Assembly (NCBI GenBank): GCA_964399675.1
Contig: CAYNRK010000001.1
Span: forward strand, 64,424 to 128,423
Length of the DNA stretch: 64,000 nucleotides
Reading direction: 5' to 3'
Source of the DNA: an uncultured Gammaproteobacteria bacterium
GTDB taxonomy: Bacteria > Patescibacteriota > Patescibacteriia > UBA9934 > GWF2-40-263
Part shown: positions 1 to 64,000 of the stretch, piece after piece
How positions within the stretch are numbered: position 1 is the stretch's first letter
How the letters are laid out: each line of letters begins with the position of its first letter
The notes under the pieces: generated by a model
Database searches by the model: none
Seen by the model: the letters and a program-made list of their open reading frames with translations, nothing else
What the model was told of the DNA's origin: nothing
Made by a program: the position numbers and the translations under genes

Positions 1-1
1 A

Positions 2-670
2 ATTAGCATAGGGATTGTTGTCTTTGTACTACCAAACATAACGGGAATTTTTGATGCATTAAGTATTGAATTACCTTTGCCAACAAAAATACTTTTGTTG
101 ATTGCTAATTTATTTGGAAACCACAGCCTTCTTGTTGTTCTGGGTCTTGGTGTTTTGATAATCCTTTTAGGGTTCATAAAAAGTTTCCCACCGTTAAAAC
201 CGTTTTTTCACCGTATTTTATTAGCTCTTCCTATTATCGGTGGAATTAGCCGCATGGTGAACTTAGCCAGACTAACGCGACTAATGGGCACAATGATAAA
301 AAGTGGCATGTCAATTGATGACACACTTCCCTTGGGTAAAACAGTTCTTAAAAATGCTCAGTACAGAAAAATGATAACAAAGATGGAAAAAGAAATTGCT
401 CAAGGAAATACAATGTCGTCTGTACTGGAACAGTATCCTTTTTTAATACCACCAATGGCAATGCGTATTATTTATGTTGGAGAACAATCAGGAACACTTG
501 AAGAGATGATGCTTTATTTGGCTGATTTTTATGAACAAGAAGTTGATGAGCTAACACAAAATCTTTCAACAATTGTTGAGCCGTTTTTGTTGATTTTTAT
601 TGGTGTGCTGGTGGGAGGTCTTGCACTTTCAATACTTATGCCAATTTATCAGGTTGTGGGAAGTTTTTAA
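2..670 (+). CDS. pilC: Type IV pilus assembly protein PilC / GspF-family platform protein (5' end outside window)
   Basis: Open frame from window start; ...LPLPTKILL..., GspF/T2SSF-type C-terminal repeat with hydrophobic segments; followed by a pilin operon. Confidence 0.7.
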   Translation: MSIGIVVFVLPNITGIFDALSIELPLPTKILLLIANLFGNHSLLVVLGLGVLIILLGFIKSFPPLKPFFHRILLALPIIGGISRMVNLARLTRLMGTMIKSGMSIDDTLPLGKTVLKNAQYRKMITKMEKEIAQGNTMSSVLEQYPFLIPPMAMRIIYVGEQSGTLEEMMLYLADFYEQEVDELTQNLSTIVEPFLLIFIGVLVGGLALSILMPIYQVVGSF

Positions 671-671
671 T

Positions 672-1163
672 ATGAGGCATGGATTTACAACTCTTGAGCT
701 GCTTGTGGTAATGACCATAGTTTTAATTGTTTTTGGAATATCTTTTTTTGCAGTAACTCAGGTTCAGCGAGGGATATCACTTGAAACAGCAGACATTGCC
801 GTGATCGATGTGCTTACAACTGCCAATCGTAGGGCCAGGGCTGGTGAGCAGCAATCTTCATGGGGAGTATATTTTCCATATAATGAGACCACACGCACAG
901 CCAATGAGCTTCTTGTTTTTTCTGGAAATAGTTATGCTACAAGAGATGTGGCATTTGATATTTCATATCAAATGCCTGAGACAACTTTATTTGATTATAT
1001 TGATTTAAGTGGTGCAGGATCATCTTCAGGAAATGATCACGAAATTGTATTCAGTGCGCTTTCCGGAGCAACATCGCAATACGGATATTTAATATTAAAA
1101 AGTCTTGAAGCAACACGGACCATTACTGTTACTGAGGAGGGGGTAGTAACTAGAGAATTTTAA
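672..1163 (+). CDS. Prepilin-type N-terminal cleavage/methylation domain pseudopilin
   Basis: N-terminus MRHGFTTLELLVVMTIVLIV = class III signal peptide (G-F-T-L-E followed by hydrophobic helix); start chosen at this Met rather than the upstream in-frame extension. Confidence 0.7.
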   Translation: MRHGFTTLELLVVMTIVLIVFGISFFAVTQVQRGISLETADIAVIDVLTTANRRARAGEQQSSWGVYFPYNETTRTANELLVFSGNSYATRDVAFDISYQMPETTLFDYIDLSGAGSSSGNDHEIVFSALSGATSQYGYLILKSLEATRTITVTEEGVVTREF

Positions 1164-1183
1164 TGATTCCACAAGTCCACAAT

Positions 1184-2038
1184 ATGGAAAAAGGTTTTAC
1201 AATGCTTGAGTCAATTCTGGCAATTGGGCTTGCAATAGCGTTTTTGGCCGGTTCGGTTTCTTTGGTTATTATTGCAAATCAGGGAAGTTCAGAAGCTCTT
1301 CAAAGACAGCGTGCTGTTTGGGCAGCTCAAGAAGGGCTTGCAGCATTGAGTACAATCGCGTGGGATGATTTGGTTGCCACAGAAACCGGTGATCTGACTT
1401 TTGCAGCAAATGAATGGTCGCTCTCGACTAATGGGCCAGAAGAATTAGAAAATGGGCTTTCTCGTAATGTAAAGGTTCAGGCGGTTGAAAGAGATGTTGA
1501 TTGTGATGTATCAGAAGGTGGATCAACAGATATTGATAGTTACTTTTTAGAAAGTTCAGTTGGCTGGACAGACAATTTGGGCAAAGCACAAACAGTTACT
1601 TTTCGAAGTCTCCGTACTGATTGGGGTTTGCCAATGGGGGACTGTTTTGCTCCAGCTTCGGAATACGTAACTGTAAATACCGCTGGTGCTAATTGGCACG
1701 GTGGGAAACAGCTACGTGATATTTTTGTATCCAATTCTCACACTGAAAAGGAATTTGAGATCGATAAAATAACTTTTACTTGGGATAATCCAAATTTGAT
1801 TGAGCAAGTATTTGTTGATAGTGATAAATTCTGGGCTCGTAATGGACCGGGAACCCCAGCAGGACGTCAACCTTCAGGGACATTACTTGATGGAGAAGAT
1901 GAGGATATTGAGGATGAAGAAACTTTTAAAATTCATAAAGTTCAGTTTACAGAGGATATGACTGGAACAACAATTACAATCAAGATTGATTTTACAGATG
2001 GCTCAAGTATTACAACCGATCCATTTATACCGGGATAA
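1184..2038 (+). CDS. Prepilin-type pseudopilin (large)
   Basis: MEKGFTMLESILAIGLAIAFL prepilin N-terminus; operon context. Confidence 0.65.
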   Translation: MEKGFTMLESILAIGLAIAFLAGSVSLVIIANQGSSEALQRQRAVWAAQEGLAALSTIAWDDLVATETGDLTFAANEWSLSTNGPEELENGLSRNVKVQAVERDVDCDVSEGGSTDIDSYFLESSVGWTDNLGKAQTVTFRSLRTDWGLPMGDCFAPASEYVTVNTAGANWHGGKQLRDIFVSNSHTEKEFEIDKITFTWDNPNLIEQVFVDSDKFWARNGPGTPAGRQPSGTLLDGEDEDIEDEETFKIHKVQFTEDMTGTTITIKIDFTDGSSITTDPFIPG

Positions 2039-2044
2039 TTTGTT

Positions 2045-2617
2045 ATGAAGCAAATTCGTACAAAACAAGCAAGACGAGGATTTACTCTTATTGAGACCAT
2101 TATTTATATTGGGCTTCTTGCGATTATACTTCCAATGCTTTCTTTGTCGCTTCTACGTTTGAATGAACAATTTAATCTTATTGATCCCAGAACAAGAATG
2201 GAGCAAAAAGCTTCTCTTGTTCTTTCAGAACTTACAAACGAACTTACAAACGCTGAGTCAATTGATATAACAAATTCAACATTTGGAACTGATACAAGCG
2301 TGCTTGTGTTTAAGGATGACAATTCACAAACGATTATTTTGGACACTGAAGAGTTCACAGAAGATTTTTCTGAGGTTGAACAAACAGTCAGGCGTCTTAG
2401 AATTCAACGAGGTGTTGATCCCGCTGTTTTATTAAGTGACAAAGATATGACGGTAGATAAGTGGAATATTCAGGCAGTGAGAAATTCCTCAGGCACATTA
2501 ACAGGTCTTCGAATTAATCTTGAGTTTGATATGTTGGATGAAACAGGTGTTTATCAAAGTGCTTCTTTTGATGCAACAACAACAATTGCTCTTCAGTCTC
2601 GTACAACAGAACTATGA
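2045..2617 (+). CDS. Prepilin-type pseudopilin
   Basis: RRGFTLIETIIYIGLLAIIL prepilin N-terminus. Confidence 0.65.
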   Translation: MKQIRTKQARRGFTLIETIIYIGLLAIILPMLSLSLLRLNEQFNLIDPRTRMEQKASLVLSELTNELTNAESIDITNSTFGTDTSVLVFKDDNSQTIILDTEEFTEDFSEVEQTVRRLRIQRGVDPAVLLSDKDMTVDKWNIQAVRNSSGTLTGLRINLEFDMLDETGVYQSASFDATTTIALQSRTTEL

Positions 2618-3015
2618 GCATGAAACAATCATTAATTACAAACCAAAAAGGTGCTGTTCTGTTTTTTACAGTCCTGATTCTCGCAACCGCATCTTTTGCT
2701 GCTCTTCTTGCGCTTTCAAGAGGCAGTATTGATTCATTTGTAGACTCATATACACACGAACGTTCAATTGTGACAAAACAAAATCTTATGGGCTGTATGG
2801 ATGAGCTGCTTATCAATTTTACTCTTGAGGAAGATTATTTAACCAACAGTATTGATATTTTAGAAGCTCAGTGCAATGTCACAATCACAACTCCCGGAGC
2901 TGGCCAGAGAGTTGCCGTAATCACACTCACAGAAGAAAACCTCACCCGCGGCATACGAGTTGAGTTTACTGTCGAACCGGTTGTAGTAACTCGGGTTATT
3001 GAGTCATATAATTAA
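2614..3015 (+). CDS. Minor pilin-like / hypothetical protein with N-terminal hydrophobic helix
   Basis: 4-bp overlap with upstream pilin gene; N-terminal TM helix but no canonical GFTLIE motif. Confidence 0.4.
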   Translation: MSMKQSLITNQKGAVLFFTVLILATASFAALLALSRGSIDSFVDSYTHERSIVTKQNLMGCMDELLINFTLEEDYLTNSIDILEAQCNVTITTPGAGQRVAVITLTEENLTRGIRVEFTVEPVVVTRVIESYN

Positions 3016-3065
3016 TTTTTTCTAGAGTCTTGTAGATTTTCAAGATCAATATATACTAAAGATGT

Positions 3066-3392
3066 ATGGCAAATGAAAATACAACAACAGATGAAATCAT
3101 GGATTTCCTTCAAGACAACATGGTTGTTAAAGGAGAATTTAATGAGTTTAGGGAAGAAGTAAACGAACGGTTTGAAAAAGTAGGAAGGGATATGAGAACA
3201 CAGAAGTTAGAAATCCTTGATGCCATTGACGATAAGCTTGCTTACTTAAAAGGCGATCTTGTTATTATGATGCGCAAAGAAGACAAGAAAGTGACTGAAT
3301 TGATCAGGGTTCTAGCTCAGAAAGATATGTTAAGTCCGGAAGAGACAGCAAGATTGCTCGAGATTCAGCCGTTTCCTCAGTCGTCGGTTTAA
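3066..3392 (+). CDS. Hypothetical coiled-coil protein
   Basis: ORF with charged/coiled-coil composition; host-like AT-rich codon usage. Confidence 0.4.
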   Translation: MANENTTTDEIMDFLQDNMVVKGEFNEFREEVNERFEKVGRDMRTQKLEILDAIDDKLAYLKGDLVIMMRKEDKKVTELIRVLAQKDMLSPEETARLLEIQPFPQSSV

Positions 3393-3509
3393 ATGATTTG
3401 GATATTGTAAAAAACACATCCTTGTTGGGGTGTGTTTTCTGATTGAAATAAATAGAAGACCAGCGGTACTTTTCGATTGCTCGAATTCCCCGCTGGTATC
3501 GTTTGTGGT

Positions 3510-3713
3510 TCACTTTTCATTCGCCGCCAACACCCCGAAGATGATGCGCACCATGGCGGTGAAGGAAAAGAAGAAAACAATCATGGCAACCATCAGATGC
3601 CAGTCGTGTTTTTCTCCTCCGTTCAGGTAGACGAGCAGGTTTGCAGTCAGCCACGGCGGGAGAAGCCCCACAGCAAACGCAACAGGAATCAGCCAGACGC
3701 GTTTGTTTTTCAT
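3510..3713 (-). CDS. Small membrane protein (GC-rich islet)
   Basis: AAGGAG SD 6 nt upstream of the ATG on the minus strand; two TM segments; local GC ~55%. Confidence 0.35.
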   Translation of the reverse strand: MKNKRVWLIPVAFAVGLLPPWLTANLLVYLNGGEKHDWHLMVAMIVFFFSFTAMVRIIFGVLAANEK

Positions 3714-3732
3714 TTTTCTCCTTTTTTGTTGA

Positions 3733-3879
3733 TACTAGTAACCAGACCGCCACGCGCTAAAGTATCCGGCGCAGATACCGACAATCACCGCAAAGACCAA
3801 ATAGCCAATAACGATGGCCGAGATGTACACGACGCGTCTGAAGCGCGCAACTTTTTCGTCAACGAGTTTGGTTTCCACC
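3733..3879 (-). CDS. Small tail-anchored membrane protein (GC-rich islet)
   Basis: GTG start preceded by AAGGAG; C-terminal TM helix (VYISAIVIGYLVFAVIVGICAGYF). Confidence 0.3.
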
Positions 3880-3918
3880 GTCTTCTCCTTTGTTGTCACC
3901 ATCTAGGAGGTATATCAT

Positions 3919-4113
3919 GTGACTCACAGCCATGCTTGCAACACCCACCCTCAGAAGTACGACGAATACAGTCGGCGAATCAATGAGAAGACCGACAAAC
4001 AGGGTGCCGAAAAAGACAGTAGCACCAAAGCACAAGAGAACTTGGCTGATTTTTTTTCATTCCCTTCCCTCCTTTTTAGTTCGCCAACATCGCAAGCATT
4101 GCACCACCGCTAG
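3919..4113 (+). CDS. Small hydrophilic hypothetical protein
   Basis: GTG start 8 nt after a perfect AGGAGG SD; no similarity recognised. Confidence 0.25.
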   Translation: MTHSHACNTHPQKYDEYSRRINEKTDKQGAEKDSSTKAQENLADFFSFPSLLFSSPTSQALHHR

Positions 4114-4300
4114 TTACGATTGCTGCCACAAGCGTGCGTGCCCGGAGCAGGAACCAGAAGTCCCGCTCGTCACGGTCTGCCAATGTTCGTTGAATCCGTT
4201 CGTTCTTGACGCGGACGACGACATGGGCAACGAATGTCATCATAGCGAGCCAGAACAGGGCGTTCATCGCGAACATTCTCATTTCTGGTGTAGGTGTCAT
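4076..4300 (-). CDS. Small membrane protein (GC-rich islet)
   Basis: Hydrophobic N-terminal half, Arg-rich tail; start uncertain. Confidence 0.3.
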   Translation of the reverse strand: MTPTPEMRMFAMNALFWLAMMTFVAHVVVRVKNERIQRTLADRDERDFWFLLRARTLVAAIVTSGGAMLAMLAN

Positions 4301-4491
4301 GGATGTAACCTTCTTGTTGTAAGTGGTTGTGTCGATTACACCTTTACTTAATTGTAAAGAACACAGTATGATTACATGTTTCATAATTATTGTTAATAAT
4401 ATTTACTAAATAAGGCTTTGTTTTTAGCTAACTTGACAACAATATCAATACATGCTTTACTGCCTGTAAATAATTTCTACAACAAAAAGCT

Positions 4492-5220
4492 GTGTTGCAA
4501 GAGTTCATAAACAACTTTTATCTAAATGAAAAAGAAGCCAAAGTTTATTTGGCCACTTTGGAATTAGGCAGAAGCAGAGTCAGCAGAATCGCTAAAAAAG
4601 CAGGTTTAAATCGTATTACTGCCTATGAAGTACTCAAACGACTTACGGAAATGGGAATTGCTCAAAGTGCGATGTACAGCGGCATACAAACCTTTACAGT
4701 CGTGTCGCCGGAGATACTTGTAGAGAAAATGGAAAGCAGGCTCGCGGTTGCAAAGAACGTTTTGCCAGAACTTTCTTTACTCGCCGCGTCAAAAGCGCAT
4801 AAACCCGCGATCATGTTTTACGAAGGTGCAGAAGGTATTCGAAGCATCTATGAAGACTCACTCACCTGCAAAGAAAAAATCATTTTGAATGTAGCGCACC
4901 CACAAAATCTACTCAAAACGATCGGCAAAGATTTTTTTGCGCAATATGTGAAAAAACGAGTGAGACGCAATATCCAAGTGAACGTATTGCTACCTGATAC
5001 TCCAGAAAACAAAAAATTCAAGCGGGAAGTGAAGTCAGCCATGCGGCAAATAAAATTTTTTGATAACAAAAAATATCTATTACCAAACGAGATATTGATT
5101 TATGATAACAGAATCGCACTCCTCTCTTTTTCTGCGCTTATTGGCGTTGTTGTTGAAGACAAAGACATTGCACAATCAATGAAGTCATTGTGGCAAATGG
5201 TTTGGAACCATATTGGTTGA
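4492..5220 (+). CDS. TrmB-family transcriptional regulator
   Basis: N-terminal winged-HTH LNEKEAKVYLATLELG typical of TrmB family; GTG start. Confidence 0.6.
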   Translation: MLQEFINNFYLNEKEAKVYLATLELGRSRVSRIAKKAGLNRITAYEVLKRLTEMGIAQSAMYSGIQTFTVVSPEILVEKMESRLAVAKNVLPELSLLAASKAHKPAIMFYEGAEGIRSIYEDSLTCKEKIILNVAHPQNLLKTIGKDFFAQYVKKRVRRNIQVNVLLPDTPENKKFKREVKSAMRQIKFFDNKKYLLPNEILIYDNRIALLSFSALIGVVVEDKDIAQSMKSLWQMVWNHIG

Positions 5221-5293
5221 CGATTTCCAAAATTCACGGTAAAACAGTATTTTTTTTGGTCTCTGGCTCCTATATGATAAAATTAGAATACCT

Positions 5294-6577
5294 ATGAAAA
5301 AAACCGTAATTGAAAGAAAGCAGGAGAAAATATTGAGCAGGTCAGCGCGTCGTGAGCATGTTCAGGATTTAATTAAAATGACGCCAACTGGAAAGGGGGA
5401 TAATCTTTTAGGAAATCTACTTGATCAACTTTTGTTATTTGCTCATCAGTCCAGGGCTTCGGATATTCATTTTGAACCTATTCGAGAAAAGGGGATTATT
5501 CGAAATCGGATAGATGGTTTTTTACAAGATGAGTTCGAGCTTGATCTATCTTTGCATCACAGATTAATATCTCTTATCAAAGTGCACGGACGTCTTCGTA
5601 CAGACGAGCACCGTGTTGCACAAGATGGGCGTCTTTGGTTTGAAACACCTTCTGGAAATGTTGATGTTAGAATATCTTTGATCCCTGTTGAAGACGGAGA
5701 AAGATGTGTTTTAAGATTGCTTTCAAGTGAATCAAAAAGTTTTGGTCTTTCTTCTTTGGGATTGGTTGATTCAGATCTGGCTCGGATAAAACAATCCATT
5801 GATCAGCCATGGGGAATGATACTGACAACCGGGCCAACTGGTTGTGGAAAGACAACAACAATATATTCCTTATTGCAACTTTTAAATTCAAGGCAGTTTA
5901 ATATTGCCACTGTTGAAAATCCGGTAGAGTATTACATTTCCGGAATAAACCAGAGCCAGGTTGATCTAAACGCAGGATTCTCTTTTGCCGATGGGCTAAG
6001 GGCAATAATGCGACAAGATCCTGATATAATAATGGTTGGAGAGATTCGAGATATTGAAACAGCAAAAATTGCAGTAAATGCAGCCCTTACAGGACACAGG
6101 ATGTTTTCAACGCTTCATACAAACAATGCGTCTGCAGCAATTCCAAGACTTTTGGATCGAGGTGTTGAACCTTTTCTTGTTGCATCAACATTGATTTGCG
6201 CTGTTGGCCAACGTCTCTTACGCAAGGTGTGTTCGGATTGTTGGTCAAGTAAACCGTTTCAAAAAGAAAAAGCAGAAAAGATTTTTACTCAAAGTGCAAT
6301 AAAAACAATGTTTGGGAAACAGCAAACAATCGCGGTTGCTCAAGCGGTTGGATGTCCAAATTGTAACAACACAGGGTACAAGGGAAGGGTTGGGATGTTT
6401 GAGGTGCTAATGGTTTCGCCACAGATTCAAGATTTAATAATTTCACGCGCATCATCTAAACAGATTCAAGATCAAGCGATTAAAGAAGGCATGACTACTA
6501 TGTATGAAGATGCAGTGAGAAAGGTTCTGTCTCTTGAAACTTCAATTGAAGAATTTGTTAGGGTTATGTATATATGA
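5294..6577 (+). CDS. Type II/IV secretion-system ATPase (PilB/GspE family, short form)
   Basis: Walker A GPTGCGKTT, Asp/His boxes, C-terminal tetracysteine CSDCW...GCPNCNNTGYKGR. Confidence 0.85.
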   Translation: MKKTVIERKQEKILSRSARREHVQDLIKMTPTGKGDNLLGNLLDQLLLFAHQSRASDIHFEPIREKGIIRNRIDGFLQDEFELDLSLHHRLISLIKVHGRLRTDEHRVAQDGRLWFETPSGNVDVRISLIPVEDGERCVLRLLSSESKSFGLSSLGLVDSDLARIKQSIDQPWGMILTTGPTGCGKTTTIYSLLQLLNSRQFNIATVENPVEYYISGINQSQVDLNAGFSFADGLRAIMRQDPDIIMVGEIRDIETAKIAVNAALTGHRMFSTLHTNNASAAIPRLLDRGVEPFLVASTLICAVGQRLLRKVCSDCWSSKPFQKEKAEKIFTQSAIKTMFGKQQTIAVAQAVGCPNCNNTGYKGRVGMFEVLMVSPQIQDLIISRASSKQIQDQAIKEGMTTMYEDAVRKVLSLETSIEEFVRVMYI

Positions 6578-7494
6578 AAAAATTTGACTTCTTTCACAGC
6601 CTTAGTATTCAGTACAAAATTTTAATTGGATTTCTTGCGATTTTATTGATTACAAATGTAATTGGGATATTATCGTCATTTTCAATACAAAAACCAGAAG
6701 GTGACTTATTGGTTTTTAGTGAAAGTACTTTGCAAAAAATGAATACATTTCCCAGGTATAAAGATTCATTAAACGCGGCGGTTATTTCATCTTTGGAAGT
6801 GGTGAATAAAGCAGAAAAAAAGGAGCAGGCTCTTGACCAGATTGCAAAGGCGCAGCAGCACATGTATTTCTTTACAAGCAAACTTAAGGACACTGACAAC
6901 AATTTAACTGAAAGAATTGTTGAGTCGTTTACGGCTCTGAGTAATGAGTTAACAGAATTGGTTGAGTTGGCAGATCCGGATGGATATAGAAACGAACGCG
7001 CAGTATCAGCACAAGTCAAAGCTGCGCAGTTAGCTTATGCAAACACCCAAAGGATCAACCTGGATATTGTTGATAGAAATATTGCTCAAGAACAAAAGTT
7101 GTCACAGCTCTTTAATGAACAAGATCTTTCAAGAACTTCAAATGTTAATTGGTTGCTGCTAACACTTTTATTGGTTTTATTGGTTGGTCTTTCGTTGATT
7201 CTAACCGAAGTAATTTCCAAGCCAATTAACAGAATTCGTGTTGCAGTTGAAGAAATGGCAAAAGGTAATTTTACAGAAGCCATTGAGTTGTCATCAAAAG
7301 ATGAGATTGGTGAACTTGCAAGTTCATTTAAGCTGATGCGGGAGCAGATGCGGGTTTCACGTGATAATCTAGAACACAAAGTAAAAGAGAGAACAAAAGA
7401 ACTTGAAAACGCAATGACAGATCTTGAGCAAAAAGTTAAGGATCGAACGCGTGTGCTTGAGGAAGCATTGCAGAATTCGCAGAAAAGGAAGTAA
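6574..7494 (+). CDS. HAMP-domain membrane protein
   Basis: N-terminal TM, second TM followed by HAMP-like linker (PINRIRVAVEEMAKGNFTEAIE...DEIGELASSFKLM) and coiled coil; no kinase/MCP domain. Confidence 0.5.
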   Translation: MKKFDFFHSLSIQYKILIGFLAILLITNVIGILSSFSIQKPEGDLLVFSESTLQKMNTFPRYKDSLNAAVISSLEVVNKAEKKEQALDQIAKAQQHMYFFTSKLKDTDNNLTERIVESFTALSNELTELVELADPDGYRNERAVSAQVKAAQLAYANTQRINLDIVDRNIAQEQKLSQLFNEQDLSRTSNVNWLLLTLLLVLLVGLSLILTEVISKPINRIRVAVEEMAKGNFTEAIELSSKDEIGELASSFKLMREQMRVSRDNLEHKVKERTKELENAMTDLEQKVKDRTRVLEEALQNSQKRK

Positions 7495-7543
7495 GCAGGG
7501 CTTGCTAAATAAGGTTTTTTTTGTTATCTTTAGGCGGCATTGT

Positions 7544-7620
7544 GGGCATGTAGCTCAGGTGGTTAGAGCGCATCCCTGATAAGGATGAGGTCGGAGGTTC
7601 GAGTCCTCCCATGCCCACCA
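7544..7620 (+). tRNA. tRNA-Ile (anticodon GAU)
   Basis: Cloverleaf with acceptor GGGCATG/CATGCCC, anticodon loop CTGATAA, T-loop TTCGAGT, encoded CCA. Confidence 0.9.
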
Positions 7621-7625
7621 CAATT

Positions 7626-7700
7626 GCCGAGGTAGCTCAGTGGTAGAGCAGTGGACTGAAAATCCACGTGTCGAGAGTTCAATTCTCTCCCTCGGCACCA
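7626..7700 (+). tRNA. tRNA-Phe (anticodon GAA)
   Basis: Acceptor GCCGAGG/CCTCGGC, anticodon loop CTGAAAA, T-loop TTCAATT, encoded CCA. Confidence 0.9.
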
Positions 7701-7760
7701 TGAAAAAGCAGTCACTTAATTGTGGCTATTTTTTCATGAATAAAAACAAGCAACCAAAAA

Positions 7761-7790
7761 CAGCCGGTTTAAAACGGCTGTTTTTCATTT
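7761..7790 (+). terminator. Rho-independent terminator after the tRNA pair
   Basis: CAGCCGGTTTAAAACGGCTG hairpin followed by TTTTTC. Confidence 0.5.
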
Positions 7791-7916
7791 GTCTACTTTG
7801 TGATTGCAATGTTACTCCGAATATTTATCCGGCCTGAAGGCCGGATTCTGATTAATCTGAAAGACTAATCTCGACCTAAGACTATGTACCCAACTTTCGT
7901 TGAGCAAATATCCCTA

Positions 7917-9415
<1,499 letters not shown>

Positions 9416-9781
9416 AACTTTGATTTTTGAATCAAGCTCTGTCACCCTCTAAGCATTTTGCAAAGAGGGGTTGTAACCCGCCGTCGCTCCTTTGGAGCTA
9501 TGGCGGATAAAGGAATAACGTTGCAATCACACAATAGACAATTGTTTCATGTGTAATTGTTTGTAATAGACAGCCAATTGCTTTGGTTGAGCAAATGGCT
9601 TGGAATGGTATTTGGTTGTAATGATCAAGCGCCTGATTTTACAGCTCATTTTAAAACTCACTTGAGCGGATGCTCATAGTGAGTCGCTGAGCTAAGCCAA
9701 ATTGTGAAACCATCAGGTGGCAGCATTTTAGGAAATTATGGAAAACCTGTCAAGCCCCTTTGGGGAGTAGTTGTGGGAGGA

Positions 9782-9810
9782 TTGACATAAGGGTCAAAAT
9801 CAGGTATACT
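9782..9810 (+). promoter_or_regulatory. Consensus sigma70 promoter for the KH-trmD-pyrD operon
   Basis: TTGACA-17 nt-TATACT. Confidence 0.5.
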
Positions 9811-9917
9811 AAGCACCGTTAGTCACTGTATGTCCGGCACGCAACCATGCTTGTATAGGTCGACGGGCGAAAAGACAGTGACCACATTTAGTAGCGATAA
9901 CAACTGATGTAATAGTT

Positions 9918-10268
9918 ATGGCAGACCAAGAAATGGACCAAGCGTTTGTTGAATACATTGTCAGAGGCATTGTCAATCATCCGGATGATGTTAGGACAGA
10001 ACGTATTGTTGACGAGCGTGGCGTTCTCATCACTCTTCATATCAATCCAGAAGACATGGGATACGTTATTGGTCGACAGGGTCAGACAGCTCGTGCTATT
10101 CGAACTTTGCTCAAGATTGTTGGTGCAAAAGCAAATGCTCGCGTTAACCTCAAGATCTATGAGCCAGAAGGTTCACGACGTTCGTTTGAACGACGTGAAG
10201 ATTCTCGCGAGGAACCTTGTGAAAGTTCAACTGTAGATGAGGCGTCTGTAGACGATCTGGGAATCTAA
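9918..10268 (+). CDS. KH-domain RNA-binding protein (YlqC/UPF0109-like)
   Basis: VIGRQGQTARAIRTLLKIV = KH GXXG motif; this family classically sits between rpsP and trmD. Confidence 0.7.
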   Translation: MADQEMDQAFVEYIVRGIVNHPDDVRTERIVDERGVLITLHINPEDMGYVIGRQGQTARAIRTLLKIVGAKANARVNLKIYEPEGSRRSFERREDSREEPCESSTVDEASVDDLGI

Positions 10269-10318
10269 ACTAGATCAAAGAAAAAAAATCAGCTATGCTA
10301 GTCATAGTTGATTTTTTT

Positions 10319-11017
10319 ATGAAAAACAAAAAACTACAATTTGACGTGATAACTATCTTTCCCAAAATGATTGATTCTTATGTTTCTGAGTCGATTCTTG
10401 GCCGTGCTCAGAAAAAGAAGTTGATTAAAGTTAAGGCTCACAACTTACGTGATTTTACTTCAGACAAACATAAAACAGTTGATGACACACCTTATGGTGG
10501 CGGGCCTGGCATGTTGATGAAAGTCGAGCCTTTTGATAAAGCAATTAGAAAAATTAGAAGTTCCCCCCTTTTCAAGGGGGGATCAAGGGGGGTTAGCAGT
10601 AGGAAAAAAACTCGAGTCATTATCACTTCGGCTTCTGGAAAAACATTCACTCAAAAAGATGCAAAGCGTCTTGCCAAATATGACCAGCTAATTTTTCTTT
10701 GCGGCAGATACGAAGGAGTTGATCATCGTGTTGAAGAGAATCTTGCTGATGAGTCATTATCAATTGGGGAGTATGTGCTAACAGGAGGGGAATTGCCAGC
10801 GCTTGTTATGATTGATGCAATTTCAAGAATGGCGCCAGGTGTTTTAGGTTCAAAAGCTTCGCTTGAAACAGAGTCACATTCAAAAGAAGGCTTGCTTGAA
10901 TATCCTCAATTTACCAAACCGGAAGTTTACAAAAAAATGAAAGTTCCAGAAGTGTTGCTTAGCGGACACCATAAAGAGATTGAGAATTGGAAGCGCAAGC
11001 ACGAGCATAATAAATAA
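10319..11017 (+). CDS. trmD: tRNA (guanine37-N1)-methyltransferase TrmD, with a 14-aa in-frame insertion from a GC hairpin element
   Basis: FDVITIFPKMI..., YGGGPGM, LFLCGRYEGVDHRV, LSIGEYVLTGGELPA motifs; start set at the Met preceding KLQFDVITIFP. Confidence 0.88.
   Translation: MKNKKLQFDVITIFPKMIDSYVSESILGRAQKKKLIKVKAHNLRDFTSDKHKTVDDTPYGGGPGMLMKVEPFDKAIRKIRSSPLFKGGSRGVSSRKKTRVIITSASGKTFTQKDAKRLAKYDQLIFLCGRYEGVDHRVEENLADESLSIGEYVLTGGELPALVMIDAISRMAPGVLGSKASLETESHSKEGLLEYPQFTKPEVYKKMKVPEVLLSGHHKEIENWKRKHEHNK
10561..10597 (+). repeat. GC-rich hairpin mini-element (C6-N7-G6...GGGGGGTTAG) inserted in-frame in trmD
   Basis: TTCCCCCCTTTTCAAGGGGGGATCAAGGGGGGTTAGC; near-identical copy at 57023-57060, related copy at 20725-20762. 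Confidence 0.6.
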
Positions 11018-11018
11018 T

Positions 11019-12128
11019 ATGTTTGCAACTAGATTTCAAAAATTCGCTTATAAATATTTTGCAAAGCCATTCTTTTTTAAGCTTGATCCAGAGCAAGTTC
11101 ATGACCGCATTTGCCGTCTTGGACAAAAACTAGGCGATTCGTCTATTTGCCGCGCAGTAACAAAATGGCTTTTTGCTTTTGAGCATCCAATGCTAGAGCA
11201 GAAGATTCTTAACATCTCATTTAGGAATCCTGTTGGGCTTACTGCCGGGTTTGATAAGAATGCAGAGATGACTCAGATCATGCCATCGGTTGGATTTGGT
11301 TTTGAAATAGTTGGTTCAATTTCAGGTATGCCTTGTAAAGGCAATCCAGCTCCAAGACTTTGGAGACTTCCAAAATCAAAAGGTCTGGTTGTTTATTATG
11401 GATTGAAAAATGATGGTGCAGAAGTTATTGCTTCAAGATTACAAAAAAAGTCTTTTAAGATTCCTTTAGGCATCAGTGTTGTAAAAGCAAACTCAAAGGA
11501 GGTTGTTAGTGTGGAGGCTGGAATTGAGGATTACAAAAAAGCAATGAACACAATGAAAGATGTTGGGGATTTTTTTGTAATAAATATCAGTTGCCCAAAC
11601 GTATTTGGCGGGGAACCATTTGGAGATCCTGATCGGTTAGACGCGCTTTTAACTGAGCTTGATCAAATAGAAACTTCAAAACCAATCTTTCTAAAAATCG
11701 CTGTTGATATTTCGCCAAGTGAACTTGATGGGTTGGTTGAGGTTGCTGGTAGGCATCGTGTGCATGGTTTTATAATTTCAAATCTTACAAAGAAAAAGGA
11801 TCGTTCAACAATCGATCAATCAGAGTTGTCAGAAGAACAAAAGGGTGGAATTAGCGGTCGACCTACATTTAAACCATCGAATAAACTTATTTCACATTTA
11901 TATAAAACCACAGGGGATCGTTATGTAATTATTGGCGTAGGAGGAATTTTTTCAGCAGAGGATGCGTATGAGAAAATTATTCGCGGCGCGTCTTTGGTTC
12001 AACTTGCAACTGGAATGATTTTTAATGGACCCCAGTTGATTGGAGAGATTAATAAAGGTCTTGTGAGACTTTTGAAAAAAGATGGATTTGATTCCGTATC
12101 TGATGCAGTTGGGTCAAAATTTTTATAA
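11019..12128 (+). CDS. pyrD: Dihydroorotate dehydrogenase (class 2, quinone-dependent type)
   Basis: NPVGLTAGFDKN, GFGFEIVGSI, ISCPN and C-terminal GGI...ATGMIFNGP motifs. Confidence 0.85.
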   Translation: MFATRFQKFAYKYFAKPFFFKLDPEQVHDRICRLGQKLGDSSICRAVTKWLFAFEHPMLEQKILNISFRNPVGLTAGFDKNAEMTQIMPSVGFGFEIVGSISGMPCKGNPAPRLWRLPKSKGLVVYYGLKNDGAEVIASRLQKKSFKIPLGISVVKANSKEVVSVEAGIEDYKKAMNTMKDVGDFFVINISCPNVFGGEPFGDPDRLDALLTELDQIETSKPIFLKIAVDISPSELDGLVEVAGRHRVHGFIISNLTKKKDRSTIDQSELSEEQKGGISGRPTFKPSNKLISHLYKTTGDRYVIIGVGGIFSAEDAYEKIIRGASLVQLATGMIFNGPQLIGEINKGLVRLLKKDGFDSVSDAVGSKFL

Positions 12129-12148
12129 AAAGAAAAGCCGTGATCGAG

Positions 12149-12403
12149 TTAGATCACGGCATAGGGGTCAGAGGTCTCGATCAGAGTGAAGGTGATCGCG
12201 GTTGGATTGAAGACGAGCAAGCCAGCCTCCAGATCAATACGGAAAACCTCGATGACTTCAACGTTGGCTTCGGTGAGACCGGTTCGAGCTTTCTCTTTAT
12301 CAGAGAGTTTGCGAATCACGCCGACTGTGTCACCTACTCGTAGCAGGGCGTTGAGGTGGTTGGTGAGCGCAAGAATAGCATCACGCCTGGGATCGACGTT
12401 CAT
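12149..12403 (-). CDS. Hypothetical protein (GC-rich islet)
   Basis: 84-aa ORF, GC ~55%, convergent with pyrD; no family recognised. Confidence 0.3.
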   Translation of the reverse strand: MNVDPRRDAILALTNHLNALLRVGDTVGVIRKLSDKEKARTGLTEANVEVIEVFRIDLEAGLLVFNPTAITFTLIETSDPYAVI

Positions 12404-12462
12404 GATAGACCTCCGTTAGTATCCGCTCACGAGAAGTTTATGAGCGGGTAGAAAGGGGCGAG

Positions 12463-12957
12463 CTAAGCAGCAGCTCGCCTACGGTTGAGTTGGGCAAATG
12501 CTTTTGCCCAGTTTTTGAGCGAAACGTACTTTGGGTCGTAACCGCCCGAGCAGTTTGCGTATGCTCCACCTCCAGGATAGGGAAGGTGCTCTGTCATCAG
12601 GACTGATCGACGAGCTTCTTCATCCTCGCCAATCTGTTGACAGATGATCATTCCATTCATGTACCGATCAATCCCCATGAGCTGACCGGCCGTGTACAGA
12701 ACGATCCTGCGAACGTTGCGGCGGTAGGCTGTTCCCGCGAGCATTATTCCGCACGGAGAGTTGTTGTCAGAGTCTGGCCTCTCCTTGATCCAGGGATCAA
12801 CCATGATCGCTTCGATTGCCTCATCCGTGTCCGCTTTGGATCGGACGTATGCAACCGCTTCTGTGTAGTTGTCAAAGACGACCACGTCATGCTCAGGCAT
12901 TTGTTCTTGTGCTGCCTGGAGTTGGCGCGGATTGCAATCAACCACGAGAATGCGCAT
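12463..12957 (-). CDS. Hypothetical protein with receiver(REC)-like N-terminus (GC-rich islet)
   Basis: AGGAGGA SD 4 nt before the ATG; MRILVVDCN...VVVFDNYTEAVAYV resembles a CheY-like fold start but is degenerate. Confidence 0.4.
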   Translation of the reverse strand: MRILVVDCNPRQLQAAQEQMPEHDVVVFDNYTEAVAYVRSKADTDEAIEAIMVDPWIKERPDSDNNSPCGIMLAGTAYRRNVRRIVLYTAGQLMGIDRYMNGMIICQQIGEDEEARRSVLMTEHLPYPGGGAYANCSGGYDPKYVSLKNWAKAFAQLNRRRAAA

Positions 12958-13011
12958 GAGTCCTCCTATTAAAAAAAGCGTCTTCCAACAGAAAAGACGC
13001 ACTGAACCAAC

Positions 13012-13040
13012 CGGAATAGAATACGTCTCACAAACAAAAA
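13012..13040 (-). terminator. Rho-independent terminator downstream of rpsP
   Basis: Minus-strand GCGTCTTTTCTGTTGGAAGACGC hairpin followed by a T7 run. Confidence 0.5.
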
Positions 13041-13230
13041 CGATCGCTTGCGCGACGTATTCAGGTTTCCGTTCGCATCTTTCCCAAATGGGTTTGGATT
13101 TCGCACCTTATCTTTTCAGACAGGTTGCGGGCAGTTCATAGGGCCAATTCCCTCACTGCACTCTGAATACGTTTTCTTTAATTGTATTTAAAAAATAACA
13201 GGGATCAACTTTTTTGTCAATCCCTGAAAT

Positions 13231-13671
13231 TTATTCTTTTGTTTCTTCTTTTTTTGGTTCCTCTTCTTTTGCTTCCTTAGCAGGTGCTTCAGCCTTTGGT
13301 TCCTCTGCTGGCTTTTCTTCTTCAACCTCTTTTACCTCTTCGACTTCTTTAACCTCTTTACCCGTCTTTTCTTTCTCTTCCATCTTGGTCTTACGTTTCT
13401 TGCTAATGTGCGTAGCTGTTCGTTTCTTTCCCTCAATAACTTTTTCATCTACAAGCAAATTCCATAGCGTGTCAGTTGCTTCAGCGCCTTGGCCAAGCCA
13501 GTATTTGATTCGATCCGCTTTGACAACTAGTTCTCGGGGTTCCTTGCGAGGATTGTAATGCCCCAAAATTTCAAGAGAATTTGCCCATGGGTCGCGGTGT
13601 TTTGGCATAACCACGATTCGATAGATAGGGGCTTTCTTTTTTCCAACTCTTGATAATCTAATTGATAGCAT
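13231..13671 (-). CDS. rpsP: 30S ribosomal protein S16 with Lys/Glu-rich C-terminal extension
   Basis: MLSIRLSRVGKKKAPIYRIVV...NLLVDEKVIEG is the S16 core; the KE-rich low-complexity tail is encoded by the direct-repeat region 13261-13390. Confidence 0.9.
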   Translation of the reverse strand: MLSIRLSRVGKKKAPIYRIVVMPKHRDPWANSLEILGHYNPRKEPRELVVKADRIKYWLGQGAEATDTLWNLLVDEKVIEGKKRTATHISKKRKTKMEEKEKTGKEVKEVEEVKEVEEEKPAEEPKAEAPAKEAKEEEPKKEETKE

Positions 13672-13812
13672 AATTTGATATTATTTTGTCATTTTGAGCA
13701 GTTGACGATGTTCGGATAATAATGGATTAAAACAAAAAAGTCAATATACGTTTTTGTGTTTTGACAAGACAAGATATTTAGCTAACTTTAGTCAAATAAC
13801 TGTCCGTAGCTC

Positions 13813-13841
13813 TTGACAAACTTGCCAAAATGTGATATAGT
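13813..13841 (+). promoter_or_regulatory. Consensus sigma70 promoter of an orphan transcript
   Basis: TTGACA-17 nt-TATAGT. Confidence 0.45.
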
Positions 13842-13849
13842 AATGCGCG

Positions 13850-14005
13850 TAAAGGTAAAACAGACCTTAAAACTAAAACGTTTGGGGAGAGAGACCTAAA
13901 TCGTTCCGCTTACTTAAAAGTAAGCGATTATCTGGTATTTCCAGATAAAAAGCCGATTATTGGGTATTTCTTCCGGAAATGCCTAGTAGTCGGCTTTTTC
14001 GTTGA
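13850..14005 (+). ncRNA. Candidate small structured RNA (three hairpins, terminal T-run)
   Basis: Hairpins GCTTACT/AGTAAGC, TATCTGG/CCAGATA, AGCCGA...TCGGCT followed by TTTTT; only an 18-codon ORF inside. Confidence 0.3.
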
Positions 14006-14082
14006 TTGAGCAATGAAAGTTTCTGATAATCAGTTTCAGTGATTTTCACCGCTCAACCAACGGCACCAAAGGAGCCAACACC

Positions 14083-14697
14083 ATGCGGACCTTCAAGCTT
14101 CTGGCACTCGGTTACATCGCGATTCTCGTGACCGTGGGCCTGACCCACGAGTACGAGAACACGGCCGCCGCCGCTCCCGCCGCGACCACGGACACCGACC
14201 TGTCCGGGTCGGTCATGGCGAGCCTGGTCCTGCACCAGGCCGCAACGAACGGAGTCGGGCCCGTCATGCTCGCCATCGCCACTCCCTCCGTCACCGCCCT
14301 GACCGTCGACTCGGAGCCTCACGACGCGCACATCGCCGCGTACTACGAGCAGGCCGAGGACCACGACGCGCACGTGCGGGAGTACTACTCCCAGAACAGC
14401 GCCAGCGCCGACGCCGAGGAGACCGACGCCGAGGTCATGACCTTCACCGTGGCCGAGGTCGAGCTCGGGTCCGACCTCCACGGAGAGGGCGAGATCGAGG
14501 TCGTCGACCTCGACGAGGTCTCGGGTTCGGAGATTCCGGGCTTCGAGATGGTCGTGGGGGAGACCGAGCAGGTCGAGCTCACCGAGGACGACTTCGCGCC
14601 CGAGCTGAGCGCCACCGTGGTTGCCTCGGTCAGGCCCGGTCTGGAGCAGGTCACCTTCTCGGAGACCCGCGCCTCGGAGCTGCTCGGCTGGCAGTAA
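14083..14697 (+). CDS. Secreted/membrane-anchored acidic hypothetical protein (GC-rich island)
   Basis: AGGAG SD 8 nt upstream; N-terminal TM/signal; D/E-rich; GC ~65%. Confidence 0.5.
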   Translation: MRTFKLLALGYIAILVTVGLTHEYENTAAAAPAATTDTDLSGSVMASLVLHQAATNGVGPVMLAIATPSVTALTVDSEPHDAHIAAYYEQAEDHDAHVREYYSQNSASADAEETDAEVMTFTVAEVELGSDLHGEGEIEVVDLDEVSGSEIPGFEMVVGETEQVELTEDDFAPELSATVVASVRPGLEQVTFSETRASELLGWQ

Positions 14698-14749
14698 CGA
14701 CTCGGGCAATTCTGCCCACTCGGGCCGGTCCACTCTGGATCGGCCCGCT

Positions 14750-14789
14750 CACCTGAGACTTTGAACAAAGTTCGAAGCATCAGGTGAGG
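14750..14789 (+). repeat. Island hairpin repeat R (CACCTGAG...TCAGGTGAGG), copy 1
   Basis: Identical 40-bp core again at 15235-15274; variants at 15741-15837, 16710-16747, 17789-17828. Confidence 0.7.
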
Positions 14790-14829
14790 CTCAACCCGTA
14801 CTGCATCAGGCAGATTAGAGAGAGGCACC

Positions 14830-15156
14830 ATGGATTTCGAAGGGAATTGCGACAAGTGCGGCCAGCCCGTGGCCGCTGGCAACAACCTGCTGATCGTGGG
14901 ATTGGTTGCCAAGAGAATCACCAACCACGGAGTCGACTACGACCCGGCAGACTGTGACGTGTGGGACCTCACCGTAGGGTTGTCCCATCAGTCGCGCCAC
15001 TTCCTCCCGACCGAGGAGGGGTGCGAGGGGTCGCCGAGCCGGGCTCAGTACATCGAGGGACAGCCGCGCGACATGCGAGGGTTCTCCTACGACCCCGACA
15101 AGGAGGCGCTGTTCCGCGCCGCTTACGCACGGGTCAAGAGCGGTCAGCCCTACTAA
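14830..15156 (+). CDS. Hypothetical Cys-containing protein (GC-rich island)
   Basis: SD GAGAGAGG before ATG; follows repeat R copy 1. Confidence 0.45.
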   Translation: MDFEGNCDKCGQPVAAGNNLLIVGLVAKRITNHGVDYDPADCDVWDLTVGLSHQSRHFLPTEEGCEGSPSRAQYIEGQPRDMRGFSYDPDKEALFRAAYARVKSGQPY

Positions 15157-15234
15157 AAAAGCAACCGCGTTCGAGCGCGGTAATCGAGCCGTGCTCGAAC
15201 CCACCTCAGGTCAAGTTATGCTTCTTGGCCACCC

Positions 15235-15274
15235 CACCTGAGACTTTGAACAAAGTTCGAAGCATCAGGTGAGG
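15235..15274 (+). repeat. Island hairpin repeat R, copy 2
   Basis: Exact repeat of 14750-14789. Confidence 0.7.
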
Positions 15275-15293
15275 CAACCATAAGAGCGAGAAG

Positions 15294-15443
15294 ATGGAAT
15301 TCATCGTAATCCTCGCAGTGTCGAGTCTGGCCTGTGCCCTCGGTCTTCGGCTGATCAAACCTGAGCATCGACATCCCATCCACCCCGAGGTCACGGTTTC
15401 GTTCGATACGGATGGAAACGCGGTCTTCACACCCAAGCAGTAG
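15294..15443 (+). CDS. Small membrane peptide (49 aa)
   Basis: Short ORF directly after repeat R copy 2 with an N-terminal hydrophobic helix. Confidence 0.25.
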   Translation: MEFIVILAVSSLACALGLRLIKPEHRHPIHPEVTVSFDTDGNAVFTPKQ

Positions 15444-15450
15444 GAGGTCA

Positions 15451-15597
15451 GATGACCTTTTTCAAGAACCTGTTCGATTCGATCCGTGCATTCTGCACCG
15501 GCGAGGTTCGGACGATCTCGGTGGCATTGCTGCCGTTCGAGACCACCACCAACGACGACCGGCTCATCTGGCTGCCGGTTCCGAAGAGGAGGAAGTA
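15451..15597 (+). CDS. Small hypothetical peptide (48 aa)
   Basis: GGAGG SD 3 nt before the ATG. Confidence 0.25.
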
Positions 15598-15687
15598 GTG
15601 CCGATCGAGCTCGTGTTCACGGTTCTGGGTGCGTCGGCTGTGGTGGTGTTCTGCACCCTCGCCGCCGCGCGTCTCCTCAACTGGTAG
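15598..15687 (+). CDS. Tiny TM peptide (29 aa)
   Basis: GTG start after AGGAGGAAG; single TM helix; immediately followed by repeat S. Confidence 0.2.
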   Translation: MPIELVFTVLGASAVVVFCTLAAARLLNW

Positions 15688-15837
15688 TACAATGGGAACG
15701 TACTACTCACAACAACCTGCCGGACTTCCCATCCGGCTTTCACCTGAGAGTTTAAATCAGGTAGCCCAAGGCTTTAGCCTTGGCGAAAACCGACACTAAA
15801 GTGTCGGGCTACCAACAAGTTGAACTTTCAGGTGAGG
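15686..15837 (+). repeat. Composite structured repeat (module S + elaborated R)
   Basis: GTACAATGGGAACGTACTACTCACAACAAC..GCCGGACTTCCCA.CCGGCT.TCACCTGAGA shared with 17735-17790; R arms enclose nested hairpins CCAAGGCTTTAGCCTTGG and CGACACTAAAGTGTCG. Confidence 0.65.
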
Positions 15838-16709
15838 AATCAACCACAGCCGGCCACGTCCCGCAACACGACGGAGGCGGCTGTACAACTGCAAAGGGAG
15901 AAGTTTGATGCGAGGCAGAAAAAGGAAGCGCTAGAAACTTATTATCCGTCTAGCGTGGATCTGACCTGTAAAAAGGGTAGGGATGATAAACGTACCATGC
16001 GTAGGTAGGTAGCAGAGAGTGGGGAACGGAAAATCGTCATGACTGAGCAGAAGCTCTACGGCGGTGGAACAAGTACGAAGCGAGGCTGCAACCTATCTCC
16101 CTTTTCATCACGTCCCGGCGGCCTTCTGATGTGGTCGCCCGGAAACGCGTGATAAGGACGTAAAGCATGGGAGACAATGAATCGCCAACGTCTCAAACCC
16201 GCGTTCGCGGGAGTGGTGAGCTGGTAATGCACTGGAGAACAGTGGGGATGTCGTTTTAGGGGAAGCGCACGGAAAAATCACTTGATCGTGCGTGGATCAT
16301 ACCAAGGTGGTCGGTGTAGCATGCGAGCTTGAGTGCAGAGAGTTAGGAAAGGGCTTGCCTTAGTACGAAGCAAGGCTGCAAGGTCACGGAGACCGCGGGT
16401 CCGATGAGGGTCCGTATCAAGCTCATTGAAGTGTATCAGTACCCATTCTGAGCATTTCAAGACATCGTAAGGGTCGCGCTAGAGCATGCAAGGCCAAAGT
16501 TCGTTGAATCCTTTGAGGATCGAAGCACTCCGAATTGAGATCAAAGAGTGCAGCGATCCAATACGAACAACCGGGGTTTTTGTGGATTCCCTCGGCCCGC
16601 AAGGGATATAAAGAACACTCCTGCCGTGGAGGTCAATAGGCAACTCGGCACGTCGCTCGCGAGCGACGTGCTCGGCGGCGGGGATCCAACTCAGATCCTC
16701 GCCGCCATT

Positions 16710-16747
16710 CACCCGAGTTCTCGAGCTTGCTCGAGTATTCAGGTGAG
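16710..16747 (+). repeat. Island hairpin repeat R variant
   Basis: CACCCGAG TTCTCGAGC-TTG-CTCGAG TATTCAGGTGAGG. Confidence 0.55.
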
Positions 16748-16768
16748 GCAATCCGACAAGGAGGTCTA

Positions 16769-16991
16769 CGTGAGACGAGTCATTAGTGGGTTTTTTGCTC
16801 TTCTGGCGATAGCATGCATGGTCTTCGGAGGAGTTTTCCTCTGGGGGATGTGCATCGCCTACGGGCCAGCAGCAGACGCTGCGGTCGGGCCAGGCGAGCC
16901 TGGTCTTCTCCAGTGGGGGATCCTCTTCGGTCTTCTTGGTGGAATGGGCCTGTCCGGCTTCCTGAGCTGGCTGATCCACCCCGACACCTGA
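16769..16991 (+). CDS. Small membrane protein (~74 aa)
   Basis: GTG start after AAGGAGG; two TM helices, Gly-rich. Confidence 0.35.
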
Positions 16992-17017
16992 TGCCCTCCA
17001 ACAAGAAGACAACCAAG

Positions 17018-17152
17018 CCGGAGTGTGCGAGCAAGAGTTCTCCTCTCCGGTACTAATGGTGACGAAGACGTTGTTACCATTATCCCACAAAGCTCTAAGC
17101 TGTGTGGGATCTTCAAATGATTTCTTGAGCAATCTCGAGATATCAGGTGAGG
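17018..17152 (+). repeat. Composite intergenic structured unit U (4 hairpins), copy 1
   Basis: CCGGAG..CTCCTCTCCGG hairpin, covarying hairpin, CCCACAAAGCTCTAAGCT.TGTGGG hairpin, terminal ..TCAGGTGAGG; paralogues at 18418-18549 and 19181-19302. Confidence 0.7.
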
Positions 17153-17187
17153 TAAGATTAGTGGATCACGTCAAGGAGCAGCGTAAA

Positions 17188-17703
17188 ATGGAGACCCTCA
17201 AGCTGATGATTCGTGTCATGATCTTGGTCGCGATCGGAGTAGTTTCGTTCCTGCACCTTGTGCACTCTGTGAGTGTGCCGGGAACGATCGCGATGTACGC
17301 CTCCTACGACATCGTGGTCGACGTGCCCAACACATTCCACTTCGTGTTCTGGTGGTGGGGTTCGATGGCTGCCCTGATCCTGGGTTCGATCCTGATCACG
17401 GGCCAGGAAGAGTACTTCCACAACATGCCTCGAAGCTACAGGATCTTCTTCAAGGTCGTGTTCTGGACAAACCTGGTCGCGTTTGCGGTCAACACTGGAC
17501 AGTTCGTGATCGCGGCAGAGCAGTGGATTCCGTATCCGCTGAGCTCCTTCGCGACCAGGATGAACATCTTCAGGCAGCTTTTCATGGGCTGGGCAAGTTT
17601 GATCCTTGGCTTCGCGGCCCTTCTGGCCACGATCAAGCCAAGGATCAGCCTGGCAGAACCCTGTGCGGTCGTGCTCGACCTGTTCGAGTGCCTCGAGGAG
17701 TAG
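17188..17703 (+). CDS. Polytopic membrane protein (~171 aa)
   Basis: AAGGAG SD 9 nt upstream of ATG; 4-5 TM helices. Confidence 0.5.
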   Translation: METLKLMIRVMILVAIGVVSFLHLVHSVSVPGTIAMYASYDIVVDVPNTFHFVFWWWGSMAALILGSILITGQEEYFHNMPRSYRIFFKVVFWTNLVAFAVNTGQFVIAAEQWIPYPLSSFATRMNIFRQLFMGWASLILGFAALLATIKPRISLAEPCAVVLDLFECLEE

Positions 17704-17734
17704 CCAGCTCCGCGGTTCGCGTTCTGGATCTGTA

Positions 17735-17828
17735 GTACAACGGGAACGTACTACTCACAACAACTCGCCGGACTTCCCACCCGGCTCTCACCTGAGATCT
17801 TGAGCAAGACTCGAGGCATCAGGTGAGG
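17735..17828 (+). repeat. Module S + R repeat, copy 2
   Basis: Near-identical to 15686-15750 followed by CACCTGAGATCTTGAGCAAGACTCGAGGCATCAGGTGAGG. Confidence 0.65.
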
Positions 17829-17937
17829 ACGTAAAGTGCCTGGCGGCACCACGTCCCAAGGGGAACATCTTGTTCCATAAATTGGGCATCCTCTGCCTGT
17901 CGGTTTGTACACCACAAAAAGAGGAAAGGAGAGATAC

Positions 17938-18396
17938 GTGAACAAGCGTCTTATCGTGCTCGCAATGAGCACTCTCGTCATCGTCAGCCTCTGCTTCGCG
18001 TGGAGCATGCTGAACCTCATCTACACCGGAGAGTTCTTCTTCGTGGAGGACGGCAGCATCTACCGGAGCCTGTCGAACCCGTCGATGGGGCTCGTGCTGA
18101 TGATTCTCCTCACCATCGTCGGGCGTGCCGACAAGGAGAAGTTCGGGTACAGGGCACGAGACCGACTCTACCTGGCTCAGGGGCTGAGCACGTGGCTGGT
18201 GTTCGCTACCATGGCGTTCGGCTCTGGTCTGTTGTGTTGGCTGACCCAGTTCCACCGGCTGAACACCACGAACGTGTTCGTGGAACAGTTCGCGGTGTGG
18301 GGCGTCCTGATCACACTGGGTCTGTCCTACTGCCTCTACCGCTTCAAGCCGGTTTGGCCGCAAGGTCTGACCTGGACGGTAATCACCGAGCGGTAG
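17938..18396 (+). CDS. Polytopic membrane protein (~152 aa)
   Basis: GTG start after AAAGGAGAG; 4 TM helices. Confidence 0.5.
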   Translation: MNKRLIVLAMSTLVIVSLCFAWSMLNLIYTGEFFFVEDGSIYRSLSNPSMGLVLMILLTIVGRADKEKFGYRARDRLYLAQGLSTWLVFATMAFGSGLLCWLTQFHRLNTTNVFVEQFAVWGVLITLGLSYCLYRFKPVWPQGLTWTVITER

Positions 18397-18417
18397 GAGA
18401 GCAACAACAACATCGAA

Positions 18418-18549
18418 CCGGAGTGTGCGAGCAAAAGCCTCCTCTCCGGTACGAACAGTGACGAAGACGTCGTCACTCTTATCCCACAAAGCTCTAAGCT
18501 ATGTGGGATCCTCAGACGAGTTCTTGATTAGTCAAGTATTCATCTGAGG
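18418..18549 (+). repeat. Composite structured unit U, copy 2
   Basis: Same four-hairpin organisation with compensatory substitutions (AGTGACG/CGTCACT; CCTCAGA/TCTGAGG). Confidence 0.7.
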
Positions 18550-18586
18550 GTAATTCTGCCCAGACAACACGGAGGGGAAAAGAGAA

Positions 18587-18931
18587 ATGGAACCGAAATA
18601 CGAGATCGTGCTCACAACGCTTTTCGTCTGGGGCGGAAGCCTGTTGCTGTTCTTGCTCTACCGGCTCTGGCCGCACCTGATCAGTGCCTTTCTGATCATC
18701 TACTCGGTCTTCTTGAAGGGGGCTGGAGCTGGACTGGTCTTTCTCGCGGTCGTCGGGATCATGCTCTCAGAACTGTCCTTCGCGGGCAACAAAACTCAAA
18801 TCAACCCAGACTTCTACTGGGTTATCGGGGCGAGTCTGCTCACATTCTTGCTGGCAGCTCTGGAGTCCTACCTGGTTATCAGGATCAACCGTAGGTCCGA
18901 GAAGCACAACAGGCTTTGGGACGTGCGATAA
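18587..18931 (+). CDS. Membrane protein (114 aa)
   Basis: GGAGGGGAAAAGAGAA-ATG; 3 TM helices. Confidence 0.5.
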   Translation: MEPKYEIVLTTLFVWGGSLLLFLLYRLWPHLISAFLIIYSVFLKGAGAGLVFLAVVGIMLSELSFAGNKTQINPDFYWVIGASLLTFLLAALESYLVIRINRRSEKHNRLWDVR

Positions 18932-18935
18932 GGAG

Positions 18936-19163
18936 GTCCTTGTGAGAAGGATGCTGTTCATCATTCTGGTCGCCCTGGCGATCGGGAGTTACGCTGTCGA
19001 GATCTTCATGGTCATTGACATGGCCAAGCTTTTCCCGGAGACGATCGTCAACTGCGGAGAGCAATGTGAGCCGGGAAAGCCGTTGTTCAACACGAATTTC
19101 GGCTTGGGCACCGCGTTCCTGCTCTTCGGCTCGTTGAGCTTTTGCGCTTACACCAAGCGCTGA
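18936..19163 (+). CDS. Small membrane protein with CxxC (..CGEQCEPG..)
   Basis: GTG start after AAGGAGG; two TM segments. Confidence 0.4.
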   Translation, partial: VLVRRMLFIILVALAIGSYAVEIFMVIDMAKLFPETIVNCGEQCEPGKPLFNTNFGLGTAFLLFGSLSFCAYTKR

Positions 19164-19180
19164 ACTCAAGCCGAGTCAAA

Positions 19181-19302
19181 CCGGAGGAGCGGGCGTGAGT
19201 TCTCCTCTCCGGCATTGTTGCCTAGCAACAATCTGTCCCACAAAGCTCTAAGCTATGTGGGATCCTCAGATAAGTTTTTTATCAAAGAAAATTTATCTGA
19301 GG
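19181..19302 (+). repeat. Composite structured unit U, copy 3
   Basis: CCGGAGGAGC...CTCCTCTCCGG; ATTGTTG/CAACAAT hairpin; CCCACAAAGCTCTAAGCTATGTGGG; CCTCAGATAA/TTATCTGAGG. Confidence 0.7.
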
Positions 19303-19320
19303 AAAAAATAGGGGGAAGTC

Positions 19321-19656
19321 ATGGTGCACGGTAGTACCACCGTAGAACAGTTGAGTTCACTCGTTCTGAACATCATGGTGACCGGCTGGGTTGTTGTCAA
19401 GAACGACAGCGGCGCAGACCTGTTTTCCATGACGTTCGGAGATGAGATCGAACTCGCATCCCCAAAAGGGAAGATCAGTGTGATCGCTGACGACACTGGT
19501 CTGGGTGCTGACGTGGAGGGTCAGCACGTAAGACTCCGCTGGGGCAAAAACGAACTCGGGCCTTTCACGGTCTGGTTCATTCCCACTGAGCGCAGAGCAA
19601 CGCTGATCGCTTTGCATCTGAGCCGTAAGCTCGGGCGCATGGTGTGCGTTCTCTGA
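19321..19656 (+). CDS. Hypothetical soluble protein (111 aa)
   Basis: SD GGGGGAAG before ATG; last gene of the GC-rich island. Confidence 0.45.
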   Translation: MVHGSTTVEQLSSLVLNIMVTGWVVVKNDSGADLFSMTFGDEIELASPKGKISVIADDTGLGADVEGQHVRLRWGKNELGPFTVWFIPTERRATLIALHLSRKLGRMVCVL

Positions 19657-19783
19657 CAGTTGGCAGCGAGGCAGGACACGACATCCTGCAGCGCCCCCAT
19701 AGCTCCGAAGGAGCAACGGGGGCCCTCACCTAAGTCGTTACCTCTCTGTGGCGACTAAGCTGAGGGGAGCTCGTTCCTTAAAT

Positions 19784-29187: not shown

Positions 29188-29826
29188 ATGTTTACAGGAA
29201 TTATAAAAGGAAAATTTTCAGTTGTAAGTCTTGAGGAAAAGCCCGGGCTTAAAATATTTGAAGTTGAGTTGTCGCCAGATTATGTAAAGGGAATCAAGAC
29301 TGGGGCAAGTGTTGCGATTAATGGTGTGTGCTTAACTGTAACTTCGATCAATGAAAATAGAATTTCATTTGATGCAATGCAGGAGACTCTTGATAAAACA
29401 ACGATCGGTTTACTTAAGCAAGGTCAAGAGGTGAATGTTGAACGTTCTGCGCAAATGGGCGATGAGATTGGTGGGCACATTATGTCCGGGCATGTTTCAA
29501 CAATGGCAGATATTGTTGATGTTGAAGAATCTGAAAATAATAAAGTCGTGACGTTTCAGGTTTTTCCCGAATGGATGCGTTATATTTTTTCCAAAGGATT
29601 TATTGGGCTTGATGGAGCAAGTATGACTGTTGTGGATGCTGATAAAGAAAAGGGAACATTCAAAATTTGGTTTATTCCTGAGACACTTCGCTTGACTCGG
29701 TTTGGAGATAAAAAAGTTGGTGATAAGGTTAATTTAGAAATTGACACGTCAACACAAACTATTGTGGAGACAGTTGAGAATTATTTAAAAGAAACTAACA
29801 CAATGTCATCTCGACCGAGGCGTTAG
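29188..29826 (+). CDS. ribE: Riboflavin synthase alpha subunit
   Basis: MFTGII, GASVAINGVCLTV, duplicated lumazine-binding halves, GGHIMSGHV; last ~7 codons are supplied by a MITE. Confidence 0.85.
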   Translation: MFTGIIKGKFSVVSLEEKPGLKIFEVELSPDYVKGIKTGASVAINGVCLTVTSINENRISFDAMQETLDKTTIGLLKQGQEVNVERSAQMGDEIGGHIMSGHVSTMADIVDVEESENNKVVTFQVFPEWMRYIFSKGFIGLDGASMTVVDADKEKGTFKIWFIPETLRLTRFGDKKVGDKVNLEIDTSTQTIVETVENYLKETNTMSSRPRR

Positions 29827-29879
29827 CCGAGCGGAGAGATCTCGCATATTCGAGATCCCTCGGCTTCGCTCGGGATGAC
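29804..29879. repeat. MITE-like palindromic element, GTCATCTCGA-subfamily, overlapping ribE 3' end
   Basis: TGTCATCTCGACCGAGGCGTTAGCCGAGCGGAGAGATCTCGCATATTCGAGATCCCTCGGCTTCGCTCGGGATGACA. Confidence 0.6.
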
Positions 29880-29890
29880 ACAGAAAAAGT

Positions 29891-30292
29891 ATGCCAAAAC
29901 AAATCGCCATTGTGCTCGGGAGCTTTCATAAAAAGGAAGTAACGCAAATGCTTGAGGCTGCAAGAGCGACTGCCAAGGAACTTGATTTAGAAATCGTTGA
30001 GGAAGTTTGGGTTCCGGGTTCAATTGAAAAACCACTTGCACTTAAGCGGCTCTTACAACGCGATGATATTAATGGAGCAGTAGCACTTGGAATCATTGAA
30101 CGAGGAGCAACAAAACACGGGTTTGTTATGGGACAAGTTGTCTATGATGCAATTATTAAATTGCAACTTGAATTTATGAAGCCGATCGGTTTGGGGATTT
30201 TGGGACCAGGAATTTTGCCAGATCAAATTGAACCAAGATTAGTTGACTACGCAAAAGCAGCAGTGGTGGCAACAGAAAAAATGCTCAAATGA
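29891..30292 (+). CDS. ribH: 6,7-dimethyl-8-ribityllumazine synthase (short form)
   Basis: IAIVLGSFHKKEV...VPGSIEKP...GIIERGATKH lumazine-synthase fold motifs. Confidence 0.75.
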   Translation: MPKQIAIVLGSFHKKEVTQMLEAARATAKELDLEIVEEVWVPGSIEKPLALKRLLQRDDINGAVALGIIERGATKHGFVMGQVVYDAIIKLQLEFMKPIGLGILGPGILPDQIEPRLVDYAKAAVVATEKMLK

Positions 30293-30326
30293 AAAAGGTC
30301 TGAGAAATTCTCAGACCTTTTTTCTT
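30293..30326. terminator. Bidirectional terminator
   Basis: AAAAAGGTCTGAGAAATTCTCAGACCTTTTTT. Confidence 0.6.
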
Positions 30327-31342
30327 TTTTTGGTTTCTTCTGAAAGAATTCCCGATTTGTAAATTTCAAGTAAGGCAAGAAATGATGCAAGAATCGTCGG
30401 CCCTGCAATAATCCCAACATAACCAAATGTTTGAATACCTCCAAGCACAGCCAGTAGAACTAAAAAGGTGTGCATGTTTGTTGTTCCCTTAATTAGGTAT
30501 GGGCCCAATAAATTATCAATCATTCCTACAAAGACAACAGACCAAATTAGAAGTCCAAGTGCAGCCGCGGTTGATCCGGTGAAAAAGAGATATAGAACGG
30601 CTGGGATCATCACAAGAGCGGATCCAACAAGCGGAACCAGGGCGGCCAGAATGGTTACTGCTCCCCAAATAAGAGAACCTGGAACACCAAAGATTGTAAG
30701 TCCAATTCCAGCAAAAATTCCTTGTACGATTGCAAGCATGAGTACTCCAAACACAACAGAACGAACAGTTTTGATAACACGCTTTAACAGGCGTTTATCA
30801 ATTGAGTCTCGAAGAGGGCTAAGTACTACAATTTCATGATAGAGCTTGTCACGGTCAACCAAAATATAATAAAGAGCAATGAAAAAGAAGAAGGTGTTAA
30901 GTAAGAGTTTTGTTGTGCTTGCAAAAACCGATCCGGCATTTTCAACCGCCCATGATGCAATTGTGGTTCCAATTTGATTGAAGTTGTAAGATTCAAACAA
31001 CCCAGGGAATAGATCAAGAAGTGGCAAAAATGAAGCTTCAAGATTTTTCATCCAAGCCGGATCATTTATGGAATTTTGAACAATGTCGCTTGCCTGGTTA
31101 ATCATTACCAGCAAGATGGCAAGAAGTGGAACAAAAACAAAAAAGATCGCACCAACGGAAATTATCGCAGCTGAGATTTTGTCATGCTTTAAGTGTTTGT
31201 TCAACCTTCTTTCAACAGGGGAGATAACAACCGCAACAACAGCAGCTGTTAAAAGAACCAGAGCAAACGGTTGAATGATTGACCAGAACAAATAGATCAC
31301 CAAGGCTGTGATCAAAATAAAAAACCATTTCTCAATAGTCAT
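30311..31342 (-). CDS. AI-2E family transporter (PerM/UPF0118)
   Basis: 8 TM helices; ...FFFIALYYILVDRDKL... and C-terminal GPYLIKG...GGIQTFG region typical of the family. Confidence 0.7.
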   Translation of the reverse strand: MTIEKWFFILITALVIYLFWSIIQPFALVLLTAAVVAVVISPVERRLNKHLKHDKISAAIISVGAIFFVFVPLLAILLVMINQASDIVQNSINDPAWMKNLEASFLPLLDLFPGLFESYNFNQIGTTIASWAVENAGSVFASTTKLLLNTFFFFIALYYILVDRDKLYHEIVVLSPLRDSIDKRLLKRVIKTVRSVVFGVLMLAIVQGIFAGIGLTIFGVPGSLIWGAVTILAALVPLVGSALVMIPAVLYLFFTGSTAAALGLLIWSVVFVGMIDNLLGPYLIKGTTNMHTFLVLLAVLGGIQTFGYVGIIAGPTILASFLALLEIYKSGILSEETKKRKKV

Positions 31343-31509
31343 GTGTTGATGTAAGTTGGTGCCTCCTGCCATATGGATATAGTTTAGCAGAAATTAGGTT
31401 TGAGAAAAAGAAAACATGGTGTATTGGATTGTTGTCCAAAAAATCGACAAATAGTCTTGTCGATTTTGTTTAATTTTGAAAAACTATAAATATAACCCTG
31501 GAGGTTGTC

Positions 31510-31854
31510 ATGAGCACTCAAGGCGGATCTCGATTGGTGGGGGCCTTTCTGGATTTCACGTTCGCGCTTTGGGTCTGCAAGCGCAATCACCGAGCTCGTG
31601 CTTGTCAAACTGCCCGAGCATGGGTGGGGGTTGTGGACCTTCTCACACTTGAGACAGACGTTCTTCCAGCATCGCCGATGGGAGATGTAGAATCCTGCGG
31701 TGTTGCCGTGCGCTTCTGTCTCAGAGACAACTGTATTGAGCTGCATACAACGTGCGGCCGTGCGAGCACCAAGGCGTTTCCCACAAAGGCTGAGGCTCAT
31801 AGATGGGTGAATGACGCCTGGGCCACACTCTCTCTTCTGGGGGTTGCTGCATGA
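31510..31854 (+). CDS. Hypothetical protein (small GC-rich islet; strand uncertain)
   Basis: GGAGG SD 7 nt before the ATG; the antisense frame encodes a Cys/His-rich alternative without SD. Confidence 0.3.
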   Translation: MSTQGGSRLVGAFLDFTFALWVCKRNHRARACQTARAWVGVVDLLTLETDVLPASPMGDVESCGVAVRFCLRDNCIELHTTCGRASTKAFPTKAEAHRWVNDAWATLSLLGVAA

Positions 31855-31912
31855 CAGCACTCCAGCCTCTTCTCCCGTTTCGGCGGGATTTCCTTTTAAG
31901 GGATTTTTTTAT

Positions 31913-32707
31913 TTATGGAAGTCTTGCGTTTTTCCACGCGCTTTCAAAAAGTGATCGATAAGAATCAGCGATGTTTTTGCTTTCAATCACAGTGACAAAC
32001 GTATTTTTACCAATGGAAAAAATAGTCAGTTTATTTCCATAGATCATATTGTCATTTTCATGAAAACGCAGATCGTCAGGGAGAAATCGAATTTTATGAT
32101 TTGGATTTTGATTTGCTCTCACCATCTTTTCATAATTTCTTCCGCTCATTTTTCCTGTTTCTGTCCCAGATAAAAGTTCTCTAACTTTGAACTTTTTATT
32201 TTTTAGTGCCTTGGTCCACTCGTTTAAAATGTCTTGATATCCTTCTCTGTCCCAATGAAGTGTTGATCCAAAGTACAGAACTTCTTTTGCTTTTTTTAGA
32301 TATTCGTTCGCTTCTTTGTATATTTGTAAGACCCCTTCTTTTCCTTCAAAAACTTTGATTAAAGGTTTGTGGGGCTGTTGCTCATATTTTTCTTCTAGTA
32401 GAGGATAGACTTTTTCAAATAGAAGCTGGCGGCGCTGTAAGTATTTAGAAAATTTATGTGGAGAAACCGCAGTGAAAAACGTAGCCTTCTTTGTTTTTTT
32501 TATGGAGACGAGTCCTTTTTCTTGAAGTTGATTCAATACAAAATACACAGTTGATCGTTTAAGCTTGCACGCGTTCGCGATGTTGTAGGCTGTATCTTGT
32601 CCCATCTCAAGATTTACCAAATAGATCTTAGCTTCTTTTGCATTTAAGCCTATGTTTTCCAGGGTTTTTTGTAGATTCATATTAAAGTAGCTTAGTGCAA
32701 ATTCCAT
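31913..32707 (-). CDS. TrmB-family transcriptional regulator (second paralogue)
   Basis: LNAKEAKIYLVNLEMG wHTH N-terminus; same domain order as 4492-5220. Confidence 0.6.
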   Translation of the reverse strand: MEFALSYFNMNLQKTLENIGLNAKEAKIYLVNLEMGQDTAYNIANACKLKRSTVYFVLNQLQEKGLVSIKKTKKATFFTAVSPHKFSKYLQRRQLLFEKVYPLLEEKYEQQPHKPLIKVFEGKEGVLQIYKEANEYLKKAKEVLYFGSTLHWDREGYQDILNEWTKALKNKKFKVRELLSGTETGKMSGRNYEKMVRANQNPNHKIRFLPDDLRFHENDNMIYGNKLTIFSIGKNTFVTVIESKNIADSYRSLFESAWKNARLP

Positions 32708-32852
32708 TTACTGTCAATATTTTGGTCGTCAGCAACGAGTATTGTATAACAATTTCGCTAATTTATCCTAATATTTGAGTCAATACTGTCCATGGTATTG
32801 ACACAGTTTATGATTTCTATAATATTTCACCACACACGAAAAAGGAGATCTC

Positions 32853-33341
32853 ATGCGAAACGTTACGCTTCTTCTTTGCCTTGCACTTTCCATCTTCATT
32901 CCAGGGACTGCTCGTTCCGAGTTCACGGTGATAAAGGGGGCAACTGTCACGACAACGGCGCCGATTCCGATTCCATACGAGGAAGCTCTGCCAATGTTCT
33001 TTGATGTCACCTTTGACATCTATCCTCAGCATGAACACGGCTTCTTCATCGTGTCCATTGGTGCGAGCACCTCATTCGTGAGCGTAGCGCCCGTGCCGCA
33101 ACTCATCTTTGGGCACAGTCTAGCCATATTCGATACCTGGTCACTTTCCGCCATTGGTATCTATCAGATGAATCGGTACGGAGATTTGCCAAGTCATCTT
33201 GTCGGTGTTGGGGTTGTGCCTGCCATTGGCATCTCGGAAAAGTTCGAGTTGAGATTTCCAACTGGCGGTTCAGTGACTTTGCAAGATGGCGATGCGTTCT
33301 GGTGCCTGTTCAGCTCGGTGTCCCTGGGATTCTTCCTCTGA
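32853..33341 (+). CDS. Secreted hypothetical protein
   Basis: AAAAGGAG SD; signal peptide MRNVTLLLCLALSIFIPGTARS; GC ~50%. Confidence 0.5.
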   Translation: MRNVTLLLCLALSIFIPGTARSEFTVIKGATVTTTAPIPIPYEEALPMFFDVTFDIYPQHEHGFFIVSIGASTSFVSVAPVPQLIFGHSLAIFDTWSLSAIGIYQMNRYGDLPSHLVGVGVVPAIGISEKFELRFPTGGSVTLQDGDAFWCLFSSVSLGFFL

Positions 33342-33363
33342 ATCCTGCTTGCAGAACAACAAA

Positions 33364-33408
33364 CCCCCTGCCTTGCGCAAGCTCGGCAGGGGGGTTTCTT
33401 CTTTTTTT
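33364..33408 (+). terminator. Rho-independent terminator
   Basis: CCCCCTGCC-12 nt-GGCAGGGGGG followed by a T-run. Confidence 0.55.
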
Positions 33409-33432
33409 GTTCGAAAAATAATCTCGTACATA

Positions 33433-33669
33433 TTATACGAGATTGTATTTTTTTCTTAACGCGTCCATGCTAATTGTTTTTTCATTTCGTGTTGACTTGA
33501 GTACTTTAATGAAACGCTTTCGATCATTTTCAAGATCAGTTAAATATTCCCGCAACGCATTGCACACAAGTTCACTACGAGTTTGATTTGTTTGCTTTGA
33601 GAGCGTATCCACTGCCTTGGTCAAGTTCATTGGTAATGAAATTGAAACTATATTTGTTTTGCGAAGCAT
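33433..33669 (-). CDS. Ribbon-helix-helix (CopG/Arc-like) DNA-binding protein
   Basis: NIVSISLPMNLTKAVDTLSKQTNQTRSELVCNALREYL = RHH beta-strand + two helices. Confidence 0.55.
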   Translation of the reverse strand: MLRKTNIVSISLPMNLTKAVDTLSKQTNQTRSELVCNALREYLTDLENDRKRFIKVLKSTRNEKTISMDALRKKYNLV

Positions 33670-33846
33670 AAGTGGATTAATAAGTATTAACATTTTCATT
33701 GTATTTTTCAATGCTCTTTTCGTTAATAATCAGGATGAGTCTACGTAATAAAGTTGAGATATGCAATCGTAAGAGTGTTAAGTCGTGGTTTGTTCTCATC
33801 TTTATAGATCAATAGAAATATCCAATTTGTGCTGAGTATTTTTTAT

Positions 33847-33875
33847 TGACAATGTACGCGATTTTGATACGATCA
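33847..33875 (+). promoter_or_regulatory. sigma70-like promoter of the DUF4258/DUF2283 pair
   Basis: TTGACA-16 nt-TACGAT. Confidence 0.35.
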
Positions 33876-33880
33876 GCTAT

Positions 33881-34132
33881 ATGAGGATTGTTTTTTCAGA
33901 TCATGCTCTGCATCAAATACAAGAACGAAATTTGTCAAAATCGCAAATTAGTCGTGTTGTCGAAAATCCTCAAATTCTTACCAACCAGTCTCGCAATCGC
34001 TTTCGTGCAATGGGGATCATTTCGCGAAAACAAAAGCGTTATGTTCTCATTGTCGTTTACGACATAGTTGGAAATGGTAAAAAGGAAATTGTAACAGCTT
34101 TTGTTTCATCAAAGATAAAAAAATACTTATGA
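33881..34132 (+). CDS. DUF4258-family protein (RelE/BrnT-like toxin fold candidate)
   Basis: MRIVFSDHALHQIQERNLSKSQI... pattern typical of DUF4258. Confidence 0.55.
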   Translation: MRIVFSDHALHQIQERNLSKSQISRVVENPQILTNQSRNRFRAMGIISRKQKRYVLIVVYDIVGNGKKEIVTAFVSSKIKKYL

Positions 34133-34356
34133 GATTCCATTACGACAAAAAAAAGGACGCACTCTATATTCGTTTCGACGAAAGCACTTATGAAGAGAGT
34201 GACGAGGTCGAAGATGGTATTGTATTTGATTACGATGCTAAGAAAAAGTTAGTCGGTATTGAAATACTCGACGCCTCCAAAAAACTCACAGCATCTGTTC
34301 GGACTTCACTCAAAAGGAATGAGCTGCCGATTAGCATTGGGGCAACACCTGTTTAG
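34129..34356 (+). CDS. DUF2283-family protein (cognate partner)
   Basis: YDKKKDALYIRFDE...EVEDGIVFDYDAKKKLVGIEILDASK; 4-bp overlap with upstream gene. Confidence 0.55.
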   Translation: MRFHYDKKKDALYIRFDESTYEESDEVEDGIVFDYDAKKKLVGIEILDASKKLTASVRTSLKRNELPISIGATPV

Positions 34357-34533
34357 AGAAAGCGTTTAAATCAACACGAACAGCGATCTTTCGGCGATTG
34401 TTCGTATTGGTTATCCTCAAGCAACTTTATTTGGCGTTTGACAAAACAGGAAAAAATGTATATACTCAATTTATAAATTGCGTACGAAGAACGCGGCCAC
34501 AGGCCGTTTTTTTGTTTGTTCATTATTGTTACT

Positions 34534-36678
34534 ATGCGCACTCTTTTAAAAACTCATTTTGGTTATGATTCGTTCCGTCCGTTGCAAAAGGAGATTATTG
34601 ACACGATTCTATCCGGAAAAGACACACTTGTTTTAATGCCAACCGGAGGAGGTAAGTCTTTGTGCTACCAACTTCCGGCACTTGCATTGCCTGGGATCAC
34701 GCTTGTTGTTTCTCCGTTGATTGCGCTTATGAAAGATCAGGTGGATGCATTGTGCGCTAACGGTATCTCAGCGGCATTTATAAATAGTTCGCTCACACCA
34801 AAGGAGCAGACGGCTGTAATGGAACGTGCGAGTTCAGGGGATCTTAAGATTCTCTATCTTGCTCCAGAGCGTGTTGGGTCATATGGATTTTCAGAATTTC
34901 TAGAGTCTCTTACTGTGAGTCTTCTCGCTATTGACGAGGCACATTGTATTTCAGAATGGGGTCACGACTTTCGTCCTGATTATCGCAACTTACAATTTCT
35001 CCGACAAAAGGTTGCAAATATTCCAGTCATAGCACTTACAGCAACAGCCACTCCGCGCGTTCGTGAGGATATTTTGAGTCAATTGGGCATGAAACAAGGG
35101 GCTGTATTTGTTTCAAGTTTTAATCGAGCAAATCTTAATTACAGCGTGCGCCAGAAATACAACACGTTTTCAGAACTTGTTAAACTTTTGAAATCCAACA
35201 AAGGAGAGTCGGCTATTGTGTATTGTTTTTCGCGAAAGAATACCGAAGAGATTGCAAGGAACCTTTCACGCGCCGGGCTGCAAGCTGTGCCGTATCATGC
35301 CGGGCTTCAAAAAAAGGTGCGCATGAGAACACAAGAGAAATTCATTCGTGATGAAGTTTCGATCATTGTTGCCACCATTGCTTTTGGAATGGGGATTGAT
35401 AAACCAGACGTTCGTTTGGTTGTGCATATGGACCTTCCAAAAACAATTGAAAGTTACTATCAAGAAACCGGCCGTGCAGGTCGTGATGGTCTGCCCAGCG
35501 AGTGTGTTCTTTTCTATTCGTATGCAGATCGGCGAAAGCAGGAATATTTTATCAATCAAATTGAAGATTCTAATGAACGTAGACTAGCATTGCGCAAACT
35601 CGATGACGTTGTTGAGTATTGTCAGAACGAGGTGTGTCGACGTTTCTTTTTACTTATTTATTTTGGAGAAAATTCTGCTGCCACCTTGTGTGATGCGTGT
35701 GATAACTGCATTGAACCTCCTGCTGAGCAAATTGATACTACCGAGATTTCACAAAAAATTCTTTCTGCAGTATTACGAACAGGCGAGCGTTTTGGTGCGG
35801 CACATATTTGTGATGTGTTGCATGGTTCAAAAAAGAAACGGATTTTAGAATTGGGTCACGACCAGCTTTCAGTGCACGGAATCGCACAGGATGTATCTGT
35901 AGGTGCTTTGCGTGAGCATGTTCACGCGTTGAAAAAGCGTGGGCATCTGGAACAGAATGAGGGGGAGTATCCAACGCTTAGGGTAAGTCCGAAAGGAAAA
36001 CAAGCGCTCTTGAATAAAGAATCAATTTTGTTGCCAGTATTAAACGTCCCAGAAAAGTCGCCAACACGTACGCGTAAGTCCGAATCGAATCTTGACTATG
36101 ACACCGAGGTCTTTGAAAAACTCCGCATTCTCCGCAAGCGAATTGCAGACGAGCAGAATGTTCCTCCGTTTGTTATTTTTGGTGATCGAACATTGCATCA
36201 GATGGCATATTATTTTCCTTCGAGCCTGGAAGCGTTTTCAAATCTCTTTGGCGTTGGAAAACAAAAACTTGAGGCATTTGGTAAAGAATTCCTTGAATGT
36301 ATTGCAGCGCATGTGGCCGAACATGGGCTTGAGGAGAAGTCAGTGCCAGAGAAAACGTCACGTTGCCTTAATGATATATCAAGTTCAATAAGCACAACTC
36401 TTGAAGAAACTAAAACGCTTCTGGCACAAAAATTTTCAGTTAAAGAGATTGCAAAGCATCGTGGATTAAGTCAGGGAACAATTGTGCAGCACATTGAAAA
36501 ACTTGTGCACGCGAGCGAGACACTGAACATCGATCACCTCAAACCAAACAAGGAACGATTCCAAACAATTAAAAAAGCCTTTGATGCCAAAGGATGTTCT
36601 ACGCTGTCACCTGTGTACAAACATTTAGAAGAAAAATACGAGTATGATGAATTGCGTTTGGTAAGGTTGTTTTTGTAA
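34534..36678 (+). CDS. recQ: ATP-dependent DNA helicase RecQ
   Basis: FRPLQKEII, PTGGGKSLCYQLPA, DEAHCISEWGHDFRPDY, Zn-finger cysteines, C-terminal HRDC-like domain; consensus promoter TTGACA-17-TATACT at 34438-34466. Confidence 0.9.
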   Translation: MRTLLKTHFGYDSFRPLQKEIIDTILSGKDTLVLMPTGGGKSLCYQLPALALPGITLVVSPLIALMKDQVDALCANGISAAFINSSLTPKEQTAVMERASSGDLKILYLAPERVGSYGFSEFLESLTVSLLAIDEAHCISEWGHDFRPDYRNLQFLRQKVANIPVIALTATATPRVREDILSQLGMKQGAVFVSSFNRANLNYSVRQKYNTFSELVKLLKSNKGESAIVYCFSRKNTEEIARNLSRAGLQAVPYHAGLQKKVRMRTQEKFIRDEVSIIVATIAFGMGIDKPDVRLVVHMDLPKTIESYYQETGRAGRDGLPSECVLFYSYADRRKQEYFINQIEDSNERRLALRKLDDVVEYCQNEVCRRFFLLIYFGENSAATLCDACDNCIEPPAEQIDTTEISQKILSAVLRTGERFGAAHICDVLHGSKKKRILELGHDQLSVHGIAQDVSVGALREHVHALKKRGHLEQNEGEYPTLRVSPKGKQALLNKESILLPVLNVPEKSPTRTRKSESNLDYDTEVFEKLRILRKRIADEQNVPPFVIFGDRTLHQMAYYFPSSLEAFSNLFGVGKQKLEAFGKEFLECIAAHVAEHGLEEKSVPEKTSRCLNDISSSISTTLEETKTLLAQKFSVKEIAKHRGLSQGTIVQHIEKLVHASETLNIDHLKPNKERFQTIKKAFDAKGCSTLSPVYKHLEEKYEYDELRLVRLFL

Positions 36679-36732
36679 GGTTGGTGTGGAGGTGGGGCAA
36701 TGTGTTTTGAGTTCGGCTTAAGATAATAAGTC

Positions 36733-36761
36733 TTGACGAATCAAAATTTTTGTCATATGAT
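36733..36761 (+). promoter_or_regulatory. sigma70 promoter of tRNA-Glu
   Basis: TTGACG-17 nt-TATGAT. Confidence 0.45.
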
Positions 36762-36776
36762 ACCGCCGCTAACCAA

Positions 36777-36851
36777 GGCCCCATCGTCTATCGGTTAGGA
36801 CGCCAGGTTTTCATCCTGGAAAGCGGGGTTCGACTCCCCGTGGGGTCACCA
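36777..36851 (+). tRNA. tRNA-Glu (anticodon UUC)
   Basis: Acceptor GGCCCCA/TGGGGTC, anticodon loop TTTTCAT, T-loop TTCGACT, encoded CCA. Confidence 0.9.
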
Positions 36852-36919
36852 AAAAGAAACTAGTTCGAGTACTCGAGAAGGGTCGCATCGAATTTCAAGA
36901 AGAACTACGAAAGTAGTTT

Positions 36920-36952
36920 CTTTTTGTTGTGGTAAAATACAACAAATGTGAT
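36920..36952 (+). promoter_or_regulatory. C-box-like palindromic operator overlapping the promoter of the HTH gene
   Basis: TTTGTTGT-GGTAAAAT-ACAACAAA inverted repeat immediately upstream of a TATAAT -10. Confidence 0.4.
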
Positions 36953-36971
36953 ATAATTAGGCTAAGCTTAT

Positions 36972-37178
36972 ATGATCAACGATGCAAAAAAACTTGGCGA
37001 GAATCTAAAGAAGATTCGAATGGAGAAAGATATTACTCAATCGAGTATTGCAAGAAATCTTGGAGTTGATCGATCTTTTGTGAGTAATATCGAAAATGGG
37101 AAAACTAATCCTACTCTTTCTACTATTACAAATCTTGCCAAGTCACTAGGGGTTACGACTAGTGAGTTATTGAAATAA
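36972..37178 (+). CDS. XRE-family HTH protein, controller (C) protein-like
   Basis: LKKIRMEKDITQSSIARNLGVDRSFVSNIENGKTNPTLSTITNLAKSLGV = HTH_3 with the conserved GK.NP.L motif of RM controller proteins. Confidence 0.65.
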   Translation: MINDAKKLGENLKKIRMEKDITQSSIARNLGVDRSFVSNIENGKTNPTLSTITNLAKSLGVTTSELLK

Positions 37179-37190
37179 ATCCTGAATCTA

Positions 37191-38180
37191 ATGTCTACGA
37201 TGCTTAACAAAGCAGATATTCTAGAAAATGACCTACGGGAAAAGTATCCCGTTGTTTTGGATTTACTTTTGACTGATCAGACAACCAAAAAGAATATATT
37301 TTGGGCTACAAATGACTATCAACACCTTGGAAAGGGTTATGAATATAGCTCTCCAATATCTCCCAAATTAATTACCAACGGAAACGGTCACGTCATAATG
37401 CCTCGAGCAGAAAAAGCAAAGTCACTTCAACAAATGCGTGTTCGTGGTATGGCTGAAGTATTTACTCCATCGTGGGTTTGCAATGCTCAAAACAACATTA
37501 TTGATAATTATTGGTTTGATACTGATAATCTATTTAATACAGAAATTACCAACAAACATGGAGAAAATTTTTGGAAAACGAATACAAAAAAAATAAGTTT
37601 TCCAAAAGGTAAAACTTGGAAAGAATACATACAAGATACTCGTCTTGAAATTGCATGCGGAGAAGCTCCTTATATCACTAGTCGTTACGACACAACTACA
37701 GGCAATTTTATTCCTGTAAAAAATCGTATTGGAATACTCGACAGAAAACTTCGTATTGTCAATGAACATACGAAAACTTCTAAAGATTGGCTAAAGGCTT
37801 CACAAGAAGCTTTCAAAAATACGTACGCTTATGAATGGCAGGGAGACAGCCTGCTCCTTGCGAGAGAGTCAATGTTATTCACCTTTATTGAAAATTACTT
37901 GGTCAAATTTGGTAAAAACCCCCAATCAAATTCAATTAAAAAATTTGCTGAAATAATATCTTGGAACGTTTGGCAGATGGATGGACTAACAGGCACTATC
38001 CCTAACAGTTGTAATGAACAAAAGCAAACATCCACTAACTTATTTGGTGAAACTGAGATTACAAAATTGAAATGTGTAGGTTGTAAAGAAAATGAGATAA
38101 AAGCACACAGTGGTGCATACTGTCTCATTAAGGATTGGAGAAATAATACACAGGTGCGCTTTATTGATTTATTAAAATAG
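37191..38180 (+). CDS. Hypothetical protein with methyltransferase motif X/I-like segments but no catalytic NPPY
   Basis: AEVFTPSWV (motif X-like) and LEIACGEAPYI (motif I-like, cf. LDPACGSGxFL); no (N/D)PP(Y/F/W); occupies the position of the R gene in C-controlled RM operons. Confidence 0.4.
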   Translation: MSTMLNKADILENDLREKYPVVLDLLLTDQTTKKNIFWATNDYQHLGKGYEYSSPISPKLITNGNGHVIMPRAEKAKSLQQMRVRGMAEVFTPSWVCNAQNNIIDNYWFDTDNLFNTEITNKHGENFWKTNTKKISFPKGKTWKEYIQDTRLEIACGEAPYITSRYDTTTGNFIPVKNRIGILDRKLRIVNEHTKTSKDWLKASQEAFKNTYAYEWQGDSLLLARESMLFTFIENYLVKFGKNPQSNSIKKFAEIISWNVWQMDGLTGTIPNSCNEQKQTSTNLFGETEITKLKCVGCKENEIKAHSGAYCLIKDWRNNTQVRFIDLLK

Positions 38181-38186
38181 CAACAT

Positions 38187-41100
38187 ATGGCAAAACCGGA
38201 AATAATTAATACCTCCGCTCTAGATGAACTTATTTTTGGTCGTGTTGAACCACACATCTATGCTTTTTCTACGGAGACTGTCCCTAACTACTTAAAGGTT
38301 GGCGATACATATCGTCCATTAGAGATGAGATTAGATGAGTGGCGTAAACATTTTCCAAATTTAGAAAAGAGATTCGAAAGAATTGCAAAAGTTGATGACA
38401 AAACATTTTTTAGAGACCATGCTGTTCATTATTTTTTGGAAAATGAAGTCAACAAAGAAAGATTAGAGCAAAATCAGATAAAAAATCTACCATACTACTC
38501 AAATGAGTTTTTCAAAAATGCTAGTACAGAAGATCTAAAAAAAGCTATTGCAGACATAATAAAGTCTTATAAAAACAATGACTATAAATATCAATATTAT
38601 AGTTTTGAAGAAAGTCGGATCCCTCTTACTCACCACTACAGCAGAACTGAAAATTACAACCCTAGACCCAATCAACAAAAAACAATAGATAGCTTTAAGA
38701 AAGCAGTTAAAAATGGGCATACAAATCTTTTGATGTATGCAGTAATGCGCTTTGGAAAATCATTTACGTCAATGTGTTGTGCCGTCAATATGGGCGCAAA
38801 ATTTGTATTGGTAGTCTCAGCGAAGGCTGATGTAAAGGAAGAATGGAAAAAAACAGTTGAAAGCCACATTAAATTTGATGGTTACAGTTTTTTAGATAGC
38901 AATTCACTTTTACAAAACAAGAGTATAATTTCTGACAATCTATCAAGTAATAAAAAAGTAGTTTTATTTCTTACATTACAAGATCTACAAGGTGATGCGA
39001 TTAAATCAAAACATAAAGAAGTTTTTGCTAAGCAGATTGATCTATTATTAGTTGATGAAACACATTTTGGCGCAAGAGCTGCTGAATATGGAAAAGTTTT
39101 AAAAAAACAAGAATTTAGTAAAAAAGAGATAATCAATGAGTTAAAACTAAATGATAGTTCTTTAGACGATTTAGAGGAAACGACGAAAAATCTTAATGCA
39201 AAAGTGCGTATTCACCTATCTGGAACACCGTACAGAATTTTGATGAATAGTGAATTTACAGACGACAATATAATTGCCTTTTACCAATTTTCTGACATTG
39301 CCGATGATCAAGAGAACTGGGACGAAAAAAACCTCAACAAGGATGAAGCGAAAGAATGGGACAATCCATACTATGGGTTTCCACAAATGATTCGCTTTGC
39401 TTTTAACCCAAACGAATCGTCTCGTAAAAAGATGGAAGAGATGAAAAAAAACGGGGTCACATATACTTTTTCAGCATTATTCAAACCAAAATCGATAACA
39501 AAAGATACAGCAAACAGCCTACATAAAAAATTCACTCATGAAAAAGAAATTGTAGATTTACTACATGTAATTGATGGCTCACAAGAAGATGAAAATTTAT
39601 TAAGCTTTCTTGATTACGATAAGATAAAAGAAGGAAAAATGTGCAGGCACATGGTATGTGTTTTGCCTTATCGTGCTTCATGTGATGCTTTAGAGAAGCT
39701 TATCAAAAGTAATAAATTTAAAAATCTGAGTGATTACGAAATTATTAATATTTCTGGTGTTGATAATGAAAATAAATACAAAGACACACAATCTGTTCAA
39801 GCAAAAATCAAAAAATGCGAAAGTAAGGACAAAAAAACAATTACGCTGACAGTTAACAGAATGCTCACAGGTAGCACAGTACCTGAGTGGGATACCATGC
39901 TCTATTTTAAGGACACAGCATCCCCGCAAGAATACGATCAAGCTACATTTCGTCTACAGAATCAATATGTCAAAACATACACTGAGCCAAATGGTGATGT
40001 TATGAAATACAACATGAAGCCACAAACTCTTTTAGTTGATTTTAGTCCAAATCGAATGTTTGAGATGCAGGAGCACAAATCTCAAATATACAATGTAAAT
40101 ACAGAATCAAACGGAAATAGTAAACTAGAAGAAAGGCTAAAAAGGGAACTGGAAATATCTCCTATCGTCGTTCTAAACAACAAAAAAGTAACTCAAATTT
40201 CACCTGCTGACATTTTAGATGCTATTAGAGAATATTTTAGCAGCAGGAGTGTACTAGACGAGGCTACTTCCATTTCAGTAGATTATTCACTCTTGGATAT
40301 AGACATAATCAAGGCTGAAATTGAAAAGCAAGGTAAAATAGGATCACGACAAGGAATAGAGATCAAACCTGCCGATGGTGAAGGAGATGAGCTTGATACA
40401 GGCAACGAACAGCTTGATGACGGCAAAGATAAAGAAAAGGACGAGGCTACTGACAGTACAGAAAATGAAGTGGAAGCAGATTATAGAGGAAAATTTGCAA
40501 TGTATTATGCAAGAATTCTATTTTTTACATTCCTTACAGACTCAAAAATAAAATCCCTTCACGAGATAATCACGCATATTGACAGCAATGAAAATAACCT
40601 ACGAATAGCAGCAAATCTAAGCCTAGAAAAAAATATACTTTCATTATTCCAAGAGCATATTAACCCTTTCGTACTCAGTGAATTAGACTACAAAATCCAC
40701 AACATAAATTCACTAGCAAATGATTTATCTTTAGAACCGGTAGGGCGGGCAAGCAATGCGTTGAAAAAGTTTAGTCGCCTATCCGATTCCGAAATTGTAA
40801 CACCTGAATTTGTCACTGAAAAAATTATTGATTTGTTCCCCAAAAATGCAATTACCAATTCAACAAACATTCTTGATATAGCGTCGAAACAGGGTGAATT
40901 TGTGTATGCTGTTTACAAAAAATTTGGCAAAAGAATAGCAAATAATTTCTTTTCAATCCCAACATCTAAGATCGCGTACGAGTTCACTAGAAAAGTGTAT
41001 AAGTTGCTTGAATTAGATGTAAATAACATTGAAAAAAACTATACTTCCTACGATTTACTTGAGAAAAATGATTTGATCGCAGGAAATAATTTACAAATTA

Positions 41101-42146
41101 ACAATAAAAATATGAAATTCGATGTAATTGTGGGGAATCCTCCATATCAAAAAAGCGATGGTGGAGCACAAGCGAGTGCTAAACCCATTTACAATGATTT
41201 TGTCAATATTGCAAAAAAACTAAATCCGGAATACGTTTCAATAATTATGCCAACACGTTGGTATGCTGGTGGCAAAGGTTTAGATTCTTTCAGAGATGCA
41301 ATGATCAATGATAAACACATAGCCGAACTGCATGATTTTCTTAGACCAGATTTGCTTTTTAGAGACATCAATCTAAGAGGTGGTGTTTGCTATTTTCTTT
41401 GGAGCAAATCATACGATAACACAAAAAGACTTACAAAAGTTTTCACATACAGAAATAGTTTAAAACCTGAGTCACACACCCGAAATCTAAAAACAGAAGA
41501 TTCCGAAATCTTTATTCGACACAATGTAGCCATAAACATATTAAAGAAAGTAAAAAATTATTCAAAATTCAAATCACTTGAAGATTTTATCTCATCCAGA
41601 AAACCCTTTGGATTTGAAGCCAACATAATTAAAAAAGTGAAACTCTTTAGACCAACAGCCAACAAATTAAAAAATCCCATTATCTGTTATGGGAAAGGGA
41701 GGAAAGTTGGTTATTTAGAAAGATCAGAAGTTAAAAAAAATGATGAATGGATTGATAAATATAAAGTGTATACGCCGAGAGCTAACAACATTGGAACGGA
41801 ATTGAATGATGATAATTTGAATGCTTTCATAGGAAACCCAAAAACAATTTGTACAGAATCTTATATCGTTGTTGGTGTTGATTTAGAATTAAATAAAACA
41901 TCTGCTCAAAATATTCGTAAATATTTCAAAACAAAGTTTGCTAGGTTTCAACATAACATAAGAAAAGCTAGTCAAGATGCCACATCAAAGACCTACAAAT
42001 TTGTACCCCTACAAGACTTTACCTCAAAATCAGATATAGACTGGAAAAAATCAATTAATGAAATTGACCAACAACTATATAAAAAATACAAATTAACCAA
42101 AAAAGAAATAGACTTTATTGAAAGTATGATTAAACCAATGAGATAA
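38187..42146 (+). CDS. Fusion protein: T5orf172/GIY-YIG-like N-terminal domain + SF2 helicase/ATPase + N6-adenine DNA methyltransferase (NPPY) + C-terminal putative target-recognition region
   Basis: N-term HIYAFSTETVPNYLKVGDTYRPLEMRLDEW...NEFFKNAS parallels the T5orf172 gene downstream; Walker A AVMRFGKSFT, DExH LLVDETHFG, SGTPYR motif III; MTase motif I-like ILDIASKQGEFV and motif IV VIVGNPPYQ. Confidence 0.7.
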   Translation: MAKPEIINTSALDELIFGRVEPHIYAFSTETVPNYLKVGDTYRPLEMRLDEWRKHFPNLEKRFERIAKVDDKTFFRDHAVHYFLENEVNKERLEQNQIKNLPYYSNEFFKNASTEDLKKAIADIIKSYKNNDYKYQYYSFEESRIPLTHHYSRTENYNPRPNQQKTIDSFKKAVKNGHTNLLMYAVMRFGKSFTSMCCAVNMGAKFVLVVSAKADVKEEWKKTVESHIKFDGYSFLDSNSLLQNKSIISDNLSSNKKVVLFLTLQDLQGDAIKSKHKEVFAKQIDLLLVDETHFGARAAEYGKVLKKQEFSKKEIINELKLNDSSLDDLEETTKNLNAKVRIHLSGTPYRILMNSEFTDDNIIAFYQFSDIADDQENWDEKNLNKDEAKEWDNPYYGFPQMIRFAFNPNESSRKKMEEMKKNGVTYTFSALFKPKSITKDTANSLHKKFTHEKEIVDLLHVIDGSQEDENLLSFLDYDKIKEGKMCRHMVCVLPYRASCDALEKLIKSNKFKNLSDYEIINISGVDNENKYKDTQSVQAKIKKCESKDKKTITLTVNRMLTGSTVPEWDTMLYFKDTASPQEYDQATFRLQNQYVKTYTEPNGDVMKYNMKPQTLLVDFSPNRMFEMQEHKSQIYNVNTESNGNSKLEERLKRELEISPIVVLNNKKVTQISPADILDAIREYFSSRSVLDEATSISVDYSLLDIDIIKAEIEKQGKIGSRQGIEIKPADGEGDELDTGNEQLDDGKDKEKDEATDSTENEVEADYRGKFAMYYARILFFTFLTDSKIKSLHEIITHIDSNENNLRIAANLSLEKNILSLFQEHINPFVLSELDYKIHNINSLANDLSLEPVGRASNALKKFSRLSDSEIVTPEFVTEKIIDLFPKNAITNSTNILDIASKQGEFVYAVYKKFGKRIANNFFSIPTSKIAYEFTRKVYKLLELDVNNIEKNYTSYDLLEKNDLIAGNNLQINNKNMKFDVIVGNPPYQKSDGGAQASAKPIYNDFVNIAKKLNPEYVSIIMPTRWYAGGKGLDSFRDAMINDKHIAELHDFLRPDLLFRDINLRGGVCYFLWSKSYDNTKRLTKVFTYRNSLKPESHTRNLKTEDSEIFIRHNVAINILKKVKNYSKFKSLEDFISSRKPFGFEANIIKKVKLFRPTANKLKNPIICYGKGRKVGYLERSEVKKNDEWIDKYKVYTPRANNIGTELNDDNLNAFIGNPKTICTESYIVVGVDLELNKTSAQNIRKYFKTKFARFQHNIRKASQDATSKTYKFVPLQDFTSKSDIDWKKSINEIDQQLYKKYKLTKKEIDFIESMIKPMR

Positions 42147-42152
42147 CTATTT

Positions 42153-42749
42153 ATGAACGAAATAATTTATATTCTCATTAACGAATCAATGCCTGGGTAT
42201 GTGAAAATTGGGAGGACAACAAATTTAGAGCAAAGAATTCGTTCACTAGACACAACAAGTGTTCCACTTCCTTTTGAATGTTTTTATGCTTGCACTGTGC
42301 AAGATGCAGATTTTGTTGAAAAGCAACTTCATGATGCATTTTTAGACCATCGAATTCGTTCAAGTAGAGAATTTTTTGAAATATCACCAGAGCGCGTTGT
42401 GTCAGCTTTAAAGATTGCTGAGCTGGAAGATGTTACTCCAGGAAAGGATTATGTTGAATCAGAAGAAGATCAACAAGCATTGAATCAAGCCAGAAAGAGG
42501 CGCGCTGTTTTTAATTTTAAAATGGCGCAGATTCCTGTTGGTGCAGAACTTGTTTTCGTAAATGATGAAAATATAAAAGCAAAGGTTATTGACAATCGTT
42601 TAATTGAAATAAATGGGGAAGTCACAAGCCCTTCTGCTTCTGCTCAAAAATTATTGGGATATTCATATCAGGTTCAAGGAACAATTTACTGGATGTATGA
42701 AGGTGAGACTCTTGATGAGAGACGTCGTAGAATTGAATCTGAGGACTAA
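42153..42749 (+). CDS. T5orf172 (GIY-YIG superfamily) domain protein with DUF4357-like C-terminus
   Basis: IIYILINESMPGYVKIGRTTNLEQRIRSL...FECFYACTV...SREFFEISPERVVSAL then GAELVF...YSYQVQGTIYWMYEGETL. Confidence 0.6.
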   Translation: MNEIIYILINESMPGYVKIGRTTNLEQRIRSLDTTSVPLPFECFYACTVQDADFVEKQLHDAFLDHRIRSSREFFEISPERVVSALKIAELEDVTPGKDYVESEEDQQALNQARKRRAVFNFKMAQIPVGAELVFVNDENIKAKVIDNRLIEINGEVTSPSASAQKLLGYSYQVQGTIYWMYEGETLDERRRRIESED

Positions 42750-42768
42750 TTTATTATTACTTTGCACT

Positions 42769-42805
42769 TCAAACTACCACCGACAGGGCCGGTGGTAGTT
42801 TGATT
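42769..42805 (+). terminator. Hairpin terminator after the defence-like operon
   Basis: CAAACTACCACCG-ACAGGGC-CGGTGGTAGTTTG followed by ATTCTTTTGTT. Confidence 0.45.
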
Positions 42806-43157
42806 CTTTTGTTCTGCAAAACCAACCCATTGATAATGCACTCAAGCACCGACCTCTGTTCCAGCACAGTCCCTTCTTTCAAAACAAACTTGGCATAATC
42901 TTTTAAATCGATAGGTTCAATTGAATCGGCCTTTCTTATTCCTAAGAACATTGCTTGTAACTTTTTAAACTTCTGTATTTCTAGGTTGAGTTTAGCGGTA
43001 AGCTTTACTTGATCTAGTTTTAATGTGTCGATCATCTCAAGCAGCGCCTCGATGAGATCTGTCTCATTAATTGCGGGATTTTTACATTTGTAATTAAAAT
43101 TGTCAAACACCCTGTCTTATGCTACTAATAGTGCGCAACTTCAGAGGGAGAGAGACA

Positions 43158-43910
43158 ATGCAAAGCAAGAACTTTTGTGGTTTCGGTTGGATGCTCGTTG
43201 CCTTGGCCTTGTCCTTTGCCACGCTTTCGGGTTGTCGCTGCGACAGTGATCCGGCAGAGCCTGGTCCGGGTCAAGTGACCCTTGATGGCCAACTGTTCGA
43301 TGTCGACTGGTCGGACGGAGACAGCTTCTCGTGGAAGGTGCCAGGAGAGAAGAAAAAGCGCGGGTCTCGCTTGATGGGGTTCAACACGCTCGAGGACTAC
43401 GGGCCCGTCCACCGGTGGGGTTCCTGGACAGCTGAGGAGTTGTACGACATCGCCAAGGAAGCCGGTCGTTTTGCTGCCTCTCGTGGCTGGAACTGTAGGA
43501 AGACGGGGCGCAGCGGCGGTTACGGGCGAGAAGGTATCCGTTGCCCAGACTTGCCTCGAGAGATGATCAAGAGGGGGCTCGCTCACGCGTATTCGATGGA
43601 TGGACCTTCTGATCCGGCACTGCTGGACTTGCAAAAGAAGGCGCAGGCCGAGGGTCAGGGCATGTGGAAGAATGGAATTCCCGAGGCAATCGTCACCAGT
43701 CTGCACAGCCTCGACGAAAAATCGGGAAAGAAGTCTACGTACGATCGCGTCGTCGACGTAGCCACAGGTCACGCAACACCCGTTACCCACACTGAGACGT
43801 ATAAGCCGTGCCAGGGGGTCTGTAGGCGTGGTAGCTGCATGCAGTACATCCCATACCCACAGAGGTATGGAAAAGACCGGCTGCGGTGTGACAAACAAAG
43901 CGGAGGCTGA
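43158..43910 (+). CDS. Secreted thermonuclease (SNase/micrococcal-nuclease-like) lipoprotein, GC-rich islet
   Basis: Lipobox ATLSGC; DVDWSDGDSF, RLMGFNTLE, GQGMWKNG parallel SNase catalytic motifs (DGDT / RLxGIDxPE / GLW); GC ~60%. Confidence 0.55.
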   Translation: MQSKNFCGFGWMLVALALSFATLSGCRCDSDPAEPGPGQVTLDGQLFDVDWSDGDSFSWKVPGEKKKRGSRLMGFNTLEDYGPVHRWGSWTAEELYDIAKEAGRFAASRGWNCRKTGRSGGYGREGIRCPDLPREMIKRGLAHAYSMDGPSDPALLDLQKKAQAEGQGMWKNGIPEAIVTSLHSLDEKSGKKSTYDRVVDVATGHATPVTHTETYKPCQGVCRRGSCMQYIPYPQRYGKDRLRCDKQSGG

Positions 43911-44117
43911 CCACCTCGCATCGCGATGGGATAGGCTGGGAAGCTGGCGTGTCCTTGTAGTCGTCGTTGACTACGGGATCTTCATCGACGACTAGACCTC
44001 AAGCTGCTATCTTCCTCTTCTGGGAAGCTCTGGTGGCTTTTTTCGTTTGTATTTTTTTAAAAAAATAAACAGAAAACCGCCGAAGCGGTTGAGGAGTGTA
44101 CGCTTGGTTGCTTGTTG

Positions 44118-44762
44118 CTAGGCTGGCACGTCCGGGTAGACCCGATCGCCCATGTCGCCCATACCACCGCCCTTGCCGAGGATGTAGGCGTCGTCGTTGA
44201 GACCGCCATCCATGACGCCCATGATCACCGGTACATCCGGGTGATCCGCTTCGAGCCGTGCTGCGCCTTCGGGACAGCCGACCACACCCACGAAGATGAT
44301 CTTCTTGACCCCTCGCTCCTTCAGGTGTGTGAGTGTTGCGCTCGCACTGCCTCCGGTGGCCAGCATGGGATCCAGGGCAAAGCAGACCTCGACTTCGGGC
44401 GCCGGTTCGGGCACCTTGCTGCCTTCCCAGATTGGTTCGTGCGTGTCGTGGTCCCTGTGCATGAAGACGTGCCAGATCAGCGCCTTGGGCAAGAGGAGCT
44501 GGAACGCATCGAGCATGCCCGCACCTGCGCGCATGATCGGAACCAGTGCGTGCTGCCCAGTCAGCACGTCGCCGTAGCCATCCTCCTGCATCGGAGTTGC
44601 AACTTCGACACGCTCTGTCTGAAGCGTGGTTGTCGCCGTGGTTGCCAGAACGACAGCCAGGCGATGAAGCTGCACGCGCATCTCTGGTGGCTGCGTGGTC
44701 TTGTCGCGCAGCATGGTGATGGTGTCAGCGGCAACTGGGTGTTGGAGAAGGGTGAGTGCCAT
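44118..44762 (-). CDS. upp: Uracil phosphoribosyltransferase
   Basis: PRPP-binding loop FALDPMLATGGSA, C-terminal YILGKGGGMGD...; GGGAGG SD; GC ~62%. Confidence 0.85.
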   Translation of the reverse strand: MALTLLQHPVAADTITMLRDKTTQPPEMRVQLHRLAVVLATTATTTLQTERVEVATPMQEDGYGDVLTGQHALVPIMRAGAGMLDAFQLLLPKALIWHVFMHRDHDTHEPIWEGSKVPEPAPEVEVCFALDPMLATGGSASATLTHLKERGVKKIIFVGVVGCPEGAARLEADHPDVPVIMGVMDGGLNDDAYILGKGGGMGDMGDRVYPDVPA

Positions 44763-44889
44763 AGATCCTCCCGGTTAAGTCCGACGTGAGTATAGACAAA
44801 GACAATCTGATTGTCAATCAAGGCTTTATTGTTGTATATCTTTCAAAACTCTTGACAAAAATACTTTAGTTTGATAAAGTGCTCTTTGT

Positions 44890-45180
44890 ATGAATAAAAA
44901 GTGGGAAACAAAAGAGGTTAATGACCTTTTAAAAGTCATTGTCGCTCTGGAAACCAAAGAACAAGCAAAATGCTTTTTTCGCGATCTTCTGACTGAACAG
45001 GAGCTTGTTGAGTTTGGAAGACGCTGGAAAGTGGCAAAGCTTCTTGATCAAGGGGTTTCCTATGTAGAAATCGAAAAGCAGACCGGTATGAGTTCAACCA
45101 CTATTGCGCGTATTGCTAAGTGGCTTAAGTCTGGAATGGGTGGTTATCAATCAATGCTTCATCATCATTCTCTAATGTGA
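44890..45180 (+). CDS. TrpR-like (YerC/YecD family) DNA-binding protein
   Basis: LLTEQELVEFGRRWKVAKLLDQGVSYVEIEKQTGMSSTTIARIAKWL pattern of the TrpR_YerC family. Confidence 0.65.
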   Translation: MNKKWETKEVNDLLKVIVALETKEQAKCFFRDLLTEQELVEFGRRWKVAKLLDQGVSYVEIEKQTGMSSTTIARIAKWLKSGMGGYQSMLHHHSLM

Positions 45181-45992
45181 GATGGCCCTGTTTTTTGTTG
45201 TCTGCCATCTCTCTGCGGAGAGGTTTTTTATTTATAGTCAAAAATATGTTCACCTTATTAACTTTTACTTGTTCAACAATACAAGCAGATCAAATGTTCA
45301 GTAGCACTCCATGGGAATACGTAAAGCTTGATCCTTCTGGAAATAATCTTGAATCAGATCTTGATTCTTTGCGTTTGATAATGCGAACGATCAGGTTGTT
45401 TGAACCAGCCGCTCGTTTTGTTGTGATGATTGGAAACACCGACCCCTACTACATCTATCTCCAACAATTCAAAAATATTCCCGCATCTCAACGTTCGTTT
45501 GTATTAGAACAATTCGCTAAGCGTTGGGAGATATATAGGGATCGTTTGCAATCCTGGATTGATGAAAAGGCGCCCGACTTGAATGCAGAGGTGGCCAGCT
45601 GGTTCTCGTTTGAAAGGGAGATAGAAGCGAGCACAGGTCGGTCTTTTGAAAAAGAATTTGACGAAGTGCTTATTCGTATTGATGATCTTGCTCAAAAGAA
45701 AGATATGGATCAAGAGTTTGAAGCATTGGAACAACAGTTTGGTTTAGGGAAATATTTTGAAGGACTTGAAAGACCGGATCAGTCATTGTTAAAAGATTGG
45801 ATTCGCAGAAAATTTGCTGAATACACGCTGCAGGCATTGTGGATTAAGGAACTAATGCCAGAAGTGAAGTTTTTACAAAACGAAAAGCCTCGCCAACTTA
45901 GAACGCAAATGTACCAACCTCTTGTGCAAGAGAAATATTCTGAGCCGTTTGAAGTTCTACAACTATTTTCTGATGATAAAGGTTACAGCTAA
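45177..45992 (+). CDS. Hypothetical protein
   Basis: GTGA overlap with the upstream stop; host-like AT-rich codon usage; start uncertain. Confidence 0.4.
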   Translation: MRWPCFLLSAISLRRGFLFIVKNMFTLLTFTCSTIQADQMFSSTPWEYVKLDPSGNNLESDLDSLRLIMRTIRLFEPAARFVVMIGNTDPYYIYLQQFKNIPASQRSFVLEQFAKRWEIYRDRLQSWIDEKAPDLNAEVASWFSFEREIEASTGRSFEKEFDEVLIRIDDLAQKKDMDQEFEALEQQFGLGKYFEGLERPDQSLLKDWIRRKFAEYTLQALWIKELMPEVKFLQNEKPRQLRTQMYQPLVQEKYSEPFEVLQLFSDDKGYS

Positions 45993-46049
45993 GTGAGACC
46001 TCCTTTTTCAGAATCAATTTAGTATTGATTTTGAGAAAAGGAGGGACTC

Positions 46050-46829
46050 ATGATCGGTCATGATGGAAGTGTTCAGATCCCAGCACGCGCGATTCGAAAA
46101 GCGCGTAGAGCGCTTTCAACTCACGCCGAGCAAGTAGTGCGAGTGCTCGAGCAGTTCGAGACCATGGAGTTTGTTGATCCAATCCAGCTCTTTCAACTTG
46201 CAAGCAACAACACGCTTTCGTTCATAGCTTTCTCGTGCTTGGCAACAAAACGCGGTAGCGAGCAGATCATCCTTGAGCTGAGCAAGACGTTCTTCTTCCG
46301 CTCAAGTCGTTTTCTAAAGCAGTGGTGCACTCTATGCGAAGCACTCAATGAGTTGGGGGTTAGCACAAACCTCACAGTCTTTCTTCCCGACCTTGAGCCT
46401 AGGCGAACCTGGGGATGGCAACTCGGCCAAGACGAAATCACCTTGGCTTGTGAGTTGATGGCCGAAGAGGCAGAGGGGTTTCGCAATCAAGGTGTAGTTG
46501 TCAAGCCGTGGTCACAAGTCGAAGAATTCAATCAGGTTGGATTTTTGCAAGCACAAGAGCTGATCGGGGATAAAGCTCCATTGCTTGTTCATCAGGAAGC
46601 TGAACTCTTGAGATCGTTTCCTGAGATTCAGCTTGTTGGCACATACGAAGAAGCTGCAACACGACAGGTGGCCAGCTATGCACACGAAGGACGAGTTCTT
46701 GAGGAGCAGCTTTCAAGTGTGATCCTGCTCCAGTCTGAGCGACCCCCAGAGCGGAAGGATCGCATGTATCAACGTTTGCGCAAAGTGCCGCTACCAATCG
46801 TTCATCCGTTCGATCTGTCCAGGAGGTAA
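46050..46829 (+). CDS. Hypothetical protein (GC-rich islet)
   Basis: Strong SD GAAAAGGAGGGACTC-ATG; GC ~52-55%. Confidence 0.5.
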   Translation: MIGHDGSVQIPARAIRKARRALSTHAEQVVRVLEQFETMEFVDPIQLFQLASNNTLSFIAFSCLATKRGSEQIILELSKTFFFRSSRFLKQWCTLCEALNELGVSTNLTVFLPDLEPRRTWGWQLGQDEITLACELMAEEAEGFRNQGVVVKPWSQVEEFNQVGFLQAQELIGDKAPLLVHQEAELLRSFPEIQLVGTYEEAATRQVASYAHEGRVLEEQLSSVILLQSERPPERKDRMYQRLRKVPLPIVHPFDLSRR

Positions 46830-47221
46830 CCATGGGGCTGAGGTGGCGAACAATGAATCGAAGCTGTGGTGGAATTCCGTCCCACCCTCTACTAGACGGG
46901 CATGGTTCTCGTGCCCGTTTTTCTTTTACCAAAAAAAGGCTTTATGCCTTGCAAAAATTAGATAAATGCGCTAGGGTAAAATTGTCCGATACTGGCTCTT
47001 GTTCCGGTTCTGAGGAGGTAGAAGGAATGCCCCGGAGAGGCCATGGGCTTCCTGCGAATCTGGGAGGCTGCGCGCGCCCGCGCCGGCACTGCCCAGGATC
47101 GAAGAGCGCTGAAAAACGCGCTCGTCATGGAGGCCCTTGGAAGACGTACTTGCGTTGCTGCGGCCTCAGGCAATAGATCTTCTTTCCAGAATACATGCCC
47201 CTGCTGTAATGGGGGTGTGTC

Positions 47222-48022
47222 ATGAATCACGCGGTCAACTGGAAGCGAGTCGGAACCGCTCTTTGGCAGTTCGCACGAAGCAGAGCTCTGTCTTCGGATC
47301 GGGTTGCTAGTGTGCTCAGGATACTGCCTGGCCTCATCACCTTTTGCGGTTCGTACTCGCGATCCAGAAAGGTTGCGCTACGAGTCGGAAGGACGTTGAT
47401 TGCAGGAAACGGCAACACAGAACTTCTGGTGCCAACCTGTCCTGCTTTCTCGCACCGAGACGGCAAGTACACGTACAAAGGGCTGGGCCAAGGAGTTCCG
47501 CTGCTCGTCAAGCTGCACATTCCGTTTCTTCAAGGGATCTCGCGACTTCTGGAAGATCAGGTTTGTGTGAGGATCCTGCTTGCTGATCAAGAGGCAAGTG
47601 TTGGTCCGCTCGCAGAGCGTATTGGCATCGACGAGACTGAGTTCAGGCGAAGGGTTCAGTGCTCGATCACGGCAAGTCGCCGCGCTGTTAGGGGGTTTGG
47701 CTGGCAGGTTGAAGCCATGACAGATGTTGTCCCGGACTTCAGTGCCCGGGTCGAAGCTGTCAGGCGCGAACTGCTTGCTGACGAGTCGACGCGAACGCGA
47801 ATTCGGCGTGACGTGCTCGCTCGCGAGCGTCTTTACGACCTGATCGGATACCCAAAGGATATCCGTTTCGATCGTTCAGCTGAAACGCTGGCGCAATACG
47901 TGACCTTGGGTCGCTTTGCTGCCGAGCGCGATGCACTCATCGCCAACCACACAACCTCAAGCCTGGATTGGTACCGCAATACCGACGCAGGTCTTCTCCA
48001 CAACCCCGTAAGGGTCTACTAG
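47222..48022 (+). CDS. Hypothetical protein (GC-rich islet)
   Basis: 266-aa ORF, GC ~58%, Arg-rich. Confidence 0.45.
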   Translation: MNHAVNWKRVGTALWQFARSRALSSDRVASVLRILPGLITFCGSYSRSRKVALRVGRTLIAGNGNTELLVPTCPAFSHRDGKYTYKGLGQGVPLLVKLHIPFLQGISRLLEDQVCVRILLADQEASVGPLAERIGIDETEFRRRVQCSITASRRAVRGFGWQVEAMTDVVPDFSARVEAVRRELLADESTRTRIRRDVLARERLYDLIGYPKDIRFDRSAETLAQYVTLGRFAAERDALIANHTTSSLDWYRNTDAGLLHNPVRVY

Positions 48023-48065
48023 TCGGCTAACCACCGACTTTTCTATTTGTAGTTGGAATCCCTAT

Positions 48066-49091
48066 TTACGAAAAGATCCTTTCGCAAAATGTTCTTAAAT
48101 TTTTTGGCTTGCTTACAAATTCTACGCGGCGGGCATGACGCTCAAACATTTCCATTTGCATCTCAACATCAAAAATGACGTAACGCGCGCCAATCCATGT
48201 TGTATGCAAAATATTGTATGCGTAAAGAAAAACACCACATGAAAGATCTTCAAACGAAAAAGGCTGTGTTTGTTTGTAAACAGAAAGGAAAGTCTTGGCA
48301 AGTTCAAAGTTTTTATCTGACCAACCTGTGTCAAAACAATTGAGAAACAGTGCGCGCGTGACTTCAAGACTTCTAGGGCCAAGTGCTGCACGTTCAAGGT
48401 CATAGACATGACTCACTTGTTCTGATGAATCAATAAAAGTATTTAGATATTGAAAATCTCCATGCAAAAGACAATCGTGTGGTTGAATGAGTTTGTCTTT
48501 TGCAAAGTGCATTCTTTTTGATATTTGTTCTTTTCTATCGAGAAGTTCGAGAATTTCTTTTTCAATACCAGATAGAGCTGGGCGCTTTGAAAGTTGATAA
48601 CGAATTTCAGCACTTTCCATTAAAAGTTTTCTTGGATCTCCAATTCGAATATGTTGAAACGTTGGTTCATTGAACTGTTGACCAGCATAGTGAAATTGAG
48701 CTAGAGTGCTGGCGAGCGAAGTGATAGTTGTTTCGTTAATTTCTTCTGCCTCAGGGCTTCTGCCTTCAATAAAAGGAAACAAACTAAACCATCTACCATC
48801 AAACCAAAAAACCTCACGACCGAACCGGTCTTTGATTGGAAGAATAATTGGAAGGCCATGGCGGGAGAAATATTCCTCAGCGAGTTTTATCTGATAGACA
48901 ACAGTACTAACACGATTTCGATACTCTTTAAAAAAGAAAACTCCTTGAGGAGTTTCCAAACGAAAATTTTGACTCATGAATCCTCCGTGGACAAATTTGT
49001 GTGAGGTGATTTCATCAATTCCAAACAAATCCTTAAGAACCATTGGAAGTCGCTCAAAATCGATCGGAGCATGAAGAATCGGGGTATTCAT
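48066..49091 (-). CDS. Phosphotransferase-family kinase (APH / choline-ethanolamine kinase fold)
   Basis: Brenner catalytic motif LLHGDFQYLN and downstream VYDLERAA (D-x-E/D) characteristic of the APH fold. Confidence 0.6.
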   Translation of the reverse strand: MNTPILHAPIDFERLPMVLKDLFGIDEITSHKFVHGGFMSQNFRLETPQGVFFFKEYRNRVSTVVYQIKLAEEYFSRHGLPIILPIKDRFGREVFWFDGRWFSLFPFIEGRSPEAEEINETTITSLASTLAQFHYAGQQFNEPTFQHIRIGDPRKLLMESAEIRYQLSKRPALSGIEKEILELLDRKEQISKRMHFAKDKLIQPHDCLLHGDFQYLNTFIDSSEQVSHVYDLERAALGPRSLEVTRALFLNCFDTGWSDKNFELAKTFLSVYKQTQPFSFEDLSCGVFLYAYNILHTTWIGARYVIFDVEMQMEMFERHARRVEFVSKPKNLRTFCERIFS

Positions 49092-49168
49092 ACGAATGAA
49101 TATATATAAAGATTGTGATGGAGTTGCTTTTTAACATAAAGAGCCAAATCAGGCAATAAGGACAAATT

Positions 49169-50170
49169 ATGCGTATTCTGGGCATTGAGACAAGTTGTGA
49201 TGAAACAGCCGTTGCTGTTGTGAATGAACAAAATGGTCGTTTTGTAATTGAAAAAAACCTTCTTGCATCTCAATCAGATTTGCATGCAAAATATGGTGGA
49301 GTTGTTCCAGAGGTGGCTGCGCGTGAGCATGCTGCAACGCTTTTTCCTTTGCTTGAACAGTTGGGAATTTCAAGAAGAGGAAATGAGATTAATGTGATTG
49401 CAGTAACCAAAGGGCCTGGGCTTGTTCCAGCGCTTCGTATTGGAGTTGAACTTGGTAAAACACTTGCGTGGGATTGGAAAAAACCGCTTGTTGGTGTGAA
49501 TCATTTGGAGGGTCATATTTATTCCGTTTGGCTTGATGATCCAAAGCCTGTACTTCCCGCTCTTTGTCTTGTGGTTTCAGGTGGGCACACAGAATTGATT
49601 CTTATGAAAGATTATGGTGCGTACGAACTTCTTGGCATGACGCGTGACGATGCTGCCGGTGAAGCTTTTGATAAAGTTGCCAAATTGTTAGGGCTTGAAT
49701 ATCCGGGCGGCCCAAAAATTTCAAAGCAAGCACTTGATGGTAATCCAGGTTCAATTGAATTTCCACGCCCAATGATAAACAGTGGCGATTTTGATTTTAG
49801 TTTTTCTGGATTAAAAACAGCTGTAAAGAATCATTTAGAAAGTTCTTCTGATTCAGTTCCAGACGTTGCAGCTTCGTTTCAAAAAGCTGTTGTTGATGTT
49901 TTGGTTTACAAGACTATTGAAGCTGCAAAAGAAGTCAACCCAAAATCAGTTATTCTTACAGGTGGAGTCTCAGCAAACAAAATGTTAAGAGACACACTGG
50001 CTTTTGCTGTTAAAAAATTCAATCCTTCTATTTTGTTTCATGCACCAGATATAAAATTAACCGGAGATAATGCGGTTATGATTGCAATTGCTGGAACTTT
50101 CCGTGCACAACAAAAAGATTTTGTGGATCCGCTTTCTCTTTCTGCAAATCCGAACATGCGTTTAGCTTAA
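49169..50170 (+). CDS. tsaD: tRNA N6-adenosine threonylcarbamoyltransferase TsaD (Kae1/YgjD)
   Basis: MRILGIETSCDETAVA, HLEGHIYS, VSGGHTEL, GGVSANKMLR motifs. Confidence 0.9.
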   Translation: MRILGIETSCDETAVAVVNEQNGRFVIEKNLLASQSDLHAKYGGVVPEVAAREHAATLFPLLEQLGISRRGNEINVIAVTKGPGLVPALRIGVELGKTLAWDWKKPLVGVNHLEGHIYSVWLDDPKPVLPALCLVVSGGHTELILMKDYGAYELLGMTRDDAAGEAFDKVAKLLGLEYPGGPKISKQALDGNPGSIEFPRPMINSGDFDFSFSGLKTAVKNHLESSSDSVPDVAASFQKAVVDVLVYKTIEAAKEVNPKSVILTGGVSANKMLRDTLAFAVKKFNPSILFHAPDIKLTGDNAVMIAIAGTFRAQQKDFVDPLSLSANPNMRLA

Positions 50171-50180
50171 ACCCACCCGG

Positions 50181-50263
50181 TGTCATTGCGAGGAGGCTCG
50201 TTCGACGGGCCGACGCGGCAATCCTCGTATACGAAGATTGCTTCGCTAGCGCTCGCAATGACA
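50181..50263. repeat. MITE-like palindromic element (GTCATTGCGAGG / GCTCGCAATGAC TIRs)
   Basis: GTCATTGCGAGGAGGCTCGTTCGACGGGCCGACGCGGCAATCCTCGTATACGAAGATTGCTTCGCTAGCGCTCGCAATGAC. Confidence 0.65.
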
Positions 50264-50274
50264 CGAGATAGATT

Positions 50275-50685
50275 ATGAAAACAAGTTCAGAACAAAAAAC
50301 AAAACAAATTGCAGCTGACTTTGCAAAAACACTCAAAGGCGGTGAGGTTGTGTTTTTAAAAGGAGATTTGGGAACAGGGAAGACAACGTTTGTCAGAGGA
50401 GTTGCAGAGGCGTTTGGATTTAAAGAACCTGTTAGAAGTCCAACTTTTACAATAATGAATTTGTATCAAACAGATAATTTTCAAATCGTTCACTTGGATT
50501 TTTATCGCTTTACTTCATTTCAGGAGATTCAAGCTCTTGGACTTGAAGAGTATCTTGGCCAGAAAGATTCAATTGTTTTTATTGAATGGCCAGAAAAAGG
50601 AATTGAGGAAAATAAAATATCGCCAACACATCAGATTGAATTTGAAACAAAAAAAGACTCAGAAAGGTCTATAAAAATTAGCTGA
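50275..50685 (+). CDS. tsaE: tRNA threonylcarbamoyladenosine biosynthesis protein TsaE (YjeE)
   Basis: P-loop GDLGTGKTTFVRG, ...SPTFTI..., HLDFYR. Confidence 0.8.
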   Translation: MKTSSEQKTKQIAADFAKTLKGGEVVFLKGDLGTGKTTFVRGVAEAFGFKEPVRSPTFTIMNLYQTDNFQIVHLDFYRFTSFQEIQALGLEEYLGQKDSIVFIEWPEKGIEENKISPTHQIEFETKKDSERSIKIS

Positions 50686-50689
50686 AATA

Positions 50690-50905
50690 GAAACGCCCCG
50701 CCTCAGGAGGAGACGGGGCAGGGAGGAGGAGTCGAGCCGAAGCTCGACTGGAGCACTTGCCGAGCCGAAGCTCGGGTTCGGGGATCTCGCCTTGACGAGC
50801 CGGTCAGGCGAACGACGGGTCGCGCAGCAGGGTCGACGGGCAGTGGGACCAAAGCATAGGGCTTTCCCTCCAGGGACTCGACTTCGGGGGTGGATCTGTT
50901 CTCGA
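50690..50905. other. GC-rich (~65%) structured non-coding segment between tsaE and pilB-like
   Basis: Serial hairpins AGTCGAGCCGAAGCTCGACT, GCCGAGCCGAAGCTCGGGTTCGGG, TCGCCTTGACGAGCCGGTCAGGCGA; no ORF with SD. Confidence 0.3.
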
Positions 50906-51035
50906 ACGGCGCGATCGGATCAAGTAGTATTATAGAGCATATTTGGTTGATGTCAATTTATTGTGGATAAAAAAAGACTGGGGACTAGGTGCTAGGATTT
51001 GAATTCCTAGTTCCCAGGCCCCAGACTCATTAATA

Positions 51036-52778
51036 TTATTCTCCCTCACCAGCCACTCGCTTAATCTCTTCAACTGTTGTCATTCCATCCAGCACTTTCA
51101 AAGCTCCGTCTTGTTTAATCGTGACCATTCCTTGTTGCTTTGCAAGTTGTCTAACTTCATGTTCGGAAGTTTTTTCAGACAGTGCGCTTTTGATTTCTTC
51201 ACTCATGATTAAAATCTCATAGATTCCCACACGCCCCTTATACCCGGATCCATTACAAACCTCACATCCTTTTCCTTTATAAAATTTCCATTCTGTTTCT
51301 GGCAAAACTTTCTCACCAGAGCTTTCCGGAATCTCTGAGACTATTTTTTTAATAAACGCTTTTTGATCTTCTGTAATAGTTGTCTCTTCTTTGCAATCTT
51401 CATGAATTCTTCTGGCAAGCCTTTGTCCAATAATTGCATTTAAAGATGGTGCTAAAAGAAACGGCTTTACACCCATTGAGATAAAACGGGGGAGTGCACC
51501 TGCGGCATCATTGGTGTGAAGAGTGGAAAGCATCAAGTGTCCGGTGAGCGCTGCATTGATCGCAACTTCAGCGGTTTCTAAGTCTCTGATTTCTCCAACC
51601 ATTACAATATCCGGGTCTTGTCGCAAAATCGAACGCAAACCTCCGGCGAAATTGTAGTTTTTTGACTGGTCAATTTGTGACTGGTTTATTCCTTGAAGTT
51701 TATACTCAATTGGATCTTCAAGTGTAATGATTTTGGTGTCCGGTGTATTGAGTTTTCTAAGAATGGCATAGAGTGTGGTTGTTTTACCAGAACCTGTTGG
51801 ACCGGTTGTCATTATCATTCCATGAGGTTTTTGTATTTCGCGTAAAAGTTTTTCCTCTGCCAATTTCCGATATCCCAACTGTTCAAACTCAACATTGATA
51901 GCACTTGGCTTTAAAAGACGCATAACAACAGACTCGCCCCATGTGGTTGGAATGGTTGAAACACGCACGTCTGTATCTCCTTCTTTGAGAAAGATAGTAA
52001 AGCGTCCATCTTGCGGTCGTTCTACAACATTGATCTTAAGCCCACTAATAAGTTTGATGCGCGCAATGATTTTTTTCCAAAAGTCATGCGGAAGTTTTGC
52101 AACTTCTTGAAGAACACCATCAACACGGAAACGGATTGCAATCTTTTCTTCTTCAGCCTCAATGTGAACATCAGATGTTCCAAATTGAAGAGCTGCTGCC
52201 ATTACAATAGTCATGATATCCGAGACTGATGCATTATCAACAATTTTTTGAACATCTGTGTAGCCTTTTAGTTCGTCTTGATATTGTTTCAATTCTTCAT
52301 CCGTAACTTTCACGCCTTTAATAATCTTTTTAATTTTTGGAAGCGCTTCATATGCTTTGAGCGCAACGCGCAAACTCTCATCAGAAATTTTGTAAAGCCC
52401 TCCATTTGCTTTTAATCGTTCTTGAAGTTGATGAAGCAGATCTTTGACTTCTTGGGATTCAGGTTGAGTTGAGGCAACCCGAATCTCAGGTCCTGTATAC
52501 AAAAAGCAAACCGTTTTAAGTTCTTTTGCCTGTTCGTCCGGAATCTGTCTAAGCGCTTCAGGGGAAATGGGAAAGCCTTTTAGATTCACATAAGAAACAC
52601 CTGAAGCTTTGGCAAGCTGTTCAGCTTCCTGTTCCATTTCTTTGAGCCGCACTTCGTGCATTTTCTCATCGAACTTTTCTACAGTTGTTTGGTCTCCGGC
52701 TTTTGCAGGTGCTTGTTCAGTTGATTTTGCACCAGTGTATTTGAGGAGATCTTCTATTGATTGAATGTCATTGGACAT
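51036..52778 (-). CDS. pilB: Type IV pilus assembly ATPase PilB / GspE (full-length form)
   Basis: N-terminal GSPII_E_N-like region, Walker A GPTGSGKTTT, tetracysteine CEVC...GCEVCNGSGYKGR. Confidence 0.85.
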   Translation of the reverse strand: MSNDIQSIEDLLKYTGAKSTEQAPAKAGDQTTVEKFDEKMHEVRLKEMEQEAEQLAKASGVSYVNLKGFPISPEALRQIPDEQAKELKTVCFLYTGPEIRVASTQPESQEVKDLLHQLQERLKANGGLYKISDESLRVALKAYEALPKIKKIIKGVKVTDEELKQYQDELKGYTDVQKIVDNASVSDIMTIVMAAALQFGTSDVHIEAEEEKIAIRFRVDGVLQEVAKLPHDFWKKIIARIKLISGLKINVVERPQDGRFTIFLKEGDTDVRVSTIPTTWGESVVMRLLKPSAINVEFEQLGYRKLAEEKLLREIQKPHGMIMTTGPTGSGKTTTLYAILRKLNTPDTKIITLEDPIEYKLQGINQSQIDQSKNYNFAGGLRSILRQDPDIVMVGEIRDLETAEVAINAALTGHLMLSTLHTNDAAGALPRFISMGVKPFLLAPSLNAIIGQRLARRIHEDCKEETTITEDQKAFIKKIVSEIPESSGEKVLPETEWKFYKGKGCEVCNGSGYKGRVGIYEILIMSEEIKSALSEKTSEHEVRQLAKQQGMVTIKQDGALKVLDGMTTVEEIKRVAGEGE

Positions 52779-52846
52779 AAACTAAAAACTAGCGAATTTC
52801 TCCACTAGTTTATGTCTTTTTATAACATCTTGCAATTAGGAGGAAT

Positions 52847-53836
52847 TCATCGGCGCAACCATCTCATAATTTTTGCCATGTTTTTTAATCCATGAGCCTT
52901 GTGCATTGCTCGTTTGTAAAATAGATACCAGGCATGATACTGGAAAGTAACAACCGCTCCTGAGAAGCCCAGAATGATCAAAGCAATAAACAAAGCAAAT
53001 AAAATATTTGCAATTAGGAACACAAGGAATGATCCTGACAAAAGTGAAATTGAATAAATGATTGCATATGGAATTGAAAGAAGTGCAATCAGTGCGATCA
53101 AAACAAATCCGGCAAGCATAACAACAAAGAATTGCAAAACAGCATATTCAACGGTTGCTACCCATTGTTTTCGAAAAAGCCTCCATGCATTCACAATCGC
53201 CTGAGATGCGCCGTCTTTTTTCTCGATAATATCAATGATCGCAAGTATGGAGATGATGTTTATTACAATGATTCCGGCAAAGAAGATTACTGACGTGACC
53301 ATGTACAATAATTCATTATAAACCGTTGTCTGAATATAAAAGAGAAATAAAGGCAGTGTCACCAGAACGGTTAGAAGCCCTGTGAAGAATTTTGTGAAAA
53401 AGTCCACAAAAAAGATATCCCAAAAATATTTCCATCCTTTTTGTTTAAGCTCGTGTGGTTTATGTTTTCTTTTAGAGCGGACACCTAACAGAAGAGCGGC
53501 TTGGGAAACAACAGACATTATAATAAGAAGTATAACAACAAGTATTGCCACAACTGCGATTGCGGTGATACGCGTTTGTCCTAAAATATTCAGCTGACTT
53601 ACATAAGAGCCAAATAGATCATAACCAATAAACGAACTGTCCATGAATTTTTCAAGAAAAGTTCCACCAGACTTCATTCGTTTAAGGCCATGAAAAGCAA
53701 CATCAACTACACCGCCTGTTGAGATAATTGCCGCGAAAATACCAAAAATCCACAAGTGTTTTCGGTTCCATGTTGAACGCCATGCGTCTTTTAATAGAAC
53801 TCGATATAGTCTTGTGGATTTTTTTCTTAACATATG
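52847..53836 (-). CDS. Polytopic membrane protein (hypothetical)
   Basis: 8+ TM helices; start placed at MLRKKST... because upstream in-frame codons are MITE sequence. Confidence 0.5.
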   Translation of the reverse strand, partial: HMLRKKSTRLYRVLLKDAWRSTWNRKHLWIFGIFAAIISTGGVVDVAFHGLKRMKSGGTFLEKFMDSSFIGYDLFGSYVSQLNILGQTRITAIAVVAILVVILLIIMSVVSQAALLLGVRSKRKHKPHELKQKGWKYFWDIFFVDFFTKFFTGLLTVLVTLPLFLFYIQTTVYNELLYMVTSVIFFAGIIVINIISILAIIDIIEKKDGASQAIVNAWRLFRKQWVATVEYAVLQFFVVMLAGFVLIALIALLSIPYAIIYSISLLSGSFLVFLIANILFALFIALIILGFSGAVVTFQYHAWYLFYKRAMHKAHGLKNMAKIMRWLRR

Positions 53837-53838
53837 TT

Positions 53839-53940
53839 CCTCCTCTTGCGTCATTGCGAGGAGGCCCGTTCGACGGGCCGACGAAGCAATCTTCGTACAC
53901 GAGGATTGCCGCGGCCCGTCTGACGGGCCTCGCAATGACA
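53839..53940. repeat. MITE-like palindromic element (GTCATTGCGAGGAGG / CCTCGCAATGAC TIRs), internally duplicated core
   Basis: Two internal copies of the GGCCCGT.CGACGGGCC motif between canonical TIRs. Confidence 0.65.
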
Positions 53941-53950
53941 CAATATTTAT

Positions 53951-55771
53951 TTATTCGGTAAGTTTTTCAAACAGCGCTTCAAATTCTTCTTTTTCAATTA
54001 CTTCTTTTTCAAGCAGGTGTTTAACAATTTTATCAAGAGCCTGTTTTTCTTTTCGAATTATATCACGAGCTTGCTCTGTTGCGCTATTCACAAGTTTTTC
54101 CACTTCTTTGTCAATTGCCTCAGCAGTTTTCTCAGAGTAGTTTCGTCGTTCATGAATTTCTTTTCCAAGGAAAACCATTTCTTGCGTTTCTCCAAACACA
54201 CGCGGTCCAAGAACTTCACTCATTCCATATCGAGTGACAAGTTCGTAAGCAAGGTGGGTGCATTTTTTTAGATCATCTGATGCACCGGTTGTAACATCTC
54301 CAAAGGTTTCTTGTTCAGAAATAAAGCCACCAAGCATCATTGCCATGTCATCAATAAATTCAGCTCGTTTGTGAAGTCTACGATCTTCAGATGGGAGCTT
54401 GATTGTATATCCACCTGCTGATCCGCGAGAAATGATTGAGACTTTGTGAACAGGATCACAGTTTGGCAACATGTGACCGACTAGTGCATGACCTGCTTCG
54501 TGGTAGGCAGTAATCTTTTTTTCTTCTTTGCTCATTACAAAACTTTTGCGTTCCGGTCCCAGAAGAACTTTTTCAATTGAATCAAGAACATCTTCTTGTG
54601 TGATTGTTTTGTCATCACGTCTGGCCGCACGAATTGCTGCTTCATTAAGCAGGTTCATTAAATCCGCTCCGGAAAATCCTGGGGTTCTTTCAGCAATGCG
54701 TCGTAGATTGACTGCTTTTTCAAGCGGTTTGTTTTTTGCGTAAATTTTTAAGATAGCTTCTCGATCATTAATGTCTGGTAAGTCCAAAATGACTCGACGA
54801 TCAAAACGTCCTGGTCGAAGTAGCGCTGGGTCAAGCACGTCCGGTCTATTTGTTGCAGCAATAACAATCACACCAATGTTTGGATCAAAACCATCCATCT
54901 CAACCAAAATTTGGTTAAGTGTTTGTTCACGTTCATCATGGCTTCCGCCAAGTCCTGCTCCGCGCTGACGACCAACAGCATCGATCTCATCAATAAAGAT
55001 AATACAAGGGGCAGCTTTTTTTGCGCGATTGAATAGATCTCGCACACGAGATGCACCAACCCCCACGAACATTTCTACAAATTCAGATCCACTCAAATGG
55101 AAAAAGGGAACAGCTGCTTCACCTGCAACAGCACGCGCAAGAAGAGTTTTTCCAGTTCCGGGTCTACCCATGAGCAATAAACCTTTTGGAAGCTTGGCAC
55201 CAAGGTCTGAGAATTTTTTTGGATTTTTAAGAAAGTCAACAACTTCATGAAGTTCTTCTTTTGCTTCTTTTGCACCGGCAACATCAGCAAAAGTAACTTT
55301 TTGTTTTGTGTCTTTTATTTCACGTGCATTTGACATCCCAAACGACATTGCCTTATTGCCTGCTCCCTGCATTTGTCTAATCATGAACCAGAAAATGAGA
55401 ATGAGAAGCAGTAACGGCAAAAGAGATGGCAAGATCACACCAAGTAGATATGATCGTGTGCTTCGGTCTTTTACAGCAATGGCTGCTGATTTGAGTTCGT
55501 CTGCAGTAATTCCGTAATCAATCAAAACTTCTGAAAGCGATACTCCAGACTCTTTTCGAGTTTTTTGTTTAGTTCCATCTTTGAGTGTGATGCTCACCTC
55601 AACACCTTCAATATCAATAGACTCAACAACTTCGTTTTCAATTTCTTCAACAAGTGTTGCCATGTTTATATCTTCCGGTTTTTCTTTAGATAAAGAATAG
55701 TTCGAAAAGATAGCTGAGATAATAAGAATACCCAGAACCGCAAAGATGATGTTTTTTGAAAGTGGTTTCAT
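53951..55771 (-). CDS. ftsH: ATP-dependent zinc metalloprotease FtsH
   Basis: Two N-terminal TM, AAA Walker A GRPGTGKT, Walker [13 protein letters not shown], zinc site HEAGH. Confidence 0.93.
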
Positions 55772-55834
55772 AATTATTCTGTTTTTGTTTCCTCTTTGAT
55801 TTCTTCTTCCTCTTCTTTAACTTTTTCGCCCAGG

Positions 55835-56992
55835 CTAAAGCCTTGGGGCTACCTCATCAGATCCATCTTCAACCCCTCCTCCCTTTTCTACCTTTTCCTC
55901 CTTTTCTCCCCCAATTCCCTTCAACGACAATCCAAGACGGTGGTCCTTTGGTTCAATTGAGACAATTTTGAAGTCCATTATTTGTCCCGGCTTTCCAATT
56001 GTTGTTACATCAGCAACCGGTTTGTCTGAGAGTTCTGAAACATGAGCAAGGCCATGAATTTCAGGATCAAGCTCCACAAAGAATCCAAATGGATTGACTT
56101 TGAGAACGGTTCCTTTAACAGTGTCACCGGTTTTGTATTTTTCTTGTACATTTGCCCATGGGTCTTCAATGAGTTTTTTCATTGATAAGAAAATTTTGCT
56201 TCCTTCAAGACCAATGATTTCAGCTTTAACGGTTTGACCTATTTTAAGTAGATCGCGAGGATGATCAATTCGTTGCCAGGCAATCTCACTGATGTGAACA
56301 AGCCCTTCAAGTGAATCAAACTTTACAAATGCTCCAAAATCGGCAACAGCAGTTACTTCACCTTCAATAACGTCTCCCACAGTAAATTTTGAAATAACAT
56401 TTTTCTGCGCATCTTCCCAAACGGTTTTTTCAGAAACAATCAGCTTTTCATCATTTTCATTTACATCAATAACACGCACGTTCATTTTTATACCAATGTA
56501 AGATTTTAGCTTTTCAAGAATTTTGTTTTTGTCACCACCACTCACACGTGGATAGTGTTCAGGGGAGAGTTGGGAAACAGGCAAGAATCCAGAGATGTGA
56601 TTGATTCGAACAATAAGACCACCTTTGTTTGCCTCCAAGATTTTTACATCAACTGTTTCACCAGTGGTGTAGAGTTCACGCAAAGTCTCCCAGGCTTTTA
56701 GTTGTCCTGCAAAACGGAATGAGAGCTCCATTTCACCGTTTTCGTTTTCAAGATCAATAACAGTTGCTTCCACTTCTTCGCCGGGTTTTAGATTGCCGTA
56801 CTCAGAGGACTCAGCAAAAAGTTCGCGTCCGCGCACAACACCTGTTGTAATGCCATCGATGTCAACACGCACTTCGCGTCTACCTGAACCAATGATTTTT
56901 CCTTGAACAACATCTCCGACTTTAGGGATGTTTAAATAAGATCCCTCCTCAATGAGTTTTTGAAACTCAGTTAGTGTTTGAGTATCTGTCAT
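55835..56992 (-). CDS. S1 RNA-binding domain protein (ribosomal protein S1-like, ~4 S1 repeats)
   Basis: Repeated G.V.G.V...FGAFV.. S1 modules; start set at MTDTQTL because the upstream extension runs into the GC hairpin. Confidence 0.8.
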   Translation of the reverse strand: MTDTQTLTEFQKLIEEGSYLNIPKVGDVVQGKIIGSGRREVRVDIDGITTGVVRGRELFAESSEYGNLKPGEEVEATVIDLENENGEMELSFRFAGQLKAWETLRELYTTGETVDVKILEANKGGLIVRINHISGFLPVSQLSPEHYPRVSGGDKNKILEKLKSYIGIKMNVRVIDVNENDEKLIVSEKTVWEDAQKNVISKFTVGDVIEGEVTAVADFGAFVKFDSLEGLVHISEIAWQRIDHPRDLLKIGQTVKAEIIGLEGSKIFLSMKKLIEDPWANVQEKYKTGDTVKGTVLKVNPFGFFVELDPEIHGLAHVSELSDKPVADVTTIGKPGQIMDFKIVSIEPKDHRLGLSLKGIGGEKEEKVEKGGGVEDGSDEVAPRL

Positions 56993-57022
56993 ATAAAAAT
57001 ATTCCGCTAGACGGCTGCTTGT

Positions 57023-57060
57023 TCTCCCCCTTTTCAAGGGGGAGCTAGAGGGGGTTAGGC
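57023..57060. repeat. GC-rich hairpin mini-element, intergenic copy
   Basis: TCTCCCCCTTTTCAAGGGGGAGCTAGAGGGGGTTAGGC; near-identical to the trmD insert. Confidence 0.6.
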
Positions 57061-57271
57061 CTCAAGCAGGGATCCAAACGGGGCTAGAATTAATTAAGAT
57101 TAACGGGGCGAGTTTAGCGTAAAGATGAAAAAAGGTCAAGATTTGACAAAACGTCAAAATCATGGTTAACTGTAAGTACTTAGTTGAGGTTTACCTTCAA
57201 TACTAGTGTCCGAAAAGAGCTCCCTAGAAATTATGGGGGTTCTTTTTGTATTTCGTTTATCCCGGGTTCAT

Positions 57272-57347
57272 GGGCCTGTGGAGGTAATCGGTAACCTCGA
57301 CTAAGTTGACGCTAGTAGCTGCCGGTTCGAATCCGGTCGGGTCCACC
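57272..57347 (+). tRNA. Atypical tRNA-like gene (anticodon UGA, C37), copy 2
   Basis: GGGCCTG-TG-GAGG-TAATCGGTAA-CCTC-G-ACTAA-GTTGACG-CTAGT-AGCT-GCCGG-TTCGAAT-CCGGT-CGGGTCC-A-CCA; ~85% identical to 28239-28314 rc. Confidence 0.55.
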
Positions 57348-57391
57348 ACGTAAAGCCAGCTAAGCTGGCCACGTGGTAAACCAATGGCCCG

Positions 57392-57432
57392 GGACCAAAT
57401 AAATCCACCTTTAAGTTTAGGTGGATTTATTT
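57392..57432 (+). terminator. Terminator downstream of tRNA-like copy 2
   Basis: AAATAAATCCACCT-TTAAGTTT-AGGTGGATTTATTTTTT; same stem sequence as the terminator after copy 1. Confidence 0.5.
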
Positions 57433-57498
57433 TTTGAAATTGAAAAGCCGGCCCAGAAGGTTGGGGCCGGCAGATTGAGTGGACGAGCCGAGGTTGGC

Positions 57499-58911
57499 TC
57501 AGAGTCCGTAGTTGTCTTCGCGTCGCAAGCGGCGCATGGGGTAGCCAAGCGGGCCGGCGAACATGGCACGTTCGAAGCGGCTGGCTGCCGGATCCACGGC
57601 GAACTCGAACGCCTTGGTTCCGGTTTCGAAGTATGCCGAGAGCCAGGCAAATCCTGGGATGAGCTTGTGGCTGCGACCGGCCAGCTTGCACACTCCGATC
57701 GAGAGTACTCCGCACGCGAGTCCGTTTGCGAACGCAATGCCCAGCAGCATCATTCCCGCGAGATGGGGTTCGAGGAGTAGTGCGGTTGTTCCGGTCACTG
57801 CGAGCGTTGTGAGCATGCCTGCCCAATGAGTTCCGTCGCTCACGCGCGGCAGGTTCTTCACGAACAGGAAGGCGAACATGACTGGCATGCCGATCCCGAG
57901 CGCCCAGAAGACTATGATCGGGATGAGAACGCAGAAGGTCCAGACCATCATCAGCGAGCCCGCGAAGATGAGTGTGAACATGCGCGTGCAGAATCCGATC
58001 GTATAGCGTGCGAACCCAAGCTCTTCGAGCTTGTCGAGTCGGCGGGCTAGACAAGCCTGATTGTGAGCTTCCTGGATTACCGTGAGTGGGACTTTGTCGA
58101 CTCGGACTGCTTCGCGCTCGGCTTCGCTCAGCTCTTGCCCATCTGAGATCATGTTTCCAGCCATGATGATTGCGGCCCAGCACAAGAAGAAGATCAGGCC
58201 AACCCCCGCATCTCTTGTTGGAAGAGTGGTCCATATCACTTCGATAAGCAAGCTGGTCCAGACCAGGCTGAACGTTACTCGCGCGATTGCGTGTGCGTAC
58301 GTGAGACGCAGCTCCGGACTCGTGCGGAAGTTCTCAGCCTTGGCGCTGCACCAGCGACCAAAGCGCTTGAACATGTTCACGATCCCACCTGGCAGGACGA
58401 ACACGAACAGAAAGAACGCGATCAGAACCACATCGGTGAACCACTTGAAGATCAGATCCGAGACACCTTGGTCACGCAATCTGTCCTTGAAAGCGCTGAC
58501 TGCGATTCCTTGAGCGACTATGATAAGGACCATGGTGAATGCGGCCGGGCAAAGCGCTGCCAGTAGGGCTCCGCTGAGCGTACCGCCACCTTCTGCAAGA
58601 AGAGGTTCCCAGCCATGGCCCACGATTGGTGGAACCAAAGCCGTGACACCCACGAACAGGTACAGCCAGATACGACCGTTCCAGAGCGTGGTTCTGGCAG
58701 CACTTGCTCGCTTGGAAGAGCACGCCCAAGCCGTTTTGGCCGAGCTGACTGCGAGCTCCCAGATTGGCTTGTGGTAGTAGCCGAGCAGGAATCCGGCAGT
58801 GCAGGCCAGAAGCCCGACGAACATGCCAGCCCATGCGAACAGCAGAATCCCGAGCGTTCCGCCCAGAACTCCGCCCACGAAGTTGCGAAGATTGAAGGTG
58901 CGATTGTCCAT
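57499..58911 (-). CDS. Polytopic membrane protein (GC-rich islet)
   Basis: GGAGGG SD before ATG (MDNRTF...); ~10 TM helices; GC ~60%. Confidence 0.55.
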   Translation of the reverse strand: MDNRTFNLRNFVGGVLGGTLGILLFAWAGMFVGLLACTAGFLLGYYHKPIWELAVSSAKTAWACSSKRASAARTTLWNGRIWLYLFVGVTALVPPIVGHGWEPLLAEGGGTLSGALLAALCPAAFTMVLIIVAQGIAVSAFKDRLRDQGVSDLIFKWFTDVVLIAFFLFVFVLPGGIVNMFKRFGRWCSAKAENFRTSPELRLTYAHAIARVTFSLVWTSLLIEVIWTTLPTRDAGVGLIFFLCWAAIIMAGNMISDGQELSEAEREAVRVDKVPLTVIQEAHNQACLARRLDKLEELGFARYTIGFCTRMFTLIFAGSLMMVWTFCVLIPIIVFWALGIGMPVMFAFLFVKNLPRVSDGTHWAGMLTTLAVTGTTALLLEPHLAGMMLLGIAFANGLACGVLSIGVCKLAGRSHKLIPGFAWLSAYFETGTKAFEFAVDPAASRFERAMFAGPLGYPMRRLRREDNYGL

Positions 58912-59026
58912 TTGACCCTCCTCACTCACACACTACCGATTGATTTCGGTATATGCAAATGGTTGGGAAGTTTAGTTAAAATTGTTGGTTTTGTCAAGGT
59001 TTATTAGTTTTGTTAAAGAAAAAACA

Positions 59027-59064
59027 ATTGATGTAAAACTTCCATATGGAAGTTTTACATCAAT
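59027..59064. promoter_or_regulatory. Perfect 38-bp palindrome (candidate operator) in a divergent intergenic region
   Basis: TTGATGTAAAACTTCCAT-AT-GGAAGTTTTACATCAA; no downstream T-run, so unlikely to be a terminator. Confidence 0.4.
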
Positions 59065-59091
59065 CCTGAATTCTCGTTTAAGATTATTTGA

Positions 59092-59289
59092 TTGTTCAGT
59101 TTCGCTGTCATTGATACGATTAGTTATATGAATAAAGGAAAAATACACAAAGATACAAAAAAGTGGATCCATGAGTTTATTGAAGAATATCGACCTGCCT
59201 TAGAAACACTTGCAAGGGGGCCAGAGTTATCTGAAAAACCATTCAAAAAAGAAAACAAAAAAGGTATCATAGAATCACTATGGGTTTAG
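59092..59289 (+). CDS. Small hypothetical protein (65 aa)
   Basis: ORF ending 10 nt into the kinase gene; no recognised family. Confidence 0.25.
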   Translation: MFSFAVIDTISYMNKGKIHKDTKKWIHEFIEEYRPALETLARGPELSEKPFKKENKKGIIESLWV

Positions 59290-60728
59290 CACAAAGACTT
59301 TCAGAATTTATGGGTGGCCGTGGCCATGCGTCTTCGCCGGATGTTTCAGTTGATTATCCGGTTGTGCAAGACGACGAACTTGCGGAAACCGCAAAGCGGC
59401 TTGGTGTTGATGTTGAAAAATTTTCCAAAGCAAGAATTGCTCAACAAAAAGAACGTCAAAAAGAGTTGGATGAAGAGCTTGAAGATGATGAGCATTTTGT
59501 TTATCCTGGGGTAGATGCGAATCTTTTGAAATTTCCAGAGCCTGTTGTTCAAGATGTTCAGGGCGCTTCTGTTATTCCGGATCGATTTGGTCCTAGATAT
59601 TGGATCGAAGATAAATTGGGACAAGGCGGAATGGGTGCAGTGTATGAGGTTGCAGATTTGCGCACAGATCAGAAACGCGCAATGAAGGTTTTGCTTAACC
59701 AGCCTGAGTATAGTACTGGGCCTTCTCAAGCAACACAGTCGTATGATACAGATTTGGAAGCTGTTATGAGTGCTTCTCAAGCGCGTGAAATTCTTGACAA
59801 TCCTTCAGCCCCTTCTCAAGAAACAAAGACTCCGGTTCCAATAGCAATTGAAAGATTCAGGCGCGAAGTTCATACACTTGCAAAAACAAAAGATCCGTTT
59901 GTGCTTAAGGCATTTGATCTTATTGATATAAGCGGAGGAAGAGGAGAGGGCTACGCGCTTATTACGGATTTAATTAAAGGTCCGGATCTTGAGAAACAGC
60001 TTTATTTAGAAGGATTTTTACCGCCTGTTGAAGCTGCGATTTTTGGTGCTGAGATTGCTCATGCGCTTCAGACAATGCACGAGCAAGGAATCGTTCACAG
60101 AGATTTAAAACCCGGCAATATTTTTATTGATAATATTAATGGTGAAGAAGTCGCTAAGGTAGGAGATTTTGGTTTGGCAACATATACAGAAGAAGTATTG
60201 AAAGATCGCGTGGATGCAACAGGAAGTGGTGTTGCAGATTGGGATCGAGAACTTACTGACAGCATAGTGGTTCTTGGGACACCTACTTATATGGCTCCTG
60301 AGCGAATTAAACAATCCGAACAGGAAGATCACAGAGCTGATTTGTATGCACTTGGTGCAATCCTATATAAAATGGTAACAGGAGAAAATGTTGTTCAGGG
60401 CAGTGATGGTTTTGAAATTATGAAGAATTCAATGAAAGGAAATATTAAAGCATTTAACGAAATTCAAATGCCGCAAAATGTTCCTGATTGGTTAGAGGAT
60501 ATTATTATGAAGCTTCTTGCAGCAAATCCAGATGATAGATATCAAACAGCTGCTGAAGTTTTTGAAGAGCTACAAGAAAAAGCAATTGAGTTTGACCCCT
60601 CACTTGCTTTTAAATTGCCTTTTAGTTTAGGTTCAAAAGATGCAATGAAGCAAGAAGCTGAAACACAACAAGAAGCACCGGCTGAAACACAAGCTGCAAT
60701 GCCATCTGTTAAAAAACGTGCTGTGTAA
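59280..60728 (+). CDS. Hanks-type Ser/Thr protein kinase with ~110-aa N-terminal extension
   Basis: GQGGMGAVYEV (G-loop), AMK (VAIK-like), HRDLKPGNIF catalytic loop, DFG, GTPTYMAPE. Confidence 0.8.
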   Translation: MGLAQRLSEFMGGRGHASSPDVSVDYPVVQDDELAETAKRLGVDVEKFSKARIAQQKERQKELDEELEDDEHFVYPGVDANLLKFPEPVVQDVQGASVIPDRFGPRYWIEDKLGQGGMGAVYEVADLRTDQKRAMKVLLNQPEYSTGPSQATQSYDTDLEAVMSASQAREILDNPSAPSQETKTPVPIAIERFRREVHTLAKTKDPFVLKAFDLIDISGGRGEGYALITDLIKGPDLEKQLYLEGFLPPVEAAIFGAEIAHALQTMHEQGIVHRDLKPGNIFIDNINGEEVAKVGDFGLATYTEEVLKDRVDATGSGVADWDRELTDSIVVLGTPTYMAPERIKQSEQEDHRADLYALGAILYKMVTGENVVQGSDGFEIMKNSMKGNIKAFNEIQMPQNVPDWLEDIIMKLLAANPDDRYQTAAEVFEELQEKAIEFDPSLAFKLPFSLGSKDAMKQEAETQQEAPAETQAAMPSVKKRAV

Positions 60729-60760
60729 TTTTTCAAAATCACAAATATTTAGTTAATAAT

Positions 60761-61441
60761 ATGCCACATCCAAACCAGTCCATGTTAGATGAGTTTCAAT
60801 ATGCAATTAAGCATTTTGTTCCAACTGTTCCATTGAAGGTAAAAGAGGAGGCGCAAAAAATTCACAAGGATTTACTTGCTGATGAGACCGCAGATGTTGA
60901 GACAATCAAGCTGGCTTTTCATGATATTGGAAAAAAAGAATTTCCGCATCGAAGAGCATACGATGAGCTCACGCACACAAGTGCTGAAGCAAAAATGGTT
61001 GAAATGGTTTTGGATCATGTTGATGAGGCTGTTCGTGCAATGATTAAACCTCATTTGGATTCAGGTGTTGGTTTGGACGATGTTGTTAAAAGCGATTTGT
61101 TTGAAGGAAAGATGACGCCTGAGCAGCGATATCAAATTGAAGATGGAATTTTGGTTGCAAAAGAAAAATTGGGTGACGCACTTCAGTCAGAAGTGAGTGA
61201 GCACTCAGAGGAATATAAAAAACTTGTTGAGAAATGGTCAGCGAATGCAGATGAAATTGAAGCTAAGATTTCTGAACTGGAAGCCATGTCTTCCCAAGCA
61301 AATGAAAATCAAAAAGAGGAAATACATGGTAAGGTAATGCGATACAAAGAAGGTTTTTTGCTAACAGAGCAAGATCCTGATATTAAAGAAATTAAAAAAG
61401 AGATTGAATATTGGGAGGATACGTTTAATCCTGAAGAATAA
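60761..61441 (+). CDS. Acidic hypothetical protein between the two kinases
   Basis: 226-aa E/D/K-rich ORF with host-like codon usage. Confidence 0.45.
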   Translation: MPHPNQSMLDEFQYAIKHFVPTVPLKVKEEAQKIHKDLLADETADVETIKLAFHDIGKKEFPHRRAYDELTHTSAEAKMVEMVLDHVDEAVRAMIKPHLDSGVGLDDVVKSDLFEGKMTPEQRYQIEDGILVAKEKLGDALQSEVSEHSEEYKKLVEKWSANADEIEAKISELEAMSSQANENQKEEIHGKVMRYKEGFLLTEQDPDIKEIKKEIEYWEDTFNPEE

Positions 61442-61445
61442 AATT

Positions 61446-62813
61446 ATGTTTGGTCAACCATTAAAAAGAGAGGTTGGAAGTCCTGAGCCTGATGAGGCTC
61501 AAGTTGATGCTTCTAAAGAAGATCGGGAAGAAAATCCGGATGTTGATATTGAAATGTCTGCTGATGAGGAAAGAGATGTTAGAGAGATTCTTGGATTTCC
61601 TTTAGAAGGGGAATTGAATAAAGAGCAACAAGCCTCACTAAAGGTGGGTTATAAAATTTTGCGAGATCAGATGCGGGCTCTGAAAGACGCTTCGACTGGT
61701 AAAGATGTGGGTAGTGAAGAGTTTTTTAAATACCCAGCCTCAACCAAAGCTCAACCAAAAACCAAAGGTCAACCAAAAAAAGATGTTGAAGTACCTAAGT
61801 TGGGTGGTGATATTAGGATTGGCATGATGATTCCAGATCAGTTTGGTGGCAAATATCGTGTGATTGATAAAATCGGTGAGGGGGGCATGGGAGCTGTTTT
61901 TAAAGTGGAAGATGTGCGAACCGGCGTGTTTAGCGTTATGAAAATTTTGCACAGAGATTTAGCTCGTTTTGATCACGCTAAAGCTCGTTTTGATAGAGAG
62001 ATGAGGACAATGGCAAGAATCAACAATCCTTTTGTTTTGCCTATTCACGATGTTTTAACTGTTGACTTAGGTTCGGGTCCACAAATAGTTGTTTTGTCGT
62101 CTTTAATAGAAGGTAAAGATCTTTTTGACACACTTCGTGATGAAAGATCTTTCACTCCTGATAGGGCGGCCAAATTAAGTGGAGAGATTGCAATTGGTTT
62201 GCAAGCTGCACATGATCAAGGAGTTGTGCACAGAGATATGAAACCCGAAAATGTTTTTCTTACAGATGCTGGCGGTGAAGAAATTGCAAAAATTGGAGAT
62301 TTTGGAATTGCTGGAATTAATGAAGAAATTATGGCAGAAAAGTTTAGAAAAGGTGGATTAAGAGACGACCGTGCAGTAACAGTAGCTGGAACAGTTTTTG
62401 GAACACCAGAATACATGGCGCCTGAAATGGCAGATGGAAAAAAAGCAGATGGACGAGCAGATTTGTATGGGCTTGGTATTATTATGTATCGAATGCTTGC
62501 AGGACATTTGCCATTCAGAGGAGGAAATAAAAGGGCGCTGGTTCAGAGGCAAATTTCTGAGAAACCTAAACCTTTTTCAGTTTTGAGAATGCCACAAGAG
62601 GTTCCAAAATGGCTTGAAGATATTGTTTTTAAACTTCTTGAAAAAGATCCGGATGACAGGTATCAAACAGCAAATGAAGTTTTTGCTGCATTAAAAGAAG
62701 GGGCTTTGAAAGACAATCCAGAAATGAAAAACAAGGTTCCATTTTGTTGGGATTCTGTTAAAGATGCTGCACAAAGCGTACAAGAATCTCGACCTGATCA
62801 AATAGCCGCATAG
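61446..62813 (+). CDS. Hanks-type Ser/Thr protein kinase (paralogue)
   Basis: GEGGMGAVFKV, VMK, HRDMKPENVF, DFG, GTPEYMAPE; same architecture as 59280-60728. Confidence 0.8.
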   Translation: MFGQPLKREVGSPEPDEAQVDASKEDREENPDVDIEMSADEERDVREILGFPLEGELNKEQQASLKVGYKILRDQMRALKDASTGKDVGSEEFFKYPASTKAQPKTKGQPKKDVEVPKLGGDIRIGMMIPDQFGGKYRVIDKIGEGGMGAVFKVEDVRTGVFSVMKILHRDLARFDHAKARFDREMRTMARINNPFVLPIHDVLTVDLGSGPQIVVLSSLIEGKDLFDTLRDERSFTPDRAAKLSGEIAIGLQAAHDQGVVHRDMKPENVFLTDAGGEEIAKIGDFGIAGINEEIMAEKFRKGGLRDDRAVTVAGTVFGTPEYMAPEMADGKKADGRADLYGLGIIMYRMLAGHLPFRGGNKRALVQRQISEKPKPFSVLRMPQEVPKWLEDIVFKLLEKDPDDRYQTANEVFAALKEGALKDNPEMKNKVPFCWDSVKDAAQSVQESRPDQIAA

Positions 62814-62900
62814 CCTTGTTTTACAGGACAAATCATGGTAAAGTTGGATCGTTCTTTATGAACGATTCTTCTTATTTTTAGGGATTATTTTGATGAAATT

Positions 62901-63554
62901 ATGAACATTTCTTGGCTTGGATTATCAGCTTTTGAGATTAAAACTAAAACAGACATTCGCGGCGAGGTTCGCATTGTCACAGATCCTTATCAAAACAGCA
63001 CAGGGCTCAGGTTTCCGCGAACTCTTGAGGCTGAAATTGTTTTGCAAAGTCATGATGAGGATGATGCAAACAACACCAGTGCCCTTGATGGAAATCCTTA
63101 TCTTATCAATCAGCCCGGTGAGTATGAGGTAAAGGGTGTGTTTGTGTTTGGAATATCAGCTCCGCTCAAACGAGAAGAAAAAGGCAAGCCAATGAGTAAC
63201 ATAATTTTTAGACTCGAGGTTGAGCGCATGCAAATTGCCCATCTTGGAGCTCTTGATCGTCCGCTTACAGATGATGAGTTACAAAAACTTGGCAACGTTG
63301 ATGTGTTAATGATTCCGGTTGGAGGTGGAAGAGTTATGAATTCAAAAGTTGCTTCAGAAGTTGTTGGGCAAATCGAACCCAGAGTTGTGATCCCAATGAC
63401 ACACAACATTCCGTCAGTAAAAGAAAAATTGGCAGGTGTGCAAAACTTTTGCAAAGAGTTTGGGGCGTGTAGAAAAGAAGAAAGCAACAAATTAAAACTT
63501 TCCAGAAAAGATTTGCCGGAAGAAGACATGCTGATTGCAATGTTGAATAGGTAA
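62901..63554 (+). CDS. Metal-dependent hydrolase, MBL-fold (UPF0173-like)
   Basis: MNISWLGLSAFEIKT...IVTDPY N-terminus and overall pattern of the YtkL/UPF0173 family. Confidence 0.6.
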   Translation: MNISWLGLSAFEIKTKTDIRGEVRIVTDPYQNSTGLRFPRTLEAEIVLQSHDEDDANNTSALDGNPYLINQPGEYEVKGVFVFGISAPLKREEKGKPMSNIIFRLEVERMQIAHLGALDRPLTDDELQKLGNVDVLMIPVGGGRVMNSKVASEVVGQIEPRVVIPMTHNIPSVKEKLAGVQNFCKEFGACRKEESNKLKLSRKDLPEEDMLIAMLNR

Positions 63555-63567
63555 GTTCTAAACCCAC

Positions 63568-63942
63568 ATGTCTAAAAAACCGATTCGACTTAAGCCACTT
63601 CCCAAAAAACAAAAACACGCAATGGCCGCTTTGGTTATTGTGGCAATGGTTATCATAGTTTATGGATGGGCAACAACAATGAAAGGAGTGTTTAAGACAG
63701 AAGCCAAGCAGGCAAAAAATAACATTGAAGCTTCGTTTGAAGATTTGTCTGATAATTTTCAACCATTAAAAAATCCTGCAATAAATGTTGCTGAAATTTA
63801 CAAGGAAGGAATGGAAACATCCAAAACAGTTGCTGAGCTCAAGCAGCAAAAAGAAATTGAAGATCAAATTTTATCAAGCATCAAAGAAAAAATAGAAAAT
63901 GACTATGGCCAAGAAAAAGAAGGCGCCAGCCAAGAAGAATAA
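63568..63942 (+). CDS. Hypothetical membrane-anchored protein
   Basis: Single N-terminal TM helix (AMAALVIVAMVIIVYGW); possible competing Lys-rich ORF starting at 63905 in another frame runs off the window. Confidence 0.35.
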   Translation: MSKKPIRLKPLPKKQKHAMAALVIVAMVIIVYGWATTMKGVFKTEAKQAKNNIEASFEDLSDNFQPLKNPAINVAEIYKEGMETSKTVAELKQQKEIEDQILSSIKEKIENDYGQEKEGASQEE

Positions 63943-64000
63943 AGCTAAAACCAAACAAGAGGATCAGCCACATACCAGAACCGGGATTCAGTCTCAAAAC

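Follow-up and report, generated by a model that had tools for sequence, protein, structure and literature searches.

Ten GC-rich islets lie in the 64-kb stretch of DNA analysed here (the window), which belongs to an ultra-small bacterium of the Patescibacteria (CPR). They are compositionally foreign blocks, and probably represent accessory units that came by horizontal exchange from a largely Patescibacterial gene pool of higher GC content. Together the islets would make up this bacterium's flexible genome, occupying a limited number of slots between conserved core-gene blocks, and would have entered or been replaced by horizontal exchange with no integrase of their own. Both the route, transformation followed by recombination, and the direction of transfer are what we infer. 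The source pool would be GC-richer than the window genome and appears Patescibacterial wherever it can be traced.

Composition of the islets

GC profiles recovered all nine islets that a first-pass annotation of this DNA had listed, at 3461-4340 (50% GC), 12141-13000 (52%), 13981-19860 (56%), 27021-28340 (54%), 31481-31940 (53%), 43101-44840 (57%), 46041-48080 (54%), 50621-51020 (53%) and 57201-59000 (56%), together with a tenth absent from its list (32853-33420, 51%). The annotation had put the islets at about 22% of the window in a chromosome of about 38% GC, close to the values measured: the ten islets (50-69% GC) cover 24% of the window (about 15.4 kb once rRNA and tRNA are excluded), and the background is 38.6% GC with islets and rRNA masked. 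The highest value, 69%, was reached in islet 3 at 14.1-14.7 kb. The standard deviation of GC in 500-bp windows was 0.076, against 0.022 expected if the sequence were homogeneous, and at the islet edges GC stepped by 15-30 points inside 100 bp. The GC peaks of the 16S rRNA and tRNA genes at 7.5-9.5 kb are ordinary.

The contrast between very high GC3 in the islets and AT-rich codon usage in the host genes was also borne out. Mean GC3 was 0.68 for islet genes (range 0.52-0.93, n=22) and 0.31 for host genes (range 0.23-0.44, n=44), with disjoint ranges (Mann-Whitney p = 5e-11) in a comparison for which some islet gene models were picked partly by frame. Non-coding spacers were 51.7% GC in the islets compared with 36.9% in host intergenic DNA, indicating that the GC elevation spans whole blocks and is not confined to codons. 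The amino acid composition of the islet genes was likewise shifted (GC1 and GC2). The dinucleotide signature of the pooled islets differed from that of the host by a delta* of 120, while the within-host delta* was 57 +/- 22.

Chimeric assembly or mis-binning, in which reads of a high-GC organism had been joined to a low-GC contig, is extremely improbable; composition alone speaks for it. The edges of islets 1-3 and 6-8 were reproduced base for base, at 100% identity, in separate assemblies under 12 sample/run accessions (JGI 3300009375, 3300009107, 3300008625 and 3300009128, four ENA assemblies and four Logan runs), which come from different pipelines and some of which may re-assemble the same reads. 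The protein of islet 9 was found on 4 JGI contigs. The neat framing of most units by predicted promoters, Shine-Dalgarno sites and terminators, and the same slot behaviour in relatives, also argue against a chimera.

Organization and gene content of the islets

Most islets were framed by a near-consensus sigma-70 promoter and an intrinsic terminator in a promoter/terminator scan, and the good Shine-Dalgarno sites reported earlier were seen on reading the sequence. In most units, between one and about 10 short genes would lie behind a sigma-70 promoter close to consensus and a strong Shine-Dalgarno site, with an intrinsic terminator at the end; carrying these signals itself, a unit would be expressed wherever inserted. 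The earlier description of the cargo as small membrane proteins plus a nuclease and upp agrees with our results: of the 22 islet proteins, 13 have one or more predicted transmembrane (TM) segments, which suggests cell-envelope or host-interface functions, and SNase and UPRTase were the only Pfam domains. The cargo consists mostly of ORFan small membrane or secreted proteins, with an SNase-like lipoprotein, upp and one sRNA-like unit; for about 19 of the 22 genes no homologue was detectable.

Islet 1 (3461-4384, minus strand, 50% GC) contains three small membrane-protein ORFs at 4076-4384 (102 aa), 3735-3902 (55 aa) and 3510-3713 (67 aa), all of them also called as genes by JGI on the source contig. 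Their GC3 is 0.56-0.68, and one or two TM segments are predicted in each product. Plus-strand ORFs of this islet had no Pfam match. The islet 2 unit (12137-13220, minus strand, 52% GC, GC3 0.57-0.60) has a predicted promoter (13220-13192), a SAM-I riboswitch (13072-13173; Rfam RF00162, 60.9 bits), the genes I2a (12463-12957, 164 aa) and I2b (12149-12403, 84 aa) and a predicted terminator (12160-12137). Its proteins had no Pfam or NCBIfam match, and an AF2 model with a pLDDT of 45 was unusable.

Islet 3 (13813-19826, plus strand, 56% GC, GC3 0.64-0.93) is a 6-kb one-strand array with a predicted promoter at 13813-13841, a leader containing a terminator-like hairpin (13950-13996) and a predicted terminator at 19779-19826. 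Its genes are I3a (14083-14697), I3b (14830-15156), small ORFs at 15296-15687 and, after a non-coding stretch (15688-16769), I3c (16770-16991), I3d (17188-17703), I3e (17938-18396), I3f (18587-18931), I3g (18942-19163) and I3h (19321-19656). The products are mostly small TM proteins, with no match in Pfam, PHROG or NCBIfam, and no Rfam family was found. The array (14.0-19.8 kb) resembles an integron cassette array in being a one-strand run of short, mostly membrane-protein ORFans, with an imperfect hairpin of about 100-150 nt recurring as a module between them. Unlike attC sites, which share structure only, the modules belong to two sequence families; no R''/R' core sites were seen, no recognisable integron integrase adjoins the array, and one outside promoter and one terminator frame the whole. 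The motif TCAGGTGAGG occurs in six copies in this islet, against 0.09 expected.

Islet 4 (27021-28230, plus strand, 54% GC) carries I4a (27096-27611, 171 aa, GC3 0.69) and I4b (27754-28134, 126 aa, GC3 0.57), with predicted terminators at 27633-27651 and 28160-28177 and a predicted promoter between the two genes (27665-27693); neither protein matched a family in Pfam, PHROG or NCBIfam. In islet 5 (31481-31940, plus strand, 53% GC) a Cys-rich ORF, I5 (31510-31854, 114 aa), with a weak coding signal (GC3 0.53) is accompanied by a GGAGG Shine-Dalgarno site and a predicted terminator (31873-31888); no Rfam match was obtained. Islet 5b, the tenth islet (32798-33446, plus strand, 51% GC), has a predicted promoter (32798-32825), a hairpin (33418-33446) and the gene I5b (32853-33341, 162 aa, GC3 0.57), whose product has a signal peptide/TM segment, two predicted TM segments in all and no Pfam match.

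Islet 6 (43101-44840, 57% GC) holds two convergent genes, I6a (43119-43910, plus strand), encoding the SNase-like lipoprotein (Pfam SNase, 24.1 bits), and upp (44118-44762, minus strand; Pfam UPRTase, 173 bits), the latter with a predicted promoter at 44817-44789 and a terminator at 44090-44075. The secreted SNase-like lipoprotein and the UPRTase look like a nucleic-acid salvage pair. Islet 7 (46041-48080, plus strand, 54% GC) encodes I7a (46050-46829, 259 aa, GC3 0.52) and I7b (47222-48022, 266 aa, GC3 0.59), neither with a match in Pfam, PHROG or NCBIfam. Islet 8 (50690-50956, minus strand) is an sRNA-like unit of about 230 nt between a predicted promoter with a perfect TTGACA-16-TATAAT (50956-50929) and a predicted terminator (50720-50694); it has no ORF with coding signal, no Rfam family and no blastn similarity in relatives, and its fold is unexceptional (z = -1.0 to -1.8). 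Islet 9 (57430-58997, minus strand, 56% GC) encodes a multi-pass membrane protein of 476 aa, FAM476 (57499-58929; likely start ATG at 58912, behind a GGAGG site), with a GC3 of 0.69 and about 9 TM segments, a predicted promoter at 58997-58969 and a GC-rich terminator hairpin at about 57430-57475.

The first-pass annotation was wrong in describing an rpsP-KH-trmD operon split by the 16S gene and two islets. The 16S gene (7918-9415, minus strand) lies upstream of KH, not between rpsP and KH-trmD, and rpsP is on the opposite strand; rpsP and KH-trmD are also non-adjacent in the two relatives carrying either gene.

Atypical tRNA genes and mobile elements

Two tRNA genes identified by ARAGORN, A (28240-28315, minus strand; Rfam tRNA 51 bits) and B (57272-57348, plus strand; 33.7 bits), adjoin islets 4 and 9, respectively, with their 3' ends. 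Both have the anticodon UGA, G3:U70 and A73, and they are paralogous, with 76% identity including flanks and a common downstream hairpin. No tRNA was present at the corresponding slots in the 18 relatives scanned, so the two genes seem to have come with the inserts. A position directly 3' of a tRNA-type gene recalls tRNA-linked integrative islands; islets 4 and 9 differ from these in lacking an integrase and, at the far end, a direct repeat of part of the tRNA, and in that their tRNA genes are atypical paralogues that seemingly arrived with the insert.

The paralogous tRNA genes are among the features expected if the islets were moron-like units left over from a GC-rich mobile replicon of these bacteria, whether prophage, plasmid or integrative element. 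Phage morons are independent promoter-gene(s)-terminator units with a GC content unlike their surroundings that add accessory, often membrane, functions; the islets share this layout and deviant GC, and small membrane proteins and a nuclease are typical cargo. Such an origin is nevertheless very unlikely. A domain search of the islets found no integrase, transposase, relaxase or capsid domain, and no flanking direct repeats were found. None of the 10 islet proteins scanned matched PHROG, IMG/VR contained no relatives of FAM476, I7b, I6a or the repeat motifs, and I6a had no plasmid match. Unlike morons, the islets have no prophage context and sit between chromosomal housekeeping genes.

Affinities of the islet genes

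The best matches of upp were from Falkowbacteria, Uhrbacteria and other Patescibacteria at 50-56% identity, the range in which the host TsaD matches its best GTDB hits. The gene lies downstream of tsaD, in synteny, in four relatives (L051, L055, L057 and L070), and in the upp tree the window copy falls in a clade with the copy of a syntenic relative. Pairwise identities of upp within the family were 46-58% and did not exceed those with Uhrbacteria or Falkowbacteria copies; the copy of L070 was 68% identical to one from Falkowbacteria, while PilB, FtsH and TsaD of the same genomes were 56-93% identical. Since the identities of upp do not track those of core genes, repeated exchange within the phylum is indicated. 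GC3 of upp was 0.46-0.86 in 8 genomes.

FAM476 is rare: a search of 1.84 billion representatives yielded just 12 relatives at under 1e-10. Members with visible context are all located amid housekeeping genes (S1-FtsH-PilB, RNase J/tRNA synthetase, NifU/NifS and RNase P RNA). Distant homologues occupy the identical h226|S1 slot in L086 and L088, and FAM476 is absent from this slot in most relatives. The window protein is nearer to non-syntenic copies (44-46%) than to slot-resident ones (20-30%); six copies had a GC3 of 0.59-0.88, and the L087 copy 0.50. A syntenic homologue of I7b adjoins APH in L059 (48% identity over 260 aa).

The annotation had proposed repeated uptake from one high-GC donor, plausibly the host of an epibiont. 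Foreign blocks, their authenticity and variable slots stood up to analysis; the single donor or host did not. All three traceable genes in the best-match taxonomy check, which covers 3 of 22 islet genes, were Patescibacterial (upp, FAM476 and I7b) and syntenic or slot-resident in relatives; for these, going by sequence affinities, the model of one donor appears refuted. As a general account, repeated pilus-mediated uptake and integration from one high-GC non-CPR organism is quite unlikely. In its favour, there are genes for a type IV pilus and T2SSE, most of the cargo is ORFan with no Patescibacterial homologue detected, and the islets, all GC-rich, are closer to each other in dinucleotides (delta* about 70) than to the host (92-213). 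I3a (68% GC) has a GC3 of 0.93, a value usual in genomes of about 68-70% GC, and exceeds any family core observed (maximum 0.70); it is the clearest candidate among the roughly 19 homologue-less genes, some of which may have a non-Patescibacterial source. The dispersion of islet GC3, 2.4 times that of the host (SD 0.114 vs 0.048; Levene p = 4e-5), is more than one genome would be expected to show and argues against one donor. By GC-normalised dinucleotide signature, the 14 reference loci nearest to the pooled islets, of about 60, all belonged to the same Patescibacteria family and not to the available non-CPR references of 56-60% GC. A search of 5.8 billion proteins, the same metagenomes included, gave no close donor copy of FAM476.

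Islet slots in relatives

The corresponding slots in L069, L071, L057 and L088 are filled by other, non-homologous GC-rich genes and are empty in most other relatives, a pattern that fits horizontal acquisition. The core of the window genome (GC3 0.31, with about 25 relatives at 0.28-0.70) appears to be the most AT-rich of the family genomes sampled, and the islets stand out strongly for this reason. A position at the AT-rich end of the pool alone fails to explain the GC-rich accessory genes of relatives with cores of 50-55% GC, several of which have accessory genes GC-richer than the core. GC-rich accessory DNA was clear in only 5 of about 20 family loci.

Alternatively, the accessory genes could be long resident, with GC kept high by a slot-specific process such as GC-biased gene conversion at recombination hot spots or local mutational bias. 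The syntenic or slot-resident upp, FAM476 and I7b, GC-elevated in almost every genome whatever its core GC, and the family-like dinucleotide signature are consistent with this explanation. It is unlikely given the sharpness of the junctions (under 100 bp) and the shifted amino acid composition; core genes adjacent to islets showed no rise in GC, and S1, beside an 8-kb islet in L088, had the lowest GC3 of that locus. The identities of upp, which do not follow those of core genes, and the affinity of the window FAM476 to non-syntenic copies also count against it, and we know of no bacterial process that raises GC3 from 0.3 to 0.9. Horizontal exchange has difficulties of its own. The search for donors gave nothing above 56% identity for any islet gene, which suggests that the transfers are not recent or derive from lineages not yet sampled, although their GC signal shows no amelioration. 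Recombination tracts, direct repeats and mobility genes, which would point to the mechanism of insertion, were also not found.

Under horizontal exchange the islets can be compared with the flexible genomic islands (replacement or additive) of marine bacteria such as Prochlorococcus and Alteromonas, in which inter-core slots hold varying, often non-homologous cell-envelope genes without mobility genes. Exchange of such islands, which are usually tens of kb long and of lower or similar GC, is presumed to occur via recombination in the conserved flanks. The use of the same slots for different, often non-homologous envelope genes and the lack of mobility genes are shared; the window differs in having micro-islands of much higher GC, each usually one transcription unit.

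Streamlined CPR genomes are known to carry compositionally deviant islands and transferred genes, with horizontal transfer accounting for up to 13% of genome length in Patescibacteria (PMC12455944). Most traceable transfers occur between Patescibacteria, and the cargo includes restriction-modification and membrane functions (PMC12455944). The islets resemble these islands in deviant composition, probable transfer within the Patescibacteria and membrane cargo. They differ in making up 24% of a 64-kb window as units of 0.3-6 kb, in being uniformly GC-richer than the core and in recurring at the same slots across the family.

Composition of the GC-rich islets

All nine GC-rich segments located by the first-pass annotation were recovered in place, and a tenth that it had missed, islet 5b, lies at 32.85-33.4 kb. 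Together the islets make up 15.4 kb, or 24% of the window with rRNA and tRNA left out, against an earlier estimate of about 22%. Islet GC was 50-69%, compared with a window mean of 43% and a background of 38.6% when islets and rRNA were masked. In 500-bp windows the standard deviation of GC was 0.076, whereas 0.022 would be expected of a homogeneous sequence, and at the junctions GC changed by 15-30 points within 100 bp, the boundaries being sharper than 100 bp. The GC peak at 7.5-9.5 kb was an ordinary one, consisting of 16S rRNA and two tRNAs. The 16S rRNA gene (7918-9415, minus strand) is solitary, with no 23S or 5S gene within the window, and tRNA-Ile and tRNA-Phe adjoin it on the opposite strand. 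The earlier example of an rpsP-KH-trmD neighbourhood split by this gene and two islets does not hold.

The very high GC3 claimed for the islets was also found, with values of 0.52-0.93 (mean 0.68, n=22) in islet genes and 0.23-0.44 (mean 0.31, n=44) in host genes and no overlap between them (Mann-Whitney p = 5e-11), although some islet gene models were picked partly by frame and islet GC3 could be slightly inflated. Non-coding spacers had 51.7% GC in the islets versus 36.9% in host intergenic DNA, indicating that the GC difference is a property of whole DNA blocks and not of codon usage. Translational selection as the cause of the high GC3 was rejected, since the spacers are GC-rich as well and rpsP, which alone encodes a ribosomal protein within the window, is not. 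The GC-normalised dinucleotide signature difference (delta*) was 120 between pooled islets and host, compared with 57 +/- 22 within the host and about 70 among the islets, which thus resemble one another. Among about 60 reference loci compared, the 14 nearest to the pooled islets all belonged to the same family. A correlation of RSCU was dropped, since by this measure high-GC members of the family and an unrelated Spartobacteria locus could not be told apart (r 0.63 vs 0.67). In their deviant composition and signature and their discrete boundaries the islets have the features of horizontally acquired DNA.

The islets did not, however, form the single compositional class that one donor would give. 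Their GC3 dispersion was 2.4 times that of host genes (SD 0.114 vs 0.048; Levene p = 4e-5), which argues against a single donor genome, and differing residence times could have contributed to this spread. An AT-rich island with 30-34% GC (vs 38.6% background) adjoins islet 6 at 37191-42749. It contains an HTH gene, a 329-aa ORF, a 1319-aa ResIII/Eco57I-type restriction-modification enzyme and a T5orf172 protein, and is a classical low-GC defence island.

Recurrence of the junctions in other assemblies

Exact-protein look-ups with rpsP and upp led to contigs in JGI data (four samples), ENA (four assemblies) and Logan (four runs), some of which are possibly re-assemblies of the same reads. In JGI 3300009375 the source contig measures 114 kb, and the identical upp protein is also encoded on a contig of 226 kb. 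These contigs span 3231-23671 and 34118-54762 of the window, covering islets 1-3 and 6-8, and almost all were 100% identical to the window across every junction of these islets. Chimeric assembly, which the first-pass annotation had asked to be checked at the junctions, is excluded as an explanation for most of them, since the junctions of islets 1-3 and 6-8 recur identically in other assemblies. FAM476, the 476-aa multi-pass membrane protein of islet 9, was present on four JGI contigs. The copies of the window genome (L001-L014, from a dozen sample or run accessions) were nearly all 100% identical over up to 20 kb, L012 being the only one that differed, by three mismatches. Such near-total identity implies that the population is clonal or that the samples are closely linked. 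The codes SUTE22-1 and SCRA20-1 resemble sample names of the Ocean Microbiomics Database.

Relatives of the islet genes

Among the 22 islet genes only upp, FAM476 and I7b had detectable homologs, while about 19 others had none. The best matches of upp, encoding UPRTase in islet 6, were from Falkowbacteria, Uhrbacteria and Patescibacteria at 50-56% identity, and in a neighbour-joining tree the window copy fell in a clade with that of the syntenic relative L051. The gene has the same orientation and the same position, downstream of tsaD, in L051, L055, L057 and L070. Pairwise identity of upp within the family was 46-58%, no higher than to Uhrbacteria or Falkowbacteria, and the L070 copy was 68% identical to a Falkowbacteria copy. 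In the same genomes PilB, FtsH and TsaD were 56-93% identical, so that upp identities did not track those of the core genes. The simplest reading of these comparisons would be that upp has been exchanged repeatedly within the phylum. It was GC-richer than most of its neighbours in eight of the eight Patescibacteria genomes compared (L051, L054, L055, L057, L070, L083, L084 and the window, including one Uhrbacteria and one Falkowbacteria), with a GC3 of 0.46-0.86; the excess was only marginal in L054 (Falkowbacteria).

For FAM476, a word-indexed search of 5.8 billion proteins gave only three matches and a profile search of 1.84 billion representatives gave 12 below 1e-10; the context was a housekeeping one in every case retrieved. 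L086 and L088 each carry two FAM476 paralogs directly upstream of S1-FtsH-h327-PilB, the exact slot and orientation seen in the window. FAM476 was clearly GC-elevated in L015, L016, L085, L086 and L088 (GC3 0.59-0.88 vs 0.48-0.69 in the flanks), and the excess was small in L087 (GC3 0.50). I7b was 48% identical to a gene that adjoins APH in L059; its neighbourhood in the window is the same.

With one high-GC host as donor, the islet genes would be closest to a non-Patescibacterial high-GC lineage. This was not borne out, as upp, FAM476 and I7b each lead back to contexts of Patescibacteria type, and in three of the three genes where the comparison was applicable the best match lay in the lineage of the flanks. 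The proposal of a single high-GC host as donor therefore fails for the testable genes; the ORFans, about 19 in number, give no homolog either way. For none of the islet genes did the searches reveal a donor nearer than 56% identity. A Patescibacterial source of the traceable genes matches published transfers, most of those detectable into Patescibacteria coming from other Patescibacteria (PMC12455944). The result cautions against taking GC-rich islets in epibiont genomes as host DNA.

Conserved slots in the host family

The best GTDB relatives of TsaD, at only about 50% identity, were Falkowbacteria, Parcubacteria and other Patescibacteria. Scanning metagenomes with PilB yielded about 25 loci that belong to a single family, their PilB being 57-80% identical. 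Relatives of the window genome include GCA_943356545.1, GCA_041294345.1, FLOH01000188.1, Ga0637471_0000446 and ROBB21-1 scaffold_408. These loci have a common core order, h217-h226-(h469/h482)-S1-FtsH-h364-PilB-TsaE-TsaD-(APH)...upp, and a core GC3 of 0.28-0.70, the window (0.31) being at the AT-rich end. In most relatives S1 abuts the core gene h226 or h469 and PilB abuts TsaE, both slots being empty. The h226|S1 slot was filled in the window (by islet 9) and in L057, L069, L071, L086 and L088, spacing in the PilB|TsaE slot ranged from 60 bp to about 6 kb, and the tsaD-to-upp region was variable too. Other GC-rich genes, non-homologous to the islets, occupied the h226|S1 and PilB|TsaE slots of L057, L069, L071 and L088, and L083 had two non-homologous ORFs in the islet-4 slot. 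In L088 an 8-kb islet of seven genes (3328-11341) fills the h226|S1 slot; it has a GC3 of 0.76-0.92 vs 0.48-0.62 in the core and includes the two FAM476 paralogs and a MopE-like protein. Islets at 3101-5640 and 13723-21734 make up about a third of L069 (about 60% GC vs 46% in the core), and L055 has the same mosaic as the window, with islets at 13263-14222 and 16622-17269.

The orthologous-position comparison covered islets 6a, 7a, 8 and 9, islets 1-5 being without usable comparators, and in the relatives these positions were empty or otherwise filled, as expected of horizontally acquired DNA. One slot with differing content across related genomes, the hallmark of a flexible island, was likewise observed. 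Most likely the islets are flexible-genome units that were inserted, or took the place of others, at slots which recur between blocks of conserved core genes. They work as flexible genomic islands do at conserved slots in other bacteria and belong with the HGT islands already described in Patescibacteria, among which they stand out by their tiny units, GC-rich bias and high local density.

Transcription units and cargo

Most islets were framed as transcription units, with a promoter on one side and an intrinsic terminator on the other. Near-consensus sigma-70 promoters sit in AT-rich DNA immediately outside the GC-rich blocks, on the plus strand for islets 3 (13813-13841), 4 (27665-27693) and 5b (32798-32825) and on the minus strand for islets 2 (13220-13192), 6 (upp; 44817-44789) and 9 (58997-58969). 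The promoter of islet 8 (50956-50929, minus strand) is a perfect 12/12 match, TTGACA-16-TATAAT. Intrinsic terminators were located in islets 2 (12160-12137), 3 (19779-19826), 4 (27633-27651 and 28160-28177), 5 (31873-31888), 6 (44090-44075) and 8 (50720-50694). The good Shine-Dalgarno sequences noted earlier were seen as strong GGAGG-type sites before the islet ORFs, as judged by reading. Having a promoter, a Shine-Dalgarno site and a terminator of their own, most units would be expressed at any site where they insert.

The earlier description of the cargo as small membrane proteins plus a nuclease and upp held up. At least one TM segment was predicted in 13 of the 22 islet products, and a Pfam search of 20 islet ORFs matched only SNase (the SNase-like lipoprotein I6a of islet 6) and UPRTase. 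This cargo suggests variation of the envelope and host interface, with a putative nuclease/UPRTase salvage pair. The arrangement suggests that in an ultra-small streamlined genome tiny plug-in transcription units can take up about a quarter of a region. Most of them code for ORFan proteins, membrane-bound or secreted, and the units are swapped at fixed slots, exchange inside the phylum being more probable than capture from the host cell. It bears on how epibionts and CPR bacteria might vary their cell surface and nucleotide-salvage equipment.

No integrase, transposase or other mobility gene was found inside the islets (Pfam, 20 ORFs; PHROG and NCBIfam, ten proteins each, with zero matches in either). 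A repeat search of the whole window, with the far borders of islets 4 and 9 also read, revealed no flanking direct repeats or att pairs, and no duplicated 3' tRNA part at the far end of an islet. Lacking mobility genes of their own, the islets presumably came in through uptake of DNA followed by recombination; genes for a type IV pilus and T2SSE, with a putative role in uptake, are present. The mobility gene and att repeats of a classical tRNA-linked integrase island were not found. With phage morons the islets have in common a promoter-gene-terminator unit of deviant GC, but the prophage context is absent here. Because the defining features of integrase-type tRNA islands, integrons and prophage morons were looked for and not found, the islets are distinct from all three. 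The moron-like architecture, together with two atypical tRNA genes, would fit remnants of a GC-rich phage or plasmid, but PHROG, IMG/VR and plasmid comparisons gave no support, and I6a had no plasmid match by tblastn.

Rfam matches in the window were limited to 16S rRNA, tRNAs and a SAM riboswitch, and at E <= 1 no credible family was found in islets 3, 5, 5b, 7 and 8 or at the left border of islet 9. An origin of the GC peaks in known structured RNA was rejected, the islets examined being without an Rfam family. A GC-rich palindromic repeat (GTCATTGCGAGG...CGACGGGCC...) occurs at 19873-19931, about 23260, 50182-50245 and 53850-53942. Besides intergenic DNA, it occupies the 5' end annotated for the 364-aa gene, where it probably marks a mis-called start codon.

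Origin of the GC-rich bias

Transferred DNA is usually AT-richer than its recipient. Accessory DNA that is GC-richer than the core, as in several related genomes here, is the reverse of this general rule. An explanation in which imports look GC-rich against an AT-rich recipient is incomplete, because in several relatives with cores already at 44-55% GC the slot genes still had a GC3 of 0.75-0.9. GC-rich accessory DNA as a universal trait of the family was rejected, since a comparison of conserved and non-conserved GC in about 20 relatives gave a clear pattern only in the window, L069, L071, L062 and L082.

The source pool would be GC-richer than the window genome and Patescibacterial where traceable. 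I3a of islet 3, with a GC3 of 0.93, exceeds every family core seen. An unsampled GC-rich reservoir could supply the islets. A slot-specific process raising GC in situ is a further possibility, but the sharp junctions, the un-elevated core flanks and upp identities that do not track the core favour turnover. We consider it rather unlikely that the family keeps a compositionally autonomous accessory pool, with a fixed-slot GC3 of about 0.75-0.9 whatever the core GC3 of the recipient (window 0.31, L055 0.44, L086 0.50, L088 0.55). Such a pool would imply an undiscovered GC-rich reservoir, either a replicon or a sister lineage, or else a process that raises GC specifically in these slots, for example strong biased gene conversion, and GC-rich accessory DNA as such could point to an unknown reservoir or biased conversion in the group.

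Islets 2, 3 and 8 and the paired tRNA genes

Islet 2 (12137-13220, minus strand) is headed by a SAM-I riboswitch (Rfam 60.9 bits) predicted to control two ORFan genes of 164 and 84 aa. The pair had no Pfam or NCBIfam match and is an unusual cargo for an S-box riboswitch. The N-terminus of the 164-aa product, I2a, is MRILVVD, resembling a receiver or Rossmann-type strand; its single-sequence AlphaFold (AF2) model had a pLDDT of 45 and was unusable.

Islet 3 (14.0-19.8 kb) lies between rpsP and SMC and consists of about ten short genes, arrayed on one strand over 6 kb. The genes are spaced by repeated intercistronic hairpin modules of two families (14698-19320, plus strand), type A at 14742, 15227, 15684-15840 and 17732-17830 and type B at 17002-17150, 18402-18530 and 19170-19282. 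A few compensatory changes were seen in the modules. The 10-mer TCAGGTGAGG occurs six times in the array, always on the plus strand, where 0.09 would be expected. No exact-motif match to the modules was found in IMG/VR or in the JGI metagenome collection, which evidently excludes the window's own contig. An integron cassette array was rejected, as there is no adjacent intI and the repeats are two hairpin sequence families, the attC R''/R' cores being judged by reading only; no integrase was among the Pfam families listed for genes of the source contig. About 1 kb of the islet (15688-16769) has no ORF or Rfam match. Neither here nor in the repeated modules was there support for a group II intron, an integron or a known sRNA. 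The AT-rich leader from promoter to first gene (13842-14082, plus strand, about 240 nt) contains a long terminator-like hairpin at 13950-13996 followed by a T-run, which could be an attenuator or an unknown riboregulator.

Islet 8 (50690-50956, minus strand), between pilB and tsaE, is an sRNA-like unit of about 230 nt with several GAGCCGAAGCTC hairpins and a strong intrinsic terminator. It lacked a credible ORF or coding signal and matched neither an Rfam family nor, by blastn, any sequence in relatives, and its RNA fold was unexceptional (z-score -1.0 to -1.8). From its layout it looks like a putative 230-nt RNA gene.

Two atypical tRNA genes abut islets 4 (gene A, 28240-28315, minus strand) and 9 (gene B, 57272-57348, plus strand). 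Both have a class-I cloverleaf with a 4-nt variable loop and the anticodon UGA (Ser codon UCA), and both carry the alanine identity set G3:U70 and A73, with C at position 37. They are paralogous, with 76% identity that includes about 10 nt upstream and a common downstream hairpin, AAATCCACCT..AGGTGGATTT. Gene B has a 36-nt insert after CCA and scored only 33.7 bits with the Rfam tRNA model. No tRNA was found in any of 18 relatives scanned. The pair may be part of the vehicle of the autonomous accessory pool. If AlaRS charges these tRNAs, UCA would be read as Ala.

What the first reader, a model, noticed from the sequence alone, without database searches (positions are those of the whole stretch)
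10561..10597. GC-hairpin mini-element (C6-loop-G6...GGGGGTTAG) inserted in-frame into trmD and smc, with an intergenic copy
Two near-identical copies sit at 10561-10597 and 57023-57060: TCCCCC(C)TTTTCAAGGGGG(G/A)..A(A/G)GGGGGTTAG. A related copy sits at 20725-20762. The first lies inside trmD, adding SSPLFKGGSRGVSS in a surface loop between the two conserved halves. The third lies inside the smc coiled-coil region, adding SPPARGGVRGGGS when read on the opposite strand. Both preserve the reading frame and encode Gly/Arg/Pro-rich linkers. A short palindromic GC element that can land in-frame in essential genes of an AT-rich genome is unusual. It would be a REP/MITE-like or mini-insertion behaviour.
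Basis: seen in the sequence. Interest (0 to 1): 0.6.

Follow-up and report, generated by a model that had tools for sequence, protein, structure and literature searches.

The report
GC hairpin mini-repeats inside essential genes
A roughly 38-base GC-rich hairpin repeat, copied to many places in the small AT-rich genomes of Uhrbacteria (candidate phyla radiation), sits in frame inside essential genes such as trmD and smc. It is a bacterial counterpart of the "selfish DNA in protein-coding genes" known from Rickettsia and yeast mitochondria.

Summary
Three copies of a three-part element lie at 10562-10596 (+, in trmD), 57023-58 (+, upstream of rpsA) and 20723-20760 (-, in smc). The parts are a C run, a 7-nt loop, a G run, a short spacer and a second G run.

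The window comes from a Candidatus Uhrbacteria genome. The trmD copy is a clean 13-residue gap against a solved TrmD structure, and it falls in a low-confidence loop of the predicted model.

The smc variant has sharp ends: T, C6-8, TGCCCGA, G6-7, spacer, G6-8, WGGGAG. I found no target-site duplication. A complete metagenome scan found 31 unique full copies. About 25 lie in frame, in either orientation, in housekeeping genes such as UvrA, UvrC, UvrD, PPDK, tRNA synthetases, MiaA, Tmk and Mur ligase.

In smc the element is 37/39 nt identical between two genomes. Elsewhere in the same gene, codon third positions are only 32% identical. So the DNA is conserved or re-copied, not the peptide.

Element-bearing SMCs are scattered over at least three clades. 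The trmD loop holds four variants, one of them inverted.

Best reading: a REP-like, non-autonomous DNA replicator filtered by selection to permissive loops. The mobilising enzyme was not identified. A RAYT is present in a relative, but it is flanked by a different REP family. I rate it a new variant of a known kind.

The parts
10562..10596 (+). Element copy 1 (TTTTCAA-loop type): T C6 TTTTCAA G6 ATCAA G6 TTAG, in frame inside trmD. The 13 inserted codons SSPLFKGGSRGVS span 10559-10597.
   Evidence: Sequence and translation. Clean 13-residue gap against PDB 8byh_A. Absent from many orthologues. 9-bp DNA hairpin, -9.6 kcal/mol, z = -3.4. Lies between helix 77-89 and strand 106-117, with residues 94-101 below pLDDT 50.
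57023..57058 (+). Element copy 2 (TTTTCAA-loop type): TCT C5 TTTTCAA G5 AGCTAGA G5 TTAG. Non-coding, antisense to rpsA, about 31 nt upstream of its probable ATG (56992).
   Evidence: Hairpin -11.6 kcal/mol, z = -3.2. No Rfam family matches it. A near-identical element lies in a Mur ligase gene of patescibacterium JBDRLV01 (L135) and in a Campylobacterales MAG (L154).
20723..20760 (-). Element copy 3 (TGCCCGA-loop type): T C7 TGCCCGA G7 TTA G7 TGGGAG, in frame inside smc. Codons SPPARGGVRGGGS span 20722-20760.
   Evidence: Family boundaries defined on 31 unique copies. It is 37/39 nt identical to the smc copy of GCA_016205995.1, while third positions elsewhere in the gene are 32% identical.
10295..11017 (+). 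trmD, host gene of copy 1
   Evidence: PF01746. Best named relatives are Candidatus Uhrbacteria TrmD. PDB TrmD match at E = 1e-61.
19960..22212 (-). smc (short 750-residue form with no Pfam hinge-domain match), host gene of copy 3. It also carries a decayed copy of a second hairpin family at about 20362-20400.
   Evidence: Pfam SMC_N/AAA_23. Alignment of 119 orthologues. Second segment.
55835..56992 (-). rpsA (ribosomal protein S1), whose 5' leader carries copy 2 and whose 3' end overlaps a GTAG-type REP
   Evidence: Translation, S1 domains, REP at 55828.

Best explanation
The three sites are copies of a family of very short (about 35-40 nt) GC-rich hairpin repeats. They behave as a REP-like, non-autonomous DNA replicator in Uhrbacteria and other Patescibacteria.

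**Anatomy.** A unit has a C run, a 7-nt loop (T.....A), a complementary G run, a 2-7 nt spacer (often YTAG) and a second G run. A tail specific to each subfamily follows: TGGGAG or TTA(G).

**Shown.**
- The unit has sharp ends and no target-site duplication.
- Copies with the same loop and tail sit at many unrelated loci, in both orientations.
- It is conserved at the nucleotide level between genomes whose host genes are saturated at synonymous sites.

**Inferred.**
- New copies are made at the DNA level, and old copies decay under AT-biased mutation.
- Coding density looks high in the window and related loci, so most insertions hit genes. Only copies survive that are in frame, free of stop codons (4 of 6 frames are open) and in tolerant surface loops or coiled-coil breaks. 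There they are read as Pro/Gly/Arg-rich linkers. This filter would explain why the same few loops are hit repeatedly.
- Slippage in the three homopolymer runs gives an easy route to restoring the frame.
- The most likely engine is a host-encoded enzyme acting in trans that recognises single-stranded DNA hairpins. An HUH/Y1 tyrosine transposase of the RAYT type fits, because such enzymes leave no duplication and one exists in this lineage. I give this step roughly a 0.3 chance of being right.
- Ectopic gene conversion between copies probably helps to refresh decaying copies and to replace local sequence.
For: **Real and non-random.**

**Lineage-specific in TrmD and SMC.**

**Family boundaries.**
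- Position -1 is T in 30 of 31 copies, and information content drops to background beyond T and after GGGAG.
- No target-site duplication was found.

**Dispersal.**
- The metagenome scan gave 68 stretches and 31 unique full elements.
- Hosts include Peptidase_M16, PPDK, adenylosuccinate lyase, TrmD, SMC, UvrA, UvrC, UvrD, class I tRNA synthetases, ThrRS, GT2, MiaA, Tmk, Memo and APH. Both orientations occur.
- Mur ligase hosts the other (TTTTCAA-loop) type.

**DNA-level rather than protein-level conservation.** Window versus L251 smc:

| Region | nt identity | third-position identity |
|---|---|---|
| Element | 37/39 | 12/13 |
| Rest of gene | 61% | 32% |

One of the two differences changes the amino acid (V to A).

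**Recurrent occupation of the same sites.**
- SMC copies fall in at least 3 separate clades, each with element-free sister taxa, and there are graded decayed remnants.
- The TrmD loop carries a TTTTCAA type (window), a TGCCCGA type (L005, L264), a CCCCCTCC/GGAGGGGG type (L007) and an inverted copy (L008).

**Linked variation.**
- Loop type and tail type vary together, giving subfamilies.
- There are compensatory stem variants.

**Lineage context.**
- The window holds two further hairpin repeat families, including GTAG REPs.
- A relative carries a RAYT that scores above the NCBIfam cut-off and is flanked by GTAG REPs.

**Same architecture in other phyla.**
- 94 of 118 unique hairpins from many phyla have the third run, against 8-16 of 118 in control windows.
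- In those phyla the units often form inverted pairs, like REPINs.

**Literature.** REPIN-RAYT systems are reported to persist vertically for very long times (10.1101/2021.07.10.451892, PMC8049555). That is the pattern expected for pristine copies in diverged lineages.
Against: - I saw no transposase associated with this family. The only RAYT found (L320) is flanked by a different, GTAG-tagged REP, and the window has no Y1 gene.
- The family lacks the GTAG or CGTC tag that defines described REPs. The spacer is not conserved in the C6 subfamily, and no target motif was found.
- In the only close pair with and without the element (91% identical SMCs), 39 nt replace 24 unrelated nt. A simple cut- or copy-and-paste event does not predict that.
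- No strain-level polymorphism (filled versus empty site) was available, so current mobility is not shown.
- Copy number in this genome is modest: 3 in about 82 kb.
- The taxonomy of most metagenome contigs was not checked.
Confidence: 0.6

Rival explanations
1. The same repeat family spreads and is maintained mainly by ectopic gene conversion or templated patch repair between copies, or from a transient DNA or RNA copy, rather than by a transposase. A break or gap in a tolerant loop is repaired from another copy. The local sequence is overwritten, and decayed copies are refreshed to the family consensus.
For: - In P0155 versus P0197 the element replaces 24 nt rather than adding to them.
- There is no target-site duplication and no target motif.
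- The same sites are re-occupied in diverged lineages, and different subfamilies sit at one site.
- L250 holds a nested and duplicated mosaic copy.
- Yeast mitochondrial GC clusters are reported to spread and recombine by gene conversion (PMC8811140).
Against: - Conversion needs flanking homology. Fresh sites such as the many different host genes offer none.
- A 37-nt tract with homopolymer arms is a poor recombination substrate.
- Conversion alone does not explain arrival at new loci.
Confidence: 0.2
2. The element is a functional nucleic-acid structure kept by selection at each site. The C run can pair with either G run, and the G-rich half of the smc type (G7 TTA G7 T GGG) could form a quadruplex or a triplex. 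It would act as a switch affecting replication, transcription or translation speed of the host genes.
For: - Conservation is at nucleotide level, with non-synonymous change tolerated.
- The runs are conserved while loop and spacer vary in L249.
- Folding predicts alternative pairing of the C run with the second G run.
- The three-run architecture is conserved across phyla.
Against: - Both orientations occur inside genes, and unrelated hosts carry it.
- Most orthologues lack it and show graded decay.
- The intergenic copy is antisense to rpsA.
- No Rfam family matches it.
- The G5 and G6 variants have weak quadruplex potential.
- Nothing links the host genes functionally.
Confidence: 0.12
3. 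The inserts are ordinary protein loops selected for a Pro/Gly/Arg-rich (RGG-like) linker, and the DNA similarity is a by-product.
For: The peptides are similar (SPPARGG.RGGGS) and sit in flexible regions.
Against: - Third codon positions are 12/13 identical while the rest of the gene is at 32%, and one of the two differences changes an amino acid.
- An AT-rich genome would not use CCC and GGG runs for Pro and Gly.
- The same DNA is read in several frames and both orientations, giving different peptides.
- One copy is non-coding.
Confidence: 0.03
4. It is a sequencing or assembly artefact, for example poly-G read artefacts.
For: Homopolymer G and C runs are a known source of error (own knowledge).
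Against: - The identical insert-bearing TrmD is on 16 contigs from four independent sources.
- The inserts are flanked by intact gene sequence on both sides and keep the reading frame.
- Related copies occur in many independent assemblies.
Confidence: 0.01

Closest known systems
REP / REPIN elements (GTAG- and CGTC-tagged repetitive extragenic palindromes) with RAYT transposases
   Same: Short (20-40 bp) GC-rich hairpin repeats, dispersed in both orientations and without target-site duplication. They are occasionally found in frame inside genes, notably DNA-repair genes such as uvrA and uvrB (PMC3733652). They can persist for a long time in a lineage (10.1101/2021.07.10.451892). True GTAG REPs and a RAYT exist in this lineage. 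In other phyla the C/G-run units form inverted pairs, as REPINs do.
   Different: There is no GTAG or CGTC tag. The stem is a pure homopolymer and is followed by a repeated second G run plus a subfamily-specific tail. The CPR copies are singletons and lie mostly inside genes rather than outside them. No cognate RAYT was found flanked by this family.
Rickettsia palindromic elements (RPE; 'selfish DNA in protein-coding genes')
   Same: Palindromic repeats inserted in frame into housekeeping genes of a small AT-rich genome, and tolerated at permissive sites (PMC3733652 cites RPE-1, -4 and -6; the rest is own knowledge).
   Different: The longer RPE-1 type is roughly 100-150 bp by my recollection, and RPEs belong to Rickettsia. 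The element here is 35-40 nt with C/G homopolymer arms and is found in Patescibacteria.
GC clusters of yeast mitochondrial DNA (and byp elements of Magnusiomyces)
   Same: GC-rich palindromic mini-elements of a few tens of bp in a very AT-rich genome. They include in-frame insertions in a protein gene (var1). Loops change quickly, clusters merge and shuffle, and they are regarded as mobile (PMC8811140). L250 shows a comparable merged copy.
   Different: They are organellar. Terminal AG/TAG repeats are read as target duplications, and no such repeat is general here. Only the trmD copy is flanked by TTAGAAGT and TTAGCAGT. Byp elements are skipped by the ribosome, and nothing here suggests bypassing, because the frame is kept.
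Small dispersed repeats (SDR) of Nostocales cyanobacteria (Elhai et al. 2008)
   Same: Very small (21-27 nt) dispersed, apparently mobile repeats, some in hairpins (own recollection of the abstract). Many of the C5-loop-G5-G5 units I found are in cyanobacteria.
   Different: The paper is not in the held library, so identity with any SDR family could not be tested.
MITEs
   Same: Small non-autonomous repeats.
   Different: MITEs have terminal inverted repeats, target-site duplications and a parent insertion sequence. None of these was found.

Membership tests
REP/REPIN (RAYT-associated) | Short GC-rich imperfect palindrome present as a dispersed multi-copy family | tested here: met
   9-bp hairpins. 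3 copies in about 82 kb of this genome. 31 unique copies of one subfamily in metagenomes.
REP/REPIN (RAYT-associated) | Conserved unpaired GTAG (or CGTC) tetranucleotide at one end of the stem (PMC3733652) | tested here: not met
   The ends are T...WGGGAG or T...TTA(G). The internal spacer is YTA(G) or a variable ANNNA.
REP/REPIN (RAYT-associated) | A single-copy RAYT gene flanked by the same repeats | tested here: inconclusive
   A RAYT is present in a related Uhrbacterium (NF047646, 97 bits against a cut-off of 80), but it is flanked by GTAG REPs. tblastn found none in the window or in any other locus held at that point. The whole genome was not available.
REP/REPIN (RAYT-associated) | Mostly extragenic, often as inverted dimers | tested here: not met
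   The CPR copies are singletons and mostly lie inside ORFs with Pfam matches. Inverted pairs are seen only in other phyla.
Rickettsia palindromic elements | In-frame residence in conserved protein genes at tolerated sites | tested here: met
   TrmD loop, SMC and about 25 other host genes.
Rickettsia palindromic elements | Sequence and size of the RPE families (about 100-150 bp for RPE-1, own knowledge), in Rickettsia | tested here: not met
   The unit is 35-40 nt and the host is Uhrbacteria. No direct sequence comparison with RPEs was run.
MITE | Terminal inverted repeats plus target-site duplication | tested here: not met
   No duplication above expectation at any boundary offset. The flanks are random.
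Yeast mitochondrial GC clusters | Terminal AG/TAG direct repeats interpreted as target duplication (PMC8811140) | tested here: not met
   Only the trmD copy has a flanking 7/8 repeat, TTAGAAGT and TTAGCAGT.
Intrinsic terminator | GC hairpin followed by a T run | tested here: not met
   A second G run follows the hairpin, not T. True terminator-like hairpins at 19794 and 33364 differ.
Any Rfam RNA family | Covariance-model match | tested here: not met
   Nothing at gathering threshold. Nothing credible at E up to 5 around copies 1 and 2.
Cyanobacterial SDR | Match to the SDR1-8 consensus sequences | not testable with these tools
   The paper is not held.

The most novel reading that the evidence does not exclude
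The C-run / loop / G-run / G-run unit may be a previously unnamed superfamily of hairpin replicators spanning many phyla. I saw it in Patescibacteria, Cyanobacteria, Proteobacteria, Campylobacterota, Planctomycetota and phage contigs.

Its mode of propagation would be new. It would leave no duplication, overwrite local sequence, and re-home to the same sites. Its engine would be either an unrecognised enzyme or a universal host function. That mode would keep copies pristine inside essential genes of minimal genomes over very long times.
Probability: 0.2. Interest if true: 0.8.

Novelty: new variant of a known kind. Interest (0 to 1): 0.6.

Why it matters
CPR/Patescibacteria genomes are small and streamlined, and they are usually described as poor in mobile DNA. 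Here at least three families of hairpin repeats are present, and one of them lives mainly inside essential genes.

This matters for three reasons.

- **Source of variable loops.** It offers a concrete origin for the many lineage-specific loops and insertions seen in CPR proteins.
- **Permissive sites.** It gives a natural map of sites in TrmD, SMC, Uvr proteins and tRNA synthetases that tolerate insertions.
- **Test case for long-lived replicators.** The element stays nearly identical while the surrounding gene is saturated with substitutions. This extends the REPIN idea of persistent intragenomic replicators to a new phylum and to coding DNA.

There is also a practical consequence. The C6-8 and G6-8 runs are prone to frameshifts and can mislead gene callers and alignments.

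Tried and rejected
- **General architecture scan of viral contigs.** It showed the architecture is common but gave no census.
- **Hairpin-only scan of genome contigs.** It also saturated, so the window's own genome could not be surveyed and per-genome copy numbers are unknown.
- **The smc-type hairpin in viral contigs.** No matches.
- **Rfam.** Nothing at gathering threshold or at permissive thresholds.
- **Target-site duplication and target motif.** None found.
- **Y1 transposase.** A tblastn search of all loci then held found only the L320 gene itself.
- **Fourth GGGGGTTAG at 46355.** Rejected as chance, because it has no hairpin.
- **Hairpins at 19794 and 33364.** Rejected as terminator-like.
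- **Extending the genome by about 18 kb.** No new copies.
- **Literature.** I found no paper on REP-like elements in Patescibacteria. Elhai 2008 is not held.
- **P0166 locus.** No DNA was returned.
- **Quadruplex or triplex formation.** Considered, but the tools here cannot test it.
Full report
**1. What is there**

- Copy 1 (10562-10596, +): T C6 TTTTCAA G6 ATCAA G6 TTAG.
- Copy 2 (57023-57058, +): TCT C5 TTTTCAA G5 AGCTAGA G5 TTAG.
- Copy 3 (20723-20760, read on the - strand): T C7 TGCCCGA G7 TTA G7 TGGGAG.

All three share one plan: a C run, a 7-nt loop beginning with T and ending with A, a complementary G run, a short spacer, and a second G run.

These are not chance matches. GGGGGTTAG occurs 4 times against 0.14 expected. 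C5-N3-12-G5 gives 7 matches at 4 distinct sites, against 0.06 matches expected. A listing of every C or G run of 5 or more shows no further copy. The fourth GGGGGTTAG (46355) has no hairpin. The hairpins at 19794 and 33364 are followed by T runs and look like terminators.

As single-stranded DNA, copies 1 and 2 fold into 9-bp hairpins (-9.6 and -11.6 kcal/mol, z about -3.3). In the smc copy the C run can pair with either G run.

**2. Organism and host genes**

TrmD (10295-11017) has its best named relatives in Candidatus Uhrbacteria and other Patescibacteria. The window is about 39% GC outside a few GC-rich islands.

The identical TrmD, insert included, is encoded on 16 contigs from JGI, ENA, Logan and NCBI, so the insert is not an assembly artefact.

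Against the solved TrmD 8byh_A, the 13 residues SSPLFKGGSRGVS are a clean gap. In an AlphaFold model they fall between helix 77-89 and strand 106-117, and residues 94-101 have pLDDT below 50.

In an alignment of 27 Uhrbacteria TrmDs this loop varies greatly in length. Many orthologues have the minimal loop. The closest one (77% identity) has a loop sequence that does not resemble the element.

The smc gene (19960-22212, -) encodes a short 750-residue protein with no Pfam hinge-domain match. The insert SPPARGGVRGGGS sits just before the conserved YPEIQRLRYKLELIGGIDPE motif. Most of 119 orthologues have nothing like it there.

Copy 2 is non-coding. It lies about 31 nt upstream of the probable rpsA start, on the opposite strand.

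**3. It is a repeat family with defined ends**

A complete scan of JGI metagenome contigs for C6-TGCCCGA-G6 returned 68 stretches. High-GC contigs carry the bare 19-mer in unrelated contexts.

In contigs of 41-59% GC I found 31 unique full elements. All have the same structure: T (30 of 31), C6-8, TGCCCGA, G6-7, a spacer, G6-8, then T/A-GGGAG.

Information content falls to background immediately outside these ends. No flanking motif and no target-site duplication was found at any boundary offset.

Two subfamilies are visible:

| Subfamily | Runs | Spacer | Length |
|---|---|---|---|
| 1 | C7 / G7 | YTA | about 38 nt |
| 2 | C6 / G6 | ANNNA | about 37 nt |

One copy of the second subfamily (L309) has the same ATCAA spacer as the window's trmD copy.

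Loop type and tail type go together. TGCCCGA comes with TGGGAG, and TTTTCAA comes with GGGGGTTA. That is the pattern expected when whole units are copied.

**4. Most copies are inside real genes, in frame, in either orientation**

Stop-to-stop ORFs spanning the elements match Pfam families for:

- Peptidase M16, pyruvate phosphate dikinase and adenylosuccinate lyase
- TrmD (again) and SMC (two further loci, plus L283, which was not scanned but appears to be the P0141 smc)
- UvrA, UvrC and UvrD
- class I tRNA synthetases and ThrRS
- glycosyltransferases, MiaA and thymidylate kinase
- Memo, APH, DUF4349 and a methyltransferase

In at least ten cases the element lies inside the Pfam envelope. A few copies near the start of the ORF (L254, L300) may in fact lie upstream of the true start codon.

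The TTTTCAA type recurs in a Mur ligase gene of patescibacterium JBDRLV01. There it is read on the opposite strand as LTPSNSPLKRGRI.

Depending on orientation and frame the same DNA gives different peptides, for example SPPARGG.RGGGS, PPLPEGGLGGVG, LPPPL.PPRAGG or PTPLNPPSGRG. For YTAG variants, 4 of the 6 frames are open.

The unit itself is 35-40 nt long, which is not a multiple of three.

**5. The DNA is conserved, not the peptide**

The smc copies of the window and of GCA_016205995.1 (L251, 56% GC) are 37/39 nt identical, with 12 of 13 third codon positions the same. The rest of the two genes is 65% identical in protein, 61% in DNA and only 32% at third positions. One of the two differences changes the residue, V to A. 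By my own binomial estimate, the chance of 12 or more matches out of 13 at p = 0.32 is about 1e-5.

Two other smc copies keep all three runs. L249 has a changed loop and spacer, and L283 a changed spacer (L283 33/39, L249 31/39).

**6. The same sites are used again and again**

In a neighbour-joining tree of the 119 SMCs (insert region removed), pristine copies fall in at least three separate clades:

- the window's protein;
- P0141 with P0155;
- P0140 with P0135.

Each clade has element-free sister taxa. Other clades show graded remnants, for example RPPSQGGLQEV, RPHSQGGQQGV and RPNAQTLQS.

P0155 (with the element) and P0197 (without it) are 91% identical. At the site, 39 nt of element stand in place of 24 unrelated nt, which P0197 shares with the outgroup P0202.

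The TrmD loop carries four different versions:

- a TTTTCAA type in the window;
- a TGCCCGA type in L005 and L264;
- a compensatory CCCCCTCC/GGAGGGGG type in L007;
- an inverted copy in L008.

In L006 it carries a GTAG REP instead.

This recurrence fits a high input of insertions filtered by the few places a protein tolerates. It also fits re-homing or gene conversion onto older remnants. I cannot separate these two explanations.

**7. Context: these genomes carry REPs**

The window holds two further hairpin families.

- **GTAG-type REPs** (GGTAGC-CCNNGGC-TTTA-GCCNNGG) at 15760 (+), 15789 (-), 24526 (-) and 55828 (-). The last two overlap the 3' ends of ORF 24499-26460 and of rpsA.
- **A GGCCCGT-NNN-ACGGGCC family** embedded in ATTGCGAGGA...GCAAT, at 19902, 24426, about 50186, 53863 and 53913. 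A decayed in-frame copy lies in smc (SLRGAEGDEAIP, about 20362-20400).

Next to smc in L320 (P0197's contig) there is a 156-residue protein. It scores 97 bits on NCBIfam 'REP-associated tyrosine transposase' (cut-off 80) and is flanked by GTAG REPs. So the REP-RAYT machinery exists in the lineage. However, it is tied there to a different repeat, and no such gene is in the window.

**8. Wider distribution**

The bare hairpin CCCCCTTTTCAAGGGGG occurs in genomes of Cyanobacteria (many), Myxococcota, Planctomycetota, Poribacteria, Gammaproteobacteria, Campylobacterales, Bacteroidota, Clostridia and Patescibacteria.

Of 118 unique hits, 94 have a third run in the right polarity within 14 nt. Control windows give 8-16.

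A form almost identical to window copy 2 (CT-C5-TTTTCAA-G5-AG-TTAGA-G5-TT) is present in a Campylobacterales MAG. GC-rich viral contigs carry the same unit with other loops. In other phyla the units often occur as inverted pairs 10-50 nt apart, like REPINs.

**9. Interpretation**

The evidence shows a dispersed family that is copied at the DNA level. It is not a conserved protein loop.

I infer that new copies arise continually, decay under AT-biased mutation, and survive in genes only when in frame, free of stops and in flexible regions.

The absence of a duplication and the hairpin structure point to a single-strand hairpin-processing enzyme of the HUH/Y1 kind acting in trans. The replacement seen in one pair, and the mosaic copy in L250, suggest that ectopic conversion also contributes.

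A purely structural or regulatory function is less likely. Orientation, frame and host are arbitrary, and most orthologues do without the element.

**10. Comparison with known systems and novelty**

In-frame REPs and RPEs are documented in Opitutus terrae and Rickettsia conorii, notably in uvrA and uvrB (PMC3733652). In-frame GC clusters are known in yeast mitochondrial var1 (PMC8811140).

The present family fails the defining GTAG/CGTC tag test and the 'mostly extragenic' test for REPs. It also fails the duplication tests for MITEs and GC clusters. It therefore works like these elements but is not a member of any described family.

I found no report of such elements in Patescibacteria. I could not read Elhai et al. 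2008 to compare it with cyanobacterial SDRs.

My verdict is a new variant of a known kind, of moderate to good interest.

Noticed in passing
window 15760-15784 (+), 15789-15813 (-), 24526-24551 (-), 55828-55854 (-): Classic GTAG-tagged REPs (GGTAGC-CCNNGGC-TTTA-GCCNNGG). The first two form an inverted pair. The copies at 55828 and 24526 overlap the 3' ends of rpsA and of ORF 24499-26460. At rpsA the REP encodes the last residues (DEVAPRL) and supplies the stop codon.
   Followed up: partly
window 19902-19918, 24426-24442, 50186-50227, 53863-53879, 53913-53929; smc about 20362-20400 (-): A third hairpin repeat family, GGCCCGT-NNN-ACGGGCC inside ATTGCGAGGA...GCAAT. Most copies lie just after genes. 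A decayed copy is read in frame inside smc as ASLRGAEGDEAIP.
   Followed up: partly
L320 4374-4990: A REP-associated tyrosine transposase gene (NCBIfam NF047646, above cut-off) lies just downstream of smc in a related Uhrbacterium. It is flanked by GTAGCGGAAGGCTTTAGCCTTCCATG repeats in both orientations. The neighbouring SMC (P0197) carries a different 33-nt in-frame hairpin insert (SGGAGSGLHVG).
   Followed up: partly
L006 about 2547-2580: In another patescibacterium, a GTAG REP (gtaGGGACGCCATTTATGGCGTCC, peptide GTPFMASA) occupies the TrmD loop that holds the C/G element in the window. A C/G element sits in a second TrmD loop of that gene.
   Followed up: no
L250 7064-7165: A mosaic smc copy. 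It has a partial duplicate of the 5' half, a 29-nt foreign segment inside the first G run, and a duplicated GGGGGGGTGGGAG tail. This suggests nested insertion or recombination between copies.
   Followed up: no
window about 13700-19900: A 6-kb island of 55-60% GC in a 39% GC genome. The three ORFs scanned here (14053-14733, 17023-17703, 17788-18489) have no Pfam match, and the genes called in this stretch on L001 and L002 have none on record. Smaller GC-rich stretches lie at 26-28, 42-48 and 56-60 kb.
   Followed up: partly
window 7918-9415 (-), 7544-7700 (+): The 16S rRNA gene stands alone with no 23S next to it. tRNA-Ile and tRNA-Phe lie beside it on the other strand.
   Followed up: no
window 13072-13173 (-): A SAM (S-box) riboswitch lies upstream of a 179-residue ORF (12463-13002) that has no Pfam match.
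   Followed up: partly
window 57272-57348 (+): A second tRNA-Ser(TGA)-like sequence. ARAGORN calls it. Rfam gives 33.7 bits in the local scan, although the whole-window scan did not list it. It lies about 210 nt from element copy 2 and is overlapped by a mechanically listed ORF.
   Followed up: no
window 10554-10561 and 10593-10600: TTAGAAGT and TTAGCAGT (7/8 match) directly flank the 31-nt core of the trmD copy, and 31 + 8 = 39 nt. This looks like a target duplication, but no other copy or family member shows one.
   Followed up: yes
L010, L014, L019, L021 and about 25 other viral contigs: A conserved motif, acctCCCCCTTT(T/C)AAAGGGGGTGAGGGGGatat, recurs in many phage contigs of about 40% GC. 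It may be a conserved leader or regulatory hairpin unrelated to the CPR element.
   Followed up: no
P0167: One Patescibacteria SMC homologue is 1220 residues long and carries Pfam domains PF14528 and PF14890, which I recall as LAGLIDADG and intein-splicing domains. If so, it holds an intein.
   Followed up: no

Follow-up and report, generated by a model that had tools for sequence, protein, structure and literature searches.

Here we describe a locus that we judge, with a probability of roughly 70%, to be a horizontally acquired, controller-regulated, ATP-dependent restriction-modification (RM) system that resembles the Type ISP enzymes and that REBASE-derived models label "Type IIG". It is a Type ISP-like RM variant, and the new point of this analysis is the identity of the protein encoded next to its large enzyme, ORF329, which appears to be one detached half of a methyltransferase (MTase).

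The window that was analysed comprises 64,000 nt of contig CAYNRK010000001.1, and all positions are numbered within it; the features given below lie on the + strand, except for a palindrome to which no strand is assigned. As the first-pass annotation had stated, four genes are located downstream of a tRNA-Glu (TTC) gene (36777..36851; ARAGORN), and their coordinates agreed with the ORF list. The four ORFs, all of them intact, encode proteins of 68, 329, 1319 and 198 aa and are tightly packed, with intergenic gaps of 12, 6 and 6 nt. The transcription unit is closed by an intrinsic-terminator-like hairpin (42769..42803), detected in the promoter/terminator scan, which has a 14-bp stem and a T-rich tail. 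The low-GC island to which the genes belong starts immediately 3' of the tRNA gene and forms the GC minimum of the window (33% versus a baseline of ~40% in the GC profile); a repeat search found no tRNA-derived direct repeat bounding the island at its far end.

The first gene of the RM operon (36972..37178) encodes a 68-aa XRE/HTH_3 regulator of the controller type (Pfam HTH_3, 1.6e-16; PADLOC Control_protein, 8.6e-15), that is, a small HTH_3 protein as found among RM controller (C) proteins. A repeat search and reading of the sequence revealed a perfect, operator-like inverted repeat, TTTGTTGT-N8-ACAACAAA (36923..36946), whose 8-bp arms (8-N8-8) overlie the -35 region of the HTH promoter and adjoin a TGnTATAAT element, so that the controller-type HTH with an operator-like palindrome proposed in the first pass was confirmed. 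The adjoining element, read as the putative extended -10 TGaTATAAT (36949..36957), presumably has promoter function; no good -35 hexamer was seen at 17 nt spacing from it, and because it lies 14 nt before the ATG the leader would be very short or absent. Paired C-boxes are the typical operator of characterised C proteins, and only one palindrome, in no paired-box arrangement, was read at the HTH promoter; its role as a C-box is putative. The HTH protein probably autoregulates the operon via this palindrome over its -35 region. An HTH_3 gene occupies the equivalent position in 23 of 34 related loci, where it is non-orthologous to the one described here, and in the related cassettes the place of the palindrome is taken by another, conserved one, TATCT-N9-AGATA.

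The third gene (38187..42146) encodes the 1319-aa single-polypeptide R-M enzyme, which was recognised by Pfam ResIII and Eco57I and, from end to end, by the PADLOC model REase_MTase_IIG PDLC03626 (residues 6-1318 aligned to positions 6-1359 of a 1359-position profile; 1436.5 bits). Pfam and the motif map place a T5orf172/GIY-YIG nuclease first, followed by an SF2 motor, an NPPY gamma-class MTase and a variable target recognition domain (TRD), which bears out the previously proposed order of nuclease, helicase, NPPY MTase and C-terminal region. The nuclease domain (aa 20-125; 38244..38561; Pfam PF10544) was missed when the whole protein was scanned against Pfam, and was detected when the N-terminus was scanned alone, with a score of 28.4 bits (cutoff 20; E 2.5e-6) and residues 23-123 aligned to profile positions 2-99 of 101; the isolated N-termini of 8 out of 12 family members matched PF10544. 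Together with the lack of any Pfam match to an Mrr domain in the big protein, this score upholds the earlier view that the nuclease is of the T5orf172/GIY-YIG rather than the Mrr type. The GIY-YIG endonuclease superfamily includes T5orf172, and the T5orf172 protein Gp88 of ICP1 has been reported to be an origin-directed nuclease (PMC8263062). Residues Y25, Y35, K37, G39, R48, H81 and E107 of the domain are invariant, and the GIY-type Tyr, the YIG-type Tyr/Gly, the Arg and the Glu among them are the likely catalytic residues. The motor is a complete SF2 (ResIII-type, DExH) ATPase/translocase (aa 157-720; 38655..40346; Pfam ResIII 1.4e-10 at residues 157-307) with invariant GKS, DETH, SGTP and QxxFR motifs, located at residues 190, 290, 345 and 585 (QATFRLQ), respectively, and a conservation of 0.82-0.95.

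The remainder of the big protein contains the motif order of a gamma N6-adenine MTase, X-I-II-III-IV...VIII-TRD, and Pfam Eco57I matched residues 919-1053 (6.9e-23), with profile positions 1-166 aligned contiguously and the NPPY motif at residue 984. The N-terminal half of this MTase domain, here called N' (aa 865-960; 40779..41066), was delimited from the invariant columns and from Eco57I profile position 1, which falls at residue 919. Its motifs are SEIVTPEFV (X'), ILDIASKQGEF (I', with an invariant Lys901) and FFSIPTS (II'). They depart from the canonical motif I (D/E-P-x-C/G-G-x-G) in that the lysine replaces the first glycine, and motif II' is without an acidic residue. The same non-canonical motif I' is found in two split relatives, proteins of 530 aa (L041) and 1120 aa (L045). 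The catalytic C-half, from NPPY at 984 to motif VIII, is followed by the variable TRD (~1080-1280) and a conserved C-terminal helix (41109..42143 in total), and PADLOC PDLC03375 spans residues 969-1318. Conservation falls to 0.40-0.60 in this part, which is 29-73% identical among relatives whose helicases keep 75-80% identity. The catalytic/TRD module is thus shuffled independently of the rest of the system; TRDs have likewise been swapped between LlaGI and LlaBIII (PMC3553950).

ORF329 (37191..38180) has no match in Pfam and a full-length match to PADLOC MTase_II (PDLC03390, 5.9e-113). It contains a motif X (AEVFTPSW), a motif I (LEIACGE, a 12-aa insert and GNF), a motif II (YAYEW), a motif III (VWQMDG) and, at its C-terminus, a Cys3-His-Cys cluster, and its Glu215 is invariant in the family. 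It has no TRD, and the catalytic motif IV, (D/N/S)PP(Y/F/W), is absent, no such tetrapeptide being present in the family alignment; the motif and family alignments thus agree with the initial reading of a protein that has motifs X and I and lacks the catalytic motif. The protein ends exactly where motif IV starts in fused relatives, and it aligns to a 229-aa homologue from L041 with the canonical motifs GEVFT and LEPACGDGNFL. In complete MTases of 650-717 aa, an ORF329-like half precedes NPPY and a TRD, and the standalone 669-aa MTase P0378 is colinear with ORF329 (8e-95; 43% identity to its N-half) and with big-protein residues 974-1319 (7e-57; 36% identity between the C-halves); two separate PADLOC M models together cover P0378. 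As judged from these alignments, ORF329 is the detached N-terminal AdoMet-lobe half of a gamma-class MTase, comprising motifs X, I, II and III and a Zn ribbon, and derives from the MTase family that also contributes the catalytic/TRD half of the big protein. In 33 of 33 loci it is located next to the big gene, and its evolution tracks that of the nuclease and helicase of the big protein (rho 0.86-0.87), which suggests that ORF329 is an obligate partner of the latter. Related loci join the same five modules in at least four different ways, and in one protein, P0424, an ORF329-like half is fused to a helicase; both observations argue for a physical association, in which ORF329 would dock on the big protein. 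ORF329 most likely supplies or completes AdoMet-dependent methylation, in which case the operon would follow the classic expression order of controller, then "M", then "R".

Since the Eco57I-type MTase domain of the big protein is contiguous, this protein may also methylate without ORF329. It is possible, if somewhat doubtful, that it is a self-sufficient Type ISP-like enzyme, whose own N' and C-half form the active MTase, and that ORF329 is a non-catalytic, AdoMet-binding regulatory or adaptor subunit, which might for example license the motor and the nuclease, or sense the depletion of AdoMet by phage SAM-degrading enzymes. The contiguity of the Eco57I profile across N' and C-half fits this possibility, as do the invariance and strong constraint of N', the co-evolution of ORF329 with the nuclease and helicase and not with the C-half, and the helicase fusion in P0424. 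However, it is in N' that a lysine substitutes for the first motif I glycine and that motif II is non-acidic, whereas ORF329 keeps its invariant Glu215, and in one arrangement among the related loci (arrangement B) a covalent link unites the ORF329-like half and the C-half in a complete MTase, leaving N' alone on the helicase protein. A rather unlikely, speculative option is that the MTase is a naturally split, "three-lobed" enzyme made up of the NPPY/TRD lobe, a degenerate pseudo-AdoMet lobe, N', and ORF329 acting in trans. N' would then tether the NPPY/TRD lobe to the motor and the nuclease and probably be unable to bind AdoMet, and the separate ORF329 would be the only AdoMet-competent lobe. 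If so, the choice of N-lobe partner by a single catalytic/TRD lobe would decide between methylation (self-protection) and restriction; to our knowledge, such a subunit-exchange switch has been described for no RM type.

For the Type ISP-like RM system that we favour, the domain content is as observed, and the steps of its action can be modelled by analogy with LlaGI/LlaBIII and with Type I/III enzymes. The variable C-terminal TRD of the 1319-aa protein would read the DNA, and the NPPY catalytic lobe would N6-methylate adenine in host sites; on unmodified DNA, the SF2 motor would translocate and the N-terminal T5orf172/GIY-YIG domain would cut. Like the Type ISP enzymes LlaGI and LlaBIII, the system has nuclease, SF2 motor, gamma N6-adenine MTase and TRD, in this order, in one polypeptide. 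Unlike them, its nuclease is of the T5orf172/GIY-YIG type, that of the Type ISP enzymes being an Mrr-type PD-(D/E)xK nuclease, and it has what appears to be an obligate extra half-MTase subunit, a controller gene and a non-canonical MTase motif I. Searches with phmmer and with the family profile against all PDB sequences, including 4xqk (LlaBIII), gave no hit at E<=1, either to LlaGI/LlaBIII or to another chain, and the Type ISP mechanism, in which an enzyme without a further subunit translocates on ATP, cleaves on collision and methylates one strand, is therefore an analogy only. The system would correspond to the Mrr-based Type ISP enzymes, with GIY-YIG as its nuclease, and would as such be a natural test of whether cleavage upon collision of translocating enzymes needs a particular nuclease fold. 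Moreover, a half-MTase partner and modules that are joined in at least four ways would offer concrete and cheap access to the coupling of methylation and restriction.

The system also shares features with other enzyme types. As in Type IIG enzymes of the Eco57I type, an Eco57I-family NPPY MTase and a nuclease are combined in one polypeptide and a second "M" gene is present (M.Eco57I in that case), but the present enzyme carries a complete SF2 ATPase as an insertion, and its companion "M" gene has no catalytic half. Classical Type IIG enzymes cleave at a fixed distance, and we know of none with an NTP-dependent motor. As in naturally split MTases, the MTase fold is divided between two polypeptides. 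M.AquI alpha/beta, for instance, is a naturally split C5-cytosine MTase in which the split is near the C-terminus, whereas here the break in a gamma N6-adenine MTase falls after motif III and before motif IV, and there is an additional, non-canonical N-half.

When activities rather than homology are compared, the locus is also similar to DnmA(YeeA)-YeeB-YeeC, which combines a gamma N6-adenine MTase with TRD, an SF2 helicase and a T5orf172 nuclease in one operon. Those are three separate proteins, with a complete, MmeI-like MTase, whereas the present locus has a nuclease-motor-MTase fusion with an Eco57I-family MTase, and an additional half-MTase. For clusters of the DnmA-YeeB-YeeC type, the prediction of Morgan et al. 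is that one strand is modified and that motor and nuclease are separate (PMC2731913; PMC9973331). The B. subtilis cluster, in which all three activities are present, conferred neither restriction nor phage protection (PMC9973331). In line with this, the present locus might have lost its defence function and be either a relic that does not restrict or, as has been suggested for the B. subtilis cluster, an epigenetic "orphan" methylase module. We regard this as improbable, since the ORFs are intact, the residues of the nuclease, Walker A, DExH and NPPY motifs are invariant across phyla, the TRD module is actively diversified, and relatives are found in defence-island contexts, for example next to McrBC; in addition, Vibrio homologues of DnmA/YeeB have been reported to affect phage sensitivity (PMC9973331).

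The family of the big protein has more than 4500 homologues, with thousands of near-identical ones in Bacteroidota, Campylobacterota, Fusobacteriota, Patescibacteria and archaeal MAGs, and the conserved unit consists of the HTH gene, ORF329 and the big gene. The pairing of the latter two genes recurs in Draconibacterium orientale, beside McrBC, on a contig with a protein attributed by NCBI to Hypnocyclicus thermotrophus, and in a distant variant. The architecture had been taken as unrecognised, and the fusion of GIY-YIG nuclease, helicase and MTase is indeed present, but it is already catalogued by PADLOC as "Type IIG", and papers from 2009 and 2012 mention such fusions as uncharacterised (PMC2731913; PMC3553950). 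In the literature searched, we found no experimental characterisation of any family member. Given the end-to-end "Type IIG" model and the homologues named by NCBI ([quoted passage not shown] or "restriction endonuclease"), the family is routinely catalogued, which partly refutes the novelty proposed in the first pass, and the system is therefore a variant of a known RM type and not a new defence system. This matters because annotation pipelines label an abundant family "Type IIG" or "Eco57I methylase domain protein". ORF329-like proteins are listed in databases as complete "Type II methyltransferases" or "restriction endonuclease subunit M", and because they are catalogued as complete enzymes, their reading as half-MTases likely corrects a mis-annotation.

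The fourth gene (42153..42749) encodes a 198-aa T5orf172 protein (Pfam T5orf172, 1.8e-17, 64.1 bits) that matches PDC-S57, a PADLOC single-gene defence candidate (PDLC05041, 5.8e-74; residues 2-196 aligned to positions 5-208 of a 212-position profile). The DUF4357 domain once assigned to it was not recovered, as no Pfam family matched residues 96-198 at E<=10 and no DUF4357 match was obtained for the whole protein at E<=0.1. The motif-by-motif alignment reported between this protein and the N-terminus of the big protein holds over ~27 residues only (BLASTP E 8e-4; hhalign E 0.0016). That the four genes together make up a single novel defence system, with gene 4 as an integral effector alongside the fusion enzyme, is very improbable: the gene begins 6 nt after the big gene and has a terminator in common with it, and the split relative L041 has a homologue directly downstream, but no homologue is present in any of the 34 related loci (0/34), where the downstream genes vary, homologues of 80-89% identity trail Type III, Type IIG and Type I genes at the 3' ends of their operons, and PADLOC treats the gene as a single-gene candidate. 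Gene 4, although co-transcribed with the others here, is a separate, promoter-less PDC-S57 accessory and not a core component. Close homologues of it are located 3-13 nt behind Type III, Type IIG, split-type and Type I genes, a pattern that suggests a generic mobile add-on to RM systems.

Directly after a tRNA-Glu(TTC) gene (36777-36851, ARAGORN) lie four co-directional ORFs, encoding a 68-aa HTH protein (36972-37178), the 329-aa ORF329 (37191-38180), a 1319-aa nuclease-motor-methyltransferase-target recognition domain fusion (38187-42146) and the 198-aa gene 4 product (42153-42749). The intergenic gaps are, in order, 12, 6 and 6 nt, and a terminator with a 14-bp stem (42769-42803) ends the unit. 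Nowhere else in the window does GC fall as low as in this block (~33%; the baseline is 39-42%, with patches of 50-60%). The identical locus is present on several metagenomic contigs. By analogy of architecture, from which we infer the mechanism, the locus is a restriction-modification (RM) system of Type ISP-like design, "Type IIG" in the vocabulary of REBASE, that is regulated by a controller and has a GIY-YIG/T5orf172 nuclease; the half-methyltransferase ORF329 would be an obligate subunit of it, and gene 4 is a separate PDC-S57 accessory downstream. The first-pass annotation had proposed a novel four-gene RM or defence locus. What it observed is confirmed, and its interpretation holds in part, failing on the four-gene unit, on a DUF4357 domain and, in part, on novelty.

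The fusion protein matches Pfam ResIII (residues 157-307) and Eco57I (residues 919-1053), and carries the motifs GKS 190, DETH 290, SGTP 345, QATFRLQ 585 and NPPY 984. A Pfam scan of the whole protein gave no T5orf172 match; with the N-terminus scanned alone, PF10544 scored 28.4 bits (gathering score 20) and aligned residues 23-123 to positions 2-99 of its 101 profile positions, which bears out the nuclease type originally proposed. The match was also obtained in 8 of 12 family members, and Y25, Y35, K37, G39, R48, H81 and E107 are invariant in this domain. T5orf172 is part of the GIY-YIG endonuclease superfamily, and one protein with a T5orf172 domain, ICP1 Gp88, reportedly acts as an origin-directed nuclease (PMC8263062). 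The N-terminus had also been said to align motif by motif with gene 4: both are T5orf172 domains (gene 4, Pfam 1.8e-17), but the alignment is supported over ~27 residues only, and close paralogy of the two was therefore rejected. The AF2 model of residues 120-1319 had a pLDDT of 48 and was hence not used for a fold search.

The view that this architecture is an undescribed type holds at most in part, because the REBASE-derived PADLOC model REase_MTase_IIG (PDLC03626) matches the protein end to end (residues 6-1318, 1436 bits). ORF329 is likewise matched by MTase_II (PDLC03390, 5.9e-113), and NCBIfam has no model for the fusion protein, ORF329 or gene 4. More than 4500 homologues of the fusion protein exist, with ~72% identity in Bacteroidota, Sulfurovum and one Woesearchaeota MAG; their NCBI names are [quoted passage not shown] or "restriction endonuclease". 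For ORF329 the number exceeds 8000, and some of these homologues are named "restriction endonuclease subunit M". A passage in Morgan et al. (PMC2731913) already mentions uncharacterised fusions of this kind, and one in the 2012 Type ISP paper (PMC3553950) mentions relatives with GIY-YIG nucleases. Our literature search returned such passing mentions and no characterised member, and a PDB sequence search with ORF329 and fusion-protein profiles found no related chain at E<=1. The family is thus catalogued, yet we found no study of a member. Its architecture is like that of the Type ISP enzymes, although homology to them is not detectable by sequence.

The point of greatest interest is a putative split, three-lobed methyltransferase. 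The ORF329 family alignment contains the invariant motifs AEVFTPSW.CN, LE..CGEAPY..SRYD, YA.EWQGD and SWN.WQMDG together with a Cys/His cluster, and lacks a (D/N/S)PP(Y/F/W) tetrapeptide, in agreement with the first reading of ORF329 as a protein without a catalytic motif. The first gene of locus L041, a split relative of the system, encodes a 229-aa protein that aligns to ORF329 (E 3e-8) and sets its motifs opposite those of ORF329: a canonical motif X GEVFT opposite AEVFTP, a canonical motif I LEPACGDGNFL opposite LEIACGE-(12-aa insert)-GNF, motif II YGIEL opposite YAYEW, and motif III ILWGDAL opposite VWQMDGL. An exhaustive profile search yielded 2238 clusters, among which proteins of 650-717 aa run from an ORF329-like half straight into "MKFDFVIGNPPYQ", followed by a target recognition domain (TRD) and a C-terminal helix. 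In P0378, a standalone 669-aa methyltransferase, residues 1-319 match ORF329 (43% identity, 8e-95) and residues 323-669 match residues 974-1319 of the fusion protein (36% identity, 7e-57); the matches are colinear and directly adjoin each other, and two separate PADLOC "MTase_II" models cover the protein. Judged from these alignments, ORF329 is half a methyltransferase. The idea that it is a paralogue of the fusion protein's own methyltransferase region was rejected, as hhalign gave no significant match.

The fusion protein has a non-canonical N-half of its own (N', residues 865-960), with motif X' SEIVTPEFV, a motif I' ILDIASKQGEF in which an invariant Lys occupies the normal position of the first glycine, and a motif II' FFSIPTS without an acidic residue. 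Despite these deviant motifs, the Eco57I Pfam profile runs contiguously from N' into the NPPY lobe. Related loci distribute the ORF329-like half (N), N', the catalytic NPPY/TRD half (C) and the nuclease (Nuc) and helicase (Hel) modules differently among their genes. In the window, N is encoded separately from Nuc-Hel-N'-C; in L045, N-C is one protein and Nuc-Hel-N' (1120 aa, no NPPY) another; in L044, N-Hel-X' is followed by a 455-aa protein running from I' to C; and in L041, N (229 aa), N'-C (530 aa) and Nuc-Hel (840 aa) are separate. Since the same parts are joined differently, we take these four arrangements to indicate that N, N' and C would assemble into one complex. L044, a variant without the T5orf172 domain, has a third gene (4921-6216, at least 432 aa, no family match) 3' of the methyltransferase gene, which may be a replacement effector or nuclease.

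The pairing of ORF329 with the fusion gene is conserved. Of 34 loci surveyed in named genomes, 33 include DNA upstream of the fusion gene, and in each of these ORF329 immediately precedes it. The pair also occurs in Draconibacterium orientale, in a distant variant, and on a contig carrying a protein that NCBI assigns to Hypnocyclicus thermotrophus. In D. orientale (L126, 469-12015) the pair is part of a defence island, where it immediately follows McrBC and a KAP-family NTPase. In the distant variant, a gene for a 204-aa tyrosine recombinase (L129, 2511-3125; L130, 1120-1734) precedes the ORF329-like gene by 12 nt; spare TRD cassettes or recombinase-driven shuffling (phase variation) were considered there and rejected, as no homology or repeats were found.

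For the 68-aa protein, Pfam gives HTH_3 (1.6e-16) and PADLOC its RM control-protein model (8.6e-15), as expected of the controller that had been suggested to open the operon. No homologue of it was found by tblastn in the 34 loci, but its place is taken in 23 of them by another HTH_3 gene that is itself conserved (MNRIKEVLEEKGIKQ...), so a missing controller in the related loci was rejected. In 23 cassettes (L001-L034), the MNRIKE-type HTH gene is preceded at ~60-80 nt by a conserved palindrome TATCT-N9-AGATA (e.g. TTATCTTGAAAAACGAGATA), a candidate family operator. The window has its own, different palindrome, a perfect TTTGTTGT-N8-ACAACAAA (36923-36946) that adjoins a TGnTATAAT element, after which there is hardly any leader; the palindrome noted earlier at the HTH promoter is thus real, its operator role putative, and we infer that the HTH protein would bind it. 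With HTH_3 gene and palindrome in 23/34 loci and a palindrome of its own in the window, a controller with a putative operator is a family feature.

Conservation along the fusion protein is 0.8-0.95 over residues 1-960 and 0.40-0.60 over residues 960-1280. Across 18 loci, ORF329 distances correlate with those of the nuclease (rho 0.86) and helicase (0.87), and not with those of the C-half (0.03); identity to the window is 29-73% for the C-half and 75-80% for the helicase. This pattern is that of TRD-module swapping on a constant chassis, the same as between LlaGI and LlaBIII (PMC3553950), and implies several specificities within the family.

Gene 4 does not belong to this unit: it is missing from 34/34 related loci, whose downstream neighbours vary. 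PADLOC identifies it as the single-gene candidate PDC-S57 (5.8e-74), and since no Pfam match covers its C-terminal half, the DUF4357 assignment is unsupported. The gene 4 family, with members named "GIY-YIG nuclease family protein", has ~1900 matches at 80-89% identity, mostly in Patescibacteria and across distant phyla. Homologues begin 7-13 nt beyond the final gene of a Type III system (L039), of a Type IIG and M.Eco57I-like pair (L042) and of the split relative L041. Upstream DNA was sufficient in 49 metagenome loci; in 34 of these, 6 of the 34 being near-duplicate contigs, an upstream ORF runs in the same direction as gene 4, and in 24 it ends within 12 nt of gene 4 or overlaps it. About two-thirds of the 30 non-redundant upstream proteins are RM parts (10 ResIII/HsdR/Res, 3 HsdS, 3 N6_Mtase, 2 N6_N4_Mtase and 2 Eco57I). 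Gene 4 is probably a general RM hitchhiker. The family (42153-42749; L039, L041, L042, L046-L125) usually lies 3-13 nt 3' of unrelated RM operons of Type I, III, IIG and helicase type, and seems to be a mobile cassette or accessory nuclease that lacks a promoter and rides on RM systems.

An att site was sought as a tRNA-derived direct repeat at the island boundary, and none was found. A 19-nt inverted repeat (36847-36865 / 36911-36929), whose arms are 89% complementary and separated by 45 nt, has its start in the final bases of tRNA-Glu; it could represent the terminator of the tRNA or the scar of an insertion. Enclosed by it are a perfect 12-bp palindrome, TCGAGTACTCGA (36865-36876), and a T-run preceded by a small hairpin. 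At the right edge of the island, a low-GC 113-aa ORF (42769-43110, minus strand) overlaps the terminator hairpin; a serine-recombinase remnant was rejected, as the ORF has no similarity to one and no Pfam or PHROG match. The window (1-64000) is a composition mosaic, its 39-42% GC baseline broken by sharp 50-60% patches at ~8-10, 14-20, 43-44.5 and 46-48 kb that contain long overlapping antisense ORFs, e.g. 43119-43910(+) with 43125-43898(-). Two tRNA-Ser(TGA) genes lie ~29 kb apart on opposite strands (28240-28315, minus; 57272-57348, plus). Just upstream of recQ, a DUF4258 and a DUF2283 gene (33881-34356) form a pair whose stop and start codons overlap; it looks like a toxin-antitoxin module.

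Follow-up and report, generated by a model that had tools for sequence, protein, structure and literature searches.

We propose that two GC-rich genes lying tail to tail in a 64,000-nucleotide stretch of DNA (hereafter the window) probably have different histories. One encodes a nuclease of the staphylococcal nuclease (SNase) superfamily that was imported. The other is upp, the gene for uracil phosphoribosyltransferase (UPRTase), which is native and vertically inherited, and the two form independent units. We therefore see an ordinary case of a horizontally transferred nuclease gene that came to lie next to a native one. The first-pass annotation had instead described the genes as a nucleotide-scavenging pair that was acquired together. 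The features on which the analysis relies are listed here:

36777-36851, + strand: tRNA-Glu(ttc), 6.3 kb upstream of the nuclease gene
within 36777-43110, + strand: lineage-specific variable region of low GC content (34%), on the 3' side of tRNA-Glu
43158-43910, + strand: SNase-superfamily nuclease gene, product secreted and lipid-anchored (predicted), 250 aa (ORF, Pfam, structure model)
43158-43235, + strand: signal peptide and lipobox LSGC, with the Cys26 codon at 43233-43235
43269-43682, + strand: SNase OB-fold domain, about aa 38-175 (profile and structure comparison)
43683-43907, + strand: Cys-rich beta-strand C-terminal extension, aa 176-250 (sequence and model)
44001-44058, + strand: nuclease-gene intrinsic terminator (hairpin at about 44001-44039, then a T-run)
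44060-44090, - strand: upp intrinsic terminator, AACCGC-TTCG-GCGGTT, then a T-run (terminator scan)
44118-44762, - strand: upp, uracil phosphoribosyltransferase, 214 aa, CPR-type (Pfam and NCBIfam)
44763-44889, between divergent genes: promoter region, AT-rich (35% GC)
44817-44789, - strand: upp promoter, TTGACA-17-TATACT, with ribosome-binding site GGGAGGA (promoter scan, 11/12 matches)
44852-44880, + strand: promoter of a trpR-like gene, TTGACA-17-TAAAGT (promoter scan, 10/12 matches)

The host is Candidatus Uhrbacteria (CPR/Patescibacteria), an ultra-small organism with the reduced genome that had been supposed; its FtsH is 80-85% identical to that of many named Candidatus Uhrbacteria. The islet carrying both genes (43135-44790) has a GC content of 58.5%, with flanks at 34-35% and the whole window at 43%. 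It is thus GC-rich as annotated, although slightly below the 60-62% given then. The coding sequences reach 57.9% (nuclease) and 62.6% (upp) GC. Their GC3 values, 0.66 for the nuclease and 0.74 for upp, differ far beyond chance from those of housekeeping genes (0.23-0.37; about 0.30 in the host genome). The GC steps of the islet fall exactly at the ends of the coding sequences, AT-rich, host-like promoters and terminators border both genes, and only an AT-rich terminator core of about 40 nt splits an otherwise near-contiguous GC-rich block. At third positions upp shows A.13, C.40, G.33 and T.13, the composition also found in the other GC-rich ORFan islets in the window, and the nuclease gene comes close to it. 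These other GC-rich ORFs gave no Pfam or PHROG match and had no homologue in the loci of relatives. One of them, at 47222-48022, was considered as kin of the GC-elevated nucleotidyltransferase gene that relatives carry between TsaD and APH, and proved unrelated. As a separate observation, the likeness of upp, the nuclease gene and the other islets in third-base composition also fits a single GC-rich donor pool.

The product of the nuclease gene has the SNase-superfamily fold in the structural model, an OB-fold beta-barrel with three helices. Pfam SNase (PF00565) matched at 24.1 bits (cut-off 21), covering only the C-terminal half of the model (positions 63-107), while a profile of the nuclease family matched PDB SNase with E=8e-5 over staphylococcal nuclease residues 15-143. 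An AlphaFold2 model with a pLDDT of 91.7 was compared against the PDB using Foldseek; the top 32 matches were all staphylococcal nuclease, at probability 1.00 and a TM-score on the target of 0.5-0.62. The SNase-like assignment of the first-pass annotation was borne out, and each motif it had named is present: DGDSF (aa 53-57), RLMGFNTLE (aa 71-79) and GMW (aa 168-170). So is the lipobox. The N-terminus, MQSKNFCGFGWMLVALALSFATLSGC, contains a signal peptide followed by L23-S24-G25-C26, and with MQSKNFCGFGWMLVALALSFATL-S-G-C26 it fits the pattern [LVI][ASTVI][GAS]C. Many homologues carry xxGC or xxAC lipoboxes too, and neither Lgt nor LspA was found among the annotated genes of the window. A GAGGGAG ribosome-binding site precedes the start at 43158; an alternative ATG at 43119 would give a 263-aa protein.

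Comparison with staphylococcal nuclease/thermonuclease (PF00565, COG1525 'YncB'; S. aureus Nuc, PDB 1STN) revealed a common OB-fold core and a secretion signal in both proteins, at a sequence identity of only 15-19%. Equivalents of the DGD motif, R35, T41, E43 and Y85-G-R87 are found at identical spacing: D53/D55 correspond to D19/D21, R71 to R35, T77 to T41, E79 to E43 and Y122-G-R124 to Y85-G-R87. The residues invariant across the family are D53, D55, R71, N76, E79, R124, C113, C129, H211, C218, C222, C227 and C244. In 31 family members R71, E79 and R124, the equivalents of catalytic Arg35, Glu43 and Arg87, do not vary. Since these three and both DGD aspartates are invariant, the residue pattern argues for catalysis. 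Among the Ca2+ ligand positions, D55 (Asp21) and T77 (Thr41) are conserved, whereas the Asp40 position is occupied throughout the subfamily by Asn76, within its NTLE motif, so nuclease activity is not guaranteed. Asn may still ligate Ca2+ via its carbonyl oxygen. The subfamily also differs from staphylococcal nuclease by a conserved Cys pair (C113, C129), an additional beta-rich stretch of about 70 aa at the C-terminus, in which four Cys and one His are invariant, and a lipobox instead of a plain signal peptide/propeptide.

This subfamily is small: a search of 1.84 billion proteins gave 190 representatives at E<=1e-3. Besides the cluster of the window protein itself we recovered 95 homologues (110-258 bits). 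The eight that are named belong to Bradymonadales, Deltaproteobacteria, Anaeromyxobacteraceae, Myxococcota or Proteobacteria, and none to CPR. The closest database sequence is 54% identical. In a neighbour-joining (NJ) tree the window nuclease nests with two homologues whose contigs are 72% (P0003) and 67% (P0002) GC. Both contigs have a non-CPR gene content, and the GC content of the nuclease gene equals that of its locus; overall, the closest relatives are at home on non-CPR contigs of 56-72% GC. All our trees are NJ trees, read as groupings without support values or reconciliation. The upp neighbourhoods of six related Uhrbacteria genomes (L010, L012, L013, L095, L096 and L097) contain no nuclease. 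Atypical composition, foreign affinity and absence from this locus in relatives together point to horizontal acquisition of the nuclease, in agreement with that part of the first-pass annotation. The donor was most likely a GC-rich non-CPR bacterium, Myxococcota- or Bradymonadales-like.

The variable region ends, next to upp, with the nuclease gene. It also encodes an HTH protein, a 329-aa ORF, a 1319-aa ResIII+Eco57I type IIG restriction-modification enzyme, a T5orf172 protein and a 113-aa ORF. The RecQ/tRNA-Glu adjacency is also kept in relative L096. Patescibacteria are documented to have received DNA horizontally, nucleotide-metabolism genes and restriction-modification islands among it (PMC12455944). 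The window resembles those genomic islands in its atypical composition, restriction-modification and T5orf172 neighbours, nearby tRNA and metabolic cargo. It differs from them in that no integrase was found in profile searches, no direct or att-like repeats were found flanking the region, searches for mobile-element vehicles gave no PHROG match, plasmid match or viral-contig relative, and upp is not cargo. We consequently do not class the region as a mobile genomic island; the islet lacks a mobility gene, consistent with the earlier view of cargo rather than a selfish element.

The nuclease gene and upp run towards each other and end in terminators of their own, placed back to back; they are thus separate transcription units and not an operon. 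On the nuclease side, 43905-44062 folds as RNA at -52 kcal/mol (z=-2.5), and UUUUUUCGUUUGUAUUUUUUU directly follows an interrupted hairpin of 15 bp. The core between both terminators (44036-44076) is 17% GC. The 125 nt past the nuclease stop (43911-44035) are still 56% GC. We considered a donor-gene remnant in this GC-rich 3' tail and rejected it, as the tail is unlike the flanks of the best homologue. Among the homologue contigs listed, compared by their lengths, no other sampled contig carries both a nuclease and a upp homologue.

UPRTase converts uracil and PRPP into UMP. The convergent gene was correctly annotated as a canonical upp, and the window contains one copy. Its product matched UPRTase models over their full length, with 173.4 bits for PF14681 and 172.3 for NF001097 (cut-off 114). 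Like bacterial Upp proteins (TIGR01091/NF001097; E. coli, Bacillus), it has an intact PRPP loop (LDPMLATGGSA) and the GD.GDR uracil-binding motif (G200, G202, D203, G205, D206, R207). Unlike them, it scores under the TIGR01091 equivalog cut-off (169.6 against 208.35 bits) and has YILGKGGGMGDMGDR as its C-terminal uracil loop in place of YIxPGLGDAGDR, with a 3-aa insertion and a change of the near-invariant Pro to Gly ahead of the GD.GDR motif; its gene is also strongly GC3-enriched relative to its own genome. The CPR-type signatures PIMRAG and GSKVP are both present.

The affinity of upp is with CPR. Its nearest sequences belong to the CPR clade (48-56% identity; closest database sequence 56%), in which it also nests in the NJ tree. 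Non-CPR proteins reach at most 45% among the matches listed, a bound obtained from a contig scan with the patterns LDPMLATGG and PGLGDAGDR, whose listed matches are all non-CPR. Its position is conserved too. The order FtsH-33x aa-T2SSE-TsaE-TsaD-(APH)-upp is kept in GCA_943356545.1, GCA_016209265.1, GCA_964513275.1 and GCA_003485135.1, and in GCA_041294345.1 RecQ lies near upp. Pairwise identities among these loci are 46-61% for upp, 49-66% for the syntenic TsaE and 43-55% for the 33x-aa protein, with the same closest pair. A gene that diverges at the rate of its syntenic neighbours, groups with the CPR clade and occupies a conserved slot does not look like foreign cargo; for upp, composition alone is atypical. 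The first-pass annotation had named placement of upp with the host lineage as a finding that would speak against its acquisition, and upp does group with CPR/Uhrbacteria. We therefore abandon that claim. The idea that both genes arrived together fares no better, given their differing phylogenetic affinities, their separate convergent units and the lack of a shared contig among the others listed.

The high GC3 of upp has a counterpart across the clade. In all nine other CPR-type loci, a small sample from about seven organisms, GC3 of upp exceeds that of its neighbours by +0.10 to +0.38 (mean +0.23), against +0.03 (sd 0.05) in 61 non-CPR loci. The window holds the extreme value and extends the range to +0.43. 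The sister alleles L012 and L097 each exceed the GC3 of their own genome by 0.16, and the two genomes are themselves 0.23 apart. Since the enrichment is common to CPR-type upp, GC-richness is no sign of acquisition for this gene. We tentatively suggest, as a rather unlikely reading, that a gene-specific force holds CPR-type upp far above genome GC3, tracking host GC with a positive offset. Candidates would be GC-biased gene conversion at a recombination/integration hotspot, repeated loss of the gene and its regain within the CPR, or selection that keeps the mRNA of a pyrimidine-salvage enzyme poor in A/U; the GC-rich ORFan islets may then be of the same compositional class and not classical foreign DNA. 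A conserved antisense gene was also considered behind the GC-rich upp. A full-length antisense ORF exists (44112-44789), but it is interrupted in 5 of 10 CPR upp genes, and we discarded the idea.

Other accounts of the islet can be weighed on the same evidence. A chimeric assembly or binning contamination, in which foreign DNA of high GC content was fused to a CPR contig of low GC content, could produce the sharp GC changes at several positions of the window. The islet sequence and its junctions recur at 99.5-100% identity in at least eight contigs, which derive from different samples and different assemblers (JGI, ENA, Logan), so the islet is not an assembly chimera, and the host-like promoters and terminators adjoin the GC-rich coding sequences directly; an artefact is practically negligible. 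Joint acquisition of both genes from one non-CPR GC-rich donor, as an adaptive nucleotide-scavenging module, has in its favour their adjacency, their shared GC-richness and a plausible functional theme. It is highly improbable, because upp belongs to a CPR clade and a conserved Uhrbacteria slot, the relatives of the nuclease are Myxococcota-type, the genes form no operon and a GC excess is normal for CPR-type upp. A single event within the CPR is a better candidate, though still an unlikely one. Here a GC-rich Uhrbacteria-like donor with the nuclease gene behind upp would have supplied about 1.65 kb by homologous or homology-facilitated recombination, swapping the upp allele and bringing in the nuclease. 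The contiguity of the GC-rich block (43135-44790) and the similar GC3 and third-base composition of upp, nuclease and other islets fit this account; an allelic replacement would keep the synteny and clade of a CPR-type upp, and transfers into Patescibacteria come mostly from other Patescibacteria (PMC12455944). The window upp is also slightly nearer the L010 allele (55%) than those of L012/L097 (48-49%), while the housekeeping neighbours are roughly equidistant. Against it, CPR is missing from the named nuclease homologues (8 of 95), and none of the listed contigs, compared by length, was seen to carry both genes. The GC3 excess occurs in every CPR-type locus examined, and for some of these genomes the upp donor would have to exceed 60-65% GC, a value rare or unknown in CPR. 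Moreover, the GC steps coincide with CDS ends and do not fall inside flanking homologous genes, where recombination would be expected to end.

A further alternative concerns function and keeps the origin as we propose it. The nuclease could serve in host or prey attack, in clearance of an extracellular-DNA matrix or in DNA processing for type IV pilus/competence uptake, or it could be a catalytically weakened nucleic-acid-binding lipoprotein. Its subfamily is concentrated in Myxococcota and Bradymonadales, which include predators. The window encodes type IV pilus genes (T2SSF, a pilin and two T2SSE ATPases), and the invariant Asn at a Ca2+ ligand position and the extra Cys-rich domain also suit such roles. 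The invariant catalytic residues described above would, however, favour an active enzyme, and CPR genomes are generally without nucleotide biosynthesis (PMC12455944, PMC11495043). Such roles are compatible with a nutritional one, the two not being mutually exclusive; as the main function, we regard them as possible and yet doubtful.

Returning to an imported nuclease beside a native upp, we hypothesize the following. An Uhrbacteria lineage would have taken the nuclease from a GC-rich non-CPR bacterium, with insertion at the end of the variable region downstream of tRNA-Glu, immediately behind upp. Judged by its residues and N-terminus, the protein would be a Ca2+-type SNase-fold enzyme, exported by the Sec/lipoprotein route and tethered outside the cell membrane. 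There it would most likely degrade DNA and RNA of extracellular or host origin to oligonucleotides and 3'-nucleotides, the products that SNase-type enzymes release, and these may feed nucleotide scavenging. upp would have been inherited within the lineage and have kept its ancestral position, and its high GC content would be the GC3 excess of CPR-type upp at its most extreme. Before uracil can reach UPRTase, a nucleotidase, an uptake system and a nucleosidase or phosphorylase are required, and the islet encodes none of them. Of the pyr genes, pyrD lies in the window at 10980-12128. The earlier statement that the nuclease directly feeds nucleotide supply was thus overstated. A salvage link between the nuclease and upp is plausible and has been published for Patescibacteria; any cooperation would be indirect.

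Patescibacteria MAGs commonly encode secreted SNc-type nucleases, for which a part in nucleobase salvage has been proposed (PMC11495043). The window nuclease shares with them secretion, the SNase type, a CPR host with few other secreted proteins, and the same rationale. It differs in being Myxococcota-type and missing from the related Uhrbacteria loci examined, which indicates a lineage-specific import. The locus also carries a caution of method: judged by GC-richness alone, a native syntenic gene of this lineage is mistaken for a foreign one. Should the GC3 excess of CPR upp hold genome-wide, it would be a tractable example for learning how tiny genomes keep a heterogeneous composition, be it through biased gene conversion, repeated exchange within the CPR or selection on mRNA composition. 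The import of the nuclease supports the published salvage hypothesis. It would be a concrete example of a member of the CPR, a group that depends on scavenging the components of nucleic acids, gaining a secreted nuclease from a bacterium that is unrelated and probably predatory.

The housekeeping genes of the window have ~40% GC, with several GC-rich islets interspersed among them. One such islet (~43135-44790) reaches 58.5% GC versus 34-35% in its flanks and contains two convergent ORFs. At least eight contigs, from different samples and assemblers, carry this locus with 99.5-100% identity, ruling out an assembly chimera. The islet and its surroundings comprise:

37191-42749, low-GC (31-36%) module downstream of tRNA-Glu: an HTH gene, a 329-aa ORF, a 1319-aa ResIII+Eco57I type IIG restriction-modification enzyme and T5orf172 (GIY-YIG-like)
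43158-43910, + strand, nuclease ORF, 250 aa
44118-44762, - strand, upp, 214 aa, a clear uracil phosphoribosyltransferase (UPRTase)
44890-48022, insertion of four genes compared with other Uhrbacteria, separating APH from upp: a regulator of the trpR/YerC family, oriented divergently to upp (40% GC), and three ORFans (271 aa, 39% GC; 259 aa, 51% GC; 266 aa, 57% GC)

GC3 reaches 0.66 in the nuclease gene and 0.74 in upp; FtsH, TsaD, SMC, RecQ and other housekeeping genes have 0.23-0.37. An upstream ATG at 43119 would give a 263-aa nuclease; however, the GAGGGAG ribosome-binding site ahead of 43158 favours the shorter form, whose N-terminus (MQSKNFCGFGWMLVALALSFATLSGC) is a signal peptide with the lipobox L-S-G-C26 at its end. 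The upp product matched PF14681 (173 bits) and NF001097 (172 bits). ORFs, composition and family matches thus bear out the islet described in the first-pass annotation. Its reduced-genome host likewise agrees with FtsH (53951-55771), which shares 80-85% identity with many proteins named Candidatus Uhrbacteria, and with the stand-alone 16S rRNA and type IV pilus genes, which fit a reduced CPR/Patescibacteria genome. The 16S gene (7918-9415, - strand) has tRNA-Ile and tRNA-Phe diverging from it at 7544-7700; as the window contains neither a 23S nor a 5S gene, the rRNA operon appears unlinked.

Several lines of evidence agree that the nuclease is, as previously claimed, predicted to have the SNase fold. 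The Pfam SNase model barely exceeded threshold, covering only its C-terminal half, while a family profile built from 31 homologues (alignment A2) aligned with residues 15-143 of staphylococcal nuclease (E=8e-5). The AlphaFold2 model (pLDDT 91.7) had as best PDB matches in Foldseek only staphylococcal nuclease, with probability 1.00. Profile, model and structural matches all extend over the entire domain. By alignment, D19 and D21 of staphylococcal nuclease correspond to D53 and D55, R35 to R71, T41 to T77, E43 to E79, and Y85-G-R87 to Y122-G-R124. In contrast, the position of the Ca2+ ligand D40 holds Asn76, invariant across this subfamily (motif NTLE). The subfamily also conserves a Cys pair (C113, C129) and has a beta-rich C-terminal extension of ~70 aa in which a His and four Cys are invariant, a typical trait of extracytoplasmic proteins. 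Just 190 subfamily representatives emerged from an exhaustive search of 1.84 billion proteins, placing the nuclease in a small, divergent SNase-superfamily branch.

Excluding the window's own cluster, we collected 95 nuclease homologues (110-258 bits). The eight with organism names belong to Bradymonadales, Deltaproteobacteria, Anaeromyxobacteraceae, Myxococcota or Proteobacteria, and none of these eight is from CPR. In the NJ tree, the window nuclease nests with homologues P0003 and P0002, whose contigs have 72% and 67% GC and non-CPR gene content; there the gene matches its neighbours in GC, indicating that it is native in those genomes. Furthermore, no nuclease lies beside upp in six related Uhrbacteria loci. 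Horizontal acquisition of the nuclease by this lineage is therefore well supported, and its earlier description as a foreign gene stands. The best homologue has just 54% identity, so the direct donor is not among the sampled sequences. We found no phage, plasmid or viral relatives and no integrase or att repeat.

The nuclease gene is the last in a 7.3-kb variable region, specific to this lineage and located 3' of tRNA-Glu; the region also includes the low-GC restriction-modification enzyme and the T5orf172 gene. The module at 37191-42749 looks like a defence island; it deviates from host composition in the opposite direction to the adjoining nuclease. GC-rich ORFan islets are numerous in this genome. 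One stretch (14000-19700; 5.7 kb, 52-68% GC) contains at least seven small ORFs (GC3 0.65-0.93), several resembling membrane or secreted proteins, and these ORFs have no Pfam or PHROG match and no homologue in the related Uhrbacteria loci examined. Two further ORFan islets (26964-28134 and 57360-58929) lie directly 3' of tRNA-like genes (28240-28315, - strand; 57272-57348, + strand), suggesting tRNA-adjacent insertion sites. These genes, 76-77 nt and 90% identical, are called tRNA-Ser(tga) by ARAGORN without the long variable arm expected of Ser tRNA; only 28240-28315 passes the Rfam tRNA threshold. A SAM (S-box) riboswitch (13072-13173, - strand, 60.9 bits) precedes a GC-rich ORF (12463-13002, - strand; 179 aa, 52% GC, GC3 0.56) that has no Pfam match.

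The upp gene appears to have a different history. Its closest relatives (48-56% identity) either bear the names Candidatus Falkowbacteria, Uhrbacteria or Patescibacteria or share a contig with an FtsH that ties them to Uhrbacteria; identity to non-CPR genomes is at most 45% among the matches listed. It carries the CPR-type signatures PIMRAG and GSKVP and nests within the CPR clade. Four genomes (GCA_943356545.1, GCA_016209265.1, GCA_964513275.1 and GCA_003485135.1) share the order FtsH - 33x-aa protein - T2SSE - TsaE - TsaD - (one gene / APH) - upp, and the window block has the same genes in the same relative orientation. GCA_041294345.1 has RecQ-TrmB-370aa-upp; RecQ and tRNA-Glu are found on the opposite side of upp in the window. 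Among four genomes compared pairwise, identities are 46-61% for upp, 49-66% for TsaE and 43-55% for the 33x-aa protein, and the closest pair, L012-L097, is the same for upp and its neighbours. Clade, synteny and matched divergence thus indicate that upp behaves like a gene passed on vertically in its ancestral slot, rather than the foreign cargo previously proposed; a upp that groups with the host lineage is what the first-pass annotation itself had named as refuting its reading. In locus L098 (GCA_016844925.1), tRNA-Glu occupies the syntenic slot and upp is absent from it. In place of the near-universal uracil-loop motif YIxPGLGDAGDR, the window protein has YILGKGGGMGDMGDR at aa 192-207, where three residues are inserted and the Pro is substituted, and it scores below the TIGR01091 equivalog cut-off; judging from these differences, its substrate handling may differ from the usual.

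The GC-richness of upp recurs across CPR. We calculated its GC3 offset as upp GC3 minus the median of other ORFs in the same locus. In nine CPR-type loci from about seven organisms (including L010, L012, L095, L096, L097, L139/L207 and L142/L165) the offset was +0.10 to +0.38 (mean +0.23), with upp at or close to the top in each, versus +0.03 (sd 0.05) in 61 non-CPR loci recovered by the same DNA pattern scan (Mann-Whitney p = 2e-6, without phylogenetic correction). The window upp is the most extreme (+0.43). A conserved antisense gene was excluded as the cause. The sister alleles in L012 and L097 both show +0.16 over genomes differing by 0.23 in GC3, suggesting evolution in place under gene-specific GC-ward pressure, not recent import. 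Bacteria are known to undergo GC-biased gene conversion linked to recombination (PMC4450053), and every genome has upp at the border of a variable region; however, BipA, across that region, shows no GC3 excess. The window upp has the same third-position composition as the other GC-rich ORFan islets, which speaks against its history being purely vertical. Its allele may thus have been replaced by that of a GC-rich relative within CPR, possibly bringing the nuclease along, a reading that seems unlikely to us. Gene-specific GC heterogeneity in Uhrbacteria may extend beyond upp, as hinted by an orthologous nucleotidyltransferase-like gene between TsaD and APH (L012:7901-8776 and L098:16144-17025; 54% identity) with GC3 of 0.64 and 0.69 versus ~0.55.

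Contrary to the first-pass annotation, the two genes were probably not acquired together. They do not form a unit: transcription is convergent, a hairpin and T-run of its own terminate the nuclease gene, upp ends on the other strand in AACCGC-TTCG-GCGGTT and a T-run, and among the contigs listed, compared by length, none appears to carry homologues of both. The near-consensus upp promoter lies back to back with that of the trpR-family gene, which relatives lack next to upp. Staphylococcal nuclease releases 3'-nucleotides and oligonucleotides, and by analogy the window enzyme would do the same. Any functional link to upp would be indirect, since a nucleotidase, an uptake system and a nucleosidase or phosphorylase must act before uracil reaches UPRTase, and the islet encodes none of them. 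Elsewhere the window carries a DHH/DHHA1 phosphoesterase (22271-23245) and pyrD (10980-12128). Of the original interpretation, the foreign nuclease and its SNase fold survive, while upp as cargo does not and joint acquisition probably does not.

Secreted SNc-type nucleases are reported in more than half of activated-sludge Patescibacteria MAGs, for which nucleobase salvage is an explicit hypothesis (PMC11495043), and Patescibacteria are documented to have received DNA horizontally, among it nucleotide-metabolism genes and restriction-modification islands (PMC12455944). Our finding is of a kind already known: the lineage-specific import of a divergent SNase-family lipoprotein adjoining a native upp.
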